Source of the DNA: a virus | Reading direction: 5' to 3' (one strand) | Length of the DNA: 44,295 bases | Virus genome (UHGV): UHGV-0091795 | Shown here: piece after piece, positions 1-44,295 of the stretch | How positions within the stretch are numbered: position 1 is the first letter of the stretch | Layout: each line of letters begins with the position of its first letter | Notes under the pieces: generated by a model | What the model was told of the DNA's origin: nothing | The model's database searches: none | The model's input: only the letters and a program-made list of their open reading frames with translations | Program-made: the position numbers and the translations under genes

Positions 1-550
1 TAATTCAAAGCATTACCCCATCAACACTGCGCTCACACGTCCCACCACATCAAAACATGTAAGGCCTTGCAAGCCATTGCGAGGCCTTAGGTGTCTCAGT
101 TTTGTCCCACCTTTTATTACGACTTCCATAGCCAATGAAGATAAACGTGACGACAAACGGCGCAGCAGTCTTCTTTCCCTTCACACTTTTCCCACCCAGC
201 ATGCATACCTTCTACCATAACTGTAGTGAATGTGTTATGAACGAGATGCGGACATTGGCAGCCTCAACAACATGACTGGCATTGAGGCGTATTAATCAGT
301 GGGGAGCAGGTCACGCCATCTATAATGGAAAACGTGCTGGTGACCTGCCGATACTCAGTCTCAGGCAGCGAATACAATTACACATAGTTGGAAAAATATG
401 TTAGCGCAACCAGTGATATCCGCGGCTTTCTCTGGAAAAATGTGTTAGTTTCTCTAAGCCATGTCCATTGCTAAAATAGGTATTCTTTTATTCTGTAAAA
501 ATCGGATATTTTCTCAAGCGCTGATGTAGGAATAGTTTTTTTGTTTATAC

Positions 551-862
551 TCAAACCTGTTTGTGTTTTTTTAGTTCTGCGATAATGTATTCATCATCAA
601 TATAATCCTCTCTCTCTCCAATGAAGTTTATTATGAATTCTTTTGCTTTTAAAGCTTTTGTGATGTGATATTTTTCATTGAATAGAATATACACTTTGAA
701 AATAGAATTGATGTGCTCATTAAAAATCGGCATTATTGGGAAAGATTCATCCATCTGTGTCAGGTCAGTCTTTACCCGACGCCCCCACTTCGAAAATCCA
801 CGAATCAATTCATCTCTCATGAAATATACGATTAACTCTACAATTAATTTTCTGTTAATCAA
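551..862 (-). CDS. hypothetical protein (AT-rich small ORF)
   Basis: 103-aa ORF in AT-rich DNA upstream of the GmrSD-like gene; no motif recognised. Confidence 0.3.
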   Translation of the reverse strand: MINRKLIVELIVYFMRDELIRGFSKWGRRVKTDLTQMDESFPIMPIFNEHINSIFKVYILFNEKYHITKALKAKEFIINFIGEREDYIDDEYIIAELKKHKQV

Positions 863-1447
863 TATGGAACCCTAAAAGAGCACACTTGATCTGTATCATA
901 TCGGCTTAAGTCGCCAAGAATAGCCCCATCTTAATCAATATAATAAGTTTTTTATTCCCCTCTGATCCTGCATACCACCAATGTCCGTTCCTGGCACTTA
1001 GCAGCCCTAGAGACAGTGGCGTAAAGTCATGGAGGAGCGGTGGGAGGAGGTGCAAATCCTCTCATACAAAAAATACGTAAAATCGATAACGGCTTGACAT
1101 AATTCAATACTAGCACTATCGGAAGTTCACCAGCCAGTCGCAGCTGACTATTGTATACGACATGTCTGCAGCTTCAATACCCGATAGTGCCATCTACAAT
1201 GATTTAGCAGCGCTTGGATAAAAAAACAGCAGCAACAGTGTGCTAACAATCTCGACAAAACACCGACGCAATGGAGAACAGACAAAAGAGAATATCCAAT
1301 GAAGCCGTAGCACGTCAGCATTCAAAAGCGGGATTTCTCGTTTTTACTTCACCAGCAACAAATACACTGTATCATGACTACATAAAAATGATTATTCTGA
1401 CTCAGATGAATTTCTTACTCTTGTGGAATGTCACTTATAGGTAAACA

Positions 1448-3337
1448 ATGAAATCCGAAACGCTAACCATCCAGCAACTTTTCCAAAATCAACGACAATA
1501 TCGTGTTCCATTCTATCAACGTGCCTACGTATGGACGCAACAAAACCAATGGTCAGCTTTGCTGGAGGATATCTTCGAAAAAGCACATAGCCGACTTTTG
1601 GGAACAAAACCAACTCCCCATTTCCTTGGCGCGGTGGTGCTGGAACCTCAACTCAAAAACAGCTTGTTAGGTGTAGATACCATACATATTATTGACGGCC
1701 AGCAACGTTTAACCACTCTTCAATATATTCTGGCATCCATTCGATTATCATTGCGTGCTACAGGCCTTTCTGATTTGGAAGGGTTAGTATTGACTTGCTT
1801 GAAAAATACAAACGAAGCAACTATGCGAAATAAAAAGGTAGAATGCTTCAAACTGTGGCCAACTTTTCGAGACCAAACTCATTTTATTCAAAGTTTTAAT
1901 GTTGAAAACATTGACGATCTCCGTGATGTATTTTCTGATAGCTTCACGCAACATGGTACGTTACGTAAACATTTCAACCACCCGCCGTCACTAGAGGCAT
2001 TATGGTTTTTTACTGAAGCCTTTATAAAATGGATTAAAATAGAAAAGTACTCACCACATGAAAATGCTGTAGCACTAATTGAGGCTGTCTTGACGGATCT
2101 GAAACTGGTAAGCATATTTCTCGAAGCTGAAGATGATGCCCAAATAATTTTTGAAACATTAAATGGCCGAGGGGCGGAACTTCATGCCACGGATCTTATT
2201 CGCAACTACATCTTTATGTGCGCTGAGCATGAAAATATTAATGCTATTGAATTATATGAAAATGAGTGGAAGAGCTTTGAAGATACATACTGGTCGGAAA
2301 GGCAACGCCGTGGACGTATTAATAAACCACGCATGGAGTGGCTAGTGCATGCGACATTGCAATCAGAAAGGCAACGTGAAATTGATCTGTCTCGTCTTTA
2401 CAATGAGTATCGTGATTATGTAAGTAAGGACTTGCCTTCACAACGAGCTGATCTGCAAGTAAAGCGCCTCAAACAATATGCATCACAATATAAAGAATTG
2501 GTTGGTGGTTTTGGCACAACCCCCATCTCACACTTTGGACATCGCATCGCAGCCTATGATGTGACGACACTTTATCCGCTTGCTTTGTTCATTTCGATAG
2601 CTAACATCGCCGATGGTGAGAAAGCAGCCATGTATAATGATCTTGTCTCCTACGTAGTACGAAGAGCCGTATGTGGCCTGACGCCAAAGAATTACAACAA
2701 TGTATTTATGAATGTATTGCGGCACTTGTCTAAAACGGAAATTTCCAGTGTTGAGTTACGTAATATCCTCAATAGCTTAAATGGCGAAGCCTCACGTTGG
2801 CCTGGTGACTCAGAATTTCTCAATGCTTGCATCAATGCTCCACTTTATCCTGGCAGGCTCGACGCACCGAAAATGCGCTCAATGTTAACGGAACTTGAAA
2901 GAGAACTTTGTCGCCAAGTGAAGACAGAGAAGCCTGATGTTCCAAATCTTTCCAATCTCGATATCGATCATCTTATGCCTCAAAGTTGGTATTCCTGTTG
3001 GCCTCTCGAAAATGGTCATATGGTGACAAATTCAGATGCAACGGTATTGAACCAAATTGTTCTGTCTGGAACAGATCTTACCCCTGAACAGCTACTGGTA
3101 AGGAAACGGCAACAAGCGATAGCTACGTTGGGAAATCTAACTTTGCTTAACCTTAGCGTAAACCGTTCTGTTCAGAATGCTGTATTTCTGAAAAAACGTG
3201 ATGCTCTCATCGTCCACACCAATCTACGACTGAACATACCACTTATACTTAAGGATAAATGGGATGAAGGTGAAATCCTGGAGCGGGGTAAAAAGTTGGG
3301 GGAAATTGCATTGAAAGTATGGCCAAAACACAATTAA
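1448..3337 (+). CDS. GmrSD-like type IV (modification-dependent) restriction endonuclease, DUF262 N-terminus + DUF1524 C-terminus
   Basis: 629-aa ORF. N-terminus has YQRAYVW and the DGQQR(LTT) signature of DUF262/ParB-like NTPase domains; C-terminus has DIDHLMPQSW, a His-Me finger (DUF1524-like) motif. Confidence 0.7.
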   Translation: MKSETLTIQQLFQNQRQYRVPFYQRAYVWTQQNQWSALLEDIFEKAHSRLLGTKPTPHFLGAVVLEPQLKNSLLGVDTIHIIDGQQRLTTLQYILASIRLSLRATGLSDLEGLVLTCLKNTNEATMRNKKVECFKLWPTFRDQTHFIQSFNVENIDDLRDVFSDSFTQHGTLRKHFNHPPSLEALWFFTEAFIKWIKIEKYSPHENAVALIEAVLTDLKLVSIFLEAEDDAQIIFETLNGRGAELHATDLIRNYIFMCAEHENINAIELYENEWKSFEDTYWSERQRRGRINKPRMEWLVHATLQSERQREIDLSRLYNEYRDYVSKDLPSQRADLQVKRLKQYASQYKELVGGFGTTPISHFGHRIAAYDVTTLYPLALFISIANIADGEKAAMYNDLVSYVVRRAVCGLTPKNYNNVFMNVLRHLSKTEISSVELRNILNSLNGEASRWPGDSEFLNACINAPLYPGRLDAPKMRSMLTELERELCRQVKTEKPDVPNLSNLDIDHLMPQSWYSCWPLENGHMVTNSDATVLNQIVLSGTDLTPEQLLVRKRQQAIATLGNLTLLNLSVNRSVQNAVFLKKRDALIVHTNLRLNIPLILKDKWDEGEILERGKKLGEIALKVWPKHN

Positions 3338-3361
3338 TGCAATTAATAAAATGATTATAGC

Positions 3362-3381
3362 GGCCTTACATTAGTAAGGCC
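3362..3381. terminator. hairpin between the convergent GmrSD-like gene and the invertase remnant
   Basis: Inverted repeat ggccttac-atta-gtaaggcc; no clean T-tract, so function is uncertain. Confidence 0.3.
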
Positions 3382-3562
3382 ACAACTCACTATTAAATCC
3401 TTTAATTTGCATCAAGAACAGCAGTGTCAGCCCTAGGCTCTCGGACTTTGTACCGCTTATCTTATCTTCAAAAATCAGCTCGCATCCTGCACAGTTCAGC
3501 GCATTACGTTGTAGATCTGTGTTCTGGTCATTTGTTGACACACGTACATAGCCAATAAGCAT
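3371..3562 (-). pseudogene. pin: truncated Din-family serine DNA invertase (Pin/Gin/Hin-like)
   Basis: N-terminus MLIGYVRVSTNDQNTDLQRNAL is near-identical to Pin/Gin/Hin including the catalytic Ser region. The ORF diverges after about 45 residues and stops after about 63 codons; intact invertases are about 185-190 aa. Its 3' end abuts the GmrSD-like gene. Confidence 0.75.
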
Positions 3563-3588
3563 GGTAGATCTCCCTGACAAAAGCAGGA

Positions 3589-4131
3589 ATGATGCCATTT
3601 GCTCGTTATTTCTGCATTTTCATAAATGTTGGTTTGGGAGAAGGCTCTGCATTACCGGTTGGGGTGCCTGTTCCGTGGCCTTCAGCCACTCCGCCAACAG
3701 GCTGGCTGAAATGCAACGGTGCCGCTTTTTCTGCTGAAGAATACCCGGAACTGGCAAAGGCTTATCCGACAAATAAATTGCCTGATTTACGTGGTGAGTT
3801 TATTCGTGGCTGGGATGACGGGCGTGGTATTGATGCTGTACGTGCCTTGCTAAGTCTTCAGAATGGAGGAGTGGAATCACACACCCACCAAGGGCAGCTC
3901 TTCAGAGTTAGTGATTATCGTACAAAAGAAATACCAGCATCAGAAGTTATGGGAAGAGGATATATTGCAAGCCTGACGCCGGGTGCTGATAGCCCACTTG
4001 ATTTTGATGATTATTCTGTATCTTCTAATCCAAATGGATATTTTGTCGGGAATCAGAGAACAACAGCATATGGGATAAATGAAACCCGTCCACGGAATAT
4101 TGCATTTAACTATATCGTGAGGGCTGCATAA
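3589..4131 (+). CDS. alternative tail-fibre C-terminal (receptor-binding) segment inside the invertible region
   Basis: Contains PVGVPVPWPSATPPTGWLKCNGAAFSAEEYPELAKAYP, typical of Mu S/P2 H/e14 Stf C-termini. It lies opposite the expressed tail-fibre gene and shares the GLGE junction at the crossover site. Confidence 0.6.
   Translation: MMPFARYFCIFINVGLGEGSALPVGVPVPWPSATPPTGWLKCNGAAFSAEEYPELAKAYPTNKLPDLRGEFIRGWDDGRGIDAVRALLSLQNGGVESHTHQGQLFRVSDYRTKEIPASEVMGRGYIASLTPGADSPLDFDDYSVSSNPNGYFVGNQRTTAYGINETRPRNIAFNYIVRAA
3624..3643. repeat. hix/gix-like inversion crossover site (invertase-proximal copy)
   Basis: aaatgttggtttgggagaag is an inverted copy (18/20 identical) of 5489-5508, about 56 bp upstream of the pin start. 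Confidence 0.6.
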
Positions 4132-4733
4132 TGGATAACGCTGTATTAAATAGCGAGTTTATTGCTACAAAGGCGGGGAATATTACCGTCTATAACTATG
4201 ATGGCGAAACACGGGAATATATTTCCACATCAACTGAATATCTTGCCGTTGGTGTCGGTATCCCTGCATATTCCTGTTTAGATGCCCCTGGCACATACAA
4301 AGCTGGTTATGCAATCTGCCGATCTGTAGATTTTAACTCATGGGAATATGTGCCAGACCATCGCGGTGAAATCGTCTTTAGCACCGAAACAGGAGAATCA
4401 AAAGAAATCACAGTTCCGGGTGATTACCCTGATAATACAACCACTATCGCCCCTTTATCTCCATACGATAAATGGGATGGTGAGAAATGGGTGACCGATA
4501 CTGAGGCACAGCATAGCGCCGCAGTAGACGCGGCAGAAGCACAGCGCCAGTCACTGATTGATGCTGCAATGGCTTCCATCAGTCTGATTCAGCTGAAATT
4601 AAAGGCCGGACGGAAACTGACGCAGGCAGAAACAACCCAGCTTAACGCTGTGCTGGATTACATTGACGCGGTGACGGCAACAGATACCAGCACCGCGCCG
4701 AATGTCATCTGGCCTGAACTGCCGGAGGCGTAG
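4131..4733 (+). CDS. tail-fibre assembly protein (alternative copy, Tfa/U'-like)
   Basis: 200-aa ORF immediately after the alternative fibre segment; its 3' end overlaps the convergent minus-strand tfa gene, as in Mu G-segment and e14 P-segment layouts. Confidence 0.65.
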   Translation: MDNAVLNSEFIATKAGNITVYNYDGETREYISTSTEYLAVGVGIPAYSCLDAPGTYKAGYAICRSVDFNSWEYVPDHRGEIVFSTETGESKEITVPGDYPDNTTTIAPLSPYDKWDGEKWVTDTEAQHSAAVDAAEAQRQSLIDAAMASISLIQLKLKAGRKLTQAETTQLNAVLDYIDAVTATDTSTAPNVIWPELPEA

Positions 4734-5166
4734 GCCATTCAATATCTGGAGCACTGGAGGGATCAACCAGCTCCAGTGCGTCCAGATAATCCAGCCACAA
4801 ATTATATTGTGCCAGTTCCTCACCTTTCAGACGACCGATAGCTGCTTTACCAGGCCATTGCTTACCGTTCATGTATTCGTTGGCATGGTCAATTCTCGAC
4901 TTTTTCTCTGAGTCAGCCGCAGCAAGTTGTTCTTTATGCGTAGGTGACGGAAGATCTACCCAGCAAGGCAACCCATCATCACCAATGCCACGCATTTTAC
5001 CCTCAGGAGCGTTTCCCATGAAAACCAGTGCATCTTCAGCATTTATATTGATGCCGTCTGACGGCCATGTGCCAGCAGTTAAATAATCATATTTCAGTGC
5101 CACAAGATAAAAAGCATTTTCCGTCGGGCTGAATACATAGTCGACCATTAATATCCTACTCCCCAT
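4705..5166 (-). CDS. tail-fibre assembly protein (Tfa/U-like)
   Basis: 153-aa ORF directly downstream of the tail-fibre gene; C-terminal region resembles the plus-strand copy ([20 protein letters not shown] versus [23 protein letters not shown]). Confidence 0.65.
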
Positions 5167-5792
5167 ACTGCCACTGTTGAATTAGATTTCGTGTATGCGC
5201 AAGCGGCTTTGAATTTGACCCGGTCAACAATCGCTGCGCTAACAAAAGGGGCTCCATTAGTCGCGTAGATCACAGAATTGACCAGCGAAGGATTGATGGA
5301 AAGGCAAGCATTAGGAAAGGCAACCGGCCATGAGTCATCAACAACGACCATATTACCGTCGGTAGATTGCGGCACTGATAGCGTCTTCCACTGAAGCAAT
5401 GCTGTTCGTTGTACTCCACCAATTAATACTGGAATAGTGATGTTACCTGCACTGCTGGCTAATGCTGTCGCAGCAGGCATTTTCGCTGCTTCTCCCAAAC
5501 CAAGGTTTTCGAGAGCCGTTTTCACCGTGCCATCCGATTTGATATCGCCAAACGGATTCTTGCGGCTTAACAGCAGCGCACGAAGCGCGGTAAGCAGCTG
5601 GTCATGCCGCCCCTTCTCCAGGCTGGCACCGGAGGCCTCCACCACGCTGCAAAGCTCCTCCTGCAACATGTCAAAGTAGTCATCATCCAGATCGGTGGCA
5701 GGTGTGCCGGTCTGGGGGTTACCACGGGTAAAACCGTTCTTACCCGCGCCGAACTTATCCTTCTGCGCGGTTTTCGTGTCTATACGATGCAT
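5148..5792 (-). CDS. tail-fibre protein (constant N-terminus + currently expressed variable C-terminus)
   Basis: 214-aa ORF following the baseplate genes; the crossover site lies inside the gene at about codon 95 ([10 protein letters not shown]). Confidence 0.65.
5489..5508. repeat. hix/gix-like inversion crossover site (inside the tail-fibre gene)
   Basis: cttctcccaaaccaaggttt contains the palindromic core aaaccaaggtttt resembling Hin/Gin recombination sites; inverted copy of 3624-3643. Confidence 0.6.
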
Positions 5793-5795
5793 GGA

Positions 5796-6380
5796 TTACT
5801 CCGGATATTTAAAAATTATGTAGGTATGCGACGGGCAGAGTTTGTTAAGCACACACTCGACAACGGTGTCGCCCCAGATACGCAGTGCGGAATCACAGGG
5901 ATCGCCACATGTCATCCAGGTGGTGTTGGTGTCGGCTGGCATGTTGATCTGCCAGTAATACCGCCATTCCGGCGCATTCACCGCGTCAGTACAGGCCGAT
6001 GAGCAGGTGAACGTGCTTTTGTCGTATCGCGTGATGGTGGCATCTGGTCTGCCCAGGGCAGCAAGCTGTGCAAGATAAAAATCCTCGTTGATGCCGCCCG
6101 CCAGGTTAACCTTCGCATCCAGCCGTTGCTGACGCTGGCGAAGGGTCTGCGTTACCGCCGGAATACATTCATCCGGCAGACCGCACAGACGCTCCCAGCG
6201 GTTTATCAGTTCAGTGGTGGTGCGCGGATCCAGCTCCCGCATCAGGGCATCCGCACGCTGATGAACGCGGGTTAATGACGGTGCTGCACCGGCAATCGCC
6301 GGATCGCTGGCTGACCACGCCGGACCAGGGGGCAACAGTGCCGACAACAGACGGATGTAATCATCGTTTGTCACGTCCAT
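5796..6380 (-). CDS. phage tail protein (Mu gp48-like, DUF2313/YmfQ-like)
   Basis: 194-aa ORF between the baseplate J-like gene and the tail fibre, in the Mu-like gene order. Confidence 0.5.
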
Positions 6381-7429
6381 GAAATCGTCCCCAGAACCGC
6401 CAGTTCATTTTTCGCAATGGAGATATTGTCCGCCGGGGCAAGCAACTGATGGCTGTATTCCCCGTTCGCACCGGAAATCGCTTCACTGATACGTGACACC
6501 TTCAGTTCTCCCTGCGGATAACCATCACGCAGCAGGAACGAACGCAACTCGGCGGTGATGGCAGCCCGTATTTCCGGTGTGTCCGGCGTCACGCGGATAT
6601 GAAAATCCACTTTATGCGCCACCGGCCTGAATACATACAAATCAGAGCCTGCCACCGGGGCCAGTGGCTCGATATGTTGTCTTGCCGACGTTTCCGTTGA
6701 CTCTTCCGGAATGGGATTAATCAGGTCACTGCTGGCAATCATCACACCGACAGTCCCCGTTCCCATCCAGTGTCGGTATATCCATGCGCGGGTAATGCCG
6801 GGCACTTCTTTAGCCCAGACGACATAGTCCCCGTCAGCCCCGCCCTGAGGCGTCCAGTAATACCGCTCAATGACGCGGGCGCGCCACGTTTCCAGATCTT
6901 CAGCATCAAATCCGCCTGTCAGGGTGTCAGCCACACCGGAAGACGGCAGACCATTCACCGGCGTGACCAGGATTAATGCCGTACCGTCGTCAGTGTTACC
7001 GACCGCGCCTGCATTTGAGCAGGCGATCGGCACACGCAGGACACCACCGGAGCTGGTTGCATCGGCAGTTGCCGTGTACTGAACCAGGTCATCGCGCTGA
7101 ATCACGCTCCCGGCAGTCACCTTCAGGCCATCGCTGACACCTTCCCAGCGCATATACCCGCTGGCAGCCGTGGCCCCCTTGCGCGGACACCGTTTCATCG
7201 CAGCATGTCGCGCCAGCCAGGACTCATCGCACAGGTCAGGCAGCATGTTCATTGCCAGATAATCGATGTACCCGTAAACCGTATGCAGCGCCGCCGCATA
7301 CACCTTTGCCCGCACGTCTTCATCCATGCGCCGGAGCGTGTCGCTGACGTCCAGCCTGGCGAATAAATCGTTACGGAGCATACTGATATTTTCTGCCAGC
7401 GTCGGGCGCTGAAATTCACTGTCCGCCAT
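6371..7429 (-). CDS. baseplate J-like protein (Mu gp47-like)
   Basis: 352-aa ORF in a conserved position within the Mu-like baseplate block; overlapping start/stop coupling with neighbours. Confidence 0.55.
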
Positions 7430-7844
7430 GCGTTATCGCACTCCACAGATCATCAAAAGAAATCATTACCGGTCCGTCACGACGCCAGAGAGTGATACTG
7501 TTACCCAGTTCATTAATCCCGGTGCGGCGGATATCCAGATCAATACGGGACACCACGCCATCATCAATCATCCATTGCAGGCATTCGCGGATATACCCCC
7601 TTACCGTCTGCACCAGCTGATTGGTCAGTTTGCTGCGCTGAAGCAGCCACAGTCGGGAGCCGTAACGGTCATTCTGTACCGCAGGCCAGGTATCCCCCCA
7701 CCATCCCATCGGGACGTCGGCGTTGTCATCAGGCTCCGCCCGCCGCCAGGTAAACAGGGAAATCACCACGGAGCGGGTCAGCGGATCCAGCGGTGCGCTG
7801 GCGCAGGTGCGTTTACCGTTCACCGTCAGCCACAGTTCCATCAT
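7416..7844 (-). CDS. baseplate protein (Mu gp46-like)
   Basis: 142-aa ORF, translationally coupled within the baseplate operon. Confidence 0.5.
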   Translation of the reverse strand: MMELWLTVNGKRTCASAPLDPLTRSVVISLFTWRRAEPDDNADVPMGWWGDTWPAVQNDRYGSRLWLLQRSKLTNQLVQTVRGYIRECLQWMIDDGVVSRIDLDIRRTGINELGNSITLWRRDGPVMISFDDLWSAITHGGQ

Positions 7845-8389
7845 GCCTCCATCGCTTTATCCGGTTTGTCGGTGTTACTGCCCTGACCGTTCTCTCTGTG
7901 ACGATGCCCGTTATAGGCAAGCCGCATCGCTGACATGGTGGTGCCGCCGGAGTCGCACAGGTCTTTCACCTGTCCTGTCACTTCCAGGTCCATTTCAAAA
8001 CGTGCTTCAGGTGCATTGCGAAACGTGATCGTTTTACCTGCACCGTCCACCACGATCCCCTCCCGGGTCAGCGTCACAGACTGCCCCTGATCGTCATAGA
8101 CAGCCACCTCACCCGTCTGCAGCCCTTTCAGGCGGTAGCGCCGGTCCGACACCGTAACAACCACCGCATGAGAACGGTCGCCATCCGGAAACAACACCAC
8201 CGCTTCCGCACCGCTGTTTGCCCTTGCGGTAAAACCGTAGGGTTCAAGATGTTCAACCCCGGCTTTGGGTTCACCGGCAATCAGGGACACATCCACGGTC
8301 TGACATTTCGTGGCGGCACTGATGCTTTTCACCACTGCCCGCCCAATCAGGCCGAGAAGTTGTCGCTGCATGGCTTCAATCGTCCTCAT
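7841..8389 (-). CDS. baseplate assembly protein V-like (Mu gp45-like spike)
   Basis: 182-aa ORF in the conserved position; glycine-rich beta-strand-like composition. Confidence 0.5.
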   Translation of the reverse strand: MRTIEAMQRQLLGLIGRAVVKSISAATKCQTVDVSLIAGEPKAGVEHLEPYGFTARANSGAEAVVLFPDGDRSHAVVVTVSDRRYRLKGLQTGEVAVYDDQGQSVTLTREGIVVDGAGKTITFRNAPEARFEMDLEVTGQVKDLCDSGGTTMSAMRLAYNGHRHRENGQGSNTDKPDKAMEA

Positions 8390-9468
8390 CAGAACGGGTC
8401 CTCCTGTACTCTGGCTTTTTTCTTTTTCCGCGCGCCGGGGGCTTCGGGTTCAGGCAGATAAGCATCAGGTGGGCCGACACGGATTTCCGTCAGAGTGCCG
8501 TTCTGGTCCTGAGTAAACGTGACTTCCGAGACAAGCAGTTCGGTATTGTCGAAACCACAGACCGGATCGAAGACAATCACCCGCTGGTTGGGCTGCCACA
8601 GCGTACCGTTACCCTGTCGCCAGCCCTGCACCACATAGGTGGTTTCATCCGTCCGCGCCGCCCGTTGTCGGGCTTCAAAGTCAGCACGCGCAATACAACC
8701 TGCCCCCGTGGCCTGCCCTGTCTGCCTGATATACATCGGACGGTAACGGGCAATAAATGCGTCCTCTGTGCGGGCCCGCAGCGCGGTGGTGGTGGCCTCA
8801 CCGAAATCATCGTCGTTTCCGGCACGCTGCCCCGCCACCTGGTAAACAGAAAACCGCTCCCGGATACTCTTCTCCGTATCACAGGAAAGGATGTTTTCCC
8901 CAAGTACCAGCGCGGTATGTGCCCGCGTTGAGCCAATACCGCCAATCACCAGCCTGCCGTGCGGGTCGTCGTAAGCCAGCGCCTGCTGCTGACCGAGTAT
9001 TTTGTTGATTACCTCAATCACCGTTTCACCGTGATCAGGCTGAACATCAGGAATAACACCCGACGGCGCACCGCTGTTCACCACCTCAATGCCGAAAGGC
9101 GCAGCAAGCGCCTGCGCAATCTGCACCAGCGAGCGTCCGTTAAACTGTGTCGGTTCGGCTGCACAGTCAATCAGGTCAGCCGTCAGACTACGTCCGGCAA
9201 TACCGGTACTGACCGAACGGGCATCGTAACGAACGGGAGTCGCCTCCACCCAGCCGGTAATCACCAGCTCATCACCAATCAGCACTTCCACTTTTGAACC
9301 GTTTTTAATGCGCGGCTGAAGCGTGGTGATACCCTCATCTCCCGGCCACTGGCGAGTGATCTCCACACTGAAATCCCGCGCCAGCCGTTCAATACCGGCA
9401 CCGATGCGCACCGATGTCCAGCCATTCCACTCCCGGCCATTTACCCGTAGCGTGACATTGTCGTTCAT
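8389..9468 (-). CDS. tail/baseplate hub protein (Mu P/gp44-like)
   Basis: 359-aa ORF between the DNA-circulation-like and baseplate V-like genes. Confidence 0.5.
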   Translation of the reverse strand: MNDNVTLRVNGREWNGWTSVRIGAGIERLARDFSVEITRQWPGDEGITTLQPRIKNGSKVEVLIGDELVITGWVEATPVRYDARSVSTGIAGRSLTADLIDCAAEPTQFNGRSLVQIAQALAAPFGIEVVNSGAPSGVIPDVQPDHGETVIEVINKILGQQQALAYDDPHGRLVIGGIGSTRAHTALVLGENILSCDTEKSIRERFSVYQVAGQRAGNDDDFGEATTTALRARTEDAFIARYRPMYIRQTGQATGAGCIARADFEARQRAARTDETTYVVQGWRQGNGTLWQPNQRVIVFDPVCGFDNTELLVSEVTFTQDQNGTLTEIRVGPPDAYLPEPEAPGARKKKKARVQEDPF

Positions 9469-10841
9469 TGCACTGGCACCTTCAGAGGGATCACCGGCAC
9501 AAAGCCGGGATGCGTAATGGCATTACGCCGGATAATGTCCGCGTCACGCGCCGCGTTATCAAACCAGGTCGCCGCCAGCACCAGCGCGGGTAAAACCTCA
9601 TCCGGTGTGCGCTGAATGATCCGTGCAGACTGTTCAAGGCGCGTGTTGATATCCGCATTCAGATCTGCTTTCACCCGGCGCAGCGCCAGAAACAGCGCAT
9701 CACTGGTTGTACGGGACAACTCCTTATCAATTGCCGTATTCAGTGTGTCGCGAATGTCAGTCAGTTCTTCCCACGTCGGCAGGTCAACCGTGTTTTTCAC
9801 CGCCGGTGCATTGTTCAGTGCCGGATGCGTGACGGAAGGCCAGCCAGTGCTCTGCGCGGGTGTTGTTGCCTGCCCCACTGCGGAATTCTGCATCACCGCG
9901 GAAGTTATTGGCGCAGGCAATCGGGTGACGGCATACGCCGCTTCGCTGATTGCGGTCGTACGAAGGGTGCTGGCAACCACGTTACGCTGCTGCGTCGCCG
10001 TGGCGGTGGTTTTACTGTCCGTTTTCCAGACGCCGCGCGGTTGCAGATCGCTGCCGAGGCTGACACCGGAAAGCGTTTTGATCATGGTGACCAGGTCGCT
10101 GGCGTTACCATAAAGGCGTTTCCCGGTACGCCACATTTTCTGCACCTGCTCAACGAAATTTTTGCCTGACGATGGCGGCGGCAGAAGTACCGAGATATCC
10201 CCCTGCAACAGCCTGGCGGCATCCGATACGGCAGAATCCACCACTTTCATCGCATCAGAAACATACCCCAGCATTATGCTGGCATTACCGATAACGTCGT
10301 TCTGCACGAAATCCGCCACACCATCGATACTGAAACCGCTGAAGCTGTCACTGATGCAGTCATCCAGTGCAGAACAGGATGACATCAGCGTCTGCGCCGT
10401 CGCCGCACCTGATGTGGGGTAAGAGAGTTCTCCTGCTTCGACAAACTTCAGGTCAAAGCGGACAATACGCCCTTCACTTTTCGATGTGCTGACCCGAACT
10501 TCCCCGTCAACACAGACTTTCAGCTCACCATATGTCGGGTGGACAAGCGTGCCGGGACCGGGTTTATTCAGCGCTTCAATCAGGCGATCGCGCTGGTCAA
10601 AGCAGTCATCTCCCACCACATAAGCCGTGATGGACGGGCGAAAAGTGATTTTCCCCAGGTCTTCGGTATAGGGTTTGTCGCGGTTCGGGTATTCATGTGT
10701 TTCCACACGGCGACCGGTTCCCGCACTTTCTTCTTCAACCTTAAACGGCACGCCGCGAAATGACGCGTCCTGAAGTCTGTCACGCCAGCCTGAAGACGAC
10801 GAAAGTAATGAAGGTCGGGTGGGAAATGAGGATAAATCCAT
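9465..10841 (-). CDS. DNA circulation protein-like (Mu N/gp43-like)
   Basis: 458-aa ORF directly downstream of the tape measure gene, as in Mu-like tails. Confidence 0.5.
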   Translation of the reverse strand: MDLSSFPTRPSLLSSSSGWRDRLQDASFRGVPFKVEEESAGTGRRVETHEYPNRDKPYTEDLGKITFRPSITAYVVGDDCFDQRDRLIEALNKPGPGTLVHPTYGELKVCVDGEVRVSTSKSEGRIVRFDLKFVEAGELSYPTSGAATAQTLMSSCSALDDCISDSFSGFSIDGVADFVQNDVIGNASIMLGYVSDAMKVVDSAVSDAARLLQGDISVLLPPPSSGKNFVEQVQKMWRTGKRLYGNASDLVTMIKTLSGVSLGSDLQPRGVWKTDSKTTATATQQRNVVASTLRTTAISEAAYAVTRLPAPITSAVMQNSAVGQATTPAQSTGWPSVTHPALNNAPAVKNTVDLPTWEELTDIRDTLNTAIDKELSRTTSDALFLALRRVKADLNADINTRLEQSARIIQRTPDEVLPALVLAATWFDNAARDADIIRRNAITHPGFVPVIPLKVPVQ

Positions 10842-10865
10842 AGACTGACCTCAAAAAGGACTGCG

Positions 10866-12773
10866 TTATCGTGGAAAACGAAAAGGGGAATACCCCACAT
10901 CGTGCGTGATTTTCATCAGGGGATCGGCTTTGCCCGGTACATCAATTATCTTCATACCTGGCGGAGCATTCTCGAACGTGACTTTCAGCTCGCTGTGCTG
11001 TGTCATGGAAGAAGATGGATTCAGCAGCGGAACATTGGGTTTGTACTGACTCAGGCTGGCCTGATACTGCTCGTACTCTTTACGATCAAAAAAAGGCGTC
11101 CAGTCTGAAGCCAGAAACAGCCCTTTATTATCCAGCCAGTTAACCGTATCTTCAGGAACAACACTTTCCAGAGTATCTTTAACCGGCTCATACATCAGGG
11201 TTCCCAGAAAACCATATACCCCGGCCTTCCCGATAAAGCCGCGGCCTTTCCCCATCAATCCCGTTTCTGCCGATACCTTCCCCAGCGTACGCATCTCTCT
11301 GGTCACTGCGGTAATGGATTTGGTAACGTCAGCAACCCATTTGGTTGCCATAAACAGGGCAATCGCTTTCAGAACAGTTTCCCATCCCCCCATCGCCTGC
11401 GCCGTTTCATCCACCACGTGCCAGACTTTTTTTATGACAGGACCTACGGTTTCCCAGTTATCAATAATGAGGTAAGCGCCACCAACCAGAAGAGCAATCA
11501 GCCCCTTAGCAGGCGTCATATTCATCACACCGCCGAGAACTTTCATAATTCTGGACAAAGAGCCTGCAGCGGCTCCCACCGTCAGTAAGGCCAGACCGAT
11601 TTTAGCAATGGTCTTAACGAGCTCCGGGTTTTCACGGACAAACGTTCTCACTTCCTCAAGGAGCGGTTTTACCGCTTCAAGACCATCATTAACCTCAGGA
11701 AGAAACGTTTCCCCCAGCGTGGAAGAAATGGCATCAAGTTGATTTTGCAGAAGTAAAAGCTGGTTTTCCGTCGTCGCTGCCCTCGAAGCATATTCCTTCT
11801 GCATCGAACTGCCATACTGCTGGGAATCCGCAACCCGCCTGAAGTTGGTACGCAACAAATCAAGGTTAGTCAGCAGAGGTGCTATCGCGCCCAGAGACTC
11901 TTTCCCGAACAGGGCATTCAGCACAGCTGCCTGTTTTTCTTTGGGCACTTTAGCCATCGCATCCAGTACAGACAGCATGGTTCCCCGGGCATCTTTCTGC
12001 ATATCAGCAGCTAATTTCTTCGGATTGATCCGCAGAAAACGTAATGCCTGTTTCTGCGATTTTGTCGCGGAATTTCCCGCGGTCAGGGAAAGCATGAAGT
12101 TCTTGATCCCTGTGGCGGCAATTTCTGACTCCACGCCCATCCCGGCAATGGTTGCCCCCATTGCCGCGATTTCGCCGGAAGCCACACCTGCAACACCACC
12201 TAAAGGACCAATACGCGTAACAATATCGGAGATTTTCTTCGCATTCGCCGGGCCGGTATTACCAAGGTAGTTGATTTTGTCAGCCAGCCCGGCCACTTCA
12301 TCCTGCGTCATATTAAACGCAGTACGCCACTGGGCCATCATCTGCCCGGACTCTTCAGCCGTGGTATCAAAGGCCACGCCCATCTTCACCGCATCAGTGG
12401 CAAACTGCATCAGTTCATCACGTGCAATCCCGGCCTGACCGCCAGCCGCCACAATTTCCGCGATCCCGTCTGCAGACATGGGAAGCTCAGTAGACAAAGC
12501 GCGTACCTGCTCCGTCATGGCCTTAAACGCATCCGGCGTATCCAGACCGTCCACCACTTTGCGGACATCAGCCATCTTCGATTCAAGGGTGATGGCTGAT
12601 TTTACAGGGAGTGCCAGTGCCCCCATTATTGCAGTACCCGCCCCGGCAGCGCCCAGAGCAAGGCTGGAGACTTCTTTCTGAAACCCCTTAAGCTGACGCT
12701 GCATACCTTTAAGCGGGCCGGACAGCCTGTCAACGGCGGTGATGATGGCTTTCAGCTGAAAATTATCAGCCAT
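10866..12773 (-). CDS. tail tape measure protein
   Basis: 635-aa ORF rich in Ala/Gly with repeated IAxxG-like segments, located between the tail chaperone and baseplate genes. Confidence 0.7.
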   Translation of the reverse strand: MADNFQLKAIITAVDRLSGPLKGMQRQLKGFQKEVSSLALGAAGAGTAIMGALALPVKSAITLESKMADVRKVVDGLDTPDAFKAMTEQVRALSTELPMSADGIAEIVAAGGQAGIARDELMQFATDAVKMGVAFDTTAEESGQMMAQWRTAFNMTQDEVAGLADKINYLGNTGPANAKKISDIVTRIGPLGGVAGVASGEIAAMGATIAGMGVESEIAATGIKNFMLSLTAGNSATKSQKQALRFLRINPKKLAADMQKDARGTMLSVLDAMAKVPKEKQAAVLNALFGKESLGAIAPLLTNLDLLRTNFRRVADSQQYGSSMQKEYASRAATTENQLLLLQNQLDAISSTLGETFLPEVNDGLEAVKPLLEEVRTFVRENPELVKTIAKIGLALLTVGAAAGSLSRIMKVLGGVMNMTPAKGLIALLVGGAYLIIDNWETVGPVIKKVWHVVDETAQAMGGWETVLKAIALFMATKWVADVTKSITAVTREMRTLGKVSAETGLMGKGRGFIGKAGVYGFLGTLMYEPVKDTLESVVPEDTVNWLDNKGLFLASDWTPFFDRKEYEQYQASLSQYKPNVPLLNPSSSMTQHSELKVTFENAPPGMKIIDVPGKADPLMKITHDVGYSPFRFPR

Positions 12774-12857
12774 GCTTCATCTCCTCATTTATACGGACGG
12801 CCTCTGCCTCCAGATCAGCAAAGTGGGAAATAGCCGTCCGGCGAAGTTCAAGGGGGT

Positions 12858-13181
12858 TTAATTTCCAGAACCACGCGACATTGTAGAATCGCTTCCGGAG
12901 GTCTCTTCCGTCTCCAAGCCGGTAAAAAAACGCATTACAATCATGCCTGCCTTGAAAATATCCAGCTTCGTCATCTGCGCTGCAGACGAGCGCGGGATCC
13001 CGGCCAGAAGCGGGATATATTTCAGCGCTACCTGACTGTCCATTTTCATACCACCATCAGGTGAAACAGAGAAAGGGAACCCCAGCGCCTCAATCTCGTC
13101 ATACGTAGGCTCACGTATTTCCAGCACATGCAGTGTTTCTTTGTGGGCGATGATCGGTTTTTTAAGTACAAGCTCAATCAC
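12858..13181 (-). CDS. tail assembly chaperone
   Basis: 107-aa ORF between the tube and tape measure genes, the canonical chaperone position. Confidence 0.55.
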   Translation of the reverse strand: MIELVLKKPIIAHKETLHVLEIREPTYDEIEALGFPFSVSPDGGMKMDSQVALKYIPLLAGIPRSSAAQMTKLDIFKAGMIVMRFFTGLETEETSGSDSTMSRGSGN

Positions 13182-13534
13182 TGGTAATCCCCTTCTTCAC
13201 CGTGGAACTCAAGATCAACCGTGCCTTCTTCGGCATTATGGTTCGCTTCGCCGTGCAGACAGGCAGACGACAGTACATAGACCTGACCGTTCGCCAGCTC
13301 GGCAGTGATGGTCATCTCATCAGACGAGGTGATTTTGCTCACCGGAAAATTCTTCGGCACCTTGAAGGTCCCTTTGACATAGGGCGCACGGTGAGTTTCC
13401 TTGCGGTCCACTGAACCGTCCAGGCCGATGATGTCATCATTGACCGTCCTGTTCATGGGCACCTCAATGCCGCCGGTCAGCGATAGCTGCTGACCGTCAA
13501 TTTTGAAATAACAGGTTCCCCCGATACGGGCCAT
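13178..13534 (-). CDS. tail tube protein
   Basis: 118-aa ORF immediately downstream of the sheath gene, overlapping its stop. Confidence 0.6.
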   Translation of the reverse strand: MARIGGTCYFKIDGQQLSLTGGIEVPMNRTVNDDIIGLDGSVDRKETHRAPYVKGTFKVPKNFPVSKITSSDEMTITAELANGQVYVLSSACLHGEANHNAEEGTVDLEFHGEEGDYQ

Positions 13535-15030
13535 TATGCAGACTCCTCTGAATACTGAAGACGGAACTGGTTAACCACGGCAAAGACACGCAACTGGTTA
13601 ACATAGTCAGGCGGGAACAGCGTGTTCAGGCGGTTCGGATCGCTGGCATCACGCTCCACAACCAGGTACTGCTTAAACAGTTCGTAGTTTTCCACGATCC
13701 CCGCACGCTCAAGCTGACGGTAGGTTGCCAGCAGTTCCCCTTTGATCACCGCCGGGGTGACAATCGCCTGACCGGGACCAAAGCGGGTACCGTCACTGGC
13801 AAGCTTGTGACGCCCGTACTTACTGGTAATGACGGATTTCAGTTTGCGCAGTACATACGCGCTGGTATGCAGTGTCTCACTGTCGAGGTAGCTGTTATCC
13901 GCAACCCCGTAAGCGTTTTTCCTGTACGTGGTGACATCACGCTGAATGCGCAGTACCCCGCTTTCGACATACGCCGTTGCCACGCCATGAGACAGCAGGG
14001 TCTGTTGTTCGGTCATCGTGAACCGTTTCCCCTTCGGCGCAGGCAGCATATCCACCAGCTCACCGGTCTGCGTGGGACGTGCCGGATCGTTGCGAATAAA
14101 CACCGCTGCGCGGGCGGTACGGCTTGCCGCCAGTTCGTCGGCAGGCGTCTGGGTCTCTTTTTCGTACCCCGCCAGGGTAATGTGCTGCTGGTTAAACTGG
14201 TCACCTGCGGTCACCAGTTCTGACAGCGTGCCGATCTTTGCCGTATACACATGACCATACAGCTGACGCGCATAGCTCCAGCGACCGCTGGTATCGTTCA
14301 TCTCGGTCACCAGCGTGTTAACGGAGGCCGTGTCGTTGAACGGCAGACCGATATAATCAAACGGCTCATCCGCCATTGCAGCCACCGCGCCGGTGAGAAC
14401 CGGAGCACCCGTTCCGGCGGTACCCGTCGCCACGGCAATCTGTACGCCCGCTGGCAGCACTTCGCCCCCACCAAAGCCGTAGTAATTGAGGCTGACAGGA
14501 ATTTCATTCCCGCAAAGCCCCTTATGACGCGCGGTCAGTGTGACCACGCCTGCCGAAGATGAAGCCGTAAACGGCAGGGCCGGAACGGCATTGATGGCAT
14601 CTTTGATACTGCTGGCAATCGTCGTGACGTTATCGCCGTTGGTCACCGGAGCCTGCACGCGGGTACGTCCCACATAGACATTCACCGTGCCGGTTTCGGT
14701 TGCCGCCCCGGTCACCGTCAGCGTAACCGTTGCCGCCGCGCCTGTGGATTCAGGAACGGCAATCACATACAGCTCGCCAAACGGGTCGGTCTGGCGATAA
14801 GCCTCGACCATACGCGCCAGCTGACTTCCCGCACCACAAATCTGGCGTGCATAGTCTGCCGACGACATCAGTACCAGACTGTTGGCAACAATCTCTGCAC
14901 CGTTATTGGCATGACCAATCAGCAGCGATGCTCCGCTGTCCTGTGCAGTATTCGCCGCCTGGTTATCCATTTCCGCATAAAACAGCGGAACCAGCGTATT
15001 CGACGGAATGGTGTTAAAGCTTATCGTCAT
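13534..15030 (-). CDS. contractile tail sheath protein
   Basis: 498-aa ORF at the head of the sheath-tube-chaperone-tape measure series. Confidence 0.7.
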   Translation of the reverse strand: MTISFNTIPSNTLVPLFYAEMDNQAANTAQDSGASLLIGHANNGAEIVANSLVLMSSADYARQICGAGSQLARMVEAYRQTDPFGELYVIAVPESTGAAATVTLTVTGAATETGTVNVYVGRTRVQAPVTNGDNVTTIASSIKDAINAVPALPFTASSSAGVVTLTARHKGLCGNEIPVSLNYYGFGGGEVLPAGVQIAVATGTAGTGAPVLTGAVAAMADEPFDYIGLPFNDTASVNTLVTEMNDTSGRWSYARQLYGHVYTAKIGTLSELVTAGDQFNQQHITLAGYEKETQTPADELAASRTARAAVFIRNDPARPTQTGELVDMLPAPKGKRFTMTEQQTLLSHGVATAYVESGVLRIQRDVTTYRKNAYGVADNSYLDSETLHTSAYVLRKLKSVITSKYGRHKLASDGTRFGPGQAIVTPAVIKGELLATYRQLERAGIVENYELFKQYLVVERDASDPNRLNTLFPPDYVNQLRVFAVVNQFRLQYSEESA

Positions 15031-15184
15031 CGGTGTTCACCTTTTTATTCACGCGCCGGATATCACCCGCTGCTTCACGGCGCAGCCAGTAGTTGTTCTC
15101 GTCAACATTTCGCCCTTCGGCGGGCAAAAGGTCGCCGCGGGCAGGGTCAGGAACTGACCGCCCTTTAACAGGTTTGACAAACAT
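15017..15184 (-). CDS. small phage protein (Mu-like, possibly DUF2635)
   Basis: 55-aa ORF MFVKPVKGRSVPDPARGDLLPAEGRNVDENNYWLRREAAGDIRRVNKKVNTDDDKL, found by manual translation; its 3' end overlaps the sheath start. Confidence 0.4.
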
Positions 15185-15192
15185 GAGGATCC

Positions 15193-15753
15193 TCAGGAAG
15201 GAAGGGTTATTTCGGTGTGATGTTCGATATCGCCGTCAGGCCCGTTACCGGGCTCGAGATAATCAACATCAATCGCCAGCGTTTGCAGTTCATCCAGACT
15301 GTTCAGATCATCCTGCTGGCGGGTATCGTCTTCAGTCAGCTCGCTGATGACCGAAAAATCGAACTGATAAATCAGCTCATGACGATTCAGATCCAGCAGC
15401 GTGCCGCCGTCATAGGTAATCGGGTTACCGCACGCTTCCGGGTTCCAGCCCAGCAGGGCCTTAAAGAGCATCTGCCGGACATCGTCCACCACATCATACG
15501 AGGCAAACTGACCGCGCTCATCACGCCCGTTACTCAGTATGACAACCACGGAGAAGCCCTCTTTCAGCTCCTGCCAGTAGTCGGTCTGGCTTTTGTTTTC
15601 TCCCGGAGAGTCATCACCCGGTACCACATACGCCGCCGGGAGTCTCAGCTTTCCGACCTCCGGCAGATTTTTGAACTGTGCCGCGCCTGCCACCCGGTTT
15701 TCAAAATACGGGCAGCGGGCACGCAGCGCAGCAATAACAGGCGTCAGTTTCAT
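15193..15753 (-). CDS. phage virion/tail-associated protein (Mu gp37/38-like)
   Basis: 186-aa acidic ORF between the head-completion genes and the sheath. Confidence 0.4.
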   Translation of the reverse strand: MKLTPVIAALRARCPYFENRVAGAAQFKNLPEVGKLRLPAAYVVPGDDSPGENKSQTDYWQELKEGFSVVVILSNGRDERGQFASYDVVDDVRQMLFKALLGWNPEACGNPITYDGGTLLDLNRHELIYQFDFSVISELTEDDTRQQDDLNSLDELQTLAIDVDYLEPGNGPDGDIEHHTEITLPS

Positions 15754-16256
15754 CTGTGTCGTCGCTCCGGCTTCAGTGATTTACGCAATTCCCGCGCCAG
15801 AAAATAGCGTGTCCAGCTGCGGTTCTTTTCAAGAGTTTCCACCATAAAGTTATTACGTGGAGCCAGTCGCCAGCCGCTGCCACCGGATGCACCACGATGA
15901 TGGCTGCGACGACGCTTTGCCCCTCGCCTCACGCCATAGAACAGAAAAGCCGGATAAAAATCACCGGTGATACGGCGGTTTCCCTCTCCATTACGCTGGT
16001 TAGGGGCTATACGTGCCATAAAACCAGGGCGATGTTTACTGGCTCTGGGTACCATGTAACCAATCGAACGAGCCAGGCGTCCGGTCTGATAACCGGGGTT
16101 TTCACCCGGTGCCGACCGCGCACGGCGCATCACCAGCCGACGGGCATCACGCATATGACGCTGACCAATCGTGACAAACGCCCGCCTGACACGGGCGCGG
16201 TTAAAGCGCATCTCCGCGGGCTGCTGAAAATCAACGTGCAAAAAGGAAGTCGTCAT
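15750..16256 (-). CDS. virion morphogenesis / tail completion protein
   Basis: 168-aa basic ORF, translationally coupled within the head-tail joining block. Confidence 0.45.
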   Translation of the reverse strand: MTTSFLHVDFQQPAEMRFNRARVRRAFVTIGQRHMRDARRLVMRRARSAPGENPGYQTGRLARSIGYMVPRASKHRPGFMARIAPNQRNGEGNRRITGDFYPAFLFYGVRRGAKRRRSHHRGASGGSGWRLAPRNNFMVETLEKNRSWTRYFLARELRKSLKPERRHR

Positions 16257-16641
16257 TGTTGCCTCCGTGACTCTGCCTACATTCGCCCAGCTCCGTACAC
16301 TCCAGCAGCAGAAAGCGCCGCGCCCCGTTCAGATCGCGCTGACGTTTCACCCGGTACACACTGTCACCGCAGACCACCTCATAATCAGCGGTGATCCCCC
16401 GGCGGTAACGAATGGTGATGTAATGGGTGATGGCGTCCCCGGTCTGCGCGGTTTCCTGCCAGGTGGTGGCACTGGTCTGGATAACCTTCGCCCATGTCCG
16501 GAACGTAACCGGGTATTGAGGCTCCACGCCAAAGTTATCCGCGGGCATATCCACCCGCTGGCGAATCAGGACGCGTTTATTCAGTTCGCCGGGGTCCGGC
16601 AGAATGTAGGTTGCGCTGGTCTGCGCCTGACGAATTTTCAT
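16231..16641 (-). CDS. head-tail joining (head closure) protein
   Basis: 136-aa ORF downstream of the connector gene. Confidence 0.45.
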   Translation of the reverse strand: MKIRQAQTSATYILPDPGELNKRVLIRQRVDMPADNFGVEPQYPVTFRTWAKVIQTSATTWQETAQTGDAITHYITIRYRRGITADYEVVCGDSVYRVKRQRDLNGARRFLLLECTELGECRQSHGGNNDDFLFAR

Positions 16642-16961
16642 TGCGGAAAGTACCTGTACGGGCCGACAAGCCAGCCAAAACTCTGCGGCATGTCGAGTTT
16701 CTCCACTTCCGTAACCGACGAGCGGTTTTCGTAAAAATGGCTGATAAGCATCAGCATCCCCAGACGAATATCATCCGGCAGGTGCAGCCCGTCCGGATCG
16801 CTGTCCGGAATGGTTTCATCCGGAGCATAGAGCTTCCGGTTCAGATACGTTTCCGTCCGCTTTTGCGCCGCACAGGCCAGCAGTTGCAGATGGCGGTCAT
16901 CAGCATCGAAATCCTCATCCAGCCGGAGTTGGGCTTTAATCTCTTCCATTGTCAGAAGCAT
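16638..16961 (-). CDS. gp6-like head-tail connector protein
   Basis: 107-aa ORF; N-terminus MLLTMEEIKAQLRLDEDFDADD resembles gp6-like connector proteins. Confidence 0.5.
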   Translation of the reverse strand: MLLTMEEIKAQLRLDEDFDADDRHLQLLACAAQKRTETYLNRKLYAPDETIPDSDPDGLHLPDDIRLGMLMLISHFYENRSSVTEVEKLDMPQSFGWLVGPYRYFPQ

Positions 16962-16963
16962 AC

Positions 16964-17164
16964 TCAGCCCTCTTTACTGGTCGTGGCTTTTTTCTCTTTT
17001 GTCGCTTTACTGCTTTTTGCACTGGTTCCGCGCTCTGCTAACCCGGCCTGAAGTGCAATCTCCTGCACCCGGGCAGGAAGCGTCCCGTCGTCATACTCAC
17101 CGGCCCGAATGACCTCAACACGCATACCGTCCGGTGACCATTTCAGATCTTGTTTCAGGATCAT
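16964..17164 (-). CDS. small hypothetical head-module protein
   Basis: 66-aa Lys-rich ORF between the capsid and connector genes, coupled to the downstream gene. Confidence 0.35.
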   Translation of the reverse strand: MILKQDLKWSPDGMRVEVIRAGEYDDGTLPARVQEIALQAGLAERGTSAKSSKATKEKKATTSKEG

Positions 17165-17213
17165 GATTCTTCACCCGTCAGAACAGGGGGCGCGGTTCCA
17201 CGCCCCTGAGTGA

Positions 17214-18419
17214 TTACGCCGCTGCAATCTTCAGCAGTTTGATGGCCTGCGAATCGACCAGCATCCCGCCGGTGCGCTTGGTGGTATAAAAACCGACAAA
17301 CGGTTTATTGGTGTACGGGTCACGCAGAATGCGGGTGCCGATACGGTCAACGATGGTGTAACCCCGTTTGAAGTTACCAAATGCAATGGCTTTCGCATCA
17401 GCGGCGATATCCGGCATCTGTTCGTTTTCAGCGATACCGTAACCCGCCAGAGAGGACGGCTGCCCCAGTTCCAGCCCCGGACGCCACAGATAGTTACCCT
17501 CGGTGTCTTTCAGCAGACGGATGGCAAACAGGCTGTTGTTGTTCATCATGAACTTCGCGCCAGTGCGGTGTGCCTTACGCAGCGTGTAAATCAGTTTGAT
17601 AATGGCGTCTGCGGTCACCGCGGTCGCTTCGCCGGATACAATATGCTGAAGTTTGCCGAACGCCCGGACCTTGTCGGTTTCATCAGTGGATTCATACGCC
17701 AGGAACCCTTTCGGCTTCTTGGTGCCATCGCCTGAGGTAAAGGCAATTTCTTCCTGTTCGGCAAATTCGGTTGCCAGCTCGCTGTTGATCCAGGCCTCCA
17801 CGTTGAAGAAGGCATCGTCCAGCATTTTCTGGGTAGCCTGCGGGTTGCCGTAAATTTCCCCCATGAGAGGTTCAATCAGCTCCAGTCTGGATGTGGCAGT
17901 CTGGGATCGCGTATCCGTTTCCCCCACCCATCCGGAAGCCGTACCGCCCAGATTCACCAGTTTTTTGTAGTCGGAACCGCCAACGGTGATCACCGTGGCT
18001 TCCTGACGCATCACCACTTCATCTTTCAGCAGGTTAAGAATGTTGCGATCCAGTTCTTCCGGCACGGCGTAGCCACCGTCTTCATCGGTACCCACCTGCA
18101 ATGCCTTACGCTCCAGATCGCGCAGACCGTCTTCACGGCCTTTACGCAGGAAGCCCACAAACGCCTCTTTATGCTCGGTGGCCAGTTTATTTTGCGCTCC
18201 ACCAGCCGGACGTTTCAGCTCAAGCAGCTCTTTTTCAAGGTCGCTTTTGAGATTTTCCAGCTCGCTGAGTTTCCCGTTCAGGGTTTCCACCTGCCCGGCA
18301 AGTTTGCCTTTTTCCTGCTCAATCGCATCCACGCGCTTGTCGTTCTTTGCCTTGAAGTCGTCAAACTTCTGCTGCAGCTCCTGCGCGACCTGTTCCACAT
18401 CTTTAATATCAATCGCCAT
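17214..18419 (-). CDS. major capsid protein (HK97 family, with N-terminal delta/scaffold domain)
   Basis: 401-aa ORF with an N-terminal coiled-coil segment followed by a capsid-fold region; located after the prohead protease. Confidence 0.8.
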   Translation of the reverse strand: MAIDIKDVEQVAQELQQKFDDFKAKNDKRVDAIEQEKGKLAGQVETLNGKLSELENLKSDLEKELLELKRPAGGAQNKLATEHKEAFVGFLRKGREDGLRDLERKALQVGTDEDGGYAVPEELDRNILNLLKDEVVMRQEATVITVGGSDYKKLVNLGGTASGWVGETDTRSQTATSRLELIEPLMGEIYGNPQATQKMLDDAFFNVEAWINSELATEFAEQEEIAFTSGDGTKKPKGFLAYESTDETDKVRAFGKLQHIVSGEATAVTADAIIKLIYTLRKAHRTGAKFMMNNNSLFAIRLLKDTEGNYLWRPGLELGQPSSLAGYGIAENEQMPDIAADAKAIAFGNFKRGYTIVDRIGTRILRDPYTNKPFVGFYTTKRTGGMLVDSQAIKLLKIAAA

Positions 18420-18433
18420 CGTATTTCTCCTGA

Positions 18434-19120
18434 TTAGAAGTTCAGATTTTTCAGTGCATTCAGTGCAGAGCCCACATCCTCAGCGTCGCGCAGGGACAGT
18501 GCGCCATAGCCCCCGGCCATGAATGCTTTGGCCTGGGTACGGGAGAGTCCGACATCACGCAGGACTCTTTCGATTTTTTTCTGTTCGGGGATTTCCCCGC
18601 GGGCCAGCGCGTTCTTGACGTCGCTGATCCGCGCCTCGTCGTTAGACGGAAACGTCACCAGACTGACTTCCCAGAGGTCGATTTCTTTCAACAGAAAGGC
18701 TTCTTTGCTCCAGTCGTATTCCCAGTCTTTCAGGACGTACCCAATAGAAAGGCCGGTTAACGAACCGGCCTTCATGTGTGCATGTGCGCGTTTTGCGAGG
18801 GGATCATCATCAATAAGCAACCGTCCCCTGACGTAAAGTCCGACATCGTCTTCCTTCATTTCAGTGTAAACACCGATGGGTTCATCCATGCGGTGCTGCC
18901 AGAGCAGCGCAGGTAACGCTTTTCTGTCACTCCACGCCCGCAGGGAAGCAGCAAATGCCCCGGACATCACCACATCATCGTGGCTGTCCTTTACACCAAA
19001 GACGGAGCCATACCCTTCAAACTCACCGGAGTCACTGACAGATTTCAGACTCAGCGGTACATCAAGACGTTGTTTCGTCTGCATTGGCGTTATCCTTCTG
19101 CTTACCGGCTTTACTGCCAT
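18434..19120 (-). CDS. prohead protease (HK97 family)
   Basis: 228-aa ORF between the portal and capsid genes, the canonical portal-protease-capsid order. Confidence 0.7.
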   Translation of the reverse strand: MAVKPVSRRITPMQTKQRLDVPLSLKSVSDSGEFEGYGSVFGVKDSHDDVVMSGAFAASLRAWSDRKALPALLWQHRMDEPIGVYTEMKEDDVGLYVRGRLLIDDDPLAKRAHAHMKAGSLTGLSIGYVLKDWEYDWSKEAFLLKEIDLWEVSLVTFPSNDEARISDVKNALARGEIPEQKKIERVLRDVGLSRTQAKAFMAGGYGALSLRDAEDVGSALNALKNLNF

Positions 19121-20303
19121 CGGAGGGTTTCGTGGTCATGTTCATCGGTGTGAGATAGACATCCCCACCGGGACGCGGATTCATATCTTCCAGGTCGCGG
19201 CAGTCATTGGGAGAGTAAATTCCCCAGTTAATCCCGGTGGCGTAGGCTTCAAAACGGGACTTCATATCCCCGCGCAGTAACGCCCCGGCGTTAAATTTGG
19301 CGTAATAAACGCCCTGCTTACTTTTTCGTACCAGTCCGGTGTTGATCCGCTGCTCAATGCGGGTCAGATACGGCACCAGTGAATAGTTGATAAATCCCAG
19401 CCCCAGTTCTTCGATATTGTTGAAGGTGGCACGATCGGTGTTCTGCACCATGTGCAATGGCACACGGAACAGACGACAGATTTCTTCAAGCTGAAACTTG
19501 CGGGTTTCCAGGAACTGGCTGTCCTCGGCGTTCAGCGCCATCGACTTCCAGTCCAGCCCCATCTCAAGGATCATCGGGCGGTGAGCATTGCCAAGCCCGG
19601 TGTGACGCTCCTCAAAATCTTTCTTCAGGCGCTCATAAGCCTGATCTGACAGCGTCTGCTCTGTACGCAACACACCCGACGTCACCGCGCCATTGCTGAA
19701 CAGTCTGGCCCCGTGCTCTTCGGTCGCAGCTGCCAGCGATATTGCCTCGCGGGCATAGGCGATGGGATTCAGCCCCACCAGTCCGTCCAGCGTCAGCGTA
19801 CGCACATGCCAGATATCCTCCTGGCTCAGTACATCCGTGGAGCCATCCGGGAATGTGACCTGATAGATCGGCTCCCAGCTACTGTTAAGCTTCGGTACCA
19901 CACAGCCGGGATCGACGGGCAGCAGTTCAGCCACTTCGCCAAATGCTTTCACTTTGTAGGCGTAAAAGTTTCCCCGCAGGCACAGACAGGTGACCACCAG
20001 CTCCCAGAACTCCTGCGGCGTCATATAGCCATTGGGATGCGTGGAGATCAGCTTATGCAGACGTTCGCCAGTGGCTCTCTGCTTCAGGCTGCCGTTCAGG
20101 TGATACAGGTTGCAGGGCAACATCCCGACCGACTCCGCCAGCACCCTGACGCAGGAAAAAACCGCCGTCAGTCGCATGGCCCTCTGGCTGCTGATCTGCT
20201 TTCCGGTATAGGTGTCGTATGACAGCCCGATAGCATCCGCCAGCTCTGCTGGCGTGGTCACCGGTGCGTCACTTTTTCGTTGAAATAATCCCGAAAAGAA
20301 CAC
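19062..20303 (-). CDS. portal protein (HK97 family)
   Basis: 413-aa ORF downstream of the large terminase. Confidence 0.75.
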   Translation of the reverse strand: MFFSGLFQRKSDAPVTTPAELADAIGLSYDTYTGKQISSQRAMRLTAVFSCVRVLAESVGMLPCNLYHLNGSLKQRATGERLHKLISTHPNGYMTPQEFWELVVTCLCLRGNFYAYKVKAFGEVAELLPVDPGCVVPKLNSSWEPIYQVTFPDGSTDVLSQEDIWHVRTLTLDGLVGLNPIAYAREAISLAAATEEHGARLFSNGAVTSGVLRTEQTLSDQAYERLKKDFEERHTGLGNAHRPMILEMGLDWKSMALNAEDSQFLETRKFQLEEICRLFRVPLHMVQNTDRATFNNIEELGLGFINYSLVPYLTRIEQRINTGLVRKSKQGVYYAKFNAGALLRGDMKSRFEAYATGINWGIYSPNDCRDLEDMNPRPGGDVYLTPMNMTTKPSDGSKAGKQKDNANADETTS

Positions 20304-20485
20304 TATTTACCTCCACCAACAGACATCTGTGTACGGTCGAGATATCGCGCCACCAGCCACGACCAGAACAGGCACAACGCCCCGGCAACAACAAACCCCG
20401 CAGGGGGATAAATCAGCCAGGCACCATACGCCAGCAAAAGCACCCCCAGCACGCCCACCAGAGGCGCGAGAATCAGCATGATCAT
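20303..20485 (-). CDS. small membrane protein
   Basis: 60-aa hydrophobic ORF (two predicted TM segments) whose stop abuts the portal start. Confidence 0.35.
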
Positions 20486-20496
20486 AATTACCTCAG

Positions 20497-22230
20497 TTAA
20501 AGCGAGCGGATCCCGTAGGACTCAATGTGATCAGACAGCGTGTCTTCTTTCTCGTACAGCATGGCTCTGCCAACCGCCATAATCAGCGCAACTGCACCAT
20601 CGATTTTGTTTTCCGCCTGCTCTTTGACGGGCTTCACCACATCATCGTTACCCGGAATGGTTTTGCCGACCACGTTGCCGATACACCAGGTCATGATGGG
20701 ATTGCCATCATGATGAAAGCGCCCCGATTCAATTGCCGCTTCCAGCTCTTTCATCGGGTCGGACATGTTGGTGTAGTTCTGAATGATGGTGATGGGATTC
20801 AGGTCTTCATCAGCAAGGTCATGTGACAGCCCGGTCGCCCCGAAGGGGTCGATGGGTGACTCGCTGACCGGGCTGATTTTGTTCGCCGCTTTGGCCTCTT
20901 CGAGGATGTAGCGATAATCCACCTCTGCACCATCGGTAACGGTCAGGACGCCCATTTCCACCCATTTCTGAAAGCGTTCGGCTGTCCGGCGATCTTCATT
21001 TTTCTCGACGCTGTACACCGTGTCATACGGTACCCAGAAACGCGGGGCCACACTGTAGTAATGCGTTTTACCGTCAATCTCGCGGGTATAAAGTCGCGCC
21101 ATGCTGTTCATATCCAGCTTACGGGCCAGGTCAAAGGCCAGAATGCACGGCTGCCCCTCGAACTGCTCAAGGGTCAGTGATTTATCCTCGCAGCTCTGCC
21201 AGCTCACCAGGTTGAAATACGCCGAACGCGCCGACACCCAGATATTGAGGTGTTTTGTTTTAAAGACGTTTGCCAGACGGGCGTTATTTTTCGCACGCTG
21301 CTGCTGACTTAACAAAAATTCGCGATAAACCGACACGCCAATATTTGGATTGGCTTTTTCCAGCACCTGCGGGTTGGTCCAGTCGTCACCTTCGTCAACG
21401 GTATAGATGATCCCGAACAGTTCATCGTTGGGTACCGAACCGTTGAGCATCTCGATAACTTCCCGTCGCTTGTCGTAGCACGGCCCCTCAATGTTGTACC
21501 CGGCAGTAGTAATGGCCCACATCAGTGGCTGACGTCGCGCCCCCATCCCGGTAAGCATCGTGGTGTAAAGCGCATCGGTGGCGTGCTCGTGATATTCATC
21601 CACCACCGCACAGTGGGGTGATGAACCATCACCGGGGTTACCGATCAGCGGTTCAAACCGCGCGCCATCCTCCGGACGATTCATGTTTGAGGCGTTAACC
21701 TCAATCCCGAACGCTTCCGTCAGCATGGGTGTGCGTTTACACATCAGTCGCGCCGGGCGAAAGACTTCCCACGCCTGTTTCTCTGTCGTGGCACCGGAAT
21801 ACACTTCCGCGCCAAACTCGTTATCACAGGCAAAACAATACAGGGCAACACCGGCAGAGATTGCCGATTTGCCGTTCTTACGGGGGATTTCGGTATACAC
21901 CTCCCGGAAGCGGCGCAACCGGGTGCCTTTATTGACCCAGCCAAACGCACAGCAGATCACAAATAGCTGCCACGGCTCCAGCGTGATGGGCATCCTCTTG
22001 AATGCCCACTCACCCTTGGTGTGCGGCAACAGCTGAATAAATTTCGCGGCCCGTTCAGCCAGGTCCTTGTCGAAGCGGTAACGAAACGACTTACTTTTTT
22101 CCGCCATCAGGTCATCAAGATGGCGCTGGCAGGCCTGAATCACAAACTGGCAGGCCACAATCTTTCCGCGAACGACATCCCGGGCATACTGATTGGCAGC
22201 ATTTACGTTGGGGTAAGATTTCCGGCTCAT
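20497..22230 (-). CDS. terminase large subunit
   Basis: 577-aa ORF with ATPase and nuclease regions, upstream of the portal gene. Confidence 0.8.
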
Positions 22231-22730
22231 GATTCGATGATTTTCAGAAACGGGTTAGTGGCTTTCTTCTTCCCCGCCAGGCCAATCAGACGCTGGCGGC
22301 TGCTGGGGTCGAGTCCGAGCATTGCCCCCGTGCTGCTCATCTCGGACTCCTGTTCTTTTTTGGCGGTCAGCTCCGGATTTTTGACCCTGCCGCCCATTGC
22401 ACCGGTGATGGTGTTGCCCTGTATGGCAATATTTTTCACGGCACGTCGCCAGAACTCATAGGCCACGCACCACCGCTCAAGCACCGCGAGGTCAGTCACG
22501 CACAACAGGCCCTGACCGCAGAGTTCTTTGGTTGTCAGTTGCCACATGATCGTGGCGAGAGGGAGATTTTCTTCTGCGAACCACTCCGGTGGCTCAACAC
22601 CTTTGATGGGCGTAAAAACAGGTTCATCTTTATTCAGGGCTCGCTTGCCGGGGTTTCCGGCCAGCGCCTTGCGCGCCGTTGGCTTGGGGCGACGCCCGGA
22701 ACGCCCCGCCGTTCCAGCCATATGCGGCAC
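22227..22730 (-). CDS. terminase small subunit
   Basis: 167-aa ORF overlapping the large terminase start. Confidence 0.65.
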
Positions 22731-22846
22731 TCCTGGTTAAATTTCATTTTTCGCGGGTATAAAAAAACGATGGGGCGGGCAGTCCGGAAGACGTCAGGCC
22801 AAAGGGATTTGACCCGCCCCTCCCCTCTGGCAGTGGGAACTGGTTC

Positions 22847-23197
22847 TTACTTCAGCCGTTCACGGGCCGTCTTCGCCTTATGACACGGCCAGCACAGACT
22901 CTGCAGATTATTGTCGGCATCAGTGCCGCCATGCGCTTTAGGGATGATGTGGTCAACGGTTTTTGCTTCACGCACCACGCCAGCACGCTGGCATAACTGA
23001 CATAAACCTTTGTCACGCTTCAGCACGCGCGCGCGGATAACGTCCCACTTCGAACCATAACCGCGCTGATGACGGGACTGACCTGGCTTGTATTGCTTCC
23101 AGCCTTCGCTTTTGTGGCTTTCGCAGTAGCCTGAAGGATCTGTGGTGGTATGGCGGCAGCCGCGAAAACGGCAGGCTTTTGGGGTTCGTGGTGGCAT
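22847..23197 (-). CDS. HNH endonuclease (packaging-associated)
   Basis: 116-aa ORF with Cys-rich zinc-finger and HNH-like motifs (DHIIPKAHGG ... CWPCH) immediately upstream of the terminase genes, as in HK97-like phages. Confidence 0.7.
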   Translation of the reverse strand: MPPRTPKACRFRGCRHTTTDPSGYCESHKSEGWKQYKPGQSRHQRGYGSKWDVIRARVLKRDKGLCQLCQRAGVVREAKTVDHIIPKAHGGTDADNNLQSLCWPCHKAKTARERLK

Positions 23198-23299
23198 TTA
23201 AAGTGGGATCTAACTCTAATAATTTAAAAAATTTAATTGGGTCTTGATATTAATCACATAGACTCAATGCTCTTTAGTTCTTACATAGGTGGTTGTATT

Positions 23300-23467
23300 A
23301 TGAGTATCCCCAGTTTAGATGTTCATAAAGTTGTTAAGTGCGCGGAGCATAAAAAGGCTTTAGATGCAATATCTCTCAAACTTAAGAATAACATTATTGA
23401 CTCAAGCACTGAATGCGATTTTCTTGGCGACACAATAATTTTCAATCAAGATAAAAAAATAGGTTAA
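23300..23467 (+). CDS. hypothetical protein (AT-rich islet; possible 5' part of a frameshifted gene)
   Basis: ATG at 23300 preceded by aggtgg; the ORF ends just after an A7 run at 23453-23459. Confidence 0.3.
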   Translation: MSIPSLDVHKVVKCAEHKKALDAISLKLKNNIIDSSTECDFLGDTIIFNQDKKIG

Positions 23468-23739
23468 CCCTCAAACTTTCAACATATGAACTAGAACTTA
23501 TTTTCAAAGAAACACTGCTGATCATTGATGACGCTCCTGTATTGAAGTTTGCTGCCATTGACCCAACCGATGAAAATAACAACGAGTTGATTGGTTTATT
23601 TTTATCCAAAAATGGATTTATTTATATTAGAGAATACAAATCCGAGCAACGTTATGAATATGGCGACACTTCTCTATTTTTACATATACTTGACGCTACT
23701 CTTAAAGAGCTTAAAGCTGCAAACAAAATATCCTATTAA
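23455..23739 (+). CDS. hypothetical protein (AT-rich islet; possible 3' part of a frameshifted gene)
   Basis: Open frame from 23455 with no in-frame ATG before a TTG at 23542; it is in the -1 frame relative to the upstream ORF across the A7 run. Confidence 0.3.
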   Translation, partial: KNRLTLKLSTYELELIFKETLLIIDDAPVLKFAAIDPTDENNNELIGLFLSKNGFIYIREYKSEQRYEYGDTSLFLHILDATLKELKAANKISY

Positions 23740-23917
23740 ATAAATTTTTGCTAACATAGCCCCTCGCCATGACAAGATTTTCTGTTCTAGATGCAAGGGC
23801 TATGTGTGAATATCTATAAACAAAAACCCCATCCGGTGATTTTTGTCATTTTTTAGCCATCTCAATTGCGGCATCAAAAAGTCGTTCAAGAATAAAATCA
23901 GGGTACTGTAATTTTTC

Positions 23918-24160
23918 TTACTCGATATGAAGCTTATAAATTTTTCTTCCCCACTCCCATTTAAAATCAAATCCAGAAGCAGAAGGTGCGAAATGTATTT
24001 TAGCTTTAGGGTTAGCGTAACCAGCAACAGTCAACACATCAAACTTAAAATCTTGAGGTTTAATACGCATAGTCATATCCTTTACCAAGTTCATCATTAT
24101 TCTTCGCGAGAATAAAACAATGAATAAAATCATTAAAGCATAGACGTTAAATATCCTCAA
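23918..24160 (-). CDS. hypothetical small protein downstream of Rz
   Basis: 80-aa AT-rich ORF on the late-gene strand immediately after Rz; unrecognised. Confidence 0.3.
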   Translation of the reverse strand: MRIFNVYALMILFIVLFSRRIMMNLVKDMTMRIKPQDFKFDVLTVAGYANPKAKIHFAPSASGFDFKWEWGRKIYKLHIE

Positions 24161-24167
24161 AATGTGA

Positions 24168-24626
24168 TTAGTTGGGACATTGCGTCCTGATATACTCCTG
24201 CAAGTAATTCACCTGTGAGGTTATCTTGTCGATTCCACTTCGGAGACGGTAATAATTGAGTTCAGCATCTGCTGTAAGTCCTGGGCTTTCTCCATCGCCC
24301 ATGCCGCTGGCTCCGGTCGTTGACTTTGCACAGGTGGCGGCGACTTGCAGGCGCTTACGCCCAGCAGAAACATCAGCACGGAGACTTTCGATAGTCGCGT
24401 TAGCATCAGCAAGCTCCTTTGTGTATCTTGCGTCGAGTTCTGCTACATCACGTTGACGCTTCCGCATGTCAGCGATGGTGGCGTTCGCCTTCTCCAGTTC
24501 ACTGGCCTTGTTATCGCGCTGCTCCTTGTAGGCGATTGCGTTATCACGGTAATGATTAACAGCCAATGACAGGCAGACGATGATGCAGATAACCAGAGCG
24601 GAGATAATCGCGGTTACTCTGCTCAT
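24168..24626 (-). CDS. Rz: i-spanin Rz
   Basis: [20 protein letters not shown]... with N-terminal TM segment and coiled-coil body, closely resembling lambda Rz. Confidence 0.85.
24221..24412 (-). CDS. Rz1: o-spanin Rz1 (embedded in the +1 frame of Rz)
   Basis: Signal peptide with lipobox (LGVSAC) followed by a proline-rich segment ([15 protein letters not shown]), embedded in Rz like lambda Rz1. Confidence 0.7.
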
Positions 24627-25120
24627 TGTTTCCCCCACAAACAGACTTCACGCTCAATCTCACGGCGAGTCATCAGTCCTTTCCATTGATTACCGCCAGC
24701 GTATGTCCAGCGCCGTAGCTGATCACATGCGCCTTTAATATCACCCTGGTTTATTTTGCGAAGAAGCGTCGATGTTCTGAAATTGCCAGCACCCACGTTG
24801 TAGACGAACGAGTAAAGAGCGCCGCGCGTTGTTTCCGGTATATCGACTTTGATGTACGGGTTAATTTGTCTGGCGACAGTGGCAAGGTCTTTATTCAAGA
24901 GTGCTTTGCATTCTGCTTTGGTATACGTTTTACCGAGCATGATGTCTTTTCCTGTATGCCCGTGACATACAGTCCATACACCAACAATATCTTTGTATGG
25001 TATGTAGCTGACACCTTCCAGACCATCGTTACCACTTGGGCCAGTGATTAACACTGATGCTATAGCAATTGCTCCGCCACCAATAGCAGCAGCAACGGCT
25101 TTTCGTAATGATGGAGGCAT
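24623..25120 (-). CDS. R: SAR endolysin (phage 21 R-like lysozyme)
   Basis: 165-aa ORF with an N-terminal Gly/Ala-rich signal-anchor-release segment ([18 protein letters not shown]) and a lysozyme domain; closely resembles phage 21 R. Confidence 0.85.
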
Positions 25121-25335
25121 TATTCACCTCTCGCAGCCTTGCGCTTATCTTCTTTAATCTTGAAATAAAGGTTTGTCAGGTACGTCAGCAGGCCAAATAC
25201 CAGGCTACCCAGCACACCTATTGCTGCCCACTGTGAGGGCGTGACTTTATCGAGCAGCTGTAAAAACCAGTAGCCAGCACTGCCTGCGGAGGTGCCGTAG
25301 GCAATGCCCGTTGTTAACTTATCCATGGATTTCAT
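25120..25335 (-). CDS. S: pinholin (phage 21 S-like class II holin)
   Basis: 71-aa ORF with two TM segments and a charged C-terminus ([13 protein letters not shown]), and a dual-start Met-Lys...Met arrangement, like S21. Confidence 0.85.
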
Positions 25336-25522
25336 AGCCTCACCTCCGCAAATAACGGATGGTGTACACGGTTCGGAACGAAGAGGAAAGGTATAGAAGT
25401 TACATTAGCGTAAGGCTTGAACATCTATTCAAAAAGAAAAACGCCGCGATTATTCTGGCGTAGCTGAAAGCATCATACAATTATCAAATACGAAAATTAC
25501 AAAATCATTAAAACGCATCACG

Positions 25523-26263
25523 TTACATCATGTTTTTTTCTAAAAAAAATCTTGATGAATATTGATGGGGAGGAACACCAAAATACCTTCTGAAAACACT
25601 TACAAAATATGACGTGTTTTCATAACCGCATATCTCAGCAACTTTTCCAACAGAATATAAATTGTAGCTTAATAACCTTTCCGCCATCACCATTCGCTCT
25701 TCAAGAATTAACTTACTAAATGATAAGCCTTCGTCTTTTAATTTTCTTTTTAACAAACTCTCGCTCATATATAATCTTGAAGATATATCACAAAGTCTCC
25801 ATGACGCTGAGATATCCGTGTGAATAATAGCCTTAACTTTACTTCCCAAACTATTAAGACATCCAAATAAAAAACTTTGCACTATTTTCTCTGAAGATAA
25901 GATAGCAAGACATGCAAGTGATATTTGATTTCTAACAAAATCCACAGTTCTGCCATCACAATTCAAGCATGCAATCAAGTTCTTTAACAATGAAAAATCT
26001 TCACATTCCACCATCAAGTATGCCGGATAAAACCTTCTTACAGAAAAAGGTGAGAGTGTGTTGCTTTTAAAGAAATCATTAACTGTTTTCTCTTCAACAT
26101 CTACGATCATTACATGATCTACATTTGATGAAAAAAAATCTTTTAAATTGTAATCAATGAGAACAGCACTTCCTTTTTTAAACAAAATATCTTCTTTACC
26201 AATTCGGACATCAAACGAGTTCAACACCAAAATGATAGAACATATGTATGGCATATTATCCAC
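25523..26263 (-). CDS. AraC-family transcriptional regulator (moron)
   Basis: 246-aa AT-rich ORF whose C-terminus (VGKVAEICGYENTSYFVSVFRRYFGVPPHQY) is a classic AraC-type HTH. Confidence 0.7.
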   Translation of the reverse strand: MDNMPYICSIILVLNSFDVRIGKEDILFKKGSAVLIDYNLKDFFSSNVDHVMIVDVEEKTVNDFFKSNTLSPFSVRRFYPAYLMVECEDFSLLKNLIACLNCDGRTVDFVRNQISLACLAILSSEKIVQSFLFGCLNSLGSKVKAIIHTDISASWRLCDISSRLYMSESLLKRKLKDEGLSFSKLILEERMVMAERLLSYNLYSVGKVAEICGYENTSYFVSVFRRYFGVPPHQYSSRFFLEKNMM

Positions 26264-26359
26264 CTGATATCATTGGGGTTACACCAGGTAAGTATAGGTG
26301 AAATGATCTTACCCAGCAATAGTGGACACGCGGCTAAGTGAGTAAACTCTCAGTCAGAG

Positions 26360-26668
26360 GTGACTCACATGACAAAAACAGTATCAACCAGTAAAAAACC
26401 CCGTAAACAGCATTCGCCTGAATTTCGCAGTGAAGCCCTGAAGCTTGCTGAACGCATCGGTGTTACTGCCGCAGCCCGTGAACTCAGCCTGTATGAATCA
26501 CAGCTCTACAACTGGCGCAGTAAACAGCAAAATCAGCAGACGTCTTCTGAACGTGAACTGGAGATGTCTACCGAGATTGCACGTCTCAAACGCCAGCTGG
26601 CAGAACGGGATGAAGAGCTGGCTATCCTCCAAAAGGCCGCGACATACTTCGCGAAGCGCCTGAAATGA
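26360..26668 (+). CDS. insE: IS3 transposase OrfA
   Basis: 102-aa [35 protein letters not shown]... with HTH and leucine zipper, matching IS3 OrfA. Confidence 0.9.
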
Positions 26669-27531
26669 AGTATGTCTTTATTGAAAAACATCAGGCTGAG
26701 TTCAGCATCAAAGCAATGTGCCGCGTGCTCCGGGTGGCCCGCAGCGGCTGGTATACGTGGTGTCAGCGGCGGACAAGGATAAGCACGCGTCAGCAGTTCC
26801 GCCAACACTGCGACAGCGTTGTCCTCGCGGCTTTTACCCGGTCAAAACAGCGTTACGGTGCCCCACGCCTGACGGATGAACTGCGTGCTCAGGGTTACCC
26901 CTTTAACGTAAAAACCGTGGCGGCAAGCCTGCGCCGTCAGGGACTGAGGGCAAAGGCCTCCCGGAAGTTCAGCCCGGTCAGCTACCGCGCACACGGCCTG
27001 CCTGTGTCAGAAAATCTGTTGGAGCAGGATTTTTACGCCAGTGGCCCGAACCAGAAGTGGGCAGGAGACATCACGTACTTACGTACAGATGAAGGCTGGC
27101 TGTATCTGGCAGTGGTCATTGACCTGTGGTCACGTGCCGTTATTGGCTGGTCAATGTCGCCACGCATGACGGCGCAACTGGCCTGCGATGCCCTGCAGAT
27201 GGCGCTGTGGCGGCGTAAGAGGCCCCGGAACGTTATCGTTCACACGGACCGTGGAGGCCAGTACTGTTCAGCAGATTATCAGGCGCAACTGAAGCGGCAT
27301 AATCTGCGTGGAAGTATGAGCGCAAAAGGTTGCTGCTACGATAATGCCTGCGTGGAAAGCTTCTTTCATTCGCTGAAAGTGGAATGTATCCATGGAGAAC
27401 ACTTTATCAGCCGGGAAATAATGCGGGCAACGGTGTTTAATTATATCGAATGTGATTACAATCGGTGGCGGCGGCACAGTTGGTGTGGCGGCCTCAGTCC
27501 GGAACAATTTGAAAACAAGAACCTCGCTTAG
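26665..27531 (+). CDS. insF: IS3 transposase OrfB (DDE catalytic domain)
   Basis: 288-aa ORF overlapping orfA in the -1 frame, the IS3 frameshift arrangement; contains a DDE integrase-core region. Confidence 0.9.
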
Positions 27532-27866
27532 GCCTGTGTCCATATTACGTGGGTAGGATCAAAAAATCAATATTCGCCAGTTCAACAATAAGGAAAATTT
27601 CATTGCATCACAAGTATAAAATTATGTATTTAACTCACAAAGACAAATTATTAAACCAATCTGTTATATTATATATAGCTGCGTGGAATCATAATATTAT
27701 ATATTTTGACTGGCATGTTTACCAACTTTAAGTTGCATCTCAATTGTTTCTTCAGCGTAAACAGAGTTTTTATACAAACTGACACTCTGGGTATCATAGT
27801 GTAGTTTTTACGATTGTAAATATCCTGTATGCAGGAACTCATCCTTTTGGATGATATCGCATACAA

Positions 27867-28826
27867 TTAATTTACCATCAGTCTTAGAGCCAGTTCGTCC
27901 GGATAGGGATCGAAGTAATTCTGTGTAAGCAAGTAATCATTAGGATACTCACCCAGATAATGCTTCAGCAGAGTCAACGGCGCAAGAAGAGGTAATGTGC
28001 CAGAACGATAGTTAAGTATAACCTCGCTCAACTCTTTACGCTGGCGTGTACTTAAGTAGTTACTAAAATACCCCTGTATATGCATCAGCACATTCGTGTG
28101 ATTTTTACGTGATGCAGGTTTTCTGAGAATCGCCATCAGCTTATCACGATACACCTCAAAGTATGATTCAAGATCCGCCCACTCGTGTATTGCAGCCACA
28201 AATGGTCCCATATCTTTATAGCCTGTCTGATTATGCGCCAACAACTGAAGCTTATAACGACTATGAAAAGCCAATAACTCTCTTCTTGATAATTTCTCCT
28301 TGTAAAGGTGATTGAGCTCATGCAAAGCAAAAACTCTTTCAACAAAATTCTCACGAAGCACTGGATCATGTAATCGCCCATCCTCTTCAACCGGTAGCCA
28401 GGAAAACTTTTCCATCAAAGTGCTCGTAAATAGTCCCACTCCATCTTTACGACCTCGATTACCATTTTCATCATAGACACGCACGCGCTCCATGCCACAG
28501 CTGGGAGATTTAGCACAAACCACAAACCCCGATACATCCTTTAATTTGTCCATATAAGAACGACTAAACTCTGTCATTCTCTCTGTCACATCCTCATTCT
28601 GGTCGTGGCTGAAACACATCCGTATATTTCCTTGCGTCGAGCGCACAAGACGTAGAGCAGGACGCGGAACTGGCAGCCCTATAGCCATTTCCGGACATAC
28701 TGGTCTGAATGTTACCCATTCCACTAATTTGTCCATTAAAAAGTCAGCTCTTTTGTGACCACCATCAAAACGAACAGCAGAACCGGCCAAACAACCGCTG
28801 ATTCCAATCACAGGTTTTTTTATCAT
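27867..28826 (-). CDS. DUF523/DUF1722-family protein (moron)
   Basis: 319-aa ORF; N-terminus MIKKPVIGISGCLAGSAVRFDGGH matches the Cys-containing DUF523-type start, followed by a DUF1722-like C-terminal part. Lies in AT-rich surroundings. Confidence 0.55.
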   Translation of the reverse strand: MIKKPVIGISGCLAGSAVRFDGGHKRADFLMDKLVEWVTFRPVCPEMAIGLPVPRPALRLVRSTQGNIRMCFSHDQNEDVTERMTEFSRSYMDKLKDVSGFVVCAKSPSCGMERVRVYDENGNRGRKDGVGLFTSTLMEKFSWLPVEEDGRLHDPVLRENFVERVFALHELNHLYKEKLSRRELLAFHSRYKLQLLAHNQTGYKDMGPFVAAIHEWADLESYFEVYRDKLMAILRKPASRKNHTNVLMHIQGYFSNYLSTRQRKELSEVILNYRSGTLPLLAPLTLLKHYLGEYPNDYLLTQNYFDPYPDELALRLMVN

Positions 28827-29018
28827 ATCCTCCCCCTTGACTAATTCATTAACACATAAACTGTGTAGTGCACGGAATAAATTGCCTTTCTGGCGTCATC
28901 ACTGACAATTTTTCTGTTATGGACTATTCCTAATATAGTATGAAAGTTCTTTAAGTGATCGGTCGTAATCATCTATCTTTCATACTTACTCTCAACTATC
29001 AAAAGTACAGGATTTATT

Positions 29019-29543
29019 ATGAAGTTATGGCCTGTGTTGACTGGCATTGCGCTCTCTTTCACTCTTATAGCATGTAAGGCCCCGACACCACCTAAAGGTG
29101 TGCAGCCGATTACAAATTTTGACGCCAACCGCTACCTCGGAAAATGGTATGAAATAGCTCGCCTCGAGAACCGGTTCGAACGTGGTCTGGAACAGGTCAG
29201 CGCTACTTATGGAAAACGGAACGACGGAGGGATTCGTGTACTTAACCGTGGATACGATCCAACGAAAAATAAATGGAGCGAGAGCGAAGGTAAAGCATAC
29301 TTTACTGGAGATACTAAAACTGCAGCGTTGAAGGTTTCGTTTTTTGGCCCCTTCTATGGTGGCTATAATGTAATCAAACTGGATGATGAGTATAAGTATG
29401 CTCTTGTCAGTGGTCCGAACAGAGAATACCTATGGATTCTGGCAAGGACCTCAACTATTCCAGATAAAGTAAAAGCAGACTATGTGCGAACCGCTCAAAA
29501 GTTGGGATTCAATGTCAATGAATTATTATGGGTTAAACAATAA
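29019..29543 (+). CDS. blc: outer-membrane lipocalin (Blc-like lipoprotein)
   Basis: 174-aa ORF with lipoprotein signal (LIAC) and strong similarity to E. coli Blc (NFDANRYLGKWYEIARLENRFERGLE ... KVSFFGPFYGGYNVI). Confidence 0.8.
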   Translation: MKLWPVLTGIALSFTLIACKAPTPPKGVQPITNFDANRYLGKWYEIARLENRFERGLEQVSATYGKRNDGGIRVLNRGYDPTKNKWSESEGKAYFTGDTKTAALKVSFFGPFYGGYNVIKLDDEYKYALVSGPNREYLWILARTSTIPDKVKADYVRTAQKLGFNVNELLWVKQ

Positions 29544-29571
29544 AATCCCTACCCGAAATGATACTTATTAG

Positions 29572-29598
29572 AAAAAAACCAGCCTTTGGGGAGGCTGG
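29572..29598 (-). terminator. intrinsic terminator downstream of Q (tR'-like), also positioned after blc
   Basis: Hairpin ccagcc-tttgggga-ggctgg preceded on the plus strand by A7, so it is followed by T7 on the minus strand. Confidence 0.6.
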
Positions 29599-29698
29599 CT
29601 AAATCAGGAAACAAGCTGTTATATGATAATAACTACGTTGCGATTCCAACATTTAAAATGTTAGACTAATGACAATCAGACAGCAACTTTTCCTTTAA

Positions 29699-30090
29699 TT
29701 ATTTCGAACAATCAGCATCCATCTCCAATCGGAGATCCAACACCATCAGCATACCCTCCACTACGCCCTCAGCTTTCTGGAGCATCCTGCCAACCCAACA
29801 ATCAGATCGCCCATGTTTACGTGCAAGCGCCATAAACGTCATGCCGCCGACATAATAGTCCACCAATAAATCATGCAAATCGCTGTTGTTCTTTTTCAGA
29901 CGGCCATGCACCCGCAAATGATCATCGCGTCATCGTCACAACATTGTGGGCGAGATTTTACTTTTGAAGGAATTAATCCCTTAAAACCGGCGGCAATGGA
30001 CGACCAGGTCACATCTTCATGATTATTAGCCGCCCACGCTCCCCAACGCTCAAGAACCATCTGAATATCACGCATCAACTTACTCCACAA
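29699..30090 (-). pseudogene. late-gene antiterminator Q (phage 82/DLP12 QuuD-like), interrupted by a -1 frameshift
   Basis: Two overlapping ORFs (29896-30090 N-terminal part with Cys cluster [14 protein letters not shown]; 29699-29917 C-terminal part [13 protein letters not shown]...) read as one protein if a single base is restored at about 29917. Confidence 0.6.
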
Positions 30091-30297
30091 AAATCAGACC
30101 AGAACGCCAATTACAAGCAAAAATCAACAAAACAGTATTAGTTGATTGTTATCTCTGACTTCATACTCCTGCTCCTGTCAGGGTTTTGGCGTAATTCTTC
30201 AGTATTCGGTAATCGGTCAAAACAGAACCGGGGAAACGATATAAGCGCAGACGCCCCCAGCGGTGGCGAAGAAGTTCTGCCATATAAAACTCAAACA

Positions 30298-30660
30298 TCA
30301 TTCATTCCCCATTTCGGTGATGGTCAGTTCCAGCCTCCCACCTTTGGTAACAGGCATCTTCACAACGCGGTAATCAACGACCTGAGCATCATCCAGCCAG
30401 AAACCTGCTTTGGTGAGTGCGTCAAAAGCGGCTTTTTGCAGATTATCCAGGTCACGGCGACGGCGATCCGGCATGTGGCACTCAATACGGATTTTCACTG
30501 GCATAGCCAGGCCGATATCCAGCATTGCGTTTTTAATGATTCGGGTGACGTTATCGCGGTATGCCTGCCCTTCTGCGCTGATGTGTGTGCGCCCGCGATT
30601 ATGGCGGTAGTAGCGGTTATTGCTCGGCGGCCAGGGTAGTGTGATGTGGTAAGTATTCAC
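30298..30660 (-). CDS. rusA: Holliday-junction resolvase RusA
   Basis: 120-aa [39 protein letters not shown]..., the RusA family signature, in the nin region. Confidence 0.85.
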
Positions 30661-30947
30661 GCCTTAATTACCCCCTCTTTCAGCCAGATAACCTGCGTTC
30701 TCGCCATACCTTCCAGCGCGCATTCTTTTGCATATCCAGCGTTAACAAAATTCGTGCGACGGTCGATCTCATCGTGACAGGCAGAACATGCAATGGTGGC
30801 AATCAGGTCTGGCGGTTTAATACCGGTGCCGCACAATCCAGCCAGCCGGATATGTGCCAGTACAGACGTTTCAGGATTGCCATTACATACGCCAGGGATT
30901 CTTACCTGGCATTCCCGACCACGCGCTGCTTTTCTCAAATCAGCCAT
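30657..30947 (-). CDS. YbcO-like protein (DUF1364, putative nuclease)
   Basis: Cys-rich ORF starting at MADLRK with an upstream aggagg RBS, in the nin-region position of DLP12 ybcO. Confidence 0.55.
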
Positions 30948-31086
30948 GGTTCCTCCTTGCTGCCAGTCGCAACCATTTTTTATCAACCAGGCTGGCGGTA
31001 TATCCGAGCAGTGTTGGTATTTCGGATGGTTTCAGCTCAGGCTTACGCTTACGACGATTTGGTACTCTGTAGATGTGTCCGCTCAT
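30940..31086 (-). CDS. ninE: NinE-like small protein
   Basis: 48-aa ORF found by manual translation ([48 protein letters not shown]), basic N-terminus, in the nin-region position. Confidence 0.5.
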   Translation of the reverse strand: MSGHIYRVPNRRKRKPELKPSEIPTLLGYTASLVDKKWLRLAARRNHG

Positions 31087-31109
31087 GACACGAATAAGCG
31101 GTGTAGCCA

Positions 31110-31565
31110 TTACGCCTCCTGCTTGTCGCGCAGCAGCTGGAACTCGCAGCTCTGCGGAATAGTCAGGTGGCAGCCAATATTCATCGCCCAGGCTTCAACC
31201 TTACACAGGAAGACATACATCTCTCCGGTATCAAGATCGGAGGTATGGCGTAATGACTGAATAGTGGTGATCTCACCGGATACGACATCAACCAGTTCTT
31301 TGGTTTCATAACCGAGATAAGTGTGTTTGAGAGCATCTTTTACCCAATCTGGAGTGGCGAACGTTTTACCCCTGCTGATGAGGTATTCACTGATTTCGCT
31401 GTACCACATGTGGCTAAGTGCATTCTGGGAAAGACTGCGTCTCTCCCGCCACGGTTTAAGCACCATGCGAAAGCATTTGCCTTCCTCCAGATAAGGCTGG
31501 ATCTGCTGGCCGATAGCGGTGAAGTTGCCGCGATGTAATTTGATGCCGTCTTGTGGGAGGTTCAC
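31110..31565 (-). CDS. YbcN-like protein (DUF1367)
   Basis: 151-aa ORF in the nin region, resembling DLP12 YbcN. Confidence 0.55.
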
Positions 31566-31991
31566 GCTTCACCTCCGCAGAGGTCAAACGCAGGATGCAA
31601 AAAATCGCAGGTGCATTTCTGCATCTGTGAAGGGAGAAGAGAGTTTGGATTGTATGTGCGCATAAACGTCCCCGTTTAGCGCAACCCCACCACCGGGTGT
31701 TCAGGCCGACAGTAACTATATTATTCCCTACTGATTTTTGAAAATCAAAGGTCTTTATACGTCACACGAGAGCAAATATTTCCGAAGAAGAAACCTTTCG
31801 CCTTGAAAGGATAAAGAGTTCATTTCATAAATTGAAATATTCAATAAGAATATTGCAAAAAATGAAATTATTTACTAGCGAGTCTATCTAACTGATAATT
31901 ATGAAGATTGTAAGCGGTAGCAATCACCCGCATACACATTGAACAGGATTTAATACAAAACGTCTTAAATTGTCCGTAAGGAATAGCACGA

Positions 31992-33494
31992 ATGACTCAA
32001 ACTCCTCTATTACTTGCAATCATATTTTTATTGGTTGTTCTTGTTCTTTATATAGCTGCAATCAAACGCATCAAAAAAATACAATTAGAATTAAGTGATA
32101 GCAATCAAAAAAATGAAGAATACAAATCTCGCTTTGCAGATTATTTTAATGTAGAAGAAGAATGTAAGAAGCTTATTGAGAAAACAGAGCAAGAATGCTC
32201 CATAATAAAAGAAGAATCCCTAAAAGTAAAAGAAAATGCCAATAATGAACTAACAAACACCATTGAAAAAATGGATGGTATCAATAAACAAATCCAAGAG
32301 CTAAGAAGAACTTATAAAGAGAAGAAAGAAATATATGATAAACTAGTAAGGCAAATTTCTATTTATTCAGAAGATGTTGAGCTAGCCGAACTAGGATTTT
32401 ACGAACCTCATTTTAATTTTGAAGATTCAGAGCAATTTAAAAACAAAATAAAATCCATCAGGGATGAACAGAAATTAATGCTGCGGGATAAAACCCACTC
32501 TGGCGCAGTATATTGTACAACCCAATGGACTGTTGAAGGCTCTCGAGCAGAGGGTAAAAAAATGACAGACAGAAATATCAGGCTAACTACTAGAGCATTT
32601 AATAATGAATGTGATGCTGCAATTAGCAATTGCACGTGGAAAAACATCACTAAAATGGAAGAACGCATCACAAAGGCATTTGAGGCCATAAATAAACTAA
32701 ACGAGCAAAATCACATATATATAAACACTAAATACCTCAATAAAAAACTTGAGGAATTGTGGCTTACCCATGAATATCGTGAGCAAAAACAGAAAGAAAA
32801 AGAAGAACAGGCAGAAATAAGGGCACAAATGAGAGAGGAGGAGCGTGCACAACGAGAAATAGAAAAGGCCATGCAAGACGCAGAGGCAGAAGAGCGCCGT
32901 TATAAAAAAGCAATTGAAGCTGCAAGAAAGGAAATGGAAAAAGTTACTGGTGACATGAAGCAGCGCCTCGAAAATCGCATTGCCGAACTAGAACAGAGTT
33001 TGTCGCAGGCTGAATCAAAGCATCAAAGAGCATTATCCATGGCACAACAAACCAAACAAGGTCATGTTTATATTATTTCGAACATAGGTTCTTTTGGGGA
33101 GAATGTTTATAAAATAGGCATGACACGACGTCTTGATCCGCAAGACCGTGTAAATGAGCTCGGTGATGCATCTGTTCCTTTTATTTTTGATGTACATGCC
33201 ATGATTTATTCGGAGGACGCTCCATCATTAGAAAAAAAACTACATGATGTCTTCGATAAAAAGAGAGTCAATCTTGTAAATCGTAGAAAAGAGTTTTTCT
33301 ATGTTACTCTGGATGAGATCAAAGAAGCTGTTAAAAAACACTCTGATTCAGAAATTGAATTTATTGAGACAGCAGTCGCAAAAGACTTTAATGAGTCATT
33401 GGCTATTCGTAATCATGAAAATAAAAAAAGTGACAACAGCAACTCATCAATTATACCTGAGCGAAAAACCCCAGAGTTTGCAGATGCAATTTAA
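31992..33494 (+). CDS. membrane-anchored coiled-coil protein with C-terminal T5orf172/GIY-YIG-like domain (DUF4041-like architecture)
   Basis: 500-aa AT-rich ORF. It has an N-terminal TM helix (LLLAIIFLLVVLVLYIAAI), a long Lys/Glu-rich coiled-coil, and a C-terminal block GHVYIISNIGSFGENVYKIGMTRRLDPQDRVNELGD...FFYVTLDEIKEAV typical of the T5orf172 (GIY-YIG superfamily) domain. Transcribed opposite to the flanking early-right genes. Confidence 0.6.
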   Translation: MTQTPLLLAIIFLLVVLVLYIAAIKRIKKIQLELSDSNQKNEEYKSRFADYFNVEEECKKLIEKTEQECSIIKEESLKVKENANNELTNTIEKMDGINKQIQELRRTYKEKKEIYDKLVRQISIYSEDVELAELGFYEPHFNFEDSEQFKNKIKSIRDEQKLMLRDKTHSGAVYCTTQWTVEGSRAEGKKMTDRNIRLTTRAFNNECDAAISNCTWKNITKMEERITKAFEAINKLNEQNHIYINTKYLNKKLEELWLTHEYREQKQKEKEEQAEIRAQMREEERAQREIEKAMQDAEAEERRYKKAIEAARKEMEKVTGDMKQRLENRIAELEQSLSQAESKHQRALSMAQQTKQGHVYIISNIGSFGENVYKIGMTRRLDPQDRVNELGDASVPFIFDVHAMIYSEDAPSLEKKLHDVFDKKRVNLVNRRKEFFYVTLDEIKEAVKKHSDSEIEFIETAVAKDFNESLAIRNHENKKSDNSNSSIIPERKTPEFADAI

Positions 33495-33742
33495 TTAATT
33501 TGTAGTAGCAATAAAGCAGGCATCGTTGAGAATATTTTGTCAGCGATGCTTACTTCTCTAACAAAAACGGTGATTACCAACGAACTAACGGACTTCAGGT
33601 AATCATAAGACAAATGGAACGACTCTCCGGTGATTAGATCCCTGCAATAACAGTAATTTTCTACTAACTGAAAAATCTTTAACTGCCGCTCCTATTTCTA
33701 AGCTGACTGCTAGATTACATGGTGTGTTACCGATGAAAACCG

Positions 33743-34045
33743 TCACAGCAAGTTTAAGTTCATATCTCCATACACTGCCAACACTCGTTTCATCGCGGCA
33801 CTCTGGCGACACTCCTTGAAAATCAGATTCGTGCTCACCTTTCCTTCCCGTTCTTCCCTGGTAGCGAAGCGGTAATACACCGTTCGCCAGACCTTACCAT
33901 CAATGACTAAGATTCCTGCCCGTGCCATTTTAGCCGCAGCCTGATTTATACTGGTTACTGTTGCGCCTGTTACCGCAGCAACGTCCTGCGCACAGAAGCT
34001 CTTATGCGTCCCCAGGTAATGAATAATTGCCTCTTTGCCCATCAT
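33743..34045 (-). CDS. ren: Ren protein
   Basis: 100-aa ORF MMGKEAIIHYLGTHKSFCAQDVAAVTGATVTSINQAAAKMARAGILVIDGKVWRTVYYRFATREEREGK, near-identical to lambda Ren. Confidence 0.85.
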   Translation of the reverse strand: MMGKEAIIHYLGTHKSFCAQDVAAVTGATVTSINQAAAKMARAGILVIDGKVWRTVYYRFATREEREGKVSTNLIFKECRQSAAMKRVLAVYGDMNLNLL

Positions 34046-34743
34046 ACAGTTGCTCCTTTCAGTCCGAACTTCGCTTTGATTTCTGCGATCTTCGCCAGAG
34101 CCTGTGCACGATTTAGAGGTCTACCGCCCATGACAGGAAGTTGTTTTACTGGTTCAGGTATCGCCTCACCACGGTTAATTCGCGCGGTCATACAAGTCAG
34201 TTCATCGGCAGCCTTGCGCCGTAATTCCGCATCAGTAAGCGCATTGGCCCGCATGTTCTGGTACAGGTTGGTAACCAGCCAGTAGTGCGCGTTTGATTTC
34301 CACGGATAAGACTCTGCATCCGGATACAGGCCACGCTTCCGACAATACTCATAGACCATATCAACCAGCTCGCTGACGTTTGGCAGCCCGGCGTTAACGG
34401 ATGCTTCTTCCCGGCACCAGGCAACAAACTGCCCGGGTGATGGCAGGAATGGTCGATTCTGCCGACGGGCTACGCGCATTCCTGCGTTAACCTGTTCCAT
34501 TGTGGTGATCCCGTTTTCCCGGAAAGCCAGCACCCACTGGCGGCGGATTTCGTTCAGTTCGTTCTGGTCCCGGTTAGCCACGCTCGCCGGGAAAGTTGCC
34601 AGTAACTGGCGGAACACACCATTGATAATCTGCGCTACCTGCTGTACCTGCGGCTTTTCGTCGTACTGTTCCGGCATGTTATTGGCGATCCGGCGCATCT
34701 GCTCACGGTCAAAATTAACTATCTGTGCGGCGATGTTTTTCAT
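34042..34743 (-). CDS. P: replication protein P (DnaB helicase loader)
   Basis: 233-aa ORF MKNIAAQIVNFDREQMRRIANNMPEQYDEKPQVQQVAQIINGVF..., near-identical to lambda P. Confidence 0.9.
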   Translation of the reverse strand: MKNIAAQIVNFDREQMRRIANNMPEQYDEKPQVQQVAQIINGVFRQLLATFPASVANRDQNELNEIRRQWVLAFRENGITTMEQVNAGMRVARRQNRPFLPSPGQFVAWCREEASVNAGLPNVSELVDMVYEYCRKRGLYPDAESYPWKSNAHYWLVTNLYQNMRANALTDAELRRKAADELTCMTARINRGEAIPEPVKQLPVMGGRPLNRAQALAKIAEIKAKFGLKGATV

Positions 34744-35669
34744 AGCTCCACCCCGTAAATCCAGTCAGTGTTCGTCAGGTCGAGTTTTGATTTTCCGGCT
34801 GTCACGCCAGCCTGTTGCTTGTTACGGTTGATTTCGAGTTGGGTCCACTTGTCGCGGAGTTTGGCCGGACTTAGCACGTTACCGGACCAGAAGTTGTCCT
34901 GGCATGCCCAGCGGAACAGCACGCACATGTCGCGGTGGTTACGTCCGTCACGTTCACGCATCAGGCGGATATCGTTAGCCCACCCTGCAAAATTCGGTTT
35001 TCTGGCTGATGGCGCGATGATCTTCACCATGTCAAACATCCACTCTGCGGCGGTCAGGTCTTCTGCTGTCCCCCACTTGCTGCCGCTCTGAATCGCAGCA
35101 TCCGGTTTCACCACAGGAAGGGCATTTTCTGGCTGGTCAGAGGATTCGTCAGAATTCTCGGACGAAAAAGGTTTTATATTGTCTTTTGTTAGTTTGTCTT
35201 TTGTGTTTACCTGATTCGGGTAAGTGCCTTTACCTGATTTGGGTAAACTTTTCTTACCTGATTCAGGTAAATTTATCTCTTTCAGGTAAACTTTATTTTT
35301 CTTACCTGATTCGGGTAATGTTGACCATTCACTGACCACATTATTAATGCCGATATTCCGCCCGCTCTGAATAAGAATCCCACGCTTTACCAGAACGCTT
35401 TTTGCAGCAGAACACTTGTGCGGCAATATCCCGGTTAACTCGGAAAGTTGCTCGTTGCTCACCCAATCCAGTTTTTTATTAAAGCCATATGTTTTGCGCA
35501 TGACAGCCAGGAAGACCAGAAGCTGGTGCTGTGTTAATCCGGCCAGCATTACAGCTTCCAGCAACTCATTTGCAATGCGCGTATAACCATCATCGAGATC
35601 TGCCACGCGCGGCTCCTTTTGTGCCACATCCGGCACTGGAAAATTGAATATCTCAGCAGTGTTTGCCAT
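34740..35669 (-). CDS. O: replication initiator O
   Basis: C-terminal half is near-identical to lambda O (KPDAAIQSGSKWGTAEDLTAAEWMFDMV...TNTDWIYGVEL); the N-terminal DNA-binding part is diverged. Start chosen at MANTAEIFNF with a gggagg RBS; the iterons lie inside the gene. Confidence 0.85.
   Translation of the reverse strand: MANTAEIFNFPVPDVAQKEPRVADLDDGYTRIANELLEAVMLAGLTQHQLLVFLAVMRKTYGFNKKLDWVSNEQLSELTGILPHKCSAAKSVLVKRGILIQSGRNIGINNVVSEWSTLPESGKKNKVYLKEINLPESGKKSLPKSGKGTYPNQVNTKDKLTKDNIKPFSSENSDESSDQPENALPVVKPDAAIQSGSKWGTAEDLTAAEWMFDMVKIIAPSARKPNFAGWANDIRLMRERDGRNHRDMCVLFRWACQDNFWSGNVLSPAKLRDKWTQLEINRNKQQAGVTAGKSKLDLTNTDWIYGVEL
35207..35318. repeat. replication origin iterons (O-binding sites)
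   Basis: Four copies of the 17-bp palindrome-like repeat TTACCTGATT(C/T/C)(G/G/A)GGTAA at 35207, 35230, 35254 and 35302, plus a degenerate copy near 35281, with roughly 24-bp periodicity inside O. Confidence 0.8.
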
Positions 35670-35755
35670 AATTCCTCCCGCAATGAGTGTGTTACGATTT
35701 GCACCTGAAAGTCGGTTCTGTTCGCGCAGACCGGCTTTCGCCATTTCTGAACCTG

Positions 35756-36295
35756 TCATATTGCCCCCAGCATGGTGGTGACCATCGCCATCAGTGGACC
35801 AGCCAGATCCGGGTCCACACGAAACATCGACACAATGCCTTCACTCATCTCCTTCAGTTTCTGGTGGCGTGGTGCGTTGAGAATGACAGCCTGTTTTGCC
35901 TCACTGAGTTCCTTTTCCATTTCAGCCAGCCGAGCCATGAAGCTATCCTGCTCAACCAGGTGGCCGCGATATTCCAGCGGTAGTACCGCCAGAATTGCCG
36001 GGGTCAGTTCACGCACGTTATTTCGGTATTTTTCAGAATCGAATTTGTTATCGAGGAAGCGGAACAGCTTCTGGCGTGCACGGCTGACATCATCAGGGAA
36101 ATCGATGGTGCCGCCGCCCTGCTCCCGATACTCATTCACAATGAGTGCGGCAACAACATCCTGATTATCTGCAGCCGACCAGGCGCGGACGGCATCACGG
36201 ATTTTTTCGTGGCCTGGCGCCTGTTTTGTTTGAGAACGATTTATCACCGCAGTCGGGCTAAATCCGCTAGTCTGTTGGTATGTAAGTGGTTGCAT
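35756..36295 (-). CDS. YdaT-like protein in the cII position
   Basis: 179-aa ORF immediately downstream of cro; the segment LTPAILAVLPLEYRGHL resembles Rac prophage YdaT. Confidence 0.45.
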   Translation of the reverse strand: MQPLTYQQTSGFSPTAVINRSQTKQAPGHEKIRDAVRAWSAADNQDVVAALIVNEYREQGGGTIDFPDDVSRARQKLFRFLDNKFDSEKYRNNVRELTPAILAVLPLEYRGHLVEQDSFMARLAEMEKELSEAKQAVILNAPRHQKLKEMSEGIVSMFRVDPDLAGPLMAMVTTMLGAI

Positions 36296-36325
36296 AGTAA
36301 TTGCCTTATCAGTTAACGCCGCAGA

Positions 36326-36559
36326 TTAGGCGGCAGAATTACTCGCGTTAAACAATGGTGCGAGGTCGGGACGAATATCTGCTGGTTTAATCTTTCCACC
36401 AGTGGCTGAGACAATTTTCATTACATAGCGGGCATCAATTCCGCCACCGTGTAGCCAACGCCAAACAGTGGGTTGGGCTACACCGCATAGATCTGCCAGT
36501 CGTTTTTGACTACCTGTAATACTGATTGCGAGTTGAATGGTCTGATTTGTCATCATCAA
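36326..36559 (-). CDS. cro: Cro-like HTH repressor
   Basis: 77-aa ORF with HTH (QKRLADLCGVAQPTVWRWLHG), divergent from cI, with an RBS-like aggaa upstream. Confidence 0.7.
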   Translation of the reverse strand: MMMTNQTIQLAISITGSQKRLADLCGVAQPTVWRWLHGGGIDARYVMKIVSATGGKIKPADIRPDLAPLFNASNSAA

Positions 36560-36584
36560 TTCCTATTGGTATTGCAACGAATAG

Positions 36585-36613
36585 ATAATAGCAATGCGTA
36601 TTAAACCAAGCAA
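36585..36613 (-). promoter_or_regulatory. pR-like promoter for cro
   Basis: On the minus strand: -35 TTGCTT, 17-nt spacer, -10 TATTAT, about 25 nt upstream of the cro ATG; overlaps ATAGCAAT-type motifs. Confidence 0.5.
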
Positions 36614-36627
36614 TAGCAAAACGTGTT

Positions 36628-36656
36628 TTGACCATCAATACGCAAGCGTATAAATT
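36628..36656 (+). promoter_or_regulatory. pRM-like promoter for cI (near-leaderless transcript)
   Basis: -35 TTGACC (36628-36633) with a TATAAAT-like -10 at about 36649-36656, only a few nt before the cI ATG at 36664. Confidence 0.4.
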
Positions 36657-36663
36657 AAAACTT

Positions 36664-37356
36664 ATGAAAAAAGAAACTCTTGCTGATCGCTTAAACCTAG
36701 CGATGGAACAATCTGGAATGTCTCAAGGCGCTCTTGCAAAGGCGTCTGGCGTAGCTCAACCCACAATCTGGAGACTGACAAGCGGCAACGCGCGCGGCTC
36801 AACAAAAATTGTTGAAATAGCTAATGCATTGGGTGTTCGAACAGAGTGGCTTTCATCAGGCATAGGCCCGATGAGAAATGACGGTCAACAATCAGGAAAG
36901 CCTGCTGTCAACCATTCCAAATACTTCAAGATTGACGTTCTTGATATAGAAGTCAGTGCTGGGCCGGGTGTCATCAACCGTGAGTTTGTAGAAGTCCTAC
37001 GCTCGGTTGAGTACTCGTTTGACGATGCTCGTCACATGTTCGATGGCAGGAAGGCAGAAAATATCCGCATCATTAACGTACGCGGTGACAGCATGTCAGG
37101 AACGATCGAACCAGGTGATCTGCTGTTCGTTGATATCACTGTTAAATCTTTCGACGGTGATGGTATCTATGCGTTTCTGTACGACGACACTGCCCATGTA
37201 AAGCGCCTGCAAATGATGAAGGATAAGCTGCTGGTTATCTCTGATAACAAGAGCTACTCACCGTGGGATCCGATCGAGAAAGACGAGATGAACCGAGTGT
37301 TCATCTTTGGGAAAGTTATTGGGAGTATGCCTCAGACATATAGGAAGCATGGTTAA
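36664..37356 (+). CDS. cI: CI-like repressor (HTH + S24 LexA-like autopeptidase domain)
   Basis: N-terminal HTH (MSQGALAKASGVAQPTIWRL) and C-terminal S24 motifs (VRGDSMSGTIEPGDLLFVD, HVKRL Ser/Lys dyad). Confidence 0.8.
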   Translation: MKKETLADRLNLAMEQSGMSQGALAKASGVAQPTIWRLTSGNARGSTKIVEIANALGVRTEWLSSGIGPMRNDGQQSGKPAVNHSKYFKIDVLDIEVSAGPGVINREFVEVLRSVEYSFDDARHMFDGRKAENIRIINVRGDSMSGTIEPGDLLFVDITVKSFDGDGIYAFLYDDTAHVKRLQMMKDKLLVISDNKSYSPWDPIEKDEMNRVFIFGKVIGSMPQTYRKHG

Positions 37357-37478
37357 AGTGAGGCTAAAAAACAGTTACAGCAATAGGCCTGTTGTTTTTC
37401 TTTAAACACGCAGTGTTAAACCGCTCTTTGAGATGCGGAGTAATGAGATGGAAGACTTGAATCACATAAGGGTTAGTG

Positions 37479-38228
37479 ATGGAGTGCGTAGCGAGCAGCA
37501 ATAGTGCAATACCTAATGTCGTTGAGGTAATACGTCGCATCAATGAAGGTTCCACTCAGCCATTTCTTTGCAAATGTGATGATGGGCAGTTGTATGTTTT
37601 GAAGTCAAAACCATCAATGCCCCCGAAAAATCTCTTAGCTGAGTTCATTTCGGCGTGTTTGGCTAATGATATCGGCCTTCCTTTACCTGACTTTAAAATC
37701 GTATTTGTGCCAGAGGAACTTATAGAGTACTCACCTGATCTGCAGCAACAAATTTGTACAGGATATGCCTTTGCTTCATTGTTCATTGACGGTGCAATAG
37801 CGTTAACGTTTACGCAGTCAAGAAACGAAACGATCATCCCAGTCGAACAGCAAAAATTAATCTATGTTTTTGATAAATGGATATTAAATGCAGACAGAAC
37901 GCTTACTGACAAAGGTGGAAACGTTAACATCCTTTATGACATCAGTAACGATAAGTATTATCTGATTGACCATAATCTCTCATTTGATCAGAATGCTGGA
38001 CCTGAAGATTTTTCTGTGCACGTGTACGGCCCTGGTAACCGCAAATGGCAATATGATTTAGTGGATCGCGTAGAGTACCGCCAGAGGGTCGTTAACAGTT
38101 TACACAAGCTTCCTGCTATCCTTGACGAAATTCCAGAAGAGTGGATAGTAGATGAGGAGTTTTTACCTTTTGTCTGCACTACGCTAGACAAAGGTGATTG
38201 TGATGAATTTTGGAGCGCAATAGAATGA
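37479..38228 (+). CDS. kinase-like protein (tentative HipA/PI3K-like catalytic core), first gene of the immunity-region cassette
   Basis: 249-aa ORF directly downstream of cI on the same strand; contains YYLIDHNLSFD, reminiscent of catalytic loops of HipA/PI3K-like atypical kinases. Family assignment is tentative. Confidence 0.45.
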   Translation: MECVASSNSAIPNVVEVIRRINEGSTQPFLCKCDDGQLYVLKSKPSMPPKNLLAEFISACLANDIGLPLPDFKIVFVPEELIEYSPDLQQQICTGYAFASLFIDGAIALTFTQSRNETIIPVEQQKLIYVFDKWILNADRTLTDKGGNVNILYDISNDKYYLIDHNLSFDQNAGPEDFSVHVYGPGNRKWQYDLVDRVEYRQRVVNSLHKLPAILDEIPEEWIVDEEFLPFVCTTLDKGDCDEFWSAIE

Positions 38229-39052
38229 CAACTCCATGCCTATATAGCATCGTTCGCTATGCGCCTTATGCGGAGACTGAAGAGTTCGCAAACATAGGCG
38301 TACTTCTGTGCGCGCCAAAAGAAAATTACTTTGATTTCCAGCTCACAAAGCGAAATGACTCTCGTGTAAAGAATTTTTTCCATGATGATTGTATTTTCCC
38401 TGTAGCAAAAGACTCAATACAAAGAGAACTACAGTTCGCAAAAATGCATGCGACCCAGATTGTTGGACATCAACAACTTGCACAATTCTTCAGATATTTT
38501 ACAAACAAAAAAGAATCAATTTTTCAGTTCAGTTCTACGAGAGTGATTCTCAGCGAAAACCCAAAAGAAGAGCTGGCCCGCATTTACAATAAATATGTAA
38601 ACCACTCTGACTACACAAAAGAGCGCCGTGAAGATGTTCTAGCCAGAGAGCTAAAACGAAGTATCGATAGAATAGATGGATTGAAGAACGTCTTCAAACA
38701 AGCAACCATTGATGGGTATTTCGCAAAGTTCTCAATGCCATTGGTCGCCAAGAAGCATGACAGGATCCAATGTGCCATCAAACCTCTGGCATTCACTCAA
38801 GCTGAACCAGGAAAAATGATGGAGCATAGTGATACTTGGGTGATGAGAATAACTCGAGCAGCAGAAGAAAACCTGCTTTCACTTGATGACATTTTATTCA
38901 CAATTGAAACTCCTGAATCACCAAACTCAGGCCAAAGCAAAGTTATTGACATCATAAAGAGAACTATGGATGCTAAGAAAATAAATCATATACCTGCATC
39001 CAACCACAAAGAAACTATTGATTTTGCAAAAAAAATACTTCCCCAAGTTTAA
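38225..39052 (+). CDS. DUF3037-like protein, second gene of the immunity-region cassette
   Basis: ATG overlaps the upstream stop (ATGA). N-terminus LYSIVRYAPYAETEEFANIGVLL fits the DUF3037-type pattern (Y.I.RY.P....EEF.N.GV.L). Confidence 0.55.
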   Translation: MTTPCLYSIVRYAPYAETEEFANIGVLLCAPKENYFDFQLTKRNDSRVKNFFHDDCIFPVAKDSIQRELQFAKMHATQIVGHQQLAQFFRYFTNKKESIFQFSSTRVILSENPKEELARIYNKYVNHSDYTKERREDVLARELKRSIDRIDGLKNVFKQATIDGYFAKFSMPLVAKKHDRIQCAIKPLAFTQAEPGKMMEHSDTWVMRITRAAEENLLSLDDILFTIETPESPNSGQSKVIDIIKRTMDAKKINHIPASNHKETIDFAKKILPQV

Positions 39053-39087
39053 AATTTATTTTTGTATGTGATATTCCTTATTAATAA

Positions 39088-39114
39088 CCCGGCCACCGTG
39101 CCGGGTTTTCTTTT
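39088..39114 (+). terminator. intrinsic terminator ending the cI-cassette transcript
   Basis: cccggc-caccgt-gccggg hairpin followed by TTTTCTTTT, 36 bp after the DUF3037-like stop. Confidence 0.75.
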
Positions 39115-39254
39115 GCCTCCCCTCATCACACAAACCGCTCAAAAAACCACCACAACCCCGCTTCAGTTATCGCTATGCGATGCAAGTCACAAAATTAATT
39201 CTTTTTGCTATCAAACATTTAATATCAAAACACATCTAACGATAGCAATAAGTA

Positions 39255-39283
39255 TTGATATCACCAATAGCAATAGCTATTAT
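39255..39283 (+). promoter_or_regulatory. pL-like early-left promoter with overlapping operator motifs
   Basis: -35 TTGATA, 17-nt spacer, -10 TATTAT; ATAGCAAT motifs (39242-39249, 39266-39273) match motifs in the cI-cro intergenic region. Confidence 0.55.
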
Positions 39284-39388
39284 CACCATATCGCAACAAC
39301 ACAACGATACGGCAACCACCTGATTCACCGTTGCGATGACCGCTTAGATCCGCAGCTTGATTTCAGCAGGCTCCGGGGAGTGCGAGGG

Positions 39389-39592
39389 GTGAAACGGACG
39401 CGTGAACGTCGGTGTGACCAGCTGAAATCAACTCAACACTTCATACCTCAGTTGCTTCAACGAGGCGACTTAGTTATGACAACCGGCGGCCATCCACCGC
39501 CAAATACTGCGCAACCCCTTATTTGTTCAGCAGCCCAGCTTACGGGCAGGAGTTTTTATGGTTCATCAACATTACGGAACGCAGACCGTTAA
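39389..39592 (+). CDS. candidate N-like antiterminator (arginine-rich N-terminus, GTG start)
   Basis: 67-aa frame beginning GTG with a GGGGAG RBS 8 nt upstream; N-terminus MKRTRERRCDQLK resembles the arginine-rich motif of lambdoid N proteins. Highly tentative. Confidence 0.25.
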   Translation: MKRTRERRCDQLKSTQHFIPQLLQRGDLVMTTGGHPPPNTAQPLICSAAQLTGRSFYGSSTLRNADR

Positions 39593-39764
39593 TCGCGGTG
39601 CGGTCATGCCAGGAATGCTGGTCAAACACAAAGATGGTACCTGGACTGCATCAGCTAATTTACGCGGACGGCTTTATCTGCATCGCGGCATCGAGCGCAC
39701 TTATACCCGTGATTTGCTCGTGGAAGTTTTTCTCGACGGACGCGGTAACGGCCTGAATCACTAA
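39558..39764 (+). CDS. small hypothetical protein in the kil/cIII position
   Basis: 68-aa ORF with an aggag RBS 7 nt before the ATG, immediately upstream of gam. Confidence 0.4.
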   Translation: MVHQHYGTQTVNRGAVMPGMLVKHKDGTWTASANLRGRLYLHRGIERTYTRDLLVEVFLDGRGNGLNH

Positions 39765-39840
39765 CCCCCCTTTCCTGTTTTCCTAATCAGCCTGGCATTT
39801 CGCGGGCGATATTTTCACAGCCATTTTCAGGAGTTCAGCC

Positions 39841-40137
39841 ATGAACGCTTATTACATTCAGGATCGTCTTGAGGCTCAGAGCTGGGCGCGTCACTACCAG
39901 CAGATCGCCCGTGAAGAGAAAGAGGCAGAACTGGCAAACGACATGGAAAAAGGCCTGCCCCAGCACCTGTTTGAATCGCTATGCATCGATCATTTGCAAC
40001 GCCACGGGGCCAGCAAAAAAGCCATTACCCGTGCGTTTGATGACGATGTTGAGTTTCAGGAGCGCATGGCAGAACACATCCGGTACATGGTTGAAACCAT
40101 TGCTCACCACCAGGTTGATATTGATTCAGAGGTATAA
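39841..40137 (+). CDS. gam: Gam (RecBCD inhibitor), short form
   Basis: 98-aa [59 protein letters not shown]..., near-identical to lambda Gam. Confidence 0.9.
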
Positions 40138-40142
40138 AACGG

Positions 40143-40928
40143 ATGAGTACAGCACTCGCAACGCTGGCAGGGAAGCTGGCTGAACGTGTCGGCATGGATT
40201 CTGTCGACCCACAGGAACTGATCACCACTCTTCGCCAGACGGCATTTAAAGGTGATGCCAGCGATGCGCAGTTCATCGCATTGTTGATCGTCGCCAACCA
40301 GTACGGCCTTAATCCGTGGACGAAAGAAATTTACGCCTTCCCTGATAAGCAGAACGGCATCGTTCCGGTGGTGGGCGTTGATGGCTGGTCCCGCATCATC
40401 AATGAAAACCAGCAGTTTGATGGCATGGACTTTGAGCAGGACAATGAATCCTGTACATGCCGGATTTACCGCAAGGACCGTAATCATCCGATCTGCGTTA
40501 CCGAATGGATGGATGAATGCCGCCGCGAACCATTCAAAACTCGCGAAGGCAGAGAAATCACGGGGCCGTGGCAGTCGCATCCCAAACGGATGTTACGGCA
40601 TAAAGCCATGATTCAGTGTGCCCGTCTGGCCTTCGGATTTGCTGGTATCTATGACAAGGATGAAGCCGAGCGCATTGTCGAAAATACTGCATACACTGCA
40701 GAACGTCAGCCAGAACGCGACATCACTCCGGTTAACGATGAAACCATGCAGGAGATTAACACTCTGCTGATCTCCCTGGATAAAACATGGGATGACGACT
40801 TATTGCCGCTCTGTTCCCAGATATTTCGCCGCGACATTCGCGCATCGTCAGAACTGACACAGGCCGAAGCAGTGAAAGCTCTTGGATTCCTGAAACAGAA
40901 AGCCACTGAGCAGAAGGTGGCAGCATGA
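40143..40928 (+). CDS. bet: Bet (Red-beta single-strand annealing protein)
   Basis: 261-aa [62 protein letters not shown]..., near-identical to lambda Bet. Confidence 0.9.
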
Positions 40929-41605
40929 CACCGGACATTATCCTGCAGCGTACCGGGATCGACGTGAGAGCTGTCGAACAGGGGGATGATGCATGGCACA
41001 AATTACGGCTCGGCGTCATCACCGCTTCAGAAGTTCACAACGTGATAGCAAAGCCCCGATCAGGAAAGAAGTGGCCTGACATGAAAATGTCCTACTTCCA
41101 CACCCTGCTGGCTGAGGTTTGCACCGGTGTGGCTCCGGAAGTTAACGCTAAAGCGCTGGCCTGGGGAAAACAGTACGAGAACGACGCCAGAACCCTGTTT
41201 GAGTTCACTTCCGGCGTAAATGTTATTGAATCCCCGATCATCTATCGCGACGAAAGTATGCGCACCGCCTGCTCTCCCGATGGTTTATGCAGTGACGGCA
41301 ATGGCCTTGAGCTGAAATGCCCGTTTACCTCCCGGGATTTCATGAAGTTCCGGCTCGGTGGTTTCGAGGCCATAAAGTCGGCTTACATGGCCCAGGTGCA
41401 GTACAGCATGTGGGTGACGCGAAAAGATGCCTGGTACTTTGCCAACTATGACCCGCGTATGAAGCGTGAAGGCCTGCATTATGTCGTGATTGAGCGGAAT
41501 GAAAAGTACATGGCGAATTTTGACGAGATGGTGCCGGAGTTCATCGAAAAAATGGACGTGGCACTGGCTGAAATTGGTTTTGTATTTGGGGAGCAATGGC
41601 GATGA
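40925..41605 (+). CDS. exo: Exo (Red-alpha 5'-3' exonuclease)
   Basis: 226-aa [47 protein letters not shown]..., near-identical to lambda Exo. Confidence 0.9.
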
Positions 41606-41784
41606 AGCATCCTCACGATAATATCCGGGTAGGCGCGATCACTTTCGTCTACTCCGTTACAAAGCGAGGCTGGGTATTTCCCGGCCTTCCTGTTATCCGA
41701 AATCCCCTGAAAGCACAGCGGCTGGCTGAGGAGATAAATAATAAACGGGGGGCTGTATGCACAAAGCATCTCCTGTTGAGTTAA
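41596..41784 (+). CDS. small hypothetical early protein
   Basis: 62-aa ORF overlapping the exo stop (ATGA-type coupling). Confidence 0.4.
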
Positions 41785-41948
41785 GAACGAGTATCGAGAT
41801 GGCACATAGCCTCGCTCAAATTGGAGTCAGGTTTGTGCCAATACCAGTAGAAACAGACGAAGAATTTCATACGTTAGCCACATCCCTTTCACAAAAGCTG
41901 GAAATGATGGTGGCGAAAGCAGAAGCAGATGAGAGAGACCAGGTATGA
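41757..41948 (+). CDS. small hypothetical early protein (lambda orf63-like)
   Basis: 63-aa acidic ORF ...[55 protein letters not shown], recalled as similar to a small lambda b-region ORF. Confidence 0.45.
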   Translation: MHKASPVELRTSIEMAHSLAQIGVRFVPIPVETDEEFHTLATSLSQKLEMMVAKAEADERDQV

Positions 41949-42024
41949 CAACCACTGAATGCATTTTTCTGGCAGCGGGCTTCATATTCTGTGTGCTTAT
42001 GCTTGCCGACATGGGGCTTGTTCA

Positions 42025-42240
42025 GTGACACCTCAGCAGGAAAACGCCCTTCGCAGCATTGCCCGTCAGGCTAATTCTGAAATCAAAAAAACCAGACAGC
42101 AGTTTCCGGATAAAAACGTCGATGACATTTGCCGTAGCGTACTGAAGAAGCACCGCGAAACGGTAACGCTGATGGGATTCACACCGACTCATTTAAGCCT
42201 GGCAATCGGCATGTTAAACGGCGTTTTTAAGGAACGGTGA
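42025..42240 (+). CDS. small hypothetical early protein
   Basis: In-frame GTG start (VTPQQENALRSIARQANSEIKK...); the upstream part of the longer six-frame ORF overlaps another frame. Confidence 0.3.
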   Translation: MTPQQENALRSIARQANSEIKKTRQQFPDKNVDDICRSVLKKHRETVTLMGFTPTHLSLAIGMLNGVFKER

Positions 42241-42338
42241 ACATGAAAAGCAAAATCATCAGGGAGCTACAGGCTCCTTTTTTATTATTCGCATTCACCC
42301 TCAAGCGTATTAACCAACAATTCAGGGATTAATGAAAG

Positions 42339-42557
42339 ATGGCAGACATCATTGATTCAGCATCAGAAATTGAAGAATTACAGCGCAACACAGCAATAAA
42401 AATGCGCCGCCTGAACCACCAGGCTATATCTGCCACTCATTGTTGTGAGTGTGGCGATCCGATAGATGAACGAAGACGCCTGGTCGTTCAGGGTTGTCGG
42501 ACTTGTGCAAGTTGTCAGGAGGAGATCGAACTTAAGAACAAACAATGGGGACTGTGA
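42339..42557 (+). CDS. TraR/DksA-family C4-type zinc-finger protein
   Basis: 72-aa ORF with CxxC...CxxC (CCECGDPIDERRRLVVQGCRTCASC), the TraR/DksA-like zinc finger common in lambdoid early-left regions. Confidence 0.7.
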   Translation: MADIIDSASEIEELQRNTAIKMRRLNHQAISATHCCECGDPIDERRRLVVQGCRTCASCQEEIELKNKQWGL

Positions 42558-42604
42558 TGGCCTCAAAGCAGCAAATTTCAACATCGTCCAACTGAGGTGT
42601 AAAA

Positions 42605-42883
42605 ATGTTCAGAATCATTTTTCCTAACACCTGGTACGTCGACCACCACGGCACTCCCTGCAAAATCCTGCGTTCTACCCACAACAAAGTTCACTACATC
42701 CGAAAAGGCAGAACATGTATCGCCAGCATGTTCCGCTTTAATCATGACTTTGAACCTGTGAATAAAGCTGATGCAGATCGGATAGCAGAAGAGATCGAAA
42801 CGGCAGAACACATTAAGAAGTTACGTGACATGCGTTCAAAAAGCAGAGGTAACCATGGAATCATACAGCCTCACACTCGATGA
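42605..42883 (+). CDS. hypothetical protein upstream of xis
   Basis: 92-aa ORF; unrecognised. Confidence 0.35.
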   Translation: MFRIIFPNTWYVDHHGTPCKILRSTHNKVHYIRKGRTCIASMFRFNHDFEPVNKADADRIAEEIETAEHIKKLRDMRSKSRGNHGIIQPHTR

Positions 42884-43205
42884 GGCCTGTCAGTTTCTCA
42901 AGATATCCAGACCTACCGCTACCAACTGGATACGAACAGGCCGCCTACAGGCAACACGCAAAGACCCCACTAAACTAAAATCTCCTTACCTCACAACACG
43001 ACAAGCCTGCATTGCGGCACTTCAGTCTCCGCTGCATACTGTCAAGGTGAGCGCGGGTGATGGCATAACAGAGGAAAGAAAATGTCACTCTTCCGCAGAA
43101 GTGAAATATGGTACGCCAGTTTCACATTGCCGAACGGTAAAAGATTTAAACAGTCTCTTGGAACAAAGGACAAAAGGCAGGCGACAGAGCTCCATGACAA
43201 GCTAA
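42855..43205 (+). CDS. xis: excisionase (P22 Xis-like)
   Basis: [38 protein letters not shown]... (winged-helix excisionase), overlapping the int start as in P22. Confidence 0.8.
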
Positions 43206-44245
43206 AGGCTGAAGCATGGCGGGTCAGCAAACTTGGTGAAATACCTGATATGACGTTCGAGGAAGCGTGTGTCAGGTGGCTTGAAGAGAAAGCACATAAA
43301 AAATCACTGGACGATGACAAAAGCCGGATCGGATTCTGGCTTCAACATTTCGCAGGGATGCAATTAAGAGACATTACTGAATCAAAAATTTATTCAGCAA
43401 TTCAGAAAATGACGAACCGGCGTCATGAGGAAAACTGGAAACTCAGGGCAGAAGCATGCAGAAAAAAAGGGAAACCTGTTCCAGAATACACGCCAAAACC
43501 AGCGTCCGTTGCAACGAAGGCAACGCATCTTTCATTTATAAAGGCCCTGCTAAGAGCCGCAGAGCGTGAATGGAAAATGCTGGATAAGGCACCAATTATT
43601 AAAGTGCCTCAACCAAAGAATAAACGGATCCGCTGGCTGGAGCCTCATGAAGCACAAAGGCTGATTGATGAATGTCCGGAGCCATTAAAGTCTGTTGTTG
43701 AATTTGCACTGGCAACAGGTTTAAGACGCTCAAACATCATCAACCTTGAATGGCAACAAATAGACATGCAGCGCCGGGTGGCATGGATAAACCCGGAAGA
43801 GAGTAAATCAAACCGCGCAATTGGCGTTGCGCTGAATGATACTGCATGTCGTGTATTGAAAAAACAAATCGGGAATCATCACCGTTGGGTATTTGTGTAC
43901 AAGGAAAGCTGTACCAAACCAGACGGAACGAAAGCGCCAACAGTAAGGAAGATGCGGTATGACGCAAACACAGCCTGGAAAGCGGCGCTGAGACGGGCTG
44001 GTATTGATGATTTCAGATTTCACGACTTGAGACACACCTGGGCAAGTTGGCTGGTTCAAGCCGGAGTCCCGTTGTCAGTGTTACAGGAAATGGGAGGCTG
44101 GGAGTCTATCGAAATGGTTCGTCGATATGCTCACCTTGCACCTAATCACCTTACCGAACACGCACGGCAAATAGACTCGATCCTGAACCCATCGGTCCCA
44201 AATTTGTCCCAGTCAAAAAATAAGGAAGGTACTAATGATGTGTAA
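43082..44245 (+). CDS. int: tyrosine integrase (P22 Int-like)
   Basis: 387-aa [50 protein letters not shown]... with catalytic region [15 protein letters not shown]...VRRYAHL; ends 14 bp before the tRNA 3' end. Confidence 0.9.
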
Positions 44246-44259
44246 CTTATTGATTTAAA

Positions 44260-44295
44260 TGGTGCCGATAATAGGAGTCGAACCTACGACCTTCG
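44260..44295 (-). tRNA. thrW: tRNA-Thr, 3' portion (gene continues beyond the window); phage attachment core
   Basis: The reverse complement reads cgaaggtcgtaggttcgactcctattatcggcacca, i.e. anticodon-stem/T-arm/acceptor 3' end with CCA, matching the tRNA-Thr used as the P22-type att site. Confidence 0.8.

Follow-up and report, generated by a model that had tools for sequence, protein, structure and literature searches.

A stretch of viral DNA of 44,295 nucleotides (UHGV virus genome UHGV-0091795, here called the window) raises the question of whether it represents a mosaic prophage which is decaying whilst gathering accessory genes, as had been predicted from its letters, or the ordinary genome of a temperate phage. 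Comparison with related phages and prophages indicates that it is very probably the complete genome of a single temperate phage, about 44.3 kb in length, belonging to the SfI/SfV/e14 lineage and lying silent at thrW, with an intact backbone and with morons at lambdoid hot spots. About 60 of its 62 genes are intact and match in length their counterparts in phages deposited as isolates, and these include all of the structural, replication, lysis and integration genes.

Attachment site and backbone

The right-hand end of the window falls inside an att repeat. Positions 44260–44295 (minus strand) are the 3' 36 nt of tRNA-Thr (thrW) and form the int-proximal att core, identical both to the att core of SfI, SfV and P22 and to the corresponding part of thrW in Br_178 and K-12. 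The core is 46 bp in length, with its sequence quoted in PMC3636060. The window stops within the tRNA gene, which is why ARAGORN reported no tRNA. On the SfV map this end corresponds to SfV 20602, leaving the circular map short by only 26 nt. At the opposite end, positions 1–109 match SfV 20575–20467 and constitute the phage arm adjoining the other att copy. That copy was not found within the window, in agreement with the original prediction; in the nearest relative, ET201, 16 nt separate the end of the second 46-bp core from the start of the window, and a sister prophage in Br_178 is flanked by att copies on either side. The left copy in the source genome itself would be expected just outside the window together with the remaining part of thrW, so that completeness at this end is judged from the relatives. 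Insertion into the 3' end of thrW would have been carried out by the integrase of the SfV/P22-type excisionase and tyrosine integrase pair (42855–44245, plus strand; Pfam Phage_integrase). The integrase (43082–44245) has 99.5% identity to that of SfI, 98% to SfV and 90% to P22, and the excisionase (42855–43205) 97%, 95% and 89%, respectively.

The late genes lie on the minus strand. A Mu-like contractile tail module (5148–15184) encodes the fibre, homologues of gp48, gp47, gp46 and gp45, the P hub, N, the tape measure, an assembly protein, the tube, the sheath and a DUF2635 protein; all ORFs are intact, at 98–100% identity to SfV and SfI. The proteins have 30–42% identity to Mu L, N, P, gp38 and gp45–48, with the Mu gene order kept. 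The head, connector and packaging module (15193–23197), likewise with every ORF intact, comprises neck proteins, an HK97-family capsid, an S78 protease, the portal, YmfR, TerL, TerS and an HNH protein. Capsid, protease and portal match Pfam Phage_capsid, Peptidase_S78 and Phage_portal, respectively, TerL is also matched, and these four have 26–36% identity to HK97. The lysis cassette (24168–25335) is of the phage-21/DLP12 type (Pfam 'Bacteriophage P21 holin S', Phage_lysozyme, Phage_lysis). It encodes a 71-residue pinholin S with a Met1/Met4 dual start, a 165-residue SAR endolysin R retaining E35, D44 and T50, and Rz with an embedded, intact Rz1 bearing a lipobox; S and R reach 99% identity to their DLP12 counterparts, EssD and RrrD.

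Inverted repeats of 20 nt at 3624–3643 and 5489–5508, the crossover sites, bound an invertible tail-fibre segment (3624–5508). The genes in the on orientation (4705–5508, minus strand) encode a 153-residue assembly protein and the active fibre tip, and those in the off orientation (3589–4733, plus strand) an alternative tip with a 200-residue assembly protein. The segment has 85–94% identity to the pinE/stfE/tfaE region of e14 (TfaE 90%), and its common half is inverted in UTI89 relative to the window.

The nin region (30161–31663, minus strand) is of the DLP12 type and contains ylcG, rusA, ybcO (DUF1364), ninE, ybcN and a ylcH-like gene, all intact and with 95–98% identity to DLP12. The rightward early operon (33743–36559, minus strand) encodes a Cro-like HTH protein, a YdaT/CII-like protein (PHROG CII-like activator), O, P and ren; P and ren have 97% and 91% identity to lambda and O 65%, and three iterons of 22 nt lie within O at 35202–35318. 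The leftward early operon (39558–42883, plus strand) contains kil, gam, bet, exo, homologues of orf60a, orf63 and orf61, and genes for a TraR/DksA-like and a DUF4222 protein. It has 93–99% identity to lambda (97–99% for gam, bet and exo) and 96–100% to IdasGreatGrand. Between the two operons, a CI-type repressor with an S24 (LexA-like) autocleavage domain (36664–37356, plus strand; NCBIfam S24, UmuD and LexA matches) is flanked by operator-like ATAGCAAT repeats which have k-mers in common, at approximately 36570–36630 and 39200–39290. A repressor of this kind, cleavable through RecA, would hold the prophage silent.

The original prediction had named P22-type int/xis at tRNA-Thr, lambda Red and O/P/ren, phage-21-type lysis, an HK97-like head, a Mu-like contractile tail and an e14-like fibre segment, and each of these assignments was borne out. 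The idea that their joining is unusual was not, since this is the published standard architecture of SfI, SfV and e14 (PMC3636060).

AT-rich cargo islands

At least four AT-rich cargo loci had been predicted, and six were counted, with GC contents of 33–41% against 48–56% for the backbone. Three contain known defence systems (GmrSD, SNIPE/PD-lambda-1 and HipAD); the others carry genes for a lipocalin resembling Blc, a YbgA-like protein and an AraC-like regulator, as well as unnamed small ORFs. They occupy what would be the usual lambdoid hot spots: between fibre and att, between Rz and cos, between Q and S, between ren and nin, and downstream of cI.

The first island (110–3426, plus strand; 40.7% GC) encodes a GmrSD type IV restriction enzyme of 629 residues (1448–3337, plus strand), matched over its full length by PADLOC mREase_IV (1476 bits) and by Pfam GmrSD_N and GmrSD_C. 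It has the motifs DGQQR at residues 82–86 and DIDH near the C-terminus, and is accompanied by an 89-codon ORF without assigned function (551–820, minus strand). The second island (23198–24167; 32.9% GC), at the bor/iss position, holds small ORFs which gave no Pfam, PHROG or PADLOC match; it occurs at 97.2% identity in 105 genomes, and a nonsense change at 23920 leaves one ORF with 50 codons versus 74 in UTI89. The third (25523–26263, minus strand; 33.6% GC) is an AraC-family regulator (Pfam HTH_18, HTH_AraC) with 98% identity in phage IdasGreatGrand. Its best NCBIfam match is YdeO, at 127.7 bits, below the cut-off of 348. The fourth (27563–29698; 40.2% GC) encodes the YbgA-like protein, with 2-thiouracil desulfurase and DUF1722 domains (27867–28826, minus strand), and the Blc-like lipocalin (29019–29543, plus strand), both assigned from Pfam and NCBIfam matches, and has 99% identity in IdasGreatGrand. 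The fifth (31992–33494, plus strand; 35.7% GC) is SNIPE, matched over its full length by PADLOC PD-Lambda-1 (658 bits), with Pfam domains DUF4041, T5orf172 and MUG113, a hydrophobic N-terminal helix and Glu at residue 414. SNIPE is a membrane-anchored GIY-YIG nuclease active in anti-phage defence (bioRxiv 10.1101/2025.11.03.685801). The sixth (37476–39052, plus strand; 41.4% GC) is the HipAD/DS-6 pair, a HipA_2 kinase (37476–38228) and a DUF3037 protein (38225–39052), both on the plus strand and matched by Pfam HipA_2 and DUF3037 and by PADLOC PDC-M66A/B. It lies downstream of cI, at the position of lambda rexAB, followed by a terminator at about 39087–39114, and matches HipA and HipD of phage PhiR5_1 at 100% identity; defence by this system has been demonstrated (PMC13092281).

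Four of the six islands are present in phages deposited as isolates at 96–100% identity, SNIPE by annotation only. The exceptions are the small-ORF island and the GmrSD island, whose cassette had no counterpart among 50,697 phage records, an absence that counts somewhat against viable particles carrying it. Accumulation of accessory genes as a process is not supported; the cargo is probably standard equipment of the phage pool and was not collected during decay.

Closest known phages

The closest system is SfI (NC_027339), together with SfV, SfII and SfIV. Forty-two of the 62 proteins are common to SfI, which has been described as SfV/e14-like on its left and lambda-like on its right, with insertion at thrW (PMC3636060). 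Likenesses extend to gene order, the 46-bp att core in thrW, integrase and excisionase (97–99.5%), the HK97-family head (capsid 99.8%), the Mu-like tail (96–100%), lambda-type Red, P and ren, and DLP12/phage-21-type S and R. In contrast to SfI, the window lacks gtr O-antigen genes and has in that place the invertible fibre segment, truncated pin and GmrSD cassette. Its immunity region comprises Rac-like CI/Cro/YdaT, HipAD replaces rexAB and N is absent, the nin/Q region is of DLP12 type, the tape measure protein differs (24%), extra cargo and an IS3 are present, and it is some 6 kb longer. With e14, the cryptic prophage of E. coli K-12, it has in common YmfQ (97%), YmfR (97%), a partially matching TerL (99%), the fibre inversion segment with pin, tfaE (90%) and a type IV restriction gene directly beyond pin, mcrA in e14 and GmrSD in the window. 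However, e14 has been reduced by deletion to a 15-kb remnant, lies at icd and retains an intact pinE, whereas the window has its full length, lies at thrW and has a truncated pin.

The early region, nin and Q resemble DLP12 and lambdoid phages of natural E. coli isolates (PhiR5_1, PhiR26_1 and IdasGreatGrand) at 96–100%, as do the Q-to-S cargo (Blc, YbgA-like and AraC-like) and HipAD. The early, nin and lysis genes are at this level in IdasGreatGrand and PhiR5_1, and PD-lambda-1 is annotated in PhiR26_1. These phages have lambda-type siphovirus virions and other integrases, whilst the window joins such an early half to an SfV-type myovirus late half, for which phage vB_EcoM-720R4 has a full-length counterpart of every structural gene at 96–100% identity.

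Lesions and the question of decay

The Q frameshift, truncated invertase and IS3 on which the prediction of decay was founded are all present where it had placed them. As in the Mu G segment and the Pin/Cin/Hin family, two fibre-tip and assembly-gene sets stand head to head between inverted crossover sites beside a serine invertase gene, but unlike Gin the invertase encoded in cis (3427–3598, minus strand) is truncated. Its ORF has 75 codons, of which only about the first 45 derive from pin, with 85% identity to e14 PinE. DNA homology stops at 3427, the Pfam Resolvase N-terminal match covers positions 2–52 only, and the 3' part is displaced by the GmrSD cassette. The truncation is old and ancestral, the identical junction being common to 303 of 5,426 genomes. 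Nor is it disabling: an exact inversion distinguishes UTI89 from IHE3034, sister strains with this same truncation, where inversion is presumably catalysed in trans.

The IS3 (26304–27562, plus strand; NCBIfam transpos_IS3 339 bits) is complete, with orfA (26360–26668) and orfB (26665–27531) intact. In the alignment to YZLc4-1 the blocks on either side of it share 3 bp, indicating an AAA target duplication. The element occupies intergenic DNA in the path of the late transcript, its position being some 40 nt upstream of the AraC-like gene; it lengthens the genome and may also be polar. The QuuD-type antiterminator Q (29699–30075, minus strand) is split after about codon 58 by a deletion of 1 nt at about 29902, where GGG has become GG; the comparison is with YZLc4-1, which is 99.8% identical. 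The two fragments have 99–100% identity to the 125-residue Q of IdasGreatGrand, and a terminator-like hairpin lies directly downstream (29600–29577). The deletion is private to this sequence, being absent from all 2,944 other E. coli records compared, and on that account would be either very recent or an error. It is the only change which could disable the phage: loss of Q function would block late-gene antitermination and, if the frameshift is real, would leave the prophage defective as it stands.

Were the frameshift and IS3 both real, the element could be locked in the chromosome and retained for its defence and conversion genes whilst phage functions erode, an account to which we give slightly less than an even chance. 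Q loses its frame at codon 58 of 125, the IS adds 1.26 kb to the late transcript path, one small ORF has a nonsense change, independent IS3-family insertions occur in related prophages, and e14 provides an end point for this lineage. Against such domestication, the remaining 60 or so genes are intact with 96–100% identity to phages deposited as isolates, a frameshift found in no other record leaves no time for erosion, the invertase junction is ancestral and not disabling, and isolated phages carry this cargo too. It is possible, albeit rather unlikely, that the phage is fully functional, the deletion being a homopolymer sequencing or assembly error and the IS3 being tolerated through read-through by Q-modified polymerase. 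The deletion does fall in a G run and is unique among the 2,944 records, all else is intact, and IdasGreatGrand has an identical Q-to-S cargo layout without the IS. Yet a 3-nt run is a weak context for error, and the lack of any other frameshift over some 44 kb suggests that the assembly, unlike that of ET201, is not error-prone. In addition, the length of 44.3 kb exceeds that of any isolated phage compared with the same head (37.1–43.5 kb), and packaging capacity may be exceeded.

An assembly chimera, in which SfV-like and lambda-like prophages were collapsed at common sequence, is highly improbable. In its favour, none of the complete E. coli genomes covers 80% or more of each half; nevertheless independent genomes bridge every junction, at least one for each, UTI89 covering 23190–24185, YZLc4-1 24178–26303 and 27563–43357, and Br_178 30171–44295, and the late/early/int arrangement at thrW is alike in Br_178 and SfI.

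The lesions exist, but decay as such is slight and weakly supported and the term an overstatement, given a private Q change, an intergenic IS3 and an old pin junction; the prophage has gone no further than a first step towards inactivation. The lambdoid myoviruses of the SfI/SfV/e14 lineage combine an HK97-family head and a Mu-like tail with cos/HNH packaging, and the prophage is an E. coli element of the known Shigella-phage SfI/SfV type, an ordinary mosaic phage whose morons, presumably expressed from the prophage, would benefit the lysogen.

Modules, order and relatives

By ORF listing and composition the prophage consists of two blocks, one of minus-strand genes at about 56% GC between 5.1 and 23.2 kb, the other a lower-GC remainder in which divergent operons are broken up by AT-rich stretches. 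Translations of its 62 genes were compared by tblastn with SfV, P22, lambda, HK97, Mu, e14, DLP12 and SfI, together with three phages deposited as isolates. The original prediction had derived the modules from P22 (int/xis), lambda, phage 21, HK97, Mu and e14; its observations on the sequence are confirmed, and by tblastn and Pfam every one of these assignments holds. The late genes run TerS–TerL–portal–protease–capsid–neck–sheath–tube–TMP–N–P–gp45-48–fibre, as in the Shigella phages SfV and SfI, with 97.6% DNA identity over 13144-22770 and 5480-10781 and 96-100% identity between the proteins. The head retains the HK97 order of capsid, S78 prohead protease and portal without a separate scaffold gene (Pfam Phage_capsid 266 bits, Peptidase_S78 109 bits, Phage_portal 361 bits), and its capsid, protease, portal and TerL are 26-36% identical to those of HK97. 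Homologues of Mu gp38, L, N, P and gp45-48 lie in the Mu order at 30-42% identity (tblastn), while the tube and tape measure protein gave no tblastn match to Mu at E below 1e-3. The fibre inversion region is 85-94% identical to pinE/stfE/tfaE of e14.

The lysis proteins S and R are 99% identical to EssD and RrrD of DLP12. The holin S (Pfam 'Bacteriophage P21 holin S', 121 bits) is a class II protein of 71 aa whose MKSM... start gives a Met1/Met4 dual start, and the 165-aa endolysin R has an N-terminal SAR-like, Gly/Ala-rich helix and the E35/D44/T50 triad; both were judged against the motif positions of phage 21. Identity to lambda is 97-99% for gam, bet and exo, 97% for P, 91% for ren and 65% for O. 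Within the O gene, three 22-nt iterons at 35202-35318, with the palindromic core TTACCTGATTCRGGTAA, likely form the replication origin; their spacing of 47-48 nt is wider than in lambda.

Neither an N gene nor a put-like RNA was found between the left operators and kil. A 176-aa ORF in this interval has no Pfam match, the region has no credible Rfam match, and the fold z-score of the 270-nt leader before kil is only -1.2, which is not significant. Within 39052-39558, a terminator at about 39087-39114 follows the DUF3037 gene, operator-like repeats lie at about 39200-39290, and no N-like gene stands between these repeats and kil. The missing N is not a lesion, because this layout recurs in the isolated phages PhiR5_1 and IdasGreatGrand.

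SfI has 42 of the 62 proteins in common with the window, in the same order (capsid 99.8%, int 99.5%, R 97% and S 87% identical), so the combination of modules is not unusual. Unlike SfI, the window has a Rac-like immunity region (an S24-domain CI, a Cro-like HTH protein and a YdaT/CII-like protein), a DLP12-type nin/Q region, a different tape measure protein and more cargo. SfI and SfV carry a gtrABC cluster between the fibre genes and attP. The window has no gtr genes, and at the position of gtr in SfI it has the invertible segment, a pin remnant and GmrSD, whereas the sister prophage at thrW in E. coli Br_178 has gtr there. The cluster is a mark of the serotype-converting members and does not define the virion lineage.

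A megablast search of 5,426 complete E. coli genomes returned prophage matches across the entire window and no single genome covering both of its halves. The left half is best matched by E. coli ET201 (99.7% over 1-23197), and for the right half YZLc4-1 and Br_178 rank among the best (97.9-98.9%). An assembly chimera was rejected, as every junction is spanned by another genome. From att to att the prophage measures about 44.3 kb, against 37.1-43.5 kb in isolated phages with the same head type (SfV, SfI, SfIV, SfII and vB_EcoM-689R6); without IS3 its length would be about 43.1 kb.

Integration at thrW

The window ends with 36 nt (44260-44295), starting 14 nt past the integrase stop codon, that read as the 3' end of thrW (tRNA-Thr) in reverse complement and belong to the 46-bp att core, whose remainder lies beyond the window. 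No tRNA was called in the window by ARAGORN or by Rfam at gathering thresholds, because the thrW gene is cut by the window end. A search allowing up to 3 mismatches found no second copy of the 36-nt segment in the window, only the terminal copy being matched. The other copy had been predicted to lie outside, to the left, and this is borne out by ET201, in which the full 46-bp core TGGTGCCGATAATAGGAGTCGAACCTACGACCTTCGCATTACGAAT ends 16 nt before the base equivalent to position 1; to judge from this alignment, the second copy almost certainly lies only a few bases left of the window. The core is the reverse complement of that published for SfI, SfII, SfV, SfX and P22 (PMC3636060). Window 1-109 corresponds to SfV 20575-20467 and the window end to SfV 20602; these matches at both ends indicate that the window is a phage genome cut open within attP and lacks 26 nt of it. 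The Br_178 sister prophage has the same int–thrW end and a second att copy at its far end, beside gtrA. The integrase is 98-99.5% and Xis 95-97% identical to those of SfV and SfI, compared with 90% and 89% for P22.

As in K-12, a CP4-6-like island (ykfI, yafW) follows beyond the att copy in ET201, so that elements stand in tandem at thrW. The ET201 sister prophage adjoins this island past the att copy (1-12000 and 45527-46770 of the ET201 locus), and at its early end it is interrupted by IS1 and runs into bamE, implying that the chromosome has been rearranged; many genes in that assembly are frameshifted. Beside the att arm of the window, the non-coding stretches 110-255 and 980-1173 resemble att-region DNA of phage 21 (87%) and also the lambda b-region (80-82%; lambda 27323-27464 and 24160-24352), and have the appearance of leftovers from earlier exchanges of the arm.

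Cargo islands and defence systems

Six islands at 33-41% GC interrupt a backbone of 48-56% GC. Island 1 (110-3426) encodes a protein with the features of a GmrSD type IV restriction enzyme (PADLOC mREase_IV 1476 bits; Pfam GmrSD_N 118 bits, GmrSD_C 67 bits). It has an N-terminal DUF262 domain with DGQQR at residues 82-86 and a C-terminal DUF1524 His-Me nuclease domain, and on these domains and scores it is classed as GmrSD. Upstream, on the minus strand, lies an 89-aa ORF (551-820) that is annotated as hypothetical in ET201 and matched no family of Pfam, PHROG or PADLOC. Island 1 is absent from the 50,697 phage records searched. Island 5 (31992-33494) encodes PD-lambda-1, now named SNIPE (PADLOC PD-Lambda-1 658 bits, positions 1-485 of 491; Pfam DUF4041 and T5orf172), with an N-terminal transmembrane helix (hydrophobic residues 5-23), a central DUF4041 and a C-terminal GIY-YIG domain retaining E414. 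In its published description (bioRxiv 10.1101/2025.11.03.685801), SNIPE is a GIY-YIG nuclease anchored in the membrane, with Glu414 as catalytic residue, and is reported to cut the DNA of phages as they inject it. Island 6 (37476-39052), at the position of lambda rexAB and followed by the terminator and operator-like repeats, encodes a HipA_2 kinase (258 bits) and its DUF3037 partner (85 bits), whose genes have a 4-nt overlap; PhiR5_1 has an annotated HipA/HipD pair that is 100% identical. This HipAD/DS-6 system has been validated for defence, protection requiring kinase activity (PMC13092281). PADLOC found no further defence genes among the remaining small early genes.

Island 3 (25523-26263) encodes an AraC-family regulator with YdeO as best match, at a score under the family cut-off, and island 4 (27563-29698) a YbgA-like protein and a Blc-like lipocalin. 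Islands 3, 4 and 6 occur in isolated phages at 98-100% identity, and for island 5 there is an annotation in PhiR26_1. In related prophages IS3-family elements occupy other sites of the AT-rich cargo, between DUF4041 and ren in YZLc4-1 (14273-15501 of that locus) and inside blc in EC98 (6511-7673); AT-rich islands appear to be recurrent IS targets.

Island 2 (23198-24167; 33% GC), at the bor/iss position, contains small unnamed ORFs. At 23281-23739 on the plus strand, the frame shifts by +1 between ORFs of 62 and 94 codons at an A7 run (23453-23459), likewise in UTI89; the 146-aa fusion obtained by adding one A to the run has no Pfam, PHROG or PADLOC match. The minus-strand ORF at 23918-24070 has 50 codons, against 74 in UTI89 (WP_001220676.1), owing to a TAA created by A at 23920 (G in UTI89), a nonsense change that was not among the lesions first proposed. 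The 74-aa product, too, has no match in Pfam, PHROG or PADLOC. The coding status of these ORFs is doubtful because their substitutions relative to UTI89 are mostly non-synonymous. Together with the 89-aa ORF of island 1 they could be uncharacterised conversion or defence genes.

Lesions and the fibre switch

A 1-nt deletion (GGG to GG, at about 29902) splits the 125-aa QuuD-type antiterminator Q after codon 58. With a 61-nt probe across the site, the deletion was found in none of 2,944 records, all of which have the extra G, so the change is private to the window sequence: either it arose very recently or it is an error. No frameshift occurs elsewhere in the window, in contrast to the error-rich ET201 assembly, and we therefore lean slightly towards a real deletion. 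The second lesion is a complete IS3 (26304-27562). Elements of this kind are about 1.26 kb long, with orfA and orfB in -1 frames, TGATC... terminal inverted repeats and a 3-bp target duplication; the window copy has 1259 bp, an orfA of 102 aa, an orfB of 288 aa, visible terminal ends and an AAA duplication. It sits in intergenic DNA, some 40 nt upstream of the AraC-like gene, and its position between Q/pR' and S could make it polar on late transcription. All genes for tail, head, packaging, lysis (including Rz1), nin, replication, immunity, Red and int/xis are open and match full-length counterparts in vB_EcoM-720R4, IdasGreatGrand, PhiR5_1 or SfI at 96-100%.

The third lesion is the truncated invertase of the fibre switch, in which two sets of fibre and assembly genes lie in opposite orientation between crossover sites, these being 20-nt inverted repeats (90% complementary) with the core TTGGTTTGGGAGAAG. 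The invertase keeps only its first ~45 codons (positions 2-52 of the 145 in the Resolvase profile); homology to pinE stops at 3427, the break coinciding with the end of the GmrSD cassette. An identical junction is present in 303 of the 5,426 genomes, so the truncation is ancestral. UTI89 and IHE3034 are closely related strains with the same prophage and pin remnant, yet the 1.9-kb fibre segment at 459-2397 of the UTI89 locus is exactly inverted relative to 3517-5455 of the IHE3034 locus, at 99.9% identity and with flanks 100% identical. This inversion alongside the same truncation indicates that switching continues after truncation in sister prophages, presumably catalysed in trans by another Pin-family enzyme; Gin, Pin, Cin and Hin cross-complement one another. 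The half of the segment common to UTI89 and the window is in opposite orientation in the two, and 39 genomes contain the flipped junction that was predicted (at least 80% of the query covered), with 100% identity among the 12 listed. No flipped copy of the window's own fibre allele set was found with the truncated invertase; only prophages with intact pinE matched. It is somewhat improbable, in our estimate, that the GmrSD insertion removed the invertase while the switch still works, host-range variation then hanging on the Pin-family invertase of another resident prophage.

The window thus reads as an essentially complete SfI-like prophage at thrW with known defence and conversion morons at standard hot spots. 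The original picture of a mosaic prophage in decay is partly supported. The mosaic stands, albeit as an architecture already described for this lineage; the support for decay is weak, coming down to one unverified private frameshift and an intergenic IS. The cargo is typical of phages in the same pool and not a by-product of degeneration. Caution is advisable in deriving decay from lists of lesions, of which one here is ancestral and functionally bypassed, one intergenic, and one private and unverified.

Both the architecture and the defence systems are already known, and the prophage is a further example that opens no long-standing question. It offers a clean worked example, in agreement with published work on defence arsenals in E. 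coli prophages, of five classical moron hot spots in one prophage, three of them occupied by recently characterised defence systems (GmrSD, SNIPE and HipAD). A mildly notable point is that a defence-gene insertion took out the fibre invertase and that sister prophages still invert. If the dependence on another prophage's invertase were true, insertion of a defence gene would have created a cross-prophage dependency, in a module as widespread as 303 of 5,426 genomes.

Follow-up and report, generated by a model that had tools for sequence, protein, structure and literature searches.

Can a phage tail-fibre switch stay operable once the gene for its own recombinase has been destroyed? The question is raised by a locus in the virus genome UHGV-0091795, of which the whole stretch of 44,295 nucleotides (the window) was analysed. 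The preliminary description proposed a Din-family invertible tail-fibre segment at this locus, a proposal borne out both by the identity of the crossover sites and by a gene order that matches that of the e14 prophage of E. coli K-12. An inverted repeat at 3624-3643 and 5489-5508, described as identical at 18 of 20 positions, was recovered as such by an inverted-repeat search. By itself, this repeat is unexceptional, since the first 9 kb hold 32 such pairs with repeats of 14 nt or more, three of which are longer than this one. The pair is significant because its sequences are pix crossover sites, rather than because of the repeat itself:

5490-5515, plus strand: pixL-type site of 26 bp inside the fibre gene, core at 5502-5503, 26/26 identical to the published e14 pixL.
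3617-3642, minus strand: pixR-type site of 26 bp adjoining the pin remnant, core at 3629-3630, 25/26 identical to the published pixR.

Positions 5490-5515 of the window read TTCTCCCAAACC AA GGTTTTCGAGAG, and the reverse complement of 3617-3642 reads TTCTCCCAAACC AA CATTTATGAAAA. Both sites have an AA core dinucleotide and are inverted relative to each other. The lone mismatch to pixR is a G-to-A substitution at a Din-consensus position of the outer half-site (CGTTT to CATTT). When all 44,295 bases were scanned with the Din-site consensus, exactly these two inverted matches were returned against 0.11 expected, and two matches occurred in 0 of 100 shuffled controls. A Hin/Gin-like core had been noted in both repeats; the resemblance to Din sites holds, but the string aaaccaaggtttt is present only in the right site, the left one reading aaaccaacattt.

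Between the 2-bp cores lies the invertible DNA (3631-5501, 1871 bp), and the following genes lie in or across it:

3589-4131, plus strand: silent fibre C-terminus of the stfE type (variable part 3643-4131), with the Pfam Collar (Phage Tail Collar) domain, E = 6e-16.
4131-4733, plus strand: tfaE-type assembly gene, partner of the silent tip, with Pfam Caudo_TAP, E = 9e-32; 90% identical to K-12 TfaE.
4705-5148, minus strand: tfaP-type assembly gene, partner of the current tip (coordinates from PGAP), with Caudo_TAP, E = 5e-29; 50% identical to K-12 TfaP.
5148-5792, minus strand: currently assembled tail-fibre gene, 214 aa, whose open reading frame spans the right pix site.

These reading frames and their Pfam domains agree with the earlier claim of two convergent sets, each a fibre C-terminus with a tail-fibre assembly gene, and the frame that crosses the right site confirms that the minus-strand set alone is fused to the constant N-terminus. 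In the 214-aa fibre, the constant N-terminus (5516-5792) lies outside the segment and shares 100 of its first 101 residues with K-12 StfP, and the variable stfP-type C-terminus (5148-5489) lies inside it; the protein has a weak match to Gp53-like_C that falls below the Pfam cut-off. The silent stfE-type tip is 56% identical to K-12 stfE, and the ATG of its reading frame lies outside the segment, as it does in the K-12 stfE pseudogene. The convergent tfaP-type and tfaE-type genes overlap by 29 nt at their 3' ends. Inverting the segment in silico joins the silent tip to the constant N-terminus in frame and yields an alternative fibre of 263 aa.

In the proposed mechanism, two inverted 26-bp pix sites bound 1871 bp holding two convergent promoterless cassettes, each composed of a fibre C-terminal tip and its own assembly chaperone. 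A Din-family serine invertase would cut the central AA/TT dinucleotide of each site and exchange the strands, so that with each flip the constant N-terminus on the minus strand (5516-5792) would change between the stfP-type tip, its present partner in a fibre of 214 aa, and the stfE-type tip with the Collar domain, which would give a fibre of 263 aa. The receptor specificity of the phage would change with the orientation of the segment. Recombination by this family takes place in an invertasome that needs the invertase, Fis, supercoiled DNA and sites in cis. A scan of 3250-5900 for promoters and terminators gave no signal above chance, which fits a promoterless segment and is no evidence by itself.

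The segment very probably represents one allele of the P segment, the invertible element found in E. coli prophages of the e14 type (SfV/e14-like, with a Mu-type baseplate), and judged by its sequence it is more exactly an e14 P-segment allele with pix sites than something merely 'hix/gix-like'. As such it is already known: the Pin/pix P segment has been studied since 1985 and is found in thousands of E. coli genomes, and the reference system is the e14 P segment of K-12 with PinE and pixL-pixR (Plasterk & van de Putte 1985; Mehta et al. 2004; PMC12529663). The window shares with e14 its sites (26/26 and 25/26), its constant N-terminus (100/101), TfaE (90%), the order ymfQ, fibre with constant N-terminus, tfaP, tfaE, stfE, pin, the 29-nt overlap of the convergent tfa genes, and an orphan stfE reading frame that starts outside the segment. 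It differs in that pin is cut to 42 codons, that the neighbouring defence gene is GmrSD rather than McrA, that the receptor-binding tips and TfaP have diverged (50-76%), and that the segment measures 1871 bp as against 1797 bp. Furthermore, e14 is reduced to a 15-kb remnant but the window prophage has a morphogenesis module that looks complete, and the prophage site is thrW/proA in the related genome ET201 but icd for e14. As for the ends of the prophage, we found no tRNA in the window, and its two ends share no att-like repeat. ET201 is 100% identical to the window over 3340-5830 and 99.7% identical over 1-23197 only, diverging beyond; because identity ends at 23197, its annotation, with many 'frameshifted' CDS, was rejected for the whole window, whose own reading frames are full length. 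The ET201 genome also contains a second pin-like place.

The same plan recurs in the G segment of Mu with Gin and in the C segment of P1 with Cin: two convergent sets of tip and chaperone genes between 26-bp Din sites, a constant N-terminus beyond them, and an adjoining serine invertase gene whose 5' end holds an enhancer, as pin probably does in the window. Gin, Cin and Pin are interchangeable in function. Unlike the window, Mu and P1 have gix sites with a GA core and other half-sites, longer segments (~3 kb for Mu G, ~4.2 kb for P1 C) and intact invertase genes. The Salmonella H segment, with Hin and hix, shares the recombinase family, the 12-2-12 site layout and the AA core, and its enhancer sits inside the 5' coding region of hin, as the putative one of the window does in pin; however, it carries a promoter and hin itself and controls flagellin genes, whereas the segment in the window is promoterless and swaps the coding ends of a fibre gene.

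What sets the window apart is the state of its invertase gene and of the DNA next to it:

1448-3337, plus strand: gene for a GmrSD/DUF262 type IV modification-dependent restriction enzyme, 629 aa, with Pfam GmrSD_N and GmrSD_C.
3361-3384, unstranded: GC-rich hairpin gcggccttacattagtaaggccac, just 3' of the GmrSD stop codon and before the endpoint of pin homology.
3371-3562, minus strand: pin remnant, ATG at 3562, with codons 1-42, at 3437-3562, identical to PinE.
3478-3541, unstranded: putative Fis-dependent recombinational enhancer, assigned by equivalent position, within the retained 5' part of pin.

The cis invertase had been called truncated, and indeed only residues 1-42 of the 184 of PinE are left, a result also reached by tblastn with PinE residues 1-49. 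In a DNA alignment to intact pinE, homology fades by about 3412-3440, and an out-of-context tail runs on to the stop at 3371. The remnant keeps the catalytic Ser9 and lacks most of the catalytic domain and the entire DNA-binding domain; Pfam recognizes the Resolvase N-terminal domain only, at profile positions 2-52 of 145, and PGAP labels the remnant in ET201 'recombinase family protein, incomplete'. We found no second serine recombinase in the 44-kb window. The segment lost its own invertase when a restriction-enzyme cassette took over three quarters of pin: the low-GC GmrSD cassette (~0.34-0.43, against 0.55-0.60 in the tail module) now stands in place of everything after codon 42. The GmrSD gene itself, which matches PADLOC mREase_IV over its full length (1476 bits), is context and lies outside the switch proper; the hairpin is probably its terminator.

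The retained 5' piece of pin would still supply a Fis-dependent enhancer in cis. The Hin enhancer spans 65 bp, lies ~100 bp from a hix site and holds ATTTA/TAATG between its two Fis sites (PMC3798978). The equivalent codons in the window (DLQRNA, containing TAATG) are at 3500-3517, ~120 bp from the centre of pixR, and the putative enhancer stretch is identical to that in the intact pinE of PEC122. Among four intact invertase genes, synonymous sites are most conserved in codons 1-20, a weak signal for an enhancer because other peaks stand beside it. Taken on position and sequence, the enhancer is probably retained in the pin stub.

Comparison with relatives shows that homologous segments invert naturally, both with and without a cis invertase. 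The P2-like prophages of the sister isolates SW071619 and SW071611, which have an intact 191-aa invertase, carry a segment 98% identical to that of the window in opposite orientations between flanks that are 100% identical. In UTI89 and APEC O1, the same GmrSD-pin remnant stands beside a homologous P segment (91-96% identity to that of the window where alignable); the two segments are exact reverse complements (1925/1925), with a single mismatch and a single gap between their flanks over >10 kb. In both of these independent natural pairs, the inversion breakpoints coincide exactly with the site cores. All comparisons used complete assemblies, each orientation recurring in many of them, and junction queries found one orientation in 79 genomes and the opposite one in 24. 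For the window's own 96-nt pin-pixR junction, only exact full-length matches were used, and genome counts at >=80% coverage were set aside because only the last 12 nt differ between orientations, to which such counts are blind. The identical junction, including the G-to-A substitution, occurs in six complete genomes, all in the orientation of the window; an intact pinE is present in one of them, and three are clonal.

With its cis pin dead, the segment could invert only through a trans-acting Din invertase, and another such enzyme in the same cell would have to act in trans. The preliminary description had likewise argued that switching would require an invertase from elsewhere, and this is supported by the precedent of PinQ, PinR and PinE and by the inversion in UTI89 and APEC O1 beside the same pin remnant. 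Trans inversion of the P segment was demonstrated experimentally in 2025: the e14 P segment is inverted by each of PinE, PinQ and PinR, and PinE can also flip the G and H segments, the second of which is flipped by Fin too (PMC12529663). Fin of Fels-2 is reported to act in trans on the Salmonella H segment (Kutsukake et al. 2006). In these cases, a segment is flipped by the invertase of a prophage located elsewhere in the genome, as the orphaned segment of the window would need and as UTI89 and APEC O1 imply. The targets of PinQ/PinR and Fin, however, keep their own invertase, whereas in the window and the UTI89-type prophage the cis gene is dead, and thus dependence on a trans enzyme would be complete. 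The orphaned segment of UTI89 lies in its ssrA prophage. The one other pin-like gene of this strain, at 918974-919573 of NZ_CP062228.1, belongs to a P2-like prophage and encodes a complete invertase of 199 aa with 77% identity to PinE, and the orphaned segments of these close relatives are presumably flipped by the invertase of another prophage. Natural inversions at pix cores in a lineage with remnant pin therefore indicate that an orphaned switch can stay live through the enzymes of other prophages. For the window's own allele, with its G-to-A change in pixR, we consider it somewhat more likely than not that it still flips in its host.

The alternative with the most in its favour is that the segment, once invertible, is now locked in the stfP-type orientation in this lineage, leaving the phage with a single fixed host range, either because no compatible invertase is present or expressed or because the pixR substitution or a partial loss of the enhancer disables the reaction. 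We give this a minority, though substantial, chance. It is favoured by the dead cis invertase and by the single orientation in all six exact-junction genomes, although six genomes, three of them clonal, are too small a sample to show locking. The pixR substitution does fall at a consensus position, but half-sites that diverge far more are tolerated in natural sites, hixR among them. Deletion of pinE in K-12 locks the P segment despite the presence of native pinQ and pinR (PMC12529663); in our own reading, that deletion probably also removes the enhancer. Against permanent locking, the UTI89/APEC O1 lineage inverts with the same pin remnant, Din invertases cross-react widely, and 4692 of 5426 complete E. 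coli genomes have a match to the pin portion lacking in the window.

A second alternative, which we regard as unlikely, assigns the locus a main present role in host defence rather than phage host range, in that a flip would make an orphan chimera of the StfE2 type that keeps other phages from adsorbing. In K-12, StfE2 is reported to arise when PinQ inverts the P segment of e14, and to block the adsorption of T2 (PMC12529663). The window shares the orphan-frame architecture of K-12, its flipped orphan frame would join an 18-aa leader from 3589 to the stfP-type tip in a StfE2-like protein of 131 aa, and the locus adjoins the defence gene GmrSD. Yet the fibre tips are only 56-76% identical to those of K-12, a divergence because of which the T2-blocking property is not transferable to the window, and the region upstream of the orphan frame shows nothing promoter-like above chance level. 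Moreover, unlike K-12 e14, the window prophage has full-length morphogenesis reading frames (terminase, portal, capsid, sheath, tape measure), which therefore make an ordinary host-range switch plausible.

That the repeat is a chance match, or that the orientation differences stem from RecA-dependent recombination or assembly error, is hardly credible and effectively refuted by pix-site identity and core-exact breakpoints: an 18/20 inverted repeat in 9 kb is unremarkable alone and short-read assemblers can mis-orient repeat-bounded segments, but the sites are identical or nearly so to experimentally defined pix sites and unique in the window, the breakpoints coincide with the site cores in two independent natural pairs, both orientations recur among complete assemblies, and the perfect identity of ~15-16 bp is too short for efficient RecA recombination.

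The reading that we prefer, a P segment orphaned from its invertase and dependent on trans enzymes, bears on the prediction of phage host range, on the interpretation of prophage 'pseudogenes' in annotation, and on the recent claim that P-segment inversion serves defence. What it adds to a known system is that a restriction-gene cassette removed the invertase in a widespread prophage lineage, in which clean inversions at the pix cores nevertheless persist. The lineage with the GmrSD insertion includes UTI89, APEC O1, IHE3034, S88 and NU14. It is possible, if rather doubtful, that the insertion created prophages without a fibre-switch enzyme of their own, driven entirely by invertases that other prophages in the same cell provide, for example the P2-like prophage of UTI89, with the 42-codon pin stub kept for its enhancer. 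If true, this would be a natural regulatory dependency between prophages that sets host range, or a surface defence of the StfE2 type.

The tail-fibre segment of about 1.9 kb that the preliminary description placed at 3624-5508 is indeed present, with its limits corrected to 3631-5501. As described there, it carries two convergent sets of fibre C-terminus and assembly genes (3643-4733 on the plus strand versus 4705-5489 on the minus strand), and the constant N-terminus is joined to the minus-strand tip only, in a 214-aa fibre (5148-5792) that contains the crossover site pixL.

Features of the segment and its surroundings
1448-3337, plus strand: GmrSD/DUF262 type IV restriction gene
3361-3384: hairpin
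3371-3562, minus strand: remnant of pin, the Din-family serine invertase gene
3617-3642: pixR, 25/26 to the published pixR
3643-4131, plus strand: Collar-domain fibre C-terminus, in an ORF whose ATG lies at 3589, outside the segment
4131-4733, plus strand: tfaE-type assembly gene
4705-5148, minus strand: tfaP-type assembly gene
5148-5792, minus strand: fibre gene, 214 aa, containing pixL
5490-5515: pixL, 26/26 to the published pixL
Right of the fibre gene: ymfQ, baseplate J and the remaining Mu-type contractile tail module

An inverted-repeat search recovered the pair 3624-3643 / 5489-5508 at 18/20 identity. The repeats are thus present on alignment, as had been proposed, but their extent had to be revised to two 26-bp sites (3617-3642 and 5490-5515). 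By itself the 18/20 repeat is unremarkable, because the first 9 kb hold 32 inverted-repeat pairs of 14 nt or more, three of them longer than this one. Rather, its significance lies in sequence identity. Read as 12-2-12, the right site (5490-5515) is TTCTCCCAAACC AA GGTTTTCGAGAG, and the left site (reverse complement of 3617-3642) is TTCTCCCAAACC AA CATTTATGAAAA. Compared with the Din-family site table, in which pixL is TTCTCCCAAACC AA GGTTTTCGAGAG and pixR is TTCTCCCAAACC AA CGTTTATGAAAA (PMC3241671), they match at 26/26 and 25/26 positions, respectively, and at one position that the Din consensus conserves, the window's pixR has A in place of G. Both also agree with the repeats reported for the P segment, the invertible segment of the K-12 prophage e14 (TTGGTTTGGGAGAAGG / CCTTCTCCCAAACCAA; PMC12529663). 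When we scanned all 44,295 bases with the Din-site consensus TTCNNNNAAACCNANGTTT, allowing at most one mismatch, only 3617-3642 and 5490-5515 matched, inverted to each other (0.11 matches expected by chance; two matches in 0 of 100 shuffles).

The gene order ymfQ-stfP-tfaP-tfaE-stfE-pinE and the sites of e14 in K-12 MG1655, a constant N-terminus equal to that of StfP at 100 of the first 101 residues, and 90% identity to TfaE together identify the segment as a P-segment allele of the e14 type. The tips differ more (fibre 76% over 166 residues, stfE 56%, TfaP 50% identity), and, unlike in K-12 e14, the ORFs for morphogenesis, lysis, replication and integrase are full length in the window's prophage. 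Inverting 3631-5501 in silico yields an in-frame 263-aa fibre with the Collar-domain tip at its end, together with an orphan ORF of 131 aa, the analogue of the published e14 inversion chimera StfE2. A promoter scan found no promoter-like sites above chance in the segment, consistent with expression via fusion to the constant part. We also observed a second inverted repeat mid-segment (4652-4669 / 4778-4795, 18 nt, 83%) and a 29-nt overlap of the tfaE and tfaP 3′ ends (4705-4733), the latter shared with K-12 e14; both arise because a conserved Tfa C-terminal motif (LDYIDAV / LDYLDAL) is encoded convergently.

The cis invertase is truncated, as the preliminary description held. Aligned with an intact pinE (PEC122) and a P2-type invertase, the remnant is near-identical from its ATG at 3562 through codon 42, and homology then decays from ~3440 to 3412; by tblastn, only PinE residues 1-49 are matched, and no second serine recombinase was found in the 44-kb window. 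Left of the breakpoint GC falls to 34-43%, versus 55-60% in the tail genes, and the type IV restriction enzyme encoded there is full length (PADLOC mREase_IV, 1476 bits); the position beyond pin in e14 is also held by a type IV enzyme, McrA there and GmrSD here. Taken together, these features show that a defence-gene cassette replaced three quarters of pin (codons 43-184). The GmrSD-pin junction recurs at ~97% identity across numerous complete genomes, among them UTI89, S88, NU14, APEC O1 and IHE3034. In both prophages the slot past pin (window 1448-3440; K-12 locus 6347-7180) is occupied by a gene for type IV modification-dependent restriction, and this prophage end looks like a hotspot of defence-gene exchange. 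Further left, window 1-1448 is AT-rich (GC 0.34-0.43), carries one small hypothetical ORF only (551-862, minus strand; no PADLOC match), and matches YZ22PE67 at 100%; in that genome the stretch comes after paoD and a truncated LysR gene.

Din inversion normally requires a 65-bp Fis-bound enhancer in the 5′ coding region of the invertase gene. This element lies about 100 bp from one site, and in hin ATTTA and TAATG stand between the two Fis sites (PMC3798978). Because the equivalent codons DLQRNA (with TAATG) are at 3500-3517, the enhancer equivalent would lie at ~3478-3541, an interval entirely within the retained pin stub and identical to intact pinE; a synonymous-site conservation test weakly supports the position. 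Deletion of pinE in K-12 locks the segment although native pinQ and pinR are present (PMC12529663), which would be explained if the enhancer were lost too.

Comparison of relatives reveals inversion both with and without a cis invertase. SW071619 and SW071611, sister isolates from wastewater, each carry a segment with 98% identity to the window's, within a P2-like prophage whose 191-aa invertase is intact; the middle 1878 nt are inverted between them, and the flanks match at 100% over 3020 and 3015 nt. With a cis invertase, such a segment therefore inverts. A homologous segment inverts without one too. UTI89 and APEC O1, both of which we take to be ST95, have the same prophage, located at ssrA, and in it the same GmrSD gene and pin remnant; their P segment is 91-96% identical to the window's where alignable. 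Between the site cores, 1925/1925 nt are identical as reverse complement, and in the flanks there is a single gap across 6343 nt and a single mismatch across 4109 nt. When 741-nt junction sequences served as queries, with more than 200 nt required on each side of the site, 79 genomes fell in the UTI89-type orientation and 24 in the APEC O1-type. This is evidence that orphaned segments, their cis invertase lost to the GmrSD cassette, still flip in nature. The window's own exact 96-nt pin-pixR junction occurs in six complete genomes (YZ22PE67, YZ22PE68, YZ22PE106, ET201, JNEC-KY203 and Z1323PEC0011), 6/6 oriented as the window and 0 flipped, three of them clonal and the sample too small to decide. 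Separately, in the CX series, which share chromosome length, coordinates near 4,524,680 and an intact pinE, CX04/05/15/21 match the flipped-junction query and their sister CX07 the current one, which hints at another natural orientation polymorphism.

UTI89 offers a concrete candidate for a trans-acting enzyme. Its one other pin-like gene lies in a P2-like prophage with its own GA-core invertible fibre segment and encodes an intact invertase of 199 aa with 77% identity to PinE; UTI89 thus has two Din-type switches and one enzyme. The gix-like sites of that prophage (NZ_CP062228.1 914134-924412) are TTCCTGTAAACC GA GGTTTTAAATAA and TTCTCGTAAACC GA GGTATTCGATAA. Din invertases work across systems, and PinQ, PinR and PinE alike invert the e14 P segment (PMC12529663). 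The part of pin missing in the window is matched in 4692 of 5426 complete E. coli genomes.

The window's source is E. coli. Region 3340-5830 is 100% identical to strain ET201, but the window is not ET201, since identity of 99.7% extends over 1-23197 only. The two share the tail and head half at that level and beyond it just patches of 94-97%; the prophage is thus a mosaic. Many CDS annotated as frameshifted in ET201 have full-length counterparts in the window (25 gaps in 23 kb), which suggests homopolymer errors of assembly, not real decay. YZ22PE67 1662-7167 matches window 1-5506 at 99.98%, ending inside pixL; past 5506 homology is not detectable, what comes next is another tail module, with DUF2612 and a different baseplate J, and the outer half-site GGTATGTGAGAA resembles that of the P2-type prophage. 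The pix site thus marks a mosaic junction of unrelated tail modules, at which site-specific and homologous exchange are alike possible.

The feature is therefore real and was rightly interpreted, yet it belongs to a system known for a long time, the P segment of e14 with Pin/pix, which ranks with Mu G/Gin and P1 C/Cin among the Din-family fibre switches. Two additions are minor yet useful: a GmrSD cassette has cost the segment its cis invertase, and there is evidence that orphaned segments of this kind go on flipping in nature.

Follow-up and report, generated by a model that had tools for sequence, protein, structure and literature searches.

A putative prophage accessory gene, frameshifted at a length-variable poly-A run, in an exchangeable slot between the lysis and packaging genes of a lambdoid prophage

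On the lambda map, bor is an AT-rich gene added to the end of the lysis cassette, next to Rz and antisense to late transcription, and it is absent or replaced in sibling phages. It is expressed by lambda lysogens, and an antisense position relative to lytic genes is typical of moron loci (PMC7067206). The morons of HK97 and HK022, in the accounts of Juhala et al. (2000) and of Cumby, Davidson & Maxwell (2012) as relayed by PMC7067206, are likewise cargo of deviant composition set between conserved modules. Two further bodies of work concern homopolymers within genes. In the SSR contingency loci of Neisseria, Haemophilus, Campylobacter and Bordetella, a coding homopolymer toggles the reading frame, with ON and OFF alleles in near-identical genomes (PMC1891110, PMC5084427). 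In the Enterobacteriaceae, A/T runs of at least eight are mutational hot spots at which changes in length inactivate genes (PMC8538453, PMC8510543); the indel rate of E. coli rises exponentially with homopolymer length (PMC8510543), and the Salmonella work describes A/T runs of eight or more as often mutated (PMC8538453). Finally, in dnaX (A AAA AAG) and the IS3-family orfAB an A-rich run lies at the overlap of two frames and a -1 shift continues the protein.

Here we describe an islet of viral DNA that resembles each of these systems in part. It lies in a stretch of 44,295 nt (UHGV virus genome UHGV-0091795), referred to below in its entirety as the window, and its features are collected in Table 1.

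Table 1. Features of the AT-rich islet and its flanks, in window coordinates
Feature	Position	Strand	Evidence or remark
HNH endonuclease gene	22847..23197	-	Pfam PF01844, E 3.6e-16; left flank and left boundary of the cassette
Mosaic cassette: AT-rich islet and 3' third of Rz/Rz1	23198..24341	.	Unrelated sequence there in L021
Shine-Dalgarno AGGTGG	23287..23292	+	7 nt before ATG 23300; read from sequence
Putative accessory gene, 146 codons at A8, frameshifted here	23300..23742	+	Intact homologues, dN/dS, AF2 model
A7 homopolymer, frameshift site	23453..23459	+	A8/A5 in frame, A7/A9 out of frame
Spacer between convergent genes	23743..23852	.	Two hairpins, ~23754-23810 and 23820-23846, then a T-run
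74-codon late-strand gene, cut to 50 codons here	23846..24070	-	UTI89 WP_001220676.1; homologues P0013-P0017
In-frame TAA, nonsense (relatives CAA, Gln51)	23918..23920	-	Removes predicted C-terminal helix
Rz spanin gene with embedded Rz1	24168..24638	-	Pfam PF03245, E 6e-40; right flank
Rz1-like ORF	24221-24412		Inside Rz

The stretch between the HNH and Rz genes (23198-24167) has ~33% GC. Positions 23201-24000 stand at 33%, compared with 55-58% for the flank at 22-23.2 kb and ~50% for Rz, which bears out the initial annotation of about 1 kb of AT-rich DNA between the HNH/terminase genes and Rz. By block, the GC fraction is 0.275 in the 5' leader, 0.327 in the plus-strand gene, 0.388 in the spacer, 0.347 in the minus-strand gene and 0.289 in the Rz-proximal spacer. 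More AT-rich islets occur at 25.6-26.4, 27.6-28 and 31.6-33.6 kb, and the present one is not unique within the window. Pfam identifies the flanking genes (HNH, Terminase_4, Rz Phage_lysis, lysozyme and a P21-type holin). Rfam and tRNA scans of the whole window returned nothing, and a search of phage GenBank records for a copy of the islet matched only 48 nt of HNH.

L021, the closest complete E. coli prophage, is 97.7% identical in the flanks and carries unrelated minus-strand genes of 67 and 124 aa in the slot. BLAST of window positions 18000-30000 against this prophage gives matches at 18000-23197 and 24342-26303 with nothing between them. On these alignments the exchanged module runs on to about 24341 and takes in the 3' part of Rz, an extension that the initial annotation missed; in L013, L030 and L031, homology to the window stops at 24476, also within Rz. 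Replacement between conserved genes in a sibling, together with 33% GC against 52-56% in the flanking genes, is what characterizes a moron, and the plus-strand gene lies antisense to late transcription, between the lysis genes and HNH/TerS, in all five lineages found. The earlier suggestion of a horizontally acquired moron holds in so far as this gene appears to be exchangeable accessory cargo, antisense everywhere, but it does not extend to the 74-codon gene next to Rz, which is not part of it. Unlike randomly acquired morons, which are less faithful to position, the family keeps the same antisense slot between lysis and packaging genes down to 30% identity.

The transcription signals expected of a moron are less clear in the window than in its relatives. 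Scans of the window for consensus promoters and terminators gave scores at chance level and none above it; the spacer folds with an MFE of -22.9 kcal/mol (z -1.9), and its hairpins may be terminators of a non-canonical kind. Homologous loci are more explicit: in L004, L022 and L025 the stop codon is followed directly by a clear intrinsic terminator, in the same place as the window spacer, and a TATAAT box lies upstream of the homologue in L022/L023. With respect to the HK97 and HK022 morons as PMC7067206 portrays them, the terminator and -10 box of these homologous loci are points of likeness, whereas the window's own promoter and terminator are not convincing.

From the ATG at 23300, the first plus-strand ORF runs for 55 aa to the TAA at 23465-23467, and the -1 frame stays open from 23455 until its stop codon at 23740-23742. 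The two meet exactly at the A7 run, where the 0 frame reads GAT AAA AAA ATA GGT TAA, and insertion of one A into the run restores an ORF of 146 aa. Full-length homologues are P0002 (146 aa, 166 member sequences), P0001, P0004 (143 aa) and P0005 (146 aa), with further intact copies in L013 (146 aa) and P0009/P0010; each is a single ORF, which supports the initial view that the two ORFs belong together as the halves of a single ~150-aa gene, connected by a -1 shift (one additional A), and leaves no homologue arranged as two independent genes. The L013 copy is particularly close, being 98.8% identical to the window over 2.5 kb and differing within the gene by one substitution and by A8 in place of A7. 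At 30-62% identity the homologues lack an A-run in this place: the L004 sequence is GATATAGAAAATAGA, and the homologue proteins read 'DIENRL', 'DAENRL' and similar. The family is small, since an exhaustive HMMER search of 1.84 billion representatives found only six proteins, three of which are fragments of frameshifted alleles.

Both halves also appear to be maintained as one protein. Against L004, dN/dS is 0.30-0.33 (0.24 for the N-terminal and 0.37 for the C-terminal part), indicating purifying selection on both halves in one frame at long range. The AF2 model of the 146-aa protein is a single compact domain over both halves (pLDDT 82.5), with helices at residues 8-37 and 124-140 and a six-stranded sheet that spans the junction. 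Judged from the sequence, the two short ORFs make up a single prophage accessory gene of 146 codons, broken here at the A-run. PGAP calls the 65-aa TTG-start ORF a hypothetical protein in two A7 genomes, as would be expected if ORFs of 55 and 65 aa were two independent genes lying side by side by chance; on reading the sequence, however, no Shine-Dalgarno motif precedes TTG 23542, and the single protein in all intact relatives, the sheet across the junction and selection on both halves in one frame make such a pair of genes extremely improbable.

The product is probably a small cytoplasmic alpha+beta protein-binding module. Its N-terminus, MSIPSLDVHKVVK, is hydrophilic and predicted to be helical from residue 8, and neither a signal peptide nor a lipobox was seen on reading the sequence. 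Neither the fused 146-aa protein nor the 74-aa protein has a significant match in Pfam, PHROGs, PADLOC or NCBIfam, so the profile search suggested with the initial annotation did not identify the fused product; profile searches of both proteins against PDB sequences found nothing. The gene resembles bor in its place and orientation, in being AT-rich beside its neighbours and in being replaced in a sibling phage, but differs from it in what it encodes, a predicted soluble protein that has no Pfam match, signal peptide or lipobox; membership of the Lambda Bor lipoprotein family was rejected on the missing Pfam, PHROG or NCBIfam match and the hydrophilic N-terminus. A known anti-phage defence protein was likewise rejected, the best PADLOC-DB defence HMM (PDC-M24A) matching only at E 0.014 over 31 residues, as was a restriction-modification product, there being no family match of any kind. 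Literature searches with the RefSeq protein accessions found no papers, and the exact tract-flank pattern had no match in GTDB representative genomes.

Two frames meeting at an A-rich run, with a -1 shift that continues the protein, recall dnaX and the IS3-family orfAB, and a programmed slip had been among the initial suggestions. The A7 run would then be a functional design in which most ribosomes give the 55-aa product, together with a fraction of 146-aa fusion, made by a -1 shift or an extra A. The seven A's place Lys codons in the P and A sites, where low-frequency slippage is possible, the -1 frame has no stop between the run and the end of the gene, and A7 is common (43 complete genomes). 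Unlike those systems, the window has no canonical in-frame heptamer, stimulator or conserved split, and intact alleles exist: none of the homologues has a two-ORF layout, the intact ones being single ORFs with A8, A5 or no run. The 0 frame, GAU AAA AAA AUA, offers the heptamer U AAA AAA rather than X XXY YYZ, with UAA as the triplet on which the Lys tRNA in the P site would have to re-pair. Folding of the 81 nt downstream of the run gives -4.6 kcal/mol (z +1.5), weaker than for 193 of 200 shuffles, no SD-like stimulator is present in the 20 nt upstream, and A9, which is likewise out of frame, is also found. E. coli RNA polymerase slips efficiently only on runs longer than seven, typically of nine or more A/T; transcriptional slippage is disfavoured by a run of seven whose length varies (5, 7, 8, 9) and whose out-of-frame state is not conserved. 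Given a non-canonical slip site with no structure behind it, and the lack of any two-ORF homologue, the window is better explained by a frameshift allele at a slippage-prone homopolymer, and recoding of either kind is highly improbable.

The length of the run varies among close relatives. In copies verified at the DNA level, it is A7 in the window, A8 in L013 and L036, A5 in L030, A9 in L031 and A7 or A8 in ST95-type prophages; IMG/VR and metagenome contigs hold more A7 and A8 copies, homopolymer errors being possible in Logan and metagenome assemblies. The product has 146 aa at A8 and 145 aa at A5, as opposed to 55 aa at A7 and 54 aa at A9. Window-type copies with A5, A7, A8 and A9 show only five other variable sites over 966 nt, with at most two SNPs each. 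Of 102 complete E. coli genomes with the ST95-type prophage, 59 carry A8 and 43 carry A7, and overall the in-frame lengths are the most frequent. A8 is also the length in the sister prophage of C1 and Ecol_545, an indication that it is the ancestral state. As for chance occurrence, Markov-1 simulations give a mean of 1.3 A/T runs of at least seven per islet (P of at least one = 0.74), and the window contains 22 runs of seven or more; the A7 run is significant only because it falls exactly at the frame junction and is the sole indel separating the window from intact alleles. As far as these sequence comparisons go, the A8 run is a mutational hot spot that has changed length repeatedly among related E. 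coli prophages. The initial annotation had also offered a decay lesion and a phase-variable switch, and what stands is the mechanism common to both, replication slippage, to which lengths of 5, 7, 8 and 9 in near-identical copies attest.

Could the A7 of the window be a homopolymer miscall of a true A8? Such errors are common on some platforms, and IMT5155 shows several in core genes, because of which its own A7 is unreliable; the sole other copy identical to the window (L032) is 100% identical over 7.3 kb, so that it probably shares the window's source and offers no independent evidence. Against an artefact, A7 occurs in many independently sequenced genomes, including the Sanger-era UTI89 and recent hybrid assemblies, the distinction between A7 and A8 is well within Illumina and Sanger accuracy, and no other obvious frameshifts were seen in the adjacent conserved genes of the window. 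We consider a miscall very unlikely.

Alternatively, the tract may be an adaptive poly-A contingency locus, switched by slipped-strand mispairing between ON (A8, A5) and OFF (A7, A9), with the window in the OFF state. As in SSR-controlled genes, the length of a coding tract sets ON or OFF, and length polymorphism recurs among very close relatives (four window-type lengths; A7/A8 in ST95), both states being found in near-identical backgrounds in two lineages. The tract was built by substitutions from a non-repetitive ancestral codon pair, GATATAGAAAAT to GATAAAAAAAAT, the downstream frame is still open in all A7 copies examined, and the tract indel is one of three differences between UTI89 (A7) and DSM 30083 (A8) over 40 kb, the others being two SNPs. 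However, a tract of eight A's is short beside classical contingency tracts, and the product cannot be recognised as a surface or restriction-modification protein and has none of the features of typical phase-variable proteins (signal peptide, lipobox, family match). P0003 carries a second frameshift and the adjacent gene a nonsense codon, both irreversible lesions of the same lineage, and the short-range dN/dS of the plus-strand gene, 0.78, fits relaxed constraint.

The distribution in ST95 is largely clonal, and the 42% OFF frequency says little about the switching rate because most ST95 A7 genomes look clonal. APEC O1 (A7) and the A8 strains SF-468, DSM 30083 and S88 have derived SNPs in common, which implies a second A8-to-A7 event, for which this genome is the only evidence in ST95. 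No clear A7-to-A8 reversion was demonstrated by SNP typing of ST95; this typing, on 50 kb of chromosomal flank, has low resolution, and UPEC129, GN06489 and W224N carry an uninformative ancestral haplotype. A 71-mer around the prophage SNP at L005:29960 occurs in 1329 records, including many other prophages, and was uninformative for a four-gamete test. The pattern also fits plain decay, and we judge adaptive phase variation to be unlikely, if worth keeping in view.

The second gene of the islet lies on the late strand, just after Rz. An 80-aa ORF with a TTG start (23918-24160) had been noted here; the DNA is indeed coding, but those boundaries are wrong, the start being ATG 24070, with AAGGA 7 nt upstream, and the end in relatives 23846. 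Its homologues P0013-P0017 lie directly 3' of Rz in L007-L012 (E. coli, Citrobacter and Enterobacter prophages), with dN/dS between genera of 0.06-0.17, and comparison across these prophages identifies the gene as a conserved Rz companion, separate from the antisense moron. A toxin-antitoxin or other obligate pair was considered and rejected, since in Citrobacter and Enterobacter the antisense genes beside the 74-aa gene are unrelated ones, and in L004 the neighbour of the 143-aa homologue of the plus-strand gene is an unrelated 76-aa gene. The in-frame TAA is common to all window-type copies and P0019; the AF2 model places a helix at residues 57-73 with low confidence (pLDDT 63) and is too poor for a structure search. 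With a frameshift in the 146-codon gene and a nonsense codon in the 74-codon gene, both cargo genes are therefore likely to be inactivated here.

Our results are likely to be best accounted for by exchangeable cargo made up of two independent genes, of which the 146-codon gene is present as an OFF allele produced by slippage at the A-run, most simply through hot-spot loss of dispensable cargo. The islet would occupy a cargo slot in an HK97-like lambdoid prophage, with the lysis cassette on one side and the HNH/terminase packaging genes on the other. The plus-strand gene, an ORFan, would be a separately transcribed moron expressed in the lysogen, and the 74-codon gene would travel with Rz. Loss of one A from A8 (GAT AAA AAA AAT AGG, D-K-K-N-R) by replication slippage would give A7, so that translation from ATG 23300 ends at 23465-23467 after 55 residues, leaving the last 94 codons in the -1 frame, presumably with no usable start. 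Since the tract is a recurrent indel hot spot (A5, A7, A8, A9), the lesion would be reversible in principle. In its simplest form, the dispensable gene would have been lost through the hot spot at no cost to its carrier, and the nonsense codon in the 74-codon gene, an independent lesion, would fit cargo decay in this lineage.

Among the known systems, the A/T homopolymer mutational hot spot is the best-fitting category for the tract, with no difference of substance from the cases in PMC8538453 and PMC8510543, and the locus as a whole is an ordinary one. For annotation, the two short ORFs, including the 65-aa 'hypothetical protein' of PGAP, would become one frameshifted gene, and the '80-aa ORF' a nonsense-truncated 74-codon gene. 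The analysis also draws attention to a tiny, uncharacterised protein family whose antisense placement, between the lysis genes and the packaging genes, is strikingly conserved. It is doubtful that this is a dedicated lysogen-expressed family, resident at this junction in HK97-like enterobacterial prophages, with a real function for host or phage, such as superinfection exclusion or keeping late read-through into the packaging genes under control, for which A8 serves as an ON/OFF switch in E. coli. Natural ON (A8) and OFF (A7) alleles segregate in the clinically important ST95 ExPEC/APEC and provide isogenic-like pairs for the study of function. To our knowledge few SSR switches have been described in E. 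coli; if switching occurs at a high rate, this would be an unusual contingency locus for the species and a rare prophage-borne SSR phase-variable gene, and if not, a classic example of prophage cargo decaying at a homopolymer.

Some points run counter to simple loss. Four tract lengths in ~6 near-identical copies are many for A8 in mismatch-repair-proficient E. coli, an excess for which selected switching or a mutator background may be responsible. On A7, moreover, slippage of the ribosome or of RNA polymerase may yield full-length protein at a low level.

The window carries an HK97-like lambdoid prophage with its late genes on the minus strand, and GC content is 33% between HNH and Rz versus 52–58% in the flanks. 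On the plus strand, an ATG at 23300, preceded by AGGTGG at 23287-23292, opens a 55-codon ORF that ends ...GAT AAA AAA ATA GGT TAA (stop 23465-23467), and the -1 frame is free of stops from 23455 to 23742. The two frames join at an A7 run (23453-23459) and the initial annotation, which described two plus-strand ORFs meeting at such a run, is therefore accurate. An A/T run of at least 7 is in itself unremarkable at the composition of the islet (simulated P ∼0.74 per islet; 22 such runs in the window).

Genes of the packaging and lysis region and of the inserted element
Feature	Coordinates	Strand	Remark
TerL	20497-22230	-	packaging gene
TerS (Terminase_4)	22227-22730	-	packaging gene
HNH	22847-23197	-	packaging gene
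post-Rz gene	23846-24070	-	stop 23918-23920 cuts to 50 codons
Rz with embedded Rz1-like ORF	24168-24638	-	lysis gene
lysozyme	24623-25120	-	lysis gene
P21-type holin	25120-25335	-	lysis gene
IS3-family orfA	26360-26668		HTH_Tnp_1 + rve for element
IS3-family orfB	26665-27531		HTH_Tnp_1 + rve for element

Both ORFs belong to one real gene, of which the window has a frameshifted allele, as is evident from full-length homologues, an intact relative, selection and predicted structure. The proposal that a -1 shift would fuse both ORFs into a protein of about 150 aa is borne out, since one extra A yields a 146-aa protein. Four relatives of this product, all covering both halves, were retrieved from 5.8 billion proteins. 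Among the homologues, P0001 (145 aa, 99% identical) reads 'DKNRL' at the run, P0002 (146 aa, 92% identical, 166 member sequences) 'DKKNRL' and P0004 (143 aa, 60% identical) 'DIENRL', while P0003 has A8 and a second frameshift farther on. Searched exhaustively with HMMER, 1.84 billion cluster representatives gave 6 matching proteins, 3 of full length (P0005, P0009 and P0010; 30–62% identity) and 3 fragments of frameshifted alleles, one of which (P0008, 54 aa) ends in 'DKKK*'. In L013, a contig from the same lineage as the window (98.8% identity across 2.5 kb), the run is A8 and the 146-codon ORF is intact, differing from the window gene by 1 substitution and the A that the window lacks. Long-range dN/dS is 0.30–0.33, and below 0.4 on each side of the run. 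AlphaFold2 predicts a single compact domain (pLDDT 82.5, pTM 0.75) with a helix at 8-37, a six-stranded antiparallel sheet and a helix at 124-140.

Tract lengths, taken straight from the DNA, vary among window-type copies: A7 in the window and L032, A8 in L013 and L036, A5 in L030 and A9 in L031. When the window, L013, L030 and L031 are aligned over the 966-nt islet, only five other positions vary; L032 and L036 were read apart from this four-copy alignment. L032 (IMGVR_UViG_3300029562_000227) is not an independent observation because it is identical to the window over 7.3 kb; its positions 1-7318 match window 18937-26254 at 100%, with both the A7 tract and the nonsense codon of the post-Rz gene present, and the two probably represent the same phage or source.

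The gene is also carried, in the ST95-type prophage (UTI89, DSM 30083 and others), by 102 complete E. coli genomes, of which 43 match the A7 71-mer exactly and 59 give a 72-nt match, verified as A8 in DSM 30083, C1, Ecol_545 and L003. In A8 genomes the PGAP annotation has a hypothetical protein of 146 aa (WP_000026993.1); in A7 genomes it has nothing or a 65-aa stub. UTI89 and DSM 30083 differ over 40 kb by two SNPs and the tract indel. A8 is probably the ancestral state, because in C1 and Ecol_545, which are not ST95 strains, a sister prophage carries A8. In SNP typing of the chromosomal flank, APEC O1 (A7) groups with the A8 strains SF-468, DSM 30083, S88, MS7163 and XM, which implies a second A8-to-A7 event; the other A7 genomes fit one clonal event. 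The A7 of APEC IMT5155 is untrustworthy because the same assembly (NZ_CP005930.1) has other homopolymer frameshifts: single-base indels throw the core genes gabD and yqaA out of frame when compared with four other ST95 genomes. These look like sequencing errors, and homopolymer states of this assembly are unfit as evidence. Near the prophage-bearing region, a tRNA-Arg array (35385-35742 in L014, one of the compared genomes) is polymorphic in copy number, with 3 tandem copies in UTI89 versus 4 in APEC O1, IMT5155, DSM 30083 and S88.

Taken over window-type and ST95-type copies, these lengths require at least four, probably five, independent changes. Remoter homologues do not have the run (L004, a compared genome, reads GATATAGAAAATAGA), so substitutions within the E. 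coli lineage created it. In E. coli the indel rate increases exponentially with run length (PMC8510543), and in Salmonella A/T runs of at least 8 are often mutated (PMC8538453). The run is a slippage hot spot and the window copy an OFF/pseudogene allele, which, together with the broken neighbouring gene, favours the decay lesion among the options first offered. Programmed recoding at A7, another of those options, is rejected: the heptamer in frame reads U AAA AAA, no SD-like stimulator was found upstream, the 81 nt 3' of the run fold more weakly than shuffled controls, no homologue keeps the split layout and an out-of-frame A9 also exists. Low-level slippage on A7 is possible, but nothing suggests that it is design. 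It is unlikely that tract switching is exploited as phase variation. A different small prophage gene (UTI89, L005 30762-31072), absent from the window, is annotated as 'frameshifted' in every ST95-type copy examined (likewise L006, L019, L020 and L026-L029) and is a fixed pseudogene or else a recoding site not yet recognised.

An '80-aa ORF' had been noted after Rz; a gene is indeed present, but its extent was wrong. It is a 74-codon gene (WP_001220676.1 in UTI89) read from ATG 24070, with AAGGA 7 nt 5', and is cut at codon 51, where the window, like every window-type copy (L013, L030, L031, L032, L036 and the protein P0019), has TAA in place of CAA, with loss of a predicted C-terminal helix. 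In prophages of E. coli, Citrobacter and Enterobacter the gene lies on the late strand directly 3' of Rz, regardless of terminase type and adjoining antisense cargo, and is under strong purifying selection (omega 0.06–0.17). Between the window and UTI89, nonsynonymous to synonymous changes stand at ∼5:1 (Nei–Gojobori estimate, nonsense codon excluded). Both genes of the cassette are thus broken in the window. A pairing of the two was considered and rejected, as the gene next to the 143-aa homologue in L004 is an unrelated one; they are independent modules.

The suggestion of a moron is supported by low GC, by exchange of the slot and by its antisense use. L021, the closest complete E. coli prophage (flanks 97.7% identical), matches the window to the HNH start (23197) and resumes at 24342, with two unrelated minus-strand genes between; because homology breaks there, the exchanged module comprises the islet and the 3' third of Rz (23198-24341). 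Its left edge is exactly the HNH start codon, its right edge lies inside Rz, and the Rz/Rz1 3' third moves with the islet. Since homology of L013, L030 and L031 also stops within Rz (at 24476), Rz seems to be a recombination joint. The 146-aa family lies antisense between the lysis cassette and HNH/TerS in 5/5 lineages recovered, including the 30–34% identical P0009 and P0010. Phage lambda bor occupies the same slot by position and orientation, but the 146-aa protein is not homologous to Bor, and no family homologous to it was found in Pfam, PHROG, PADLOC or NCBIfam. This antisense arrangement is described as typical of accessory loci (PMC7067206). Homologous loci have a clean intrinsic terminator directly 3' of the gene, and L022/L023 also a TATAAT box 5'; in the window islet, promoter and terminator scans were at chance level and the convergent-gene spacer has no more than moderate structure. 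Homopolymer frameshift hot spots and ORFan morons are both known kinds of locus. The analysis also yields corrected models for these genes and, within ST95, a series of naturally occurring ON and OFF alleles useful for functional studies.

Several other features of the window were observed. The GC-rich TerS–HNH spacer (22731-22846), with A7 at 22761-22767 and GGGGCGGGC...GCCCGCCCC-like symmetry, is where the cos site would be expected if packaging is of the HK97-like type that depends on HNH. A second AT-rich islet (32–35% GC), just upstream of the holin, holds an AraC-family regulator gene (HTH_18/HTH_AraC; 25523-26263, minus strand), whose homopolymers (T7 25533-25539, A8 25542-25549 and A8 26131-26138) could be similar indel hot spots. 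A 1259-bp IS3-family element (26304-27562) lies between this gene and a DUF1722 gene; L021 does not have it, and the 3-bp overlap of its flanks there points to a target duplication of 3 bp. The interval that separates the lysis genes from the antiterminator Q region has non-phage-like cargo (27867-29543): a 2-thiouracil desulfurase/DUF1722 (YbgA-like) gene and, convergent with it, a lipocalin gene. L021 has this cargo too.

Follow-up and report, generated by a model that had tools for sequence, protein, structure and literature searches.

What does an AT-rich gene for an AraC-type regulator do beside the lysis genes of a prophage, and is the copy at this locus in a position to do it? The window, meaning the whole 44,295-nt stretch of the virus genome UHGV-0091795, holds a prophage with a contractile-tail sheath as well as integrase, CI-like repressor, terminase and tail genes. 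From the letters of the sequence, the original prediction described a 246-aa AraC-type regulator between IS3 and the holin gene on the late strand, called it a moron, and suggested that it might reprogram host virulence or acid-resistance genes in the lysogen. The region from the lysis genes to the Q antiterminator reads as follows.

24168-24638, minus strand: Rz (Phage_lysis), with Rz1 embedded at 24221-24412; the lysis cassette as a whole spans 24168..25335
24623-25120, minus strand: endolysin (Phage_lysozyme)
25120-25335, minus strand: holin S, P21-type (Phage_holin_2_1)
25523..26254, minus strand: AraC/XylS-family regulator gene, 243 aa from the ATG at 26254 (open reading frame, domain matches and RefSeq start in relatives)
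26260..26265, minus strand: Shine-Dalgarno sequence AGGTGG, 5 nt 5' of the ATG at 26254 (read from the sequence)
26304..27561, plus strand: IS3, 1258 bp (99.9% identity to K-12 IS3C, transposase domains, junctions relative to an IS-free allele)
27867..28826, minus strand: cassette gene 2, a fusion of TudS (2-thiouracil desulfurase) and DUF1722, 'YbgA family', 319 aa (PF04463, PF08349)
29019..29543, plus strand: cassette gene 1, a Blc-like lipocalin of the outer membrane, 174 aa (313 bits to the Blc subfamily model of NCBIfam, cut-off 267)
29699..30075, minus strand: gene for the Q antiterminator (QuuD-like), disrupted (comparison with two intact alleles, translation)

The regulator gene lies where it had been placed, with IS3 (26304-27561) upstream and the holin and lysis genes on the same strand downstream, the holin beginning 187 bp away. 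Its open reading frame runs uninterrupted from 25523 to 26263 on the minus strand and is a real, intact gene, far beyond chance. Counted from the GTG at 26263, it encodes the predicted 246 aa. The reading frame thus stands as described, but its start does not. RefSeq starts near-identical genes at the ATG equivalent to window position 26254, giving 732 nt and 243 aa. The GTG (26263-26261) falls within the Shine-Dalgarno sequence AGGTGG, which is conserved in all aligned alleles. Alignments with PatE, GadW, AppY and YdeO all begin at residue 1 of the 243-aa form. Because the RefSeq start, the Shine-Dalgarno sequence 5 nt 5' and the alignments of the relatives agree, ATG 26254 is the likely start. 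The GTG, which would lengthen the gene by 9 nt and the protein by 3 residues, is set aside. At 31.7% GC the gene is indeed AT-rich; the window as a whole has 49% GC and the neighbouring lysis genes 49.4%.

[quoted passage not shown] Its C-terminal domain contains two helix-turn-helix motifs, and residues 161-237 match Pfam models PF12833 (HTH_18; E=2.3e-15, 57.1 bits, cut-off 33.6) and PF00165 (HTH_AraC; E=1.2e-11, 44.9 bits, cut-off 26.6), confirming the AraC-type identity. The best NCBIfam match is the YdeO model NF007407, with 127.6 bits over model positions 1-234 of 253 relative to an equivalog cut-off of 348. The GadX model NF007432 scores 88.7 bits relative to an equivalog cut-off of 500 and matches the C-terminal part only, as do the models for HilD and HilC. 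Since the protein falls below the equivalog cut-offs of both YdeO and GadX, none of the named regulators is its ortholog. A profile built from the window protein and its relatives was then compared with the PDB and gave 5.7e-35 for the DNA-binding domain of GadX, about 1e-24 for Rns and CsvR, and 6e-16 to about 1e-15 for ToxT, with the match to Rns spanning residues 68-234 of the window protein.

Structure prediction points in the same direction. The AlphaFold model (pLDDT 84.7, pTM 0.76) shows strands within residues 3-54 and 79-82, with the helices starting at residue 87. A beta domain at the N-terminus is joined by a helical linker to a DNA-binding domain of seven helices, the two-domain layout of the Rns/ToxT/GadX type. 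CsvR, Rns and ToxT, all with solved full-length structures, are the best whole-length PDB matches (TM 0.52-0.58, probability 1.0, Foldseek E 7e-12 to 9e-9). They account for the top 21 PDB matches over about 245-255 columns, but with only 16-20% identity across the structural alignment. The C-terminal domain of the model superposes on the DNA-binding domains of GadX, MarA and AraC. For the GadX domain, whose crystal structure 3MKL is the best solved match to this part of the protein, the comparison with the C-terminal half of the model gives TM 0.84-0.90 and 41-42% identity. The model therefore describes what is predicted to be a full-length, two-domain AraC/XylS activator with an Rns/ToxT-like fold and a GadX-like DNA-binding domain. 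Rns and ToxT hold the carboxylate in their fatty-acid pocket through residues H20/R75 and K31/K230, respectively.

Prophage-borne AraC-family regulators were the precedent for the original prediction, which had proposed a homology search against the known ones as a check. We compared the protein locally with relatives of known function, using sequences drawn from annotated genomes. The closest characterised relative is PatE (Z0321/ECs_0287) of E. coli O157:H7, from CP-933H/Sp1 (OI-8), which is likewise prophage-borne, has the same length and the same two-domain layout, and is 53% identical over 235 residues (E 3e-88). PsrA (ECs_1087), from Sakai Sp4, is about 40% identical over its full length, a figure that uses ECs_1087 extended to an upstream ATG, and 49% identical over the C-terminal 159 residues. 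Among the K-12 regulators, identity to the window protein is 34% for GadW and 32% each for AppY and YdeO (31-34% for full-length homologs overall), and 41% for GadX, in the DNA-binding domain only. The full-length homologs share the N-terminal motif MxxxCS(V/I) with the window protein. AppY is also encoded by a prophage, DLP12, but at its far end and outside the slot between Q and S, whereas GadW, GadX and YdeO are chromosomal genes, unlike the gene in the window. The search thus found what it was proposed to find, and the precedent was apt. The regulator is prophage-encoded, is homologous to PatE and PsrA over its full length, and sits in the same narrow subfamily as PatE, PsrA and AppY, all regulators of the GAD acid-resistance regulon.

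Similarity to PatE is unevenly spread: the DNA-binding domains are 70% identical, the N-terminal domains 40%. In recognition helix 1, SESLLKRKLKDE, 11 of 12 residues are as in PatE and all 12 as in the Psr-clade proteins P0023 and P0025, while recognition helix 2 keeps 9 of its 13 residues as in PatE and differs at the other 4. To the PsrA clade, identity in the N-terminal domain is only 22-28%. PatE falls in a separate clade from the window protein, and PsrA and PsrB of EHEC O157:H7, although of the same subfamily, in a more distant one. Because the window protein forms a clade of its own, we consider it a paralog rather than an ortholog of PatE and PsrA.

The assignment of these names to genes needs some care. 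We infer that ECs_0287 is PatE, as it is the sole AraC homolog in Sp1. The PsrA locus tag, ECs_1087 in Sp4, was taken from PMC13502914. A different location given for PsrA in a review, z1789 in OI-50, was rejected, as tblastn of Sakai Sp6 and of EDL933 CP-933N at potBC found no AraC homolog. For PsrB (z2104, OI-57), the initial 50 kb of the Sakai stretch that includes Sp9 contained no homolog. We also dropped the E. coli Nissle gene CIW80_12240, described as 'PatE' (bioRxiv 10.1101/2025.08.01.668021). The gene order puts it some 43 genes ahead of xylH and close to the gad island, so that it probably does not belong to a prophage.

The functions of PatE and PsrB are taken from reviews and subsequent papers. 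PMC10877973 describes PatE as an activator of gadE, gadBC and hdeAB that lowers LEE expression. For PatE, PsrB and AppY alike, activation of gadE and hdeAB and better survival in acid are reported (PMC10877973, PMC10057817). Through GadE and YhiF, PsrA and PsrB are reported to reduce type III secretion (PMC10877973, PMC13502914). AppY is a direct activator of gadE and gadY (PMC10057817).

The regulator does not travel alone. In every IMG/VR locus with enough flank, the order is Q, lipocalin on the opposite strand, TudS/YbgA, AraC gene, then holin and endolysin. The same cassette order is found in DLP12-like, Qin-like and lambda-like prophages, in phages Lambda_2G7a and IdasGreatGrand, and in the prophage of the window. 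The spaces between the genes are 192 bp from ybgA to the lipocalin gene and, without IS3, 351 bp from ybgA to the AraC gene. Within the clade of at least 81% identity, regulator, ybgA and lipocalin always occur together and in the same order. This constant linkage to ybgA and the lipocalin in the clade of the window might point to a role confined to the locus instead of one extending across the host. In K-12 DLP12, which has a lysis cassette of the same type (essD/rrrD/rzpD) and a QuuD-type Q, the slot is occupied by nmpC instead, which marks the lipocalin/YbgA/AraC cassette as dispensable cargo. Calling the gene a moron is correct as far as its foreign composition and its presence or absence between homologous modules are concerned, the slot being polymorphic. 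It is not a stand-alone moron, however, but the third gene of a lipocalin/YbgA/AraC cassette. The lipocalin differs by one residue from WP_000780581.1, a protein that was detected in a proteome under the name Blc, at a higher level after exposure to meropenem (PMC13459554). On the 3' side of the AraC gene no intrinsic terminator was found (a hairpin and T-run at about 25430-25460 gave z = -0.65), Rfam had no match within 23000-31000, and PADLOC had none for any of the three cassette proteins.

More distant clades lack both partner genes. P0013 is found directly after Q, P0025 before a NanS-p esterase gene, and PsrA before tRNA genes. The Psr clade has tRNA genes and a NanS-p esterase as neighbours rather than lipocalin and YbgA. 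Most distant clades nevertheless remain downstream of Q, and this includes PsrA, which occupies that position in a lambdoid prophage (ECs_1087, Sp4). PatE is the exception. It stands by itself towards one end of Sp1, a decayed prophage, outside the Q-S slot and without ybgA or lipocalin.

The gene is common in one species. Near-identical genes are present in 924-1039 of 5426 complete E. coli genomes (17-19%), almost always as a single chromosomal copy, and 122 IMG/VR contigs carry the gene. It is also present in isolated temperate phages: IdasGreatGrand (97%), the Lambda_ev/1H12 group (81%) and Lambda_2G7a. Eighty of 81 copies examined are intact. Rates of substitution (dN/dS 0.13 within the 243-aa clade and 0.26 relative to the 237-aa clade) indicate that the clade is under purifying selection. 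The subfamily is small, with only 10 members at E <= 1e-30 among 1.84 billion 50%-identity cluster representatives, and the clade has been seen nowhere but in the genomes of E. coli, in coliphages and in contigs derived from prophages. The sole close relative in the GTDB species representatives was a 3.2-kb contig in a 'Nanosynbacter' MAG, which we discarded as evident E. coli contamination. Annotation offers little more. In PHROGs the regulator, like its two cassette partners, is classed as 'unknown function', and its RefSeq name is just 'helix-turn-helix domain-containing protein'. Our literature search found no paper for the RefSeq protein ids of the regulator or YbgA, and none linking lipocalin, AraC, lambdoid and moron. 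The clade is apparently separate and unstudied.

Whether such a gene is expressed depends on its promoter, and here the copy in the window departs from its relatives. The elements concerned are listed below.

26291..26296, minus strand: putative -10 element TATACT, starting 42 nt 5' of the ATG (comparative conservation)
26314..26319, minus strand: TTGCTG in the IS3 left inverted repeat, 17 nt 5' of TATACT, a possible hybrid -35 element (speculative)
27562..27866, minus strand: displaced native upstream region, 305 bp, 29.8% GC (alignment with IS-free alleles)

A TATACT or TATAAT starts 39-42 nt 5' of the ATG in all nine upstream regions examined, which cover the 97%, 87%, 81% and 64% clades, PatE, PsrA and P0025, with P0013 among them. 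When the 97%, 87% and 81% alleles are aligned, the -10 element lies in the invariant block CCACCTATACTTAC while the flanks have diverged. Four clades additionally have a TGGC-type -35 element 17-18 nt above the -10: TTGGCA in PatE, TTGGTA in P0013, ATGGCA in the 81% clade and CTGGCG in the clade of the window. The PatE promoter is homologous (TTGGCA, an 18-nt spacer, and TATACT starting 39 nt 5' of the ATG). PsrA has a TATAAT box starting 41 nt 5' of its ATG, and no comparable TGGC-type -35 was evident in the upstream regions of PsrA and P0025. Scanning with the consensus was uninformative, giving 7 hits in the native intergenic region compared with 6.5 in shuffled sequence and no promoter on the minus strand at 25050-26420. 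Because these scans do no better than shuffles, the promoter call is made from comparative conservation only. It suggests that the AraC gene has its own promoter, consisting of (C/T)TGGC(G/A), a 17-18 nt spacer and TATACT.

IS3 had been recorded as a neighbour of the gene. It does adjoin it, but it is not a mere neighbour, since it has inserted within the promoter and removed the -35 element. Relative to an IS-free allele, the 3-bp target TTT is duplicated at 26301-26303 and 27562-27564, which puts the insertion point inside the promoter spacer, 49 bp 5' of the ATG and 4 bp 5' of TATACT. The native upstream DNA, with the putative -35 CTGGCG (27575-27580) and a conserved block (27586-27610), has been moved 1258 bp away. 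The transposase reads away from the AraC gene, and the left inverted repeat (IRL) abuts the remnant of the promoter. The TTGCTG within this repeat matches the consensus at 3 of 6 positions, as does the native CTGGCG, but retains the TTG. It could, speculatively, form a weak IS3/TATACT hybrid promoter. The outward promoter P3R of IS3, and likewise P3L, is oriented like the transposase (PMC8860574). We therefore rejected P3R as the driver of the AraC gene, as it points away from it. The exact IS3 junction of the window occurs in none of the 5426 complete E. coli genomes. Strain DETEC-E601 has an independent IS3 insertion 8 bp further upstream, also within the promoter spacer. At least three more IS3 copies, in further genomes and contigs, lie upstream at distances of 415, 552 and 564 bp. 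All of these insertions are in the same orientation.

A second lesion affects the late operon. Relative to two intact alleles, Q has lost one C near 29903, a 1-nt deletion that brings a stop after 59 of 125 residues. A sequencing error could account for the frameshift, which falls in a short run of C. If it is real, the truncation of Q would abolish Q-dependent read-through into the cassette and the lysis genes.

Our preferred explanation, to which we give a probability of roughly 0.55, is that the regulator is a PatE/Psr-like activator of host acid resistance, carried as cargo in a Q-S cassette, and that in this copy IS3 splits the promoter and Q is frameshifted. Ordinarily, the gene would be transcribed from its own promoter with a 5' UTR of about 35 nt, and during induction Q-dependent late read-through would extend into it. 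By analogy with PatE, PsrB and AppY, the product most likely binds AT-rich sites at promoters of the gadE/hdeAB type. Binding would raise glutamate-dependent acid resistance and, in LEE-positive strains, may damp type III secretion, as homology suggests. The placement in the GAD regulon comes from two observations only, the 53% identity to PatE and the similar recognition helices. We put the chance of PatE/Psr-like activation of host acid-resistance genes, the best-supported function, at about one half, and reprogramming of acid resistance or virulence by the window protein is plausible. The window copy has lost its native -35 and upstream control and probably its late-operon drive, and the gene would be either silent or driven weakly by an IS3/TATACT hybrid promoter. 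Whether this copy is expressed is doubtful and, because IS3 splits the promoter and Q is frameshifted, so is lysogenic conversion by it.

How far the damage extends is the point on which the nearest competing explanation turns. Leaving aside what the family does elsewhere, the gene in the window may be an inert passenger, untranscribed because of the IS3 insertion and the frameshifted Q. IS3 lies 4 bp 5' of the -10 and has taken away the -35 and all upstream DNA, P3R points away from the gene (PMC8860574), Q ends at residue 59 of 125, and the minus strand at 25050-26420 has no consensus promoter. Yet the reading frame, the Shine-Dalgarno sequence and the -10 are all intact, the TTGCTG is exactly 17 nt 5' of TATACT and could form a hybrid promoter, and loss of AT-rich upstream DNA can relieve H-NS silencing. 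Activation of bgl by insertion sequences works through such relief. The same is reported for fucAO (PMC11894529). We hold the passenger explanation to be possible, though tentatively. The insertions might even have been selected as rewiring. IS3 would have replaced the native -35 and upstream region, probably H-NS-silenced or activator-dependent, with its left inverted repeat, and a constitutive hybrid promoter could turn a normally silent regulator on. This we think improbable. Weaker still than such rewiring is the idea that lipocalin, TudS/YbgA and regulator form one ligand-sensing unit.

Two further explanations concern what the regulator acts on rather than whether it is made. AraC-family regulators often adjoin their target genes, so a dedicated local regulator of the cassette would control TudS/YbgA, the divergent lipocalin or both, perhaps in response to a small ligand held by its N-terminal domain, and have little effect on host regulons. 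The three genes keep together in the same order throughout the clade of at least 81% identity, and the N-terminal domain is modelled with the ligand-binding fold of Rns and ToxT. The lipocalin of the cassette is detectably expressed as protein in a lysogen (PMC13459554). The P0013, PsrA, P0025 and PatE clades, however, carry the regulator without ybgA or lipocalin, which argues against a purely local role. These partnerless copies have retained the -10 hexamer, and in PatE and P0013 the TGGC-type -35 is preserved as well. Characterised members of those clades act on host genes (PMC10877973). A local role is therefore unlikely, though not far-fetched. Least probable, and markedly so, is a regulator of the phage life cycle, which would tune lysis and late genes or exclude superinfection rather than convert the host. 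Its location in the late operon, on the same strand and 187 bp upstream of the holin, would suit such a role, as would the position of the wider family downstream of Q, PatE in Sp1 excepted. But the slot is polymorphic, and since K-12 DLP12 carries nmpC there, the phage cycle must be able to proceed without the gene. Its GC content of 31.7% marks it as foreign beside the phage backbone with about 49%, PADLOC finds no match, and its characterised relatives regulate host genes.

Taken together, our results indicate that the regulator is a new, uncharacterised and widely distributed member of the PatE/Psr-type prophage regulators. Prophage AraC-like regulators such as PatE, PsrA/B and AppY are known to join the acid-resistance and virulence network of E. 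coli. Roughly one sequenced E. coli in six carries a member of this clade, as do viable temperate phages. Should its action prove PatE-like, E. coli would have in it a modifier of gastric-acid survival that is both common and transferable. The promoter split by IS3 is a reminder that the presence of prophage cargo in genomes does not equal its expression.

The regulator clade in the Q-S slot, the space between the Q antiterminator and holin genes, is accompanied every time by two partner genes, which in the window are:

27867-28826, minus strand: TudS (2-thiouracil desulfurase)-DUF1722 fusion
29019-29543, plus strand: Blc-like lipocalin

Both fall into the PHROGs category 'unknown function', and PADLOC returned no match for either. 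The lipocalin differs at a single residue from WP_000780581.1, a protein listed as Blc that has been found in a proteome and is 2-3 fold up under meropenem (PMC13459554).

Five E. coli loci from other genomes or contigs that correspond to window positions 26255-27900 (L015, L016, L017, L095 and L096) carry independent IS3 insertions, which lie 57, 415, 552 and 564 bp ahead of the AraC start codon. The element has the same orientation as the window IS3 in every case, and in some of these relatives ybgA is deleted alongside it.

Reviews place psrA, which encodes a prophage-borne AraC-type relative of the window regulator, at z1789 in OI-50. Using tblastn, we detected no AraC homolog in the potBC prophage Sp6 of Sakai (L005), nor in EDL933 CP-933N (L011) over the part examined, from the integrase to the tape-measure gene. 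The AraC-family gene called psrA in PMC13502914 is ECs_1087 of the Sakai prophage Sp4 (L013). RefSeq annotates it as 195 aa, but starting 42 codons earlier, at an in-frame ATG, yields a full-length protein of 237 aa. A Nissle engineering preprint applies the name 'PatE' to CIW80_12240 of E. coli Nissle 1917 (NZ_CP022686, L014). By gene order this gene lies about 43 genes before xylH, a position close to the gad island and not within a prophage.

Elsewhere in the window, candidate defence genes and a low-GC stretch were found, listed here with the repressor gene:

1448-3337, plus strand: GmrSD-type type IV methyl-directed restriction enzyme (PADLOC mREase_IV, 1476 bits)
23198-24167: low-GC stretch of 970 bp (33% GC) between the HNH endonuclease and Rz
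31992-33494, plus strand: DUF4041/T5orf172 protein of 500 aa (PD-Lambda-1 match, E 2e-198)
36628-37356: CI-like S24 repressor
37476-39052, plus strand: HipA-like kinase and DUF3037 protein (weak match to the candidate defence pair PDC-M66A/B, E about 1e-15)

The GmrSD-type gene adjoins the tail-fibre end of the prophage, and the HipA-like kinase and DUF3037 genes come immediately after the repressor. The match to the PD-Lambda-1 defence protein spans the full length of the DUF4041/T5orf172 product, whose gene sits within an island of 30-40% GC. The low-GC stretch contains small ORFs only. Of 5426 E. coli genomes, 105 carry it, among them NU14, APEC O18, UM146 and IHE3034, and its annotation there is 'hypothetical protein'.

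The Q gene of the window departs from an intact reading frame:

29699-30075, minus strand: Q antiterminator gene, one nucleotide short in a run of Cs near 29903

This deletion could be a sequencing error. As the sequence stands, it cuts the product off at residue 59 of 125, and the prophage may therefore be late-defective.

Follow-up and report, generated by a model that had tools for sequence, protein, structure and literature searches.

The known SNIPE/PD-lambda-1 anti-phage nuclease gene recurs unchanged beside ren in a lambdoid prophage with a Mu-like contractile tail

The gene at positions 31992 to 33494 of UHGV virus genome UHGV-0091795 (44,295 nucleotides, analysed as a whole and referred to here as the window) is the published and mechanistically characterised allele of SNIPE, first described as PD-lambda-1, and is therefore already known. 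We regard it, with a probability of about 95%, as a prophage-borne single-gene defence that acts directly and non-abortively, by means of a membrane nuclease which cuts phage DNA during injection. The encoded protein is identical in 500 of 500 amino acids to the CDS annotated as 'PD-lambda-1' in phage PhiR26_1 (PV340555), which we take from its name to be the prophage of ECOR26, the listed host of the record being MG1655. The same protein is deposited as WP_000195116.1, on 100%-identical E. coli DNA, under the RefSeq name 'SNIPE associated domain-containing protein'. Identity to PhiR26_1 extends at the DNA level from about position 31650 to at least 33760, covering the upstream region, the gene and the downstream spacer and running on into ren, so that the promoter and the 3' region are the same in both phages. 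A pseudogene could be ruled out, as the reading frame is uninterrupted and does not differ from the functional reference.

Profile searches led to the same assignment. In the PADLOC library the PD-Lambda-1 model (PDLC03976, 491 positions) matched residues 1–485, that is over its full length, with E=1.9e-198, and the only other matches were PDC-S57 and a marginal LmuB. Among the PHROGs the protein falls into phrog_1847, which is still labelled 'unknown function' and thus lags behind the literature, while an NCBIfam search with the protein gave only sub-threshold coiled-coil noise. PD-lambda-1 was discovered in a functional selection, its source being ECOR26 (RCP76574.1, a 1503-bp gene) with HHpred domains at residues 197–252, 357–448 and 373–449 (Vassallo et al., Nat Microbiol 2022, PMC9519451). 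The domain coordinates of the window protein agree with these to within one residue. The system was later renamed SNIPE and its mechanism resolved by Saxton, DeWeirdt, Doering, Roney and Laub (bioRxiv November 2025; Nature 653:861, February 2026; PMC13190303). All nine residues named in that paper (E414, E223, N250, L253, W257, E264, K305, I308 and T319) are conserved in place here. The window copy and the ECOR26 system thus have in common the complete protein, the flanking non-coding DNA, the domain coordinates and the position next to ren, and differ only in the carrier. The window prophage combines a head of the HK97 type and a contractile, Mu-like tail with a left flank of the phage-82 type (orf33-ybcN), whereas PhiR26_1 is a lambda-type siphovirus in which three additional genes (hypothetical, Rha, hypothetical) separate SNIPE from ybcN.

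The coordinates of the gene, of the segments of its product and of the neighbouring genes are collected in Table 1. The SNIPE ORF is located on the plus strand, while the genes on both sides of it are all encoded on the minus strand, and on the left-hand side they follow the order known from the nin region of phage 82 (record X92588: orf33, orf151, orf56, orf96, rus, orf45, Q). The GC content of the gene is 0.351, that of its intergenic flanks 0.39 and 0.38, compared to values of 0.513 and 0.507 in the adjoining genes and of 0.49 across the window. A reading made earlier from the letters of the window (the sequence-only reading) had described a 500-aa gene inserted between ren and a ybcN-like gene, antisense to the early-right operon and with a GC content clearly below that of its neighbours; the ORF coordinates and ATG start match exactly, the coordinates and strands of the neighbours agree, and the difference in GC amounts to 0.35 vs. 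0.51. It had also called the gene an AT-rich moron in the nin region, which is borne out by the GC trough of foreign composition, the opposite orientation and the presence or absence of the gene between otherwise homologous phages; activity of the gene's own promoter is known from the SNIPE paper.

Table 1. Positions of the SNIPE gene, the parts of its product, its non-coding flanks and the neighbouring genes in the window.
Feature	Position	Strand	Basis or remark
RusA	30298..30660	-	left of SNIPE
YbcO	30657..30986	-	left of SNIPE
ybcN/orf151-like gene	31110..31565	-	left-hand side; RefSeq annotation; weak NinB Pfam match
orf33-like small ORF, 33 codons	31562..31663	-	left-hand neighbour; RefSeq annotation
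5' non-coding DNA of the cassette (region of the native promoter)	31684..31991	+	same DNA as PhiR26_1; homology of SNIPE-less lambdoid phages ends at 31683
Candidate promoter TTTACT-17-GATAAT	31871..31899	+	consensus scan; weak, 9/12 matches
AAGGA	31978..31982	+	upstream of the SNIPE ATG; read from the sequence
SNIPE/PD-lambda-1 ORF	31992..33494	+	ATG start, intact, 500 codons + stop
Single N-terminal TM helix, ~aa 5-24	32004..32063	+	hydropathy; AF2 helix; published PhoA-LacZalpha topology (N-terminus periplasmic, remainder cytoplasmic)
First long helical stalk ('adapter'), ~aa 26-133, poorly conserved	32067..32390	+	AF2 helices 5-47, 54-133
Globular DUF4041 domain, ~aa 143-252 (Pfam core 198-252)	32418..32747	+	Pfam PF13250; AF2 alpha/beta domain
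Second long helical segment/linker, ~aa 253-355, Lys/Glu/Arg-rich	32748..33056	+	AF2 helices 246-317, 321-355
C-terminal T5orf172/MUG113 (GIY-YIG-type) nuclease domain, aa 357-449	33060..33338	+	Pfam, conservation, secondary structure
Catalytic Glu414 codon	33231..33233	+	E at 414, invariant in 36 homologues; published E414A phenotype
Downstream non-coding spacer, to the ren stop codon	33495..33742	+	GC 0.383; identical to PhiR26_1; unmatched in SNIPE-less phages
ren	33743..34045	-	right-hand neighbour, constant anchor of the insertion site; 'protein ren'/'exclusion protein Ren' likewise placed in NZ_CP104526 and PhiR26_1
Replication protein P	34042..34743	-	right of SNIPE
Replication protein O	34740..35759	-	right of SNIPE

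Comparison with phages that do not carry the gene defined the extent of the cassette. The orf33 region (31566..31683) shows 95–98% identity to many lambdoid phages without SNIPE, which places the left boundary near 31684; phage 82, Turner and about 28 further phage records have the flank in common and are devoid of the gene. A search for direct or inverted repeats or target duplications flanking the cassette yielded only short chance matches. In a scan for promoters and terminators the number of sites was not above that of shuffled controls, with a single plus strand candidate before the ATG, and no convincing intrinsic terminator was found on the plus strand of the downstream spacer. From its native promoter SNIPE is reported to defend the cell and to be located constitutively at the membrane (Saxton et al. 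2026, PMC13190303). As the PhiR26_1 copy has the same coding sequence and the same non-coding DNA on both sides, the window copy should be expressed in the lysogen.

Regarding the architecture of the protein, the Kyte-Doolittle plot (19-residue window) has its maximum of 3.37 at residues 6–24, which is the sole hydrophobic segment and is followed by K25, R26, K28 and K29. In an AlphaFold2 model based on 36 homologues, with a mean pLDDT of 77.5, helices at residues 5–47 and 54–133 are followed by a compact alpha/beta unit at about 143–245 with pLDDT mostly >90, two further helices at 246–317 and 321–355, and a C-terminal domain with the order beta-beta-alpha-beta-alpha. In the alignment of the same 36 homologues invariant columns are few before residue 101, in line with the published finding that SNIPE varies most in its N-terminal region (Saxton et al. 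2026, PMC13190303). DUF4041 (PF13250), matched at residues 198–252 with E=1.2e-19, contains many invariant residues, e.g. R201, A202, F203, N204 and C207, and in the second helical segment (about 253–355) charged residues make up 45%. The best-conserved region is the nuclease domain, with invariant G357, H358, V359 and Y360, K374, G376, M377, T378, R379 and R380, E414, N427 and N430. Here Pfam T5orf172 (PF10544) matches at 357–449 with E=6.9e-17 (62.3 bits vs. a gathering threshold of 20) and MUG113 (PF13455) at 373–449 with E=7e-19 (68.6 bits vs. 22.3), and both score stronger with the isolated domain. The sequence-only reading had recognised most of this: the single N-terminal TM helix is supported by the hydropathy maximum, the positive charges behind it and the AF2 helix; the motifs on which it had based a C-terminal T5orf172-type domain (VYIISN, YKIGMT, VNELG and FFYVTLDEI) are present in the translation; and the likeness it saw to DUF4041-T5orf172 proteins is substantiated by the two Pfam matches. 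Its coiled-coil of roughly 300 aa needs revision, since the AF2 model instead has two long helical segments (26–133 and 246–355) with the globular alpha/beta unit between them.

We take T5orf172 and MUG113 to be members of the GIY-YIG clan. Candidates for the GIY-YIG motif residues are V359, Y360 and I362, position 373, K374 and G376, R379, R380 and R386, E414, N427 and N430, all invariant in the 36 homologues except position 373 (Y/F); as judged from the sequence, these would pair with the canonical Tyr, Gly, Arg, Glu and Asn positions. A C-terminal fragment left behind by an IS1 split bears the RefSeq name 'GIY-YIG nuclease family protein'. Foldseek with the full AF2 model returned helical noise, with Slx1 at a non-significant E of 4.7, and a significant match to a GIY-YIG fold was not obtained because the model of the isolated nuclease domain is poor (pLDDT 62). 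PDB chain sequences, searched with the protein and with the domain profile, gave no match below E=0.07. An hhalign comparison of the domain profile with the catalytic domain of I-TevI (the I-TevI sequence used agrees by 100% with the T4 td-intron ORF) reached a probability of only 0.2, both profiles being too shallow (Neff 1.6). The GIY-YIG label therefore rests on the Pfam T5orf172 and MUG113 matches, motif conservation, the RefSeq name of the fragment, the published HHpred/AlphaFold3 analysis, in which the C-terminal domain was assigned to GIY-YIG, and the E414A phenotype (Saxton et al. 2026, PMC13190303). SNIPE would accordingly resemble I-TevI, UvrC and Slx1 in the type of its catalytic domain, as suggested by T5orf172/MUG113, the beta-beta-alpha-beta-alpha order and the conserved Tyr, Arg, Glu and Asn. 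In contrast to SNIPE these enzymes are soluble and are guided by DNA sequence or lesion rather than by location.

What is known of the mechanism comes from experiments on the identical protein. PhoA-LacZalpha fusions located the N-terminus of SNIPE in the periplasm and the remainder in the cytoplasm, and defence was lost with either the E414A substitution or deletion of DUF4041 (PMC13190303). With E414A, DNA was no longer cleaved either, and the TM-less protein ceased to be toxic. In the presence of SNIPE adsorption was unchanged, whereas ParB-marked incoming lambda genomes were reduced about 30-fold (PMC13190303). In proximity labelling SNIPE was found near ManYZ and the tape measure protein of lambda. 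Mutations by which phages escape affect the tape measure protein, which is likewise captured by the pBPA photo-crosslinker at N250, and gain-of-function mutations of SNIPE fall within DUF4041 and the helix behind it (PMC13190303). DUF4041 promotes DNA binding and probably contacts the tape measure protein (PMC13190303). Regarding its spectrum, SNIPE acts against most siphoviruses of the BASEL collection, sensitive ones being for instance Bas14-18, and against no myovirus or podovirus (PMC13190303). The authors leave open what keeps the membrane-bound nuclease from acting on the host DNA and which share in targeting falls to ManYZ and which to the tape measure protein (PMC13190303).

Taken together, the published work on the identical protein gives the following scheme. 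SNIPE, anchored in the inner membrane, is produced constitutively from its own promoter and associates with the ManYZ mannose permease, the route by which lambda DNA enters the cell, as well as with the infecting phage's tape measure protein; the GIY-YIG-type domain, with E414 as catalytic residue, cuts the phage genome into fragments during injection. A resident prophage, once induced, is not attacked (PMC13190303). Tethering to the membrane shields the host chromosome, given that removal of the TM helix leads to relocation to the nucleoid, double-strand breaks and toxicity, and the discrimination between self and non-self is therefore spatial. The window copy should in this way protect its lysogen against lambda-like and other siphoviruses. 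The sequence-only reading had considered a membrane-tethered nuclease-like factor for single-gene defence or exclusion plausible, and precisely this has been demonstrated for the identical protein as PD-lambda-1/SNIPE. The checks it proposed (HMM searches, topology, plating, a mutant of the catalytic Glu, toxicity and DNA breaks) can all be found in the literature with the predicted outcome. Outdated is its remark that no mechanism had been demonstrated, as defence was validated in 2022 and the mechanism followed in the preprint of November 2025 and in Nature in February 2026.

Two other modes of action can be weighed against the same experiments, and we hold each of them to be very improbable. 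According to the first, the membrane protein would sense infection and then kill or arrest its host as an abortive or toxic effector, for instance by cutting the chromosome. This is a frequent mode among single-gene nuclease defences in general, and TM-less SNIPE indeed relocates to the nucleoid, where it is highly toxic in an E414-dependent manner and produces double-strand breaks in the host DNA that can be marked with Gam-GFP (PMC13190303). Full-length SNIPE, however, degrades the phage DNA at entry and the cells survive, as already reported for infected SNIPE-carrying cells in growth and microscopy assays, and PD-lambda-1 was described as a direct defence. Tethering of host DNA to the membrane caused no added SNIPE-dependent toxicity, and the rare genomes that escape SNIPE replicate normally and lyse the cell (PMC13190303), which also argues against a suicidal response.

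The second alternative is a classical superinfection exclusion, i.e. a physical block of injection like that of T4 Imm and the Sie proteins, with T5orf172 merely binding DNA. The setting as a moron beside ren in a lambdoid prophage, the membrane anchor and a UniRef name in which T5orf172 is a 'DNA-binding domain' would all fit such a block. It has little chance of being correct in view of the labelling experiment, in which 32P-labelled DNA was injected in normal amount, equally into SNIPE-carrying and control cells, and yet was fragmented to a smear of <100 bp unless E414 was mutated (PMC13190303); E414A moreover abolishes cleavage and defence alike.

Homing endonucleases couple their catalytic domain to sequence-specific DNA-binding modules. 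That the gene is a selfish mobile element of this kind, placed next to ren by its own spread and without benefit to the host, is the least credible reading of all, for although its foreign GC content, the discrete cassette with sharp breaks of homology and the frequency of GIY-YIG domains in homing endonucleases such as I-TevI could be taken in its favour, it is opposed by the lack of flanking repeats or target duplications, by a TM anchor and DUF4041 architecture unlike that of homing endonucleases, by a profile comparison without detectable similarity to I-TevI (with the shallow profiles given above), by the strong published defence phenotype, and by the occurrence of one and the same allele in four carrier backgrounds with common ren flanks, which fits modular recombination among lambdoid phages.

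Of 5426 complete E. coli genomes, 131 (about 2.4%) contain the SNIPE gene, always on the chromosome and with at least 96.6% identity, and in a few of them it is interrupted by IS5 or IS1. One record in the plasmid collection also contains it. Four carriers were inspected, and in all four SNIPE adjoins ren on the opposite strand. They comprise the lambda-type siphovirus PhiR26_1; a prophage remnant in the bio-ybhC interval, the classical attλ locus; a remnant at the DLP12 site at tRNA-Arg, whose copy of SNIPE is 5'-truncated; and the window prophage, which encodes an HK97-type capsid, terminase, tail sheath, tail tube, a Mu-like tape measure protein (10866..12773), a Mu N-like protein, baseplate J and Mu Gp48. 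Outside of E. coli the nearest protein cluster among the matches listed is 57% identical, the nearest named relatives among them being from Vibrio, Shewanella and Photobacterium. The SNIPE family is very large and comprises at least 8000 database proteins at E ≤ 1e-5. DUF4041-T5orf172 homologues from Vibrio, Shewanella, Photobacterium and Enterobacterales have the same three-part architecture and the invariant nuclease motifs, but their N-terminal regions differ from that of E. coli SNIPE in length and sequence. In the published survey of the family a TM helix is not predicted for 34% of the members, among which PH or DUF4428 domains occur in some (PMC13190303).

Among other defence systems PDC-S57, a single-gene candidate from PADLOC with T5orf172, has the C-terminal nuclease domain in common with SNIPE (E=1.7e-18, residues 354–468) but is short (212–245 profile positions), is devoid of the TM helix, the stalks and DUF4041, and is a computational candidate only. 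Zorya and Kiwa, like SNIPE, sense or act at the site of injection at the membrane (discussion in PMC13190303). They differ from SNIPE in being multi-gene systems of unrelated proteins that are thought to sense perturbation of the envelope, and a sequence relationship to either of them did not emerge from the PADLOC search.

The contractile tail of the window prophage adds an aspect of its own. As no myovirus of the BASEL collection is sensitive to SNIPE and the tail encoded here is Mu-like and contractile, the cassette may act as a one-sided weapon. We propose only tentatively, and consider it rather doubtful, that SNIPE on such a carrier kills competing siphoviruses while admitting phages with its own tail type, and that the position at ren serves as an exchangeable defence slot across morphotypes. 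If this were true, the SNIPE of the window would not exclude the carrier's own kind. The distribution of SNIPE described above is of use for the annotation of such genes and for the prediction of host range in phage therapy. In a wider sense, SNIPE represents a third principle of self/non-self recognition for DNA-cutting immunity, in which location at the point of genome entry is decisive and not sequence or modification. The window adds no new principle to this; it shows a characterised allele circulating unchanged, together with its regulatory DNA, in lambdoid prophages of differing make-up, while cryptic remnants and a phage with a contractile tail are among the carriers of the gene.

In addition to SNIPE, the membrane-anchored anti-phage nuclease, the window encodes a type IV (modification-dependent) restriction enzyme of the GmrSD family at 1448..3337 (+), just past the tail-fibre genes. 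This protein of 629 aa matches PADLOC mREase_IV over its full length (E=0) and contains the Pfam domains GmrSD_N and GmrSD_C; it adds to SNIPE a further defence gene, at the opposite end of the element, and may lie either inside or outside the prophage boundary. Two overlapping genes directly downstream of the cI-like repressor (36628..37356), at 37476..39052 (+), encode a HipA-like kinase (PF20613, 1e-76) and a DUF3037 protein (8e-24), in the position that is the rexAB slot in lambda. The pair shows only a weak match (~1e-15) to the PADLOC candidate system PDC-M66A/B and may be an uncharacterised third module, acting in defence or as a toxin. For the 176-aa ORF that follows (39062..39592) no family match was found. 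Upstream of O, the cII position is occupied by a gene (35756..36295, -) for a YdaT-toxin-domain protein (PF06254, 7e-30), whereas the corresponding gene in PhiR26_1 (PV340555), a phage record with an identical SNIPE protein, is named 'cII', in conflict with the domain annotation.

A cluster of cargo genes, with an IS3-family element inserted in it, occupies 25523..29543, flanked on one side by the Q antiterminator and on the other by the lysis genes (see table). The ren side of orf33, the small ORF flanking the SNIPE cassette, seems to act as a hotspot for cargo genes in general: the lambdoid phage Turner (PP925837.1) lacks SNIPE and has the orf33 flank in common with the window, and its variable region upstream of this flank contains a 508-aa hypothetical protein along with a number of small hypothetical genes. 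At 3589..5792, C-terminal tail-fibre fragments and tail-fibre assembly genes face one another on opposed strands, a layout resembling that of an invertible host-range segment such as Mu G or P1 C.

Features of the window and of phage Turner
Feature	Coordinates	Strand	Remark
Collar-domain ORF	3589..4131	+	
Tfa	4131..4733	+	
Tfa	4705..5166	-	
Fibre	5148..5792	-	
Mu Gp48	5796..6380	-	
Baseplate J	6371..7429	-	
DNA-circularisation-N-like protein	9465..10841	-	
Tape measure	10866..12773	-	
Tail tube	13178..13534	-	
Tail sheath	13534..15030	-	
AraC-family regulator	25523..26263	-	
IS3-family element, transposase ORFs	26360..26668 and 26665..27531	+	within cargo cluster
YbgA-like 2-thiouracil desulfurase/DUF1722 protein	27867..28826	-	
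Lipocalin	29019..29543	+	
Turner 508-aa hypothetical protein	PP925837.1 4441..5967	-	

The integrase (43082..44245, +) comprises 387 aa, the length also of the DLP12 intD annotated in NZ_CP044293.1, an E. coli genome with a prophage remnant at the DLP12 site, where a tRNA-Arg gene lies 16 nt past intD. The comparison points to argU/DLP12 as the integration site. No tRNA was detected in the 44,295-nt window, probably because its end at 44295 falls inside the expected gene.

Damaged SNIPE copies are present in some E. coli genomes. The NZ_CP044293.1 remnant carries one at 20485..21501 (96.6% identity), annotated from an internal start as a protein of 338 aa without the TM helix; others are interrupted by IS5 or IS1. 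As TM-less SNIPE is toxic on expression (PMC13190303), the truncated copy is presumably silent or inactive.

The prophage is lambdoid in its early, replication and nin genes, and its virion module (5796..15030 and 17214..22230, both -) combines an HK97-type capsid and terminase with a Mu-like contractile tail. Since SNIPE reportedly spares myoviruses (PMC13190303), this contractile-tailed carrier may escape exclusion by the SNIPE that it encodes.

Follow-up and report, generated by a model that had tools for sequence, protein, structure and literature searches.

A gene pair at the rexAB site of a lambdoid prophage is very probably the known anti-phage system HipAD (DS-6)

The two genes that follow the cI-type repressor gene in the viral genome UHGV-0091795 (44,295 nucleotides, hereafter called the window) very probably constitute the HipAD anti-phage system (DS-6; PDC-M66 in PADLOC), a cargo that occupies the site of rexAB in a lambdoid prophage. 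The proteins encoded by these genes, hipA and hipD, were 100% identical, residue for residue, to WP_000389051.1 (DS-6A) and WP_000210934.1 (DS-6B), respectively. The DefensePredictor study (Science 2026, PMC13092281), which gives the accessions and sequences of both proteins in its supplementary tables, describes DS-6A as a HipA-related kinase and DS-6B as a protein containing DUF3037 and DUF1829. According to its authors, DS-6 was found independently and was renamed HipAD in Brenes & Laub 2025, Cell Host Microbe 33:1004 (PMC13092281). A megablast search against phage genomes revealed PhiR5_1 (PV340545.1) with 99.4% identity across the region. In PhiR5_1, the genes are annotated in the order cI, "HipA toxin", and "HipD antitoxin", and the two encoded proteins have the same sequences as in the window. 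The products of hipA and hipD matched PDC-M66A (6e-15) and PDC-M66B (3.8e-16) of the PADLOC library, respectively, and the pair corresponds to the two-gene candidate defence system PDC-M66. In PHROGs, they were assigned to phrog_3162 and phrog_5137, respectively, both of unknown function. The proteins and the gene order are those of HipAD/DS-6, the prophage position is that of PhiR5_1, and no difference of substance was found. Because both proteins are identical to a cloned, tested, and named pair, the cassette is already known: it is another copy of an experimentally validated system and holds no new biology.

The defence phenotype has been published for these identical proteins. The cloned HipAD pair decreased the plating of phage Bas1 by about 10^5-fold (PMC13092281). 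On Bas1, the wild type gave −log10 EOP values of 3.9 and 5.18, versus 0.88 for D139A, a kinase mutant in which the predicted catalytic residue was replaced and protection was lost (PMC13092281). D139 is present in the hipA product of the window, as in the published DS-6A. These results support the first-pass annotation, which had proposed an exclusion or abortive-infection module encoded by a prophage; a reading of position and gene coupling from the letters alone thus picked out a genuine defence system. The same annotation had stated that no phenotype was known for such a gene pair. This statement is out of date, in view of the HipAD results and of those for a homologous pair of HipA-like and DUF3037 genes inside the Retron-Sda1 operon, which acts as a standalone defence system (PLoS Biol 2025, PMC12548924). 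Deletion of the kinase gene of the Retron-Sda1 pair abolished defence, deletion of the DUF3037 gene was toxic, and this pair was also identified as PDC-M66 (PMC12548924). It shows the same two-domain pairing as the cassette in the window and differs in host and context, being located beside a retron reverse transcriptase and an ncRNA. The C-terminal part of its DUF3037 protein is described as resembling a retron DNA-binding protein (PMC12548924). Neither PMC13092281 nor PMC12548924 names a target of the HipAD kinase or a trigger from the phage.

The features of the immunity region are listed in Table 1.

Table 1. Positions of the features in the immunity region of the window
Feature	Position	Strand	Description
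cro-like gene	36326-36559	-	Divergent
cI-type repressor gene	36664-37356	+	Pfam Peptidase_S24 (1.3e-18) and HTH_3 (1.8e-06); named cI in PhiR5_1
Cargo leader	37357-37478	+	AAGGG ribosome-binding site 8 nt 5′ of the hipA ATG
hipA (gene 1)	37479-38228	+	ATG start; 249 aa; HipA_2 kinase (Ser/Thr-type), presumed toxin
hipD (gene 2)	38225-39052	+	275 aa; DUF3037 N-terminus, presumed antitoxin or sensor
Intrinsic terminator	39086-39117	+	8-bp stem with 6 G-C pairs at 39086-39107, then T run
pL-like promoter	39255-39283	+	TTGATA-17-TATTAT, 10/12 matches; overlapped by ATAGCAA repeats

As described in the first-pass annotation, the two genes overlap and lie directly downstream of cI on the same strand. 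The stop codon of hipA and the start codon of hipD share ATGA at 38225-38228 (4-nt overlap), and, judging by this junction, translation of the two genes is coupled. The mechanical start of the hipA ORF was an in-frame GTG at 37476, one codon 5′ of the ATG. The terminator had been placed at 39088-39114; the hairpin and the T run are real, but these coordinates were slightly off, and the terminator scan located the stem at 39086-39107, followed by TTCTTTTG. This terminator would close the cI-hipA-hipD unit and, by analogy, would be the counterpart of lambda tImm. A pL-like promoter had also been expected after the terminator, and one was found there, accompanied by operator-like repeats. ATAGCAA occurred nine times in the window, and five copies clustered at two promoter regions (36588, 36613, 39205 on the minus strand, 39242, and 39267). 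Pairs with a 25-nt spacing were found at 39242 and 39267, at the pL-like promoter, and at 36588 and 36613, between cI and cro. The pattern of the repeats fits oR and oL/pL, and they are probably operator half-sites of this immunity type. The putative oR and oL had no 10-mer in common and shared only the short ATAGCAA repeats. For the gene in the cII position (35756-36295, minus strand), the available annotations conflict: it is named cII in PhiR5_1 and "toxin YdaT domain-containing protein" in RefSeq records of E. coli chromosomes.

In lambda, the cargo of this slot is the two-gene exclusion system rexA-rexB: it is flanked by cI and the immunity terminator, lies upstream of pL, and can be read from the transcript of the repressor gene. 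The genes kil, gam, bet, and exo were located 3′ of the pL-like promoter in the window, and the order cI-hipA-hipD-terminator, followed by pL and kil-gam-bet-exo, therefore matches the lambda order of cI-rexA-rexB-tImm followed by pL. The hipAD genes thus have the same position and orientation as rexAB (on the cI side of the terminator, on the cI strand, and upstream of pL), which bears out their earlier assignment to the rexAB slot. The biochemistry differs, RexB being a membrane protein whereas hipAD encodes a kinase, and no Rex family was found in the Pfam, PHROGs, NCBIfam, and PADLOC scans of HipA and HipD. An exclusion kinase encoded by a prophage has a precedent: Friedman et al. in 2011 reportedly found that the Stk kinase of prophage 933W excludes super-infecting phage by abortive infection. 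Stk, which we take to be a eukaryote-like kinase that does not belong to HipA_2 and has no DUF3037 partner, would otherwise likewise be a prophage-encoded exclusion kinase.

The transcription of the cassette was considered from the sequence. The terminator scan detected no terminator-like site on the plus strand between cI and hipA. Across the region, the number of promoter-like sites was at chance level (7 found versus 6.2 expected from shuffles), and the predicted fold of the 122-nt spacer between cI and hipA was not better than that of shuffled sequence (z +0.79). On these grounds, the idea that the cassette is set apart from cI by a promoter or terminator of its own was rejected. Since neither a terminator nor a convincing promoter separates cI and hipA, it is plausible that, in the lysogen, the maintenance promoter drives one transcript of cI and hipAD. 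On the other side of the cassette, no N-like ORF was found between the pL-like promoter and kil (39284-39480). This leader of about 200 nt was 94–98% conserved among 16 related phages. Its predicted fold was not significantly more stable than those of shuffled sequences (z −1.46), it had no Rfam match, and the Rfam search of the window yielded no known RNA family. The leader might be a candidate antitermination RNA of the HK022 type (put-like).

The slot occupied by hipAD carries different genes in related phages. PhiR47_2 and PhiR68_2, which belong to the same collection as PhiR5_1 and have flanks otherwise homologous to the window, carry GevT/GevA (annotated as toxin and antitoxin) and two hypothetical genes encoding 341 and 149 aa, respectively. 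In the alignments, the homology between the window and these other-cargo phages ended exactly at the cI stop codon and resumed at the terminator hairpin. By this comparison, the cargo module therefore spans about 37357-39083, and the slot is a hotspot for cargo, its borders being defined to the base. For the same reason, the leader between the cI stop codon and hipA was counted as part of the cargo and not of the phage backbone. The G+C content of the hipAD cargo was 40%, versus 49% for the whole window. Such sharp borders mark out the cargo as a portable module, and the slot as a place to search for further cargo in related prophages. Residues 82-230 of cI, comprising the linker and the S24 domain, were 100% identical to those of the PhiR47_2 cI, whereas the N-terminal HTH domain had diverged, and the cI of the window is thus, by this alignment, a mosaic. 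The oL operator region also differed between the window and PhiR47_2. This suggests that immunity specificity changes by exchange of the DNA-binding domain.

The hipA product matched HipA_2 (PF20613) of Pfam over its full length with an E-value of 9.7e-77. An AlphaFold model built with 31 homologues had a pLDDT of 89.5 and a pTM of 0.88. In a Foldseek search, this model matched PI4-kinase II-alpha (PI4KII-alpha; E 4e-7, TM 0.62–0.65), the H. pylori kinase CtkA, and, at about 1e-3, HipA and HipT. From these matches, the hipA product is read as a compact kinase of the HipA/PI3-4K type, in line with the first-pass annotation of gene 1 as kinase-like. The profile-HMM searches that had been proposed as a check recovered HipA_2 for gene 1 and DUF3037 for gene 2, but neither PI3_PI4_kinase nor any HipA-family domain of Pfam other than HipA_2 matched the hipA product at E-values up to 1. 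The resemblance to PI3/PI4-kinases is thus at the fold level only. The NCBIfam scan of both proteins gave no meaningful matches, and a sequence-based search of solved structures found nothing significant for HipA, HipD, or the kinase profile.

The residues invariant in the 31 HipA_2 homologues include K42, E55, N137, D139, R140, N148, N150, D164, H165, and N166. K42 and E55 fit the pair of the ATP-binding Lys and the helix-C Glu, and N137-x-D139-R140...N148/N150 fits a catalytic loop of the form N-x-D-R...N, in which D139 of N-A-D-R is most likely the catalytic Asp (predicted catalytic base). The stretch YYLIDHNLSFD had been likened to a catalytic loop. Its D164-H165-N166 (I-D-H-N) is indeed invariant, but because it follows the N137-x-D139-R140...N148/N150 loop, it is most likely a metal-binding motif of the DFG type.

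The assignment of a DUF3037-type N-terminus to gene 2 was confirmed: the hipD product matched PF11236 at residues 7-125 with an E-value of 7.6e-24. Neither this score nor that of the hipA product for HipA_2 can be due to chance. HipD matched no HTH family and no nuclease family of Pfam. The C-terminal half (about 130-275) appears, on the basis of fold comparison, to be folded like a restriction endonuclease but to lack the canonical acidic residues. Its fold matches include the PD-(D/E)xK nucleases CdiA-CT, Can2, NucS, Mus81, and NucC. Foldseek retrieved the same kinds of proteins with a best E-value of only 0.07, and the likeness to nucleases is therefore at the fold level only. Among 40 HipD homologues, E136, P172, I185, K186, P187, and W205 were invariant, and position 200 was always Glu or Asp. 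The acidic residues of the catalytic D...(D/E)xK motif were absent from the expected positions in this comparison, where the motif was placed by secondary-structure order and not by residue-level superposition; these positions read P172-L/F173 and A184-I185-K186 in 35–40 of the 40 homologues. The C-terminal domain is thus probably not a standard nuclease. It has kept E136, K186, and E/D200, and the Asp of beta-2 is missing. The spacing of K186 and E200 (K-X13-E) presumably recalls that of NgoMIV/Cfr10I-type enzymes.

The C-terminal domain of HipD could bind DNA, which would agree with the published AlphaFold3 ipTM of 0.67 for DS-6B with DNA (PMC13092281). In the same analysis, the ipTM of DS-6A with DS-6B was 0.76–0.79 (PMC13092281). 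A tentative reading, which we consider possible but rather unlikely, is that the C-terminal half of HipD is a disarmed restriction-endonuclease-like sensor of infection that binds phage DNA or a replication intermediate and so frees the HipA_2 kinase. If true, HipAD would be a DNA-sensing, kinase-firing immune switch, a mechanism that is not established in PMC13092281 or PMC12548924. A nuclease-like domain without canonical acidic residues is, in any case, a concrete lead on how infection is sensed.

Two other assignments for HipD were considered and not adopted. A published HHpred run matched DUF1829 to residues 163-260 of DS-6B with a probability of 0.78 (PMC13092281). The Pfam HMM of DUF1829 was undetected in all 40 HipD homologues at E-values up to 5, so that DUF1829 in the C-terminus is seen only in the published run and is unsupported by Pfam HMMs. 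The other was a HipS-like role for DUF3037, in which it would act as the N-terminal subdomain of HipA does (cf. HipBST). HipD showed no sequence similarity to the HipA N-terminal region (hhalign probability of 0.2% for the HipD profile against E. coli HipA), and HipS-like neutralization is therefore unsupported. No sequence similarity of HipD to HipB was found either.

HipAD would operate as an abortive toxin-antitoxin system, which is the hypothesis favoured by the authors of the DefensePredictor study (PMC13092281). HipD would form a complex with the small HipA_2 kinase and keep it inactive until a signal of infection frees it. This signal may be sensed by the C-terminal domain of HipD, which is nuclease-like but probably not catalytic. 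By analogy with HipA, which acts on GltX, and with HipT, whose target is TrpS, the freed kinase would then phosphorylate a host factor; translation and growth would stop, and the infection would abort. GltX is named as the HipA target in PMC13092281.

Alternatively, the kinase may act on a phage protein, such as a replication, transcription, or structural factor, and confer direct immunity without killing the cell. The loss of defence in D139A fits the direct and the abortive models alike, and the Bas1 plating assays do not separate them. However, loss of the DUF3037 gene from the homologous Retron-Sda1 pair was toxic in the absence of phage (PMC12548924), which indicates that the kinase has a harmful target in the host, and the abortive model is the one preferred by the DefensePredictor authors (PMC13092281). 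We therefore consider direct immunity unlikely. The cassette could also be mainly an addiction module that stabilizes the prophage, with phage defence as a side effect. The toxin-antitoxin-like behaviour of the homologous pair (PMC12548924), the tight gene coupling, and the near-clonality of the cassette across 284 E. coli genomes are in keeping with addiction. Nevertheless, related phages carry exclusion systems in this slot (lambda has rexAB and PhiR47_2 has GevT/GevA), the roughly 10^5-fold defence was obtained with the genes on a plasmid and not in a prophage (PMC13092281), and homologues are found outside prophages too, which makes this explanation highly improbable. That HipD is itself a nuclease effector acting through its restriction-endonuclease-like domain, with the kinase only as its regulator, is scarcely credible, given the non-acidic residues at the canonical positions, the poor Foldseek E-values, the lack of a match to any Pfam nuclease family, and the toxicity, rather than harmlessness, of DUF3037 loss in the homologous pair (PMC12548924).

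The toxin-antitoxin reading of HipAD invites comparison with HipBA and HipBST, which have in common with it a kinase of the HipA/PI3-4K-type fold and, presumably, the neutralization of a toxin kinase by a partner protein. The cassette is not a canonical HipBA module. E. coli HipA consists of 440 aa and the HipA of the window of 249 aa, and the latter does not have the architecture of about 440 aa that combines an N-terminal region with HipA_C. In hhalign, the window kinase and E. coli HipA were aligned with a probability of only 16% over 25 columns. In canonical HipBA, a HipB-type HTH antitoxin is encoded upstream of the kinase, whereas in the window no such antitoxin was found upstream; cI lies there, and the unrelated DUF3037 partner lies downstream.

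The cassette was present in 284 of the 5,426 complete E. coli genomes, always on the chromosome and in a single copy, and 282 of the 284 copies were at least 99% identical. The RefSeq names of the proteins in E. coli are "HipA family kinase" and "DUF3037 domain-containing protein". In both of the two E. coli examples inspected, the cassette lay between the repressor gene and kil-gam-bet-exo. Full-length homologues of both proteins were found in Enterobacterales, Pseudomonas, Idiomarina, and sphingomonads. In Pseudomonas, Idiomarina, and Novosphingobium, the HipA_2 gene comes first and overlaps the DUF3037 gene by 4 nt, as in the window. In Novosphingobium sp. KA1 (locus CP021247.1, 4264-5849), a distant pair of HipA_2 and DUF3037 genes was observed right after prophage terminase and portal genes, with a Phage_GPO_N capsid-scaffold gene adjacent and ordinary chromosomal genes alongside. 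This pair looks prophage-associated, and HipA_2 and DUF3037 pairs may thus ride more than one kind of prophage.

Follow-up and report, generated by a model that had tools for sequence, protein, structure and literature searches.

A modular, probably non-coding leader and not an N gene follows the early-left promoter of a DLP12/Bievrevirus-type prophage

The 268 bases that follow the early-left promoter (pL) in the viral genome UHGV-0091795 (44,295 nt, the whole of which is referred to here as the window) are most likely an untranslated leader, that of the early-left transcript under cI control. We consider it probable that this region is a modular, non-coding pL leader and not an N gene, and very unlikely that the GTG-initiated frame within it is an N antiterminator gene. 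The textbook solutions for early control in lambdoid phages are the N protein acting at nut sites and, in HK022, the put RNA. The prophage studied here is of the DLP12/Bievrevirus type and is integrated with intD. All features described below lie on the plus strand unless stated otherwise.

Results

The early-left promoter and the leader

The initial annotation had reported a cassette terminator followed by a near-consensus sigma70 promoter, and both were present. The terminator (39086-39107) consists of an 8-pair stem, in which 6 pairs are GC, and of the TTCTTTTG behind it; it closes the cI / HipA_2 / DUF3037 transcription unit, is kept in relatives and occupies the position of the immunity terminator of lambda. 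The promoter, with -35 TTGATA (39255-39260), a 17-nt spacer and -10 TATTAT (39278-39283), was the top sigma-70 match within 35500-40200 (10/12). Promoter-like sites across that interval were equal in number to chance, and pL is backed by independent support. It is surrounded by operator repeats, ATAGCAAT (oL/pL, 39242-39289), that are common to pL and the cI/cro intergenic region (36588-36635, 71% over 48 nt), and two other immunity alleles among the relatives retain a -35/-10 pair at the same position. Transcription would start at about 39290, judging from the spacing to the -10 and from the likeness of the leader start to those of phi80 and HK639 (ATCGAAACGAAACA).

The leader (39290-39557) comprises an allele-specific 5' end (39290-39323), a lineage-specific segment that we call Part A (39324-39444), a hairpin module that we call Part B (39442-39501), a variable linker (39502-39525) and the translation-initiation cassette of kil (39526-39557). 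The 5' end is C/A-rich, contains CAACAACACAAC and was delimited by allele comparison: the O157-type allele has 39292-39323 replaced, and the sequence common to the immunity alleles resumes only from about 39324. Its GC skew was -0.27 to -0.48. It also includes a 12-nt perfect complement to the R1 region of GcvB; this complementarity is real, yet it lies in the allele-specific part of the leader. The anti-sRNA AgvB, suspected from CAACAACACAAC at 39294-39305, was rejected as the identity of this segment, since AgvB, an RNA of 51-60 nt, is located at the pR' moron site (PMC4104026).

The linker in the window is a rarer allele, AAATACTGCGCAACCCCTTATTTG, which lacks 2 nt relative to the common allele and resembles the linkers of contigs L022, L038, L067 and L088. 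The cassette is made up of GTTC, a small hairpin (GCCC at 39533-39536 with GGGC at 39544-39547), AGGAG and TTTTT. It varied less than any other stretch (0.03 non-singleton variable sites per nt), and the same design, with covarying small hairpins, was also found before many different genes.

Kil and the downstream genes

Between the leader and gam lies kil (39558-39764), which the initial annotation had overlooked. It encodes a 68-aa cell-division inhibitor, and no real gene precedes it in the window's pL operon (phrog_294, E 1e-37, profile positions 13-80 of 83; PF27398; RefSeq name 'phage encoded cell division inhibitor protein'). It is followed by gam (39841-40137), bet (40143-40928) and exo (40925-41605). 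Kil is 68 aa in other genera too, where the upstream extensions are unrelated. In Perceval and some of the PhiR phages 'Kil' is annotated with a length of 125-139 aa, which was therefore rejected as the true extent of the protein: the conserved part is 68 aa, and HK225 has in-frame stops upstream of it. GenBank entries for these phages that give 'Kil' 96-139 aa thus extend it too far, into the leader. The GTG-initiated frame was also considered as an analogue of cIII, which likewise overlaps kil in lambda, and this was rejected, with no PHROG or Pfam match.

Further along the pL operon, upstream of a DksA-like gene, xis and int, is a strong intrinsic terminator (42261-42279; 8 pairs, then TTTTTATTATT). 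It is carried by the EC96 and O157 prophages and is missing from 4A7 and Perceval.

Searches for N, nut and put

The absence of an N gene after pL, already noted in the initial annotation, was borne out by every search. Pfam and PHROGs found no N gene among the open frames of 29.5-44.3 kb, and a phmmer search of that region's 437 open frames (20 aa or longer) with lambda N gave a best E of 0.4, in a frame other than the GTG-initiated one. For the GTG frame itself no Pfam or PHROGs match was obtained at E up to 1, with kil recognised alongside, and PDB sequences gave only chance matches to antibody chains. In the pL leader the best boxA match had 3 mismatches in 8 positions, and no boxB with a 5-bp stem and pentaloop was found, in agreement with the earlier failure to identify either element. 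The ops sequence was likewise not found in the leader. When the leader was compared with the pR transcript for a nut pair, the best local alignment scored 23, and shuffled leaders scored 23.2 ± 2.4.

HK022 and HK639 are lambdoid phages without N, like the window family. An Rfam control on HK022 established that the put family is not in Rfam, and a put covariance model (R2) was therefore built from 12 put sequences, the criteria being an invariant CGAACGGC, GTCGG, GGCG, CAAT and two stems. R2 recovered the annotated putL of HK639, used as a positive control, with 100.8 bits. Against the window its best match had an E of 1.4 at 30684-30761, outside the leader, and nothing was found in the window-type relatives. 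Part A differs from put in having no blastn similarity to it, no L/R pair and no predicted stable two-stem fold.

The window shares with lambda the logic of a cI-operator pL, a long leader and kil-gam-bet-exo downstream, together with a first open frame whose beginning is arginine-rich. Unlike lambda, it has no N homologue, no boxA/boxB and no counterpart of nutR; only 30 nt separate cro from a cII-like gene, too little to accommodate a nutR/tR1 region. In the complete relatives 4A7 and Perceval, a Q-type antiterminator is the only one annotated.

Part A

Outside E. coli phages and prophages of the DLP12/Bievrevirus type, Part A was not found; within them, copies were mostly 95-99% identical. 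No divergent homologues were found in phages and nine other genera, and those genera have different pL-kil leaders. Part A is conserved no more than the neighbouring genes, so its conservation says nothing on function, and no coding signal was detected in it. The slot that it fills, upstream of the shared tL1-region module, is occupied by nutL and N in phi80 and by putL in HK639-like phages. As both are absent here, the prophage family is one without a known early antitermination device.

The initial annotation had suggested either a divergent short N-like antiterminator or another antitermination mechanism. The N-like part did not hold, given the lack of N similarity, of a nut site and of conservation of the frame as a protein; another mechanism in the family is compatible with the data and unproven. 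In its widest form, the latter idea takes Part A or the arginine-rich frame of 13-20 codons to be a third early antitermination device, with Part B separately an undescribed RNA family, and we place this combination on the unlikely side.

Its more specific version, which we regard as unlikely, is that Part A is a new cis-acting antiterminator RNA, put-like in function and unrelated to put in sequence, that would modify the RNA polymerase starting from pL so that it passes Part B and later terminators, for example that at 42261-42279. The order of pL, device, Part B and delayed-early genes would then be the same as with nutL and N in phi80 and with putL in HK639 and in contigs such as L032 and L035. 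In these leaders putL lies upstream of the same Part B, directly abutting it in L032 and L035, and the junction AATCAAC...TTCATACC at Part B is common to Part A and putL leaders. Part A also shares with put a position in the pL leader before the first early terminators, which is positional evidence only. The viable phages 4A7, Perceval, Turner and the PhiR phages have this leader and neither N nor put, and put-like mechanisms have already been supposed for N-less lambdoid phages (PMC12315714).

Against this version, folding of Part A gave no thermodynamic signal (z of -0.72, -0.14 and +0.10), and its changes were one-sided only, with no compensatory substitution among relatives that are too similar to reveal conserved structure. 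No second copy of Part A or the leader element was found in the pR operon (minus strand, 30000-36627), whereas put occurs as both an L and an R copy in every known system; put acts through the beta-prime zinc-binding domain of RNA polymerase and uses no protein factors (PMC9378689). With the strong terminator at 42261-42279 in the window's pL operon, a read-through device may be needed, and the leader would then be the obvious candidate. No convincing intrinsic terminator precedes the nin region in the pR operon, and this, along with the absence of the 42261 terminator from 4A7 and Perceval, means that the need for antitermination is not established. If such a device were needed, a 'passive' role for Part A would be the wrong reading.

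The GTG-initiated frame

A GTG-initiated frame with an arginine-rich start does exist, as the initial annotation had it. The frame (39389-39592) has 67 codons and begins VKRTRERRCDQLK; its GTG at 39389 is preceded by GGGGAG (39375-39380) at a spacing of 8 nt. It is the tail of a 180-codon stop-free stretch (39053-39592), which had also been overlooked. Since this stretch crosses the terminator and the promoter, its openness is itself no evidence of coding. The frame overlaps kil by 35 nt, and RefSeq has no annotation between pL and kil. We judged that it is not a gene.

Among 99 distinct relatives, the frame ended after 20, 29, 39, 67, 68, 122 or 125 codons. It was fused to Kil (125 aa) in 50 of them and had 20 codons in 31, the latter being the version present in PhiR5_1 and other plaque-forming phages. 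Many relatives thus break the fusion to Kil, and in the window it is absent because of the 2 nt missing from the linker. A TAG at codon 21 was seen in 33 of the 99 relatives and a 5-nt TCAAC insertion in 5-6. The TAG mutation (39449) falls on a conserved mismatch of Part B hairpin 1 and is therefore neutral for the RNA and nonsense for the protein. Residues 19-38 are the translation of the covarying hairpin module, and the back two-thirds of the frame are a translated RNA element constrained at the level of structure.

The first 13 codons were nearly invariant, with one common polymorphism, which is synonymous (39394 A/G), and one rare missense change; nothing beyond them was constant. Counted as variable sites per nt, codons 1-13 (0.13) were comparable to Part B (0.12) and kil (0.11), and the variable sites of the frame had no clear excess at third codon positions. 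The start was ATG in 11 of the 99 relatives, all of one haplotype with a stop at codon 21. In L032 a comparable GTG-started, arginine-rich frame runs through a close homologue of putL, an RNA proven to be non-coding, into the same peptide encoded by Part B; such frames therefore arise by chance from G/C-rich leader RNA. We conclude that the frame most likely arises incidentally from the leader sequence, and judge it to be at most a leader peptide of 13-20 residues. The position given in the initial annotation was correct, and the near invariance of codons 1-13 and the ATG in 11 relatives speak in its favour.

The lambda N arginine-rich motif reads TRRRERRAEKQ, and the regions of N that bind NusA and RNA polymerase and are needed for antitermination lie beyond residue 34. 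The window frame could by analogy yield a short arginine-rich peptide of 13-20 functional residues with a variable tail that binds leader RNA, with a minimal N-like or other regulatory role, or its translation could control the access of Rho to Part B, and we think either quite improbable. The peptide KRTRERRCDQLK resembles arginine-rich motifs, the frame stands at the position of N in phi80, and both start codons occur behind a suitably spaced GGGGAG, with codons 1-13 nearly free of missense changes. These points are countered by the variability or absence of everything past residues 13-20, by the lack of N similarity in any search and of a boxB-like hairpin or second target site, by the chance frame over the putL homologue of L032, and by a codon 1-13 variability like that of Part B and kil. 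Because relatives differ in whether translation stops before Part B or crosses it, a conserved translation-coupled mechanism is hard to reconcile with these data.

Part B

Part B is a structured RNA family to which the tL1-region element of phi80 and HK639 belongs. It consists of a covarying hairpin followed by an invariant second hairpin, and was described with a covariance model (R1) that scored 88.9 bits on a single copy in the window and that matched phi80 and HK639, neither of which was used in building it. Hairpin 1 (39442-39478; 5' arm 39442-39455, loop 39456-39464, 3' arm 39465-39478) has 12 pairs, two conserved internal mismatches and a loop ending in GAG. Changes on both sides were seen in 9 of the 12 pairs, and 98.4% of cells were paired, versus 84% in shuffles and 31-53% with slid partners; the covariation score was reached by none of 500 shuffles. 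The many G-U pairs favour the transcribed strand, and the fold of 39433-39570 had a z of -2.67. A single-stranded ACAACC is conserved before hairpin 2 (GGCGG-CCATCCA-CCGCC, 39485-39501), and 39479-39501 match the family exactly. The exact 17-mer of hairpin 2 occurred in at least 120 viral contigs. An Rfam scan of 35000-40500 with E up to 1 gave nothing, and Part B is absent from Rfam 15.

At least 35 different genes follow Part B, and the start codon behind hairpin 2 lies at a median distance of 61 nt (56 nt in the window, from 39501 to the ATG at 39558 of kil, which is on the same strand). A T-run terminator precedes 73 of the 102 distinct instances. The 23 window-type instances have no preceding T-run and have Part A there instead. 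Hairpin 2 together with a T-run is annotated 'terminator' in the GenBank record of HK639; the window has no T-run after hairpin 2. The C/G ratio of the element and linker was 1.36 (1.65 in unpaired parts), compared with 0.97 in the flanks, a rut-like composition.

In phi80 (GenBank M11919.1, NC_021190.1) the order is N, tL1A, the conserved element and tL1B. The two hairpins of Part B make up the conserved core of what is annotated there as tL1, the point at which immediate-early genes give way to delayed-early ones. Window 39433-39504 is the same RNA element, which R1 scored at 74.5 bits in phi80. There it comes directly after N and the rho-independent tL1A, with the rho-dependent tL1B annotated after it, and it is followed by the same linker and Shine-Dalgarno cassette design in the same early-left place upstream of kil. 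The window differs in having no N, nutL or tL1A hairpin ahead of the element, and the phi80 sequence annotated as tL1B lies within a downstream gene that is missing here. The link of Part B to termination comes from the GenBank annotation of phi80 and HK639 only.

Several other identities were considered for Part B. A promoter inside it, which could have accounted for its position behind terminators, was rejected, with no acceptable -35/-10 spacing on either strand. Anti-Shine-Dalgarno pairing of the hairpin 2 loop with the downstream ribosome-binding site was likewise rejected, as no consistent complementarity was found across three cassette types. The resemblance to an integron attC-like site was loose (GTTATG versus GTTRRRY), and the G-U pairs argue for RNA.

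A conserved leader peptide within Part B (ATG 39476, MTTGGHPPP...), on which polyproline stalling would regulate the downstream gene, is very doubtful. ATG-ACA-ACC-GGC-GGC-CAT-CCA-CCG-CC is almost invariant in over 100 contigs, and the GAG(G) in the hairpin 1 loop is a possible Shine-Dalgarno sequence. The ATG (39476-39478), however, is paired with an invariant CAT (39442-39444), and L092 changes both sides and loses the ATG. Indels of 1-2 nt shift the frame between ATG and hairpin 2 in L023, L059, L089, L099 and L124, and the reading frame of GCGCAGAAGTCT, conserved in the linker, differs among the variants.

Distribution

Of 5426 complete E. coli genomes, 2210 (about 40%) carried the pL leader, recognised by Part A. 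The pL-leader-kil arrangement was found at 90-96% identity in at least 15 phage records, and plaque-forming or induced carriers of the leader include 4A7, 4C10, Perceval, the PhiR series, Turner and IdasGreatGrand. The prophage in the window is defective, with Q split by a frameshift and non-phage or IS DNA left of about 29.7 kb, but the notion that it lost nutL and N by deletion and that the leader is debris is scarcely credible, given this distribution, which includes viable phages, and the fact that no fragment of an N gene or nutL was detected in searches of the leader and region.

Discussion

The preferred reading, a non-coding modular leader, leaves room for a function at the level of the nascent transcript. 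Tentatively, and with some reserve, we suggest that Part B and the linker may act there as a Rho-loading or attenuation module, a proposal drawn from position, composition and GenBank annotation. As a C-rich, G-poor and partly structured stretch, they could load Rho on the nascent transcript. In a lysogen, leaky pL transcripts would be stopped ahead of the toxic kil and red genes. After induction, heavy transcription, together with translation from the strong kil ribosome-binding site, might allow RNA polymerase to pass; alternatively, some function of Part A might let it through. Two observations speak against this mechanism: window-type leaders have no tL1A, and tL1B of phi80 lies in a downstream gene that the window does not have.

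Rho and NusG reportedly silence kil of the rac prophage in E. coli K-12. Both cases have a toxic division inhibitor of a prophage behind a repressed early promoter, with a C-rich untranslated leader that could load Rho. The rac kil differs from that of the window in belonging to a different Kil family and having a different leader sequence.

A very common prophage family thus tests negative for N and put, yet keeps the tL1-region element, which its relatives need N or put to overcome. The covarying hairpin module, absent from Rfam, could be curated as an RNA family, and in many lambdoid phages of enterobacteria it would separate the immediate-early genes from the delayed-early ones. Either the early-left operon of this family, with its toxic division inhibitor and Red genes, runs without processive antitermination, or the 120 nt of Part A hide a new device.

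Prophage organization and the pL promoter

The plus strand of the window runs in the leftward direction of lambda. The cI gene (36628-37356) is followed by a HipA_2 kinase/DUF3037 cassette (37476-39052), an intrinsic terminator (39086-39107), the promoter pL (39255-39283), a 268-nt stretch in which no gene was recognised, kil (39558-39764), gam, bet, exo, small genes, xis and finally int (43082-44245), named intD by RefSeq in a near-identical E. coli prophage. On the other side of cI lie a YdaS-type cro, a YdaT-type cII-like gene 30 nt further, then O, P and ren. As in DLP12, complete relatives such as 4A7 and Perceval, of the genus Bievrevirus, have ybcN-ninE-rusA-Q-porin-lysis next. The copy in the window is defective, since Q is frameshifted and non-phage DNA lies to its left. 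The Q-type late antiterminator gene at 29699-30090 (minus strand) consists of two ORFs covering phrog_79 positions 16-84 and 85-151, which indicates the frameshift, and non-phage and IS DNA is found left of ~29.7 kb. An IS3-family element (26360-27531), with two overlapping ORFs typical of programmed frameshift, adjoins blc and an AraC-type gene at the truncated left prophage end.

The promoter was the top sigma-70 match of the region (10/12) and is embedded in ATAGCAAT repeats that also occur in the cI/cro intergenic region. Two other immunity alleles among the relatives have a -35/-10 pair at the same position, and the sequence common to all immunity alleles starts again at ~39324, downstream of the promoter; on these grounds it was identified as pL.

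The HipA_2 kinase (PF20613, E 1e-76) and DUF3037 genes at 37476-39052, annotated in PhiR5_1 as HipA toxin/HipD antitoxin, sit where rexAB would, between cI and pL. In relatives this place is occupied by other cassettes (GevT/GevA, a SIR2 protein, an ASCH protein, a lipoprotein), and it looks like a hotspot at which defence or toxin-antitoxin cassettes are exchanged. The stretch 39117-39167, downstream of the cI-operon terminator and ahead of the pL operators, is very rich in C and poor in G (GC skew down to -0.73); this rut-like tract could give Rho a backup site against cI-operon read-through. Between ren and ninB, on the strand opposite to theirs, a gene for a 500-aa coiled-coil protein (31992-33494, plus strand) interrupts the pR operon; its homologue is a DUF4041 protein in RefSeq, frameshifted in strain EC96, and it resembles a moron or a gene for defence.

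The GTG-initiated frame

The initial annotation had described the promoter and a downstream GTG frame with GGGGAG before it and an arginine-rich start, and re-reading of the sequence found all of these as described. It had also reported no N gene, and no ORF resembling N was found in the leader or elsewhere in the prophage. The boxA and boxB elements that it could not identify were absent on search, as was ops. Its proposal that the frame (67 codons, 39389-39592) could be an N-like antiterminator found no support, as there was no family similarity and the frame ends variably among relatives. It had overlooked kil, which overlaps the frame by 35 nt.

Searches of the frame against Pfam, PHROGs and PDB sequences gave no match, and the RefSeq annotation of E. 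coli genomes has no feature between pL and kil. The frame was read from the same start codon in 99 distinct leader versions, taken from phage records and viral contigs found via sequences outside Part A (the leader segment 39324-39444). It became a 125-codon fusion with Kil in 50 versions and ended after 20 codons in 31; lengths of 29 codons and of 67 codons, as in the window, occurred in four versions each, 68 and 122 codons in two each, and 39 codons in one, and the start motif was not found in five. A linker allele (39502-39525) that is shorter by 2 nt sets the window's version apart from most. The stop at codon 21 results from C-to-T at 39449, present in 33 of the 99 versions, including the plaque-forming PhiR5_1; the change hits a conserved mismatch position of the RNA hairpin, at no cost to the RNA. 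Across genera, conservation is confined to the 68-aa Kil, and the upstream extensions given by gene finders are mutually unrelated.

A control was provided by the L032 locus, where a GTG-started arginine-rich frame crosses a sequence closely homologous to putL, an RNA proven to be non-coding, and continues past it into the same '...LHRGGLVMTTGGHPPP' peptide. Arginine-rich frames of this type come free from G/C-rich leader RNA. We conclude that the GTG frame is not an N-like gene. Its start may nevertheless encode a leader peptide of 13-20 residues. Codons 1-13 are almost invariant, with a synonymous common polymorphism, and 11 versions have ATG instead of GTG, although all 11 represent one haplotype and the density of non-singleton variable sites over these codons (0.13 per nt) is the same as in kil and in the hairpin module described next.

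'Kil' is annotated at 96-139 aa in Perceval, PhiR5_1, PhiR47_2 and PhiR26_1, where gene callers run Kil into the leader. In PhiR30_1 the GTG frame itself is labelled Kil, and the conserved ORF is 68 aa only.

A structured RNA module upstream of kil

In distant BLAST comparisons 39440-39513 alone matched HK225, Enterobacter phages and one Klebsiella phage, upstream of kil. This segment holds Part B, made up of hairpin 1 (39442-39478) and hairpin 2 (39485-39501); the 17-mer of the latter, GGCGGCCATCCACCGCC, was present in at least 120 viral contigs. In these contigs CATACC is followed by a sequence-variable hairpin and (T)TAGTTATGACAACC; next come the second hairpin, which is invariant, a linker and, ahead of the start codon, a Shine-Dalgarno cassette with a small hairpin.

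Among 47 distinct sequences, 9 of the 12 pairs of hairpin 1 had changed on both sides. Paired cells made up 98.4%, compared with 84% in shuffled sequences and 31-53% when partners were slid, and none of 500 shuffles matched the observed covariation score. G-U pairs were frequent, which indicates the transcribed strand. The invariant CAT at 39442 has the ATG at 39476 as its pairing partner; L092 has changes in both arms at once and loses the ATG, and in several variants indels of 1-2 nt shift the frame across hairpin 2. The conserved 'MTTGGHPPP' was therefore attributed to RNA constraint, and a conserved peptide was rejected.

A covariance model of Part B matched the window once, at 39433-39504 (88.9 bits), and elsewhere usually found one copy per roughly 10-kb locus. 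A T-run terminator lay directly upstream in 73 of 102 distinct instances, and 23 of the 102 were of the window type, with Part A preceding Part B. Hairpin 2 and the next start codon were a median of 61 nt apart (window, 56 nt). The module preceded at least 35 different genes, and the genes upstream of it were similarly diverse. The C/G ratio was 1.36 in Part B with its linker (1.65 in the unpaired parts) and 0.97 in the flanks, a C-rich, G-poor composition that would fit a Rho-loading site.

BLAST of a typical Part B copy against phage records matched phi80 and HK639, and the covariance model confirmed both (74.5 and 76.9 bits). The phi80 element directly follows N and the rho-independent tL1A and ends ~110 nt before the site annotated as the rho-dependent tL1B, in a region labelled 't-L1 regulatory signal' in record M11919 (1985). 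In HK639 it comes after a terminator, downstream of an annotated 'putL-like antiterminator RNA', and its second hairpin has a T-run and is itself annotated as a terminator. By this position and annotation, Part B is the conserved core of the tL1 region, at the immediate-early/delayed-early boundary.

In contig L128 two Part B copies lie ~600 nt apart. The tRNA-like 3' portion GGTTCGAATCC...CTCCACCA (~6960-7060, minus strand) is intergenic between these tandem cassettes and could be what remains of a tRNA gene or of an att site.

Part A and the search for put

Because Rfam holds no put family, we built a covariance model from HK022 putL and putR and ten homologues from viral contigs, where they lie upstream of Part B. 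The independently annotated putL of HK639, used as a positive control, scored 100.8 bits. The model found nothing in the window's leader, the best match in the window (E 1.4) lying elsewhere, and nothing in 4A7, Perceval or other window-type loci. The leader and the pR transcript had no element in common.

Part A occupies the slot held by nutL and N in phi80 and by putL in L032, L035 and HK639, with a common flanking junction, AATCAAC..TTCATACC. It occurs only in phages and prophages of E. coli, with copies, mostly 95-99% identical, in 2210 of 5426 complete genomes. Part A folded no better than shuffled sequence, had no compensatory changes and was no more conserved than neighbouring sequence. 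It could be a new antitermination device, which we consider unlikely.

The leader differs between alleles in its first 35 nt. At the 5' end of the pL transcript, CAACAACACAAC (39294-39305) is complementary at all 12 positions to nt 72-83 of GcvB, the R1 seed. The first 40 nt gave a duplex of -36.2 kcal/mol with GcvB (shuffled, -24.8 ± 3.8; 5 of 500 reached it), and 24 of 4426 window tiles gave one as strong. The O157-type allele does not have CAACAACACAAC, which may serve as a target or sponge of GcvB, or match it by chance.

Prophages of Citrobacter, Kluyvera, Enterobacter and Silvania (L014-L020) have different pL-to-kil leaders of 75-155 nt, with no Part B and no put. These have in common the start ATCG(A/C)NAACA and a GTTCCGCCAGCCTGGCGACAAGG hairpin motif, the longer form also having a long imperfect hairpin, and may represent another leader RNA family.

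Early transcription of the prophage family

No convincing intrinsic terminator was found in the pR operon through ren. The pL operon of the window has a strong one at 42261-42279 (AGGGAGC-TAC-AGGCTCCTT, then T-rich sequence), upstream of a DksA-like gene, xis and int, which is shared by the EC96 and O157 prophages and absent from 4A7 and Perceval. A need for antitermination is therefore not established.

The region is a modular and most likely untranslated pL leader with a conserved module of the phi80-type tL1 region. N and put, the two known early antitermination devices, are both absent from the prophage family. The mechanism that we prefer is a Rho-dependent attenuator, which would guard kil and the red genes and, once the prophage is induced, would give way to strong transcription and translation.
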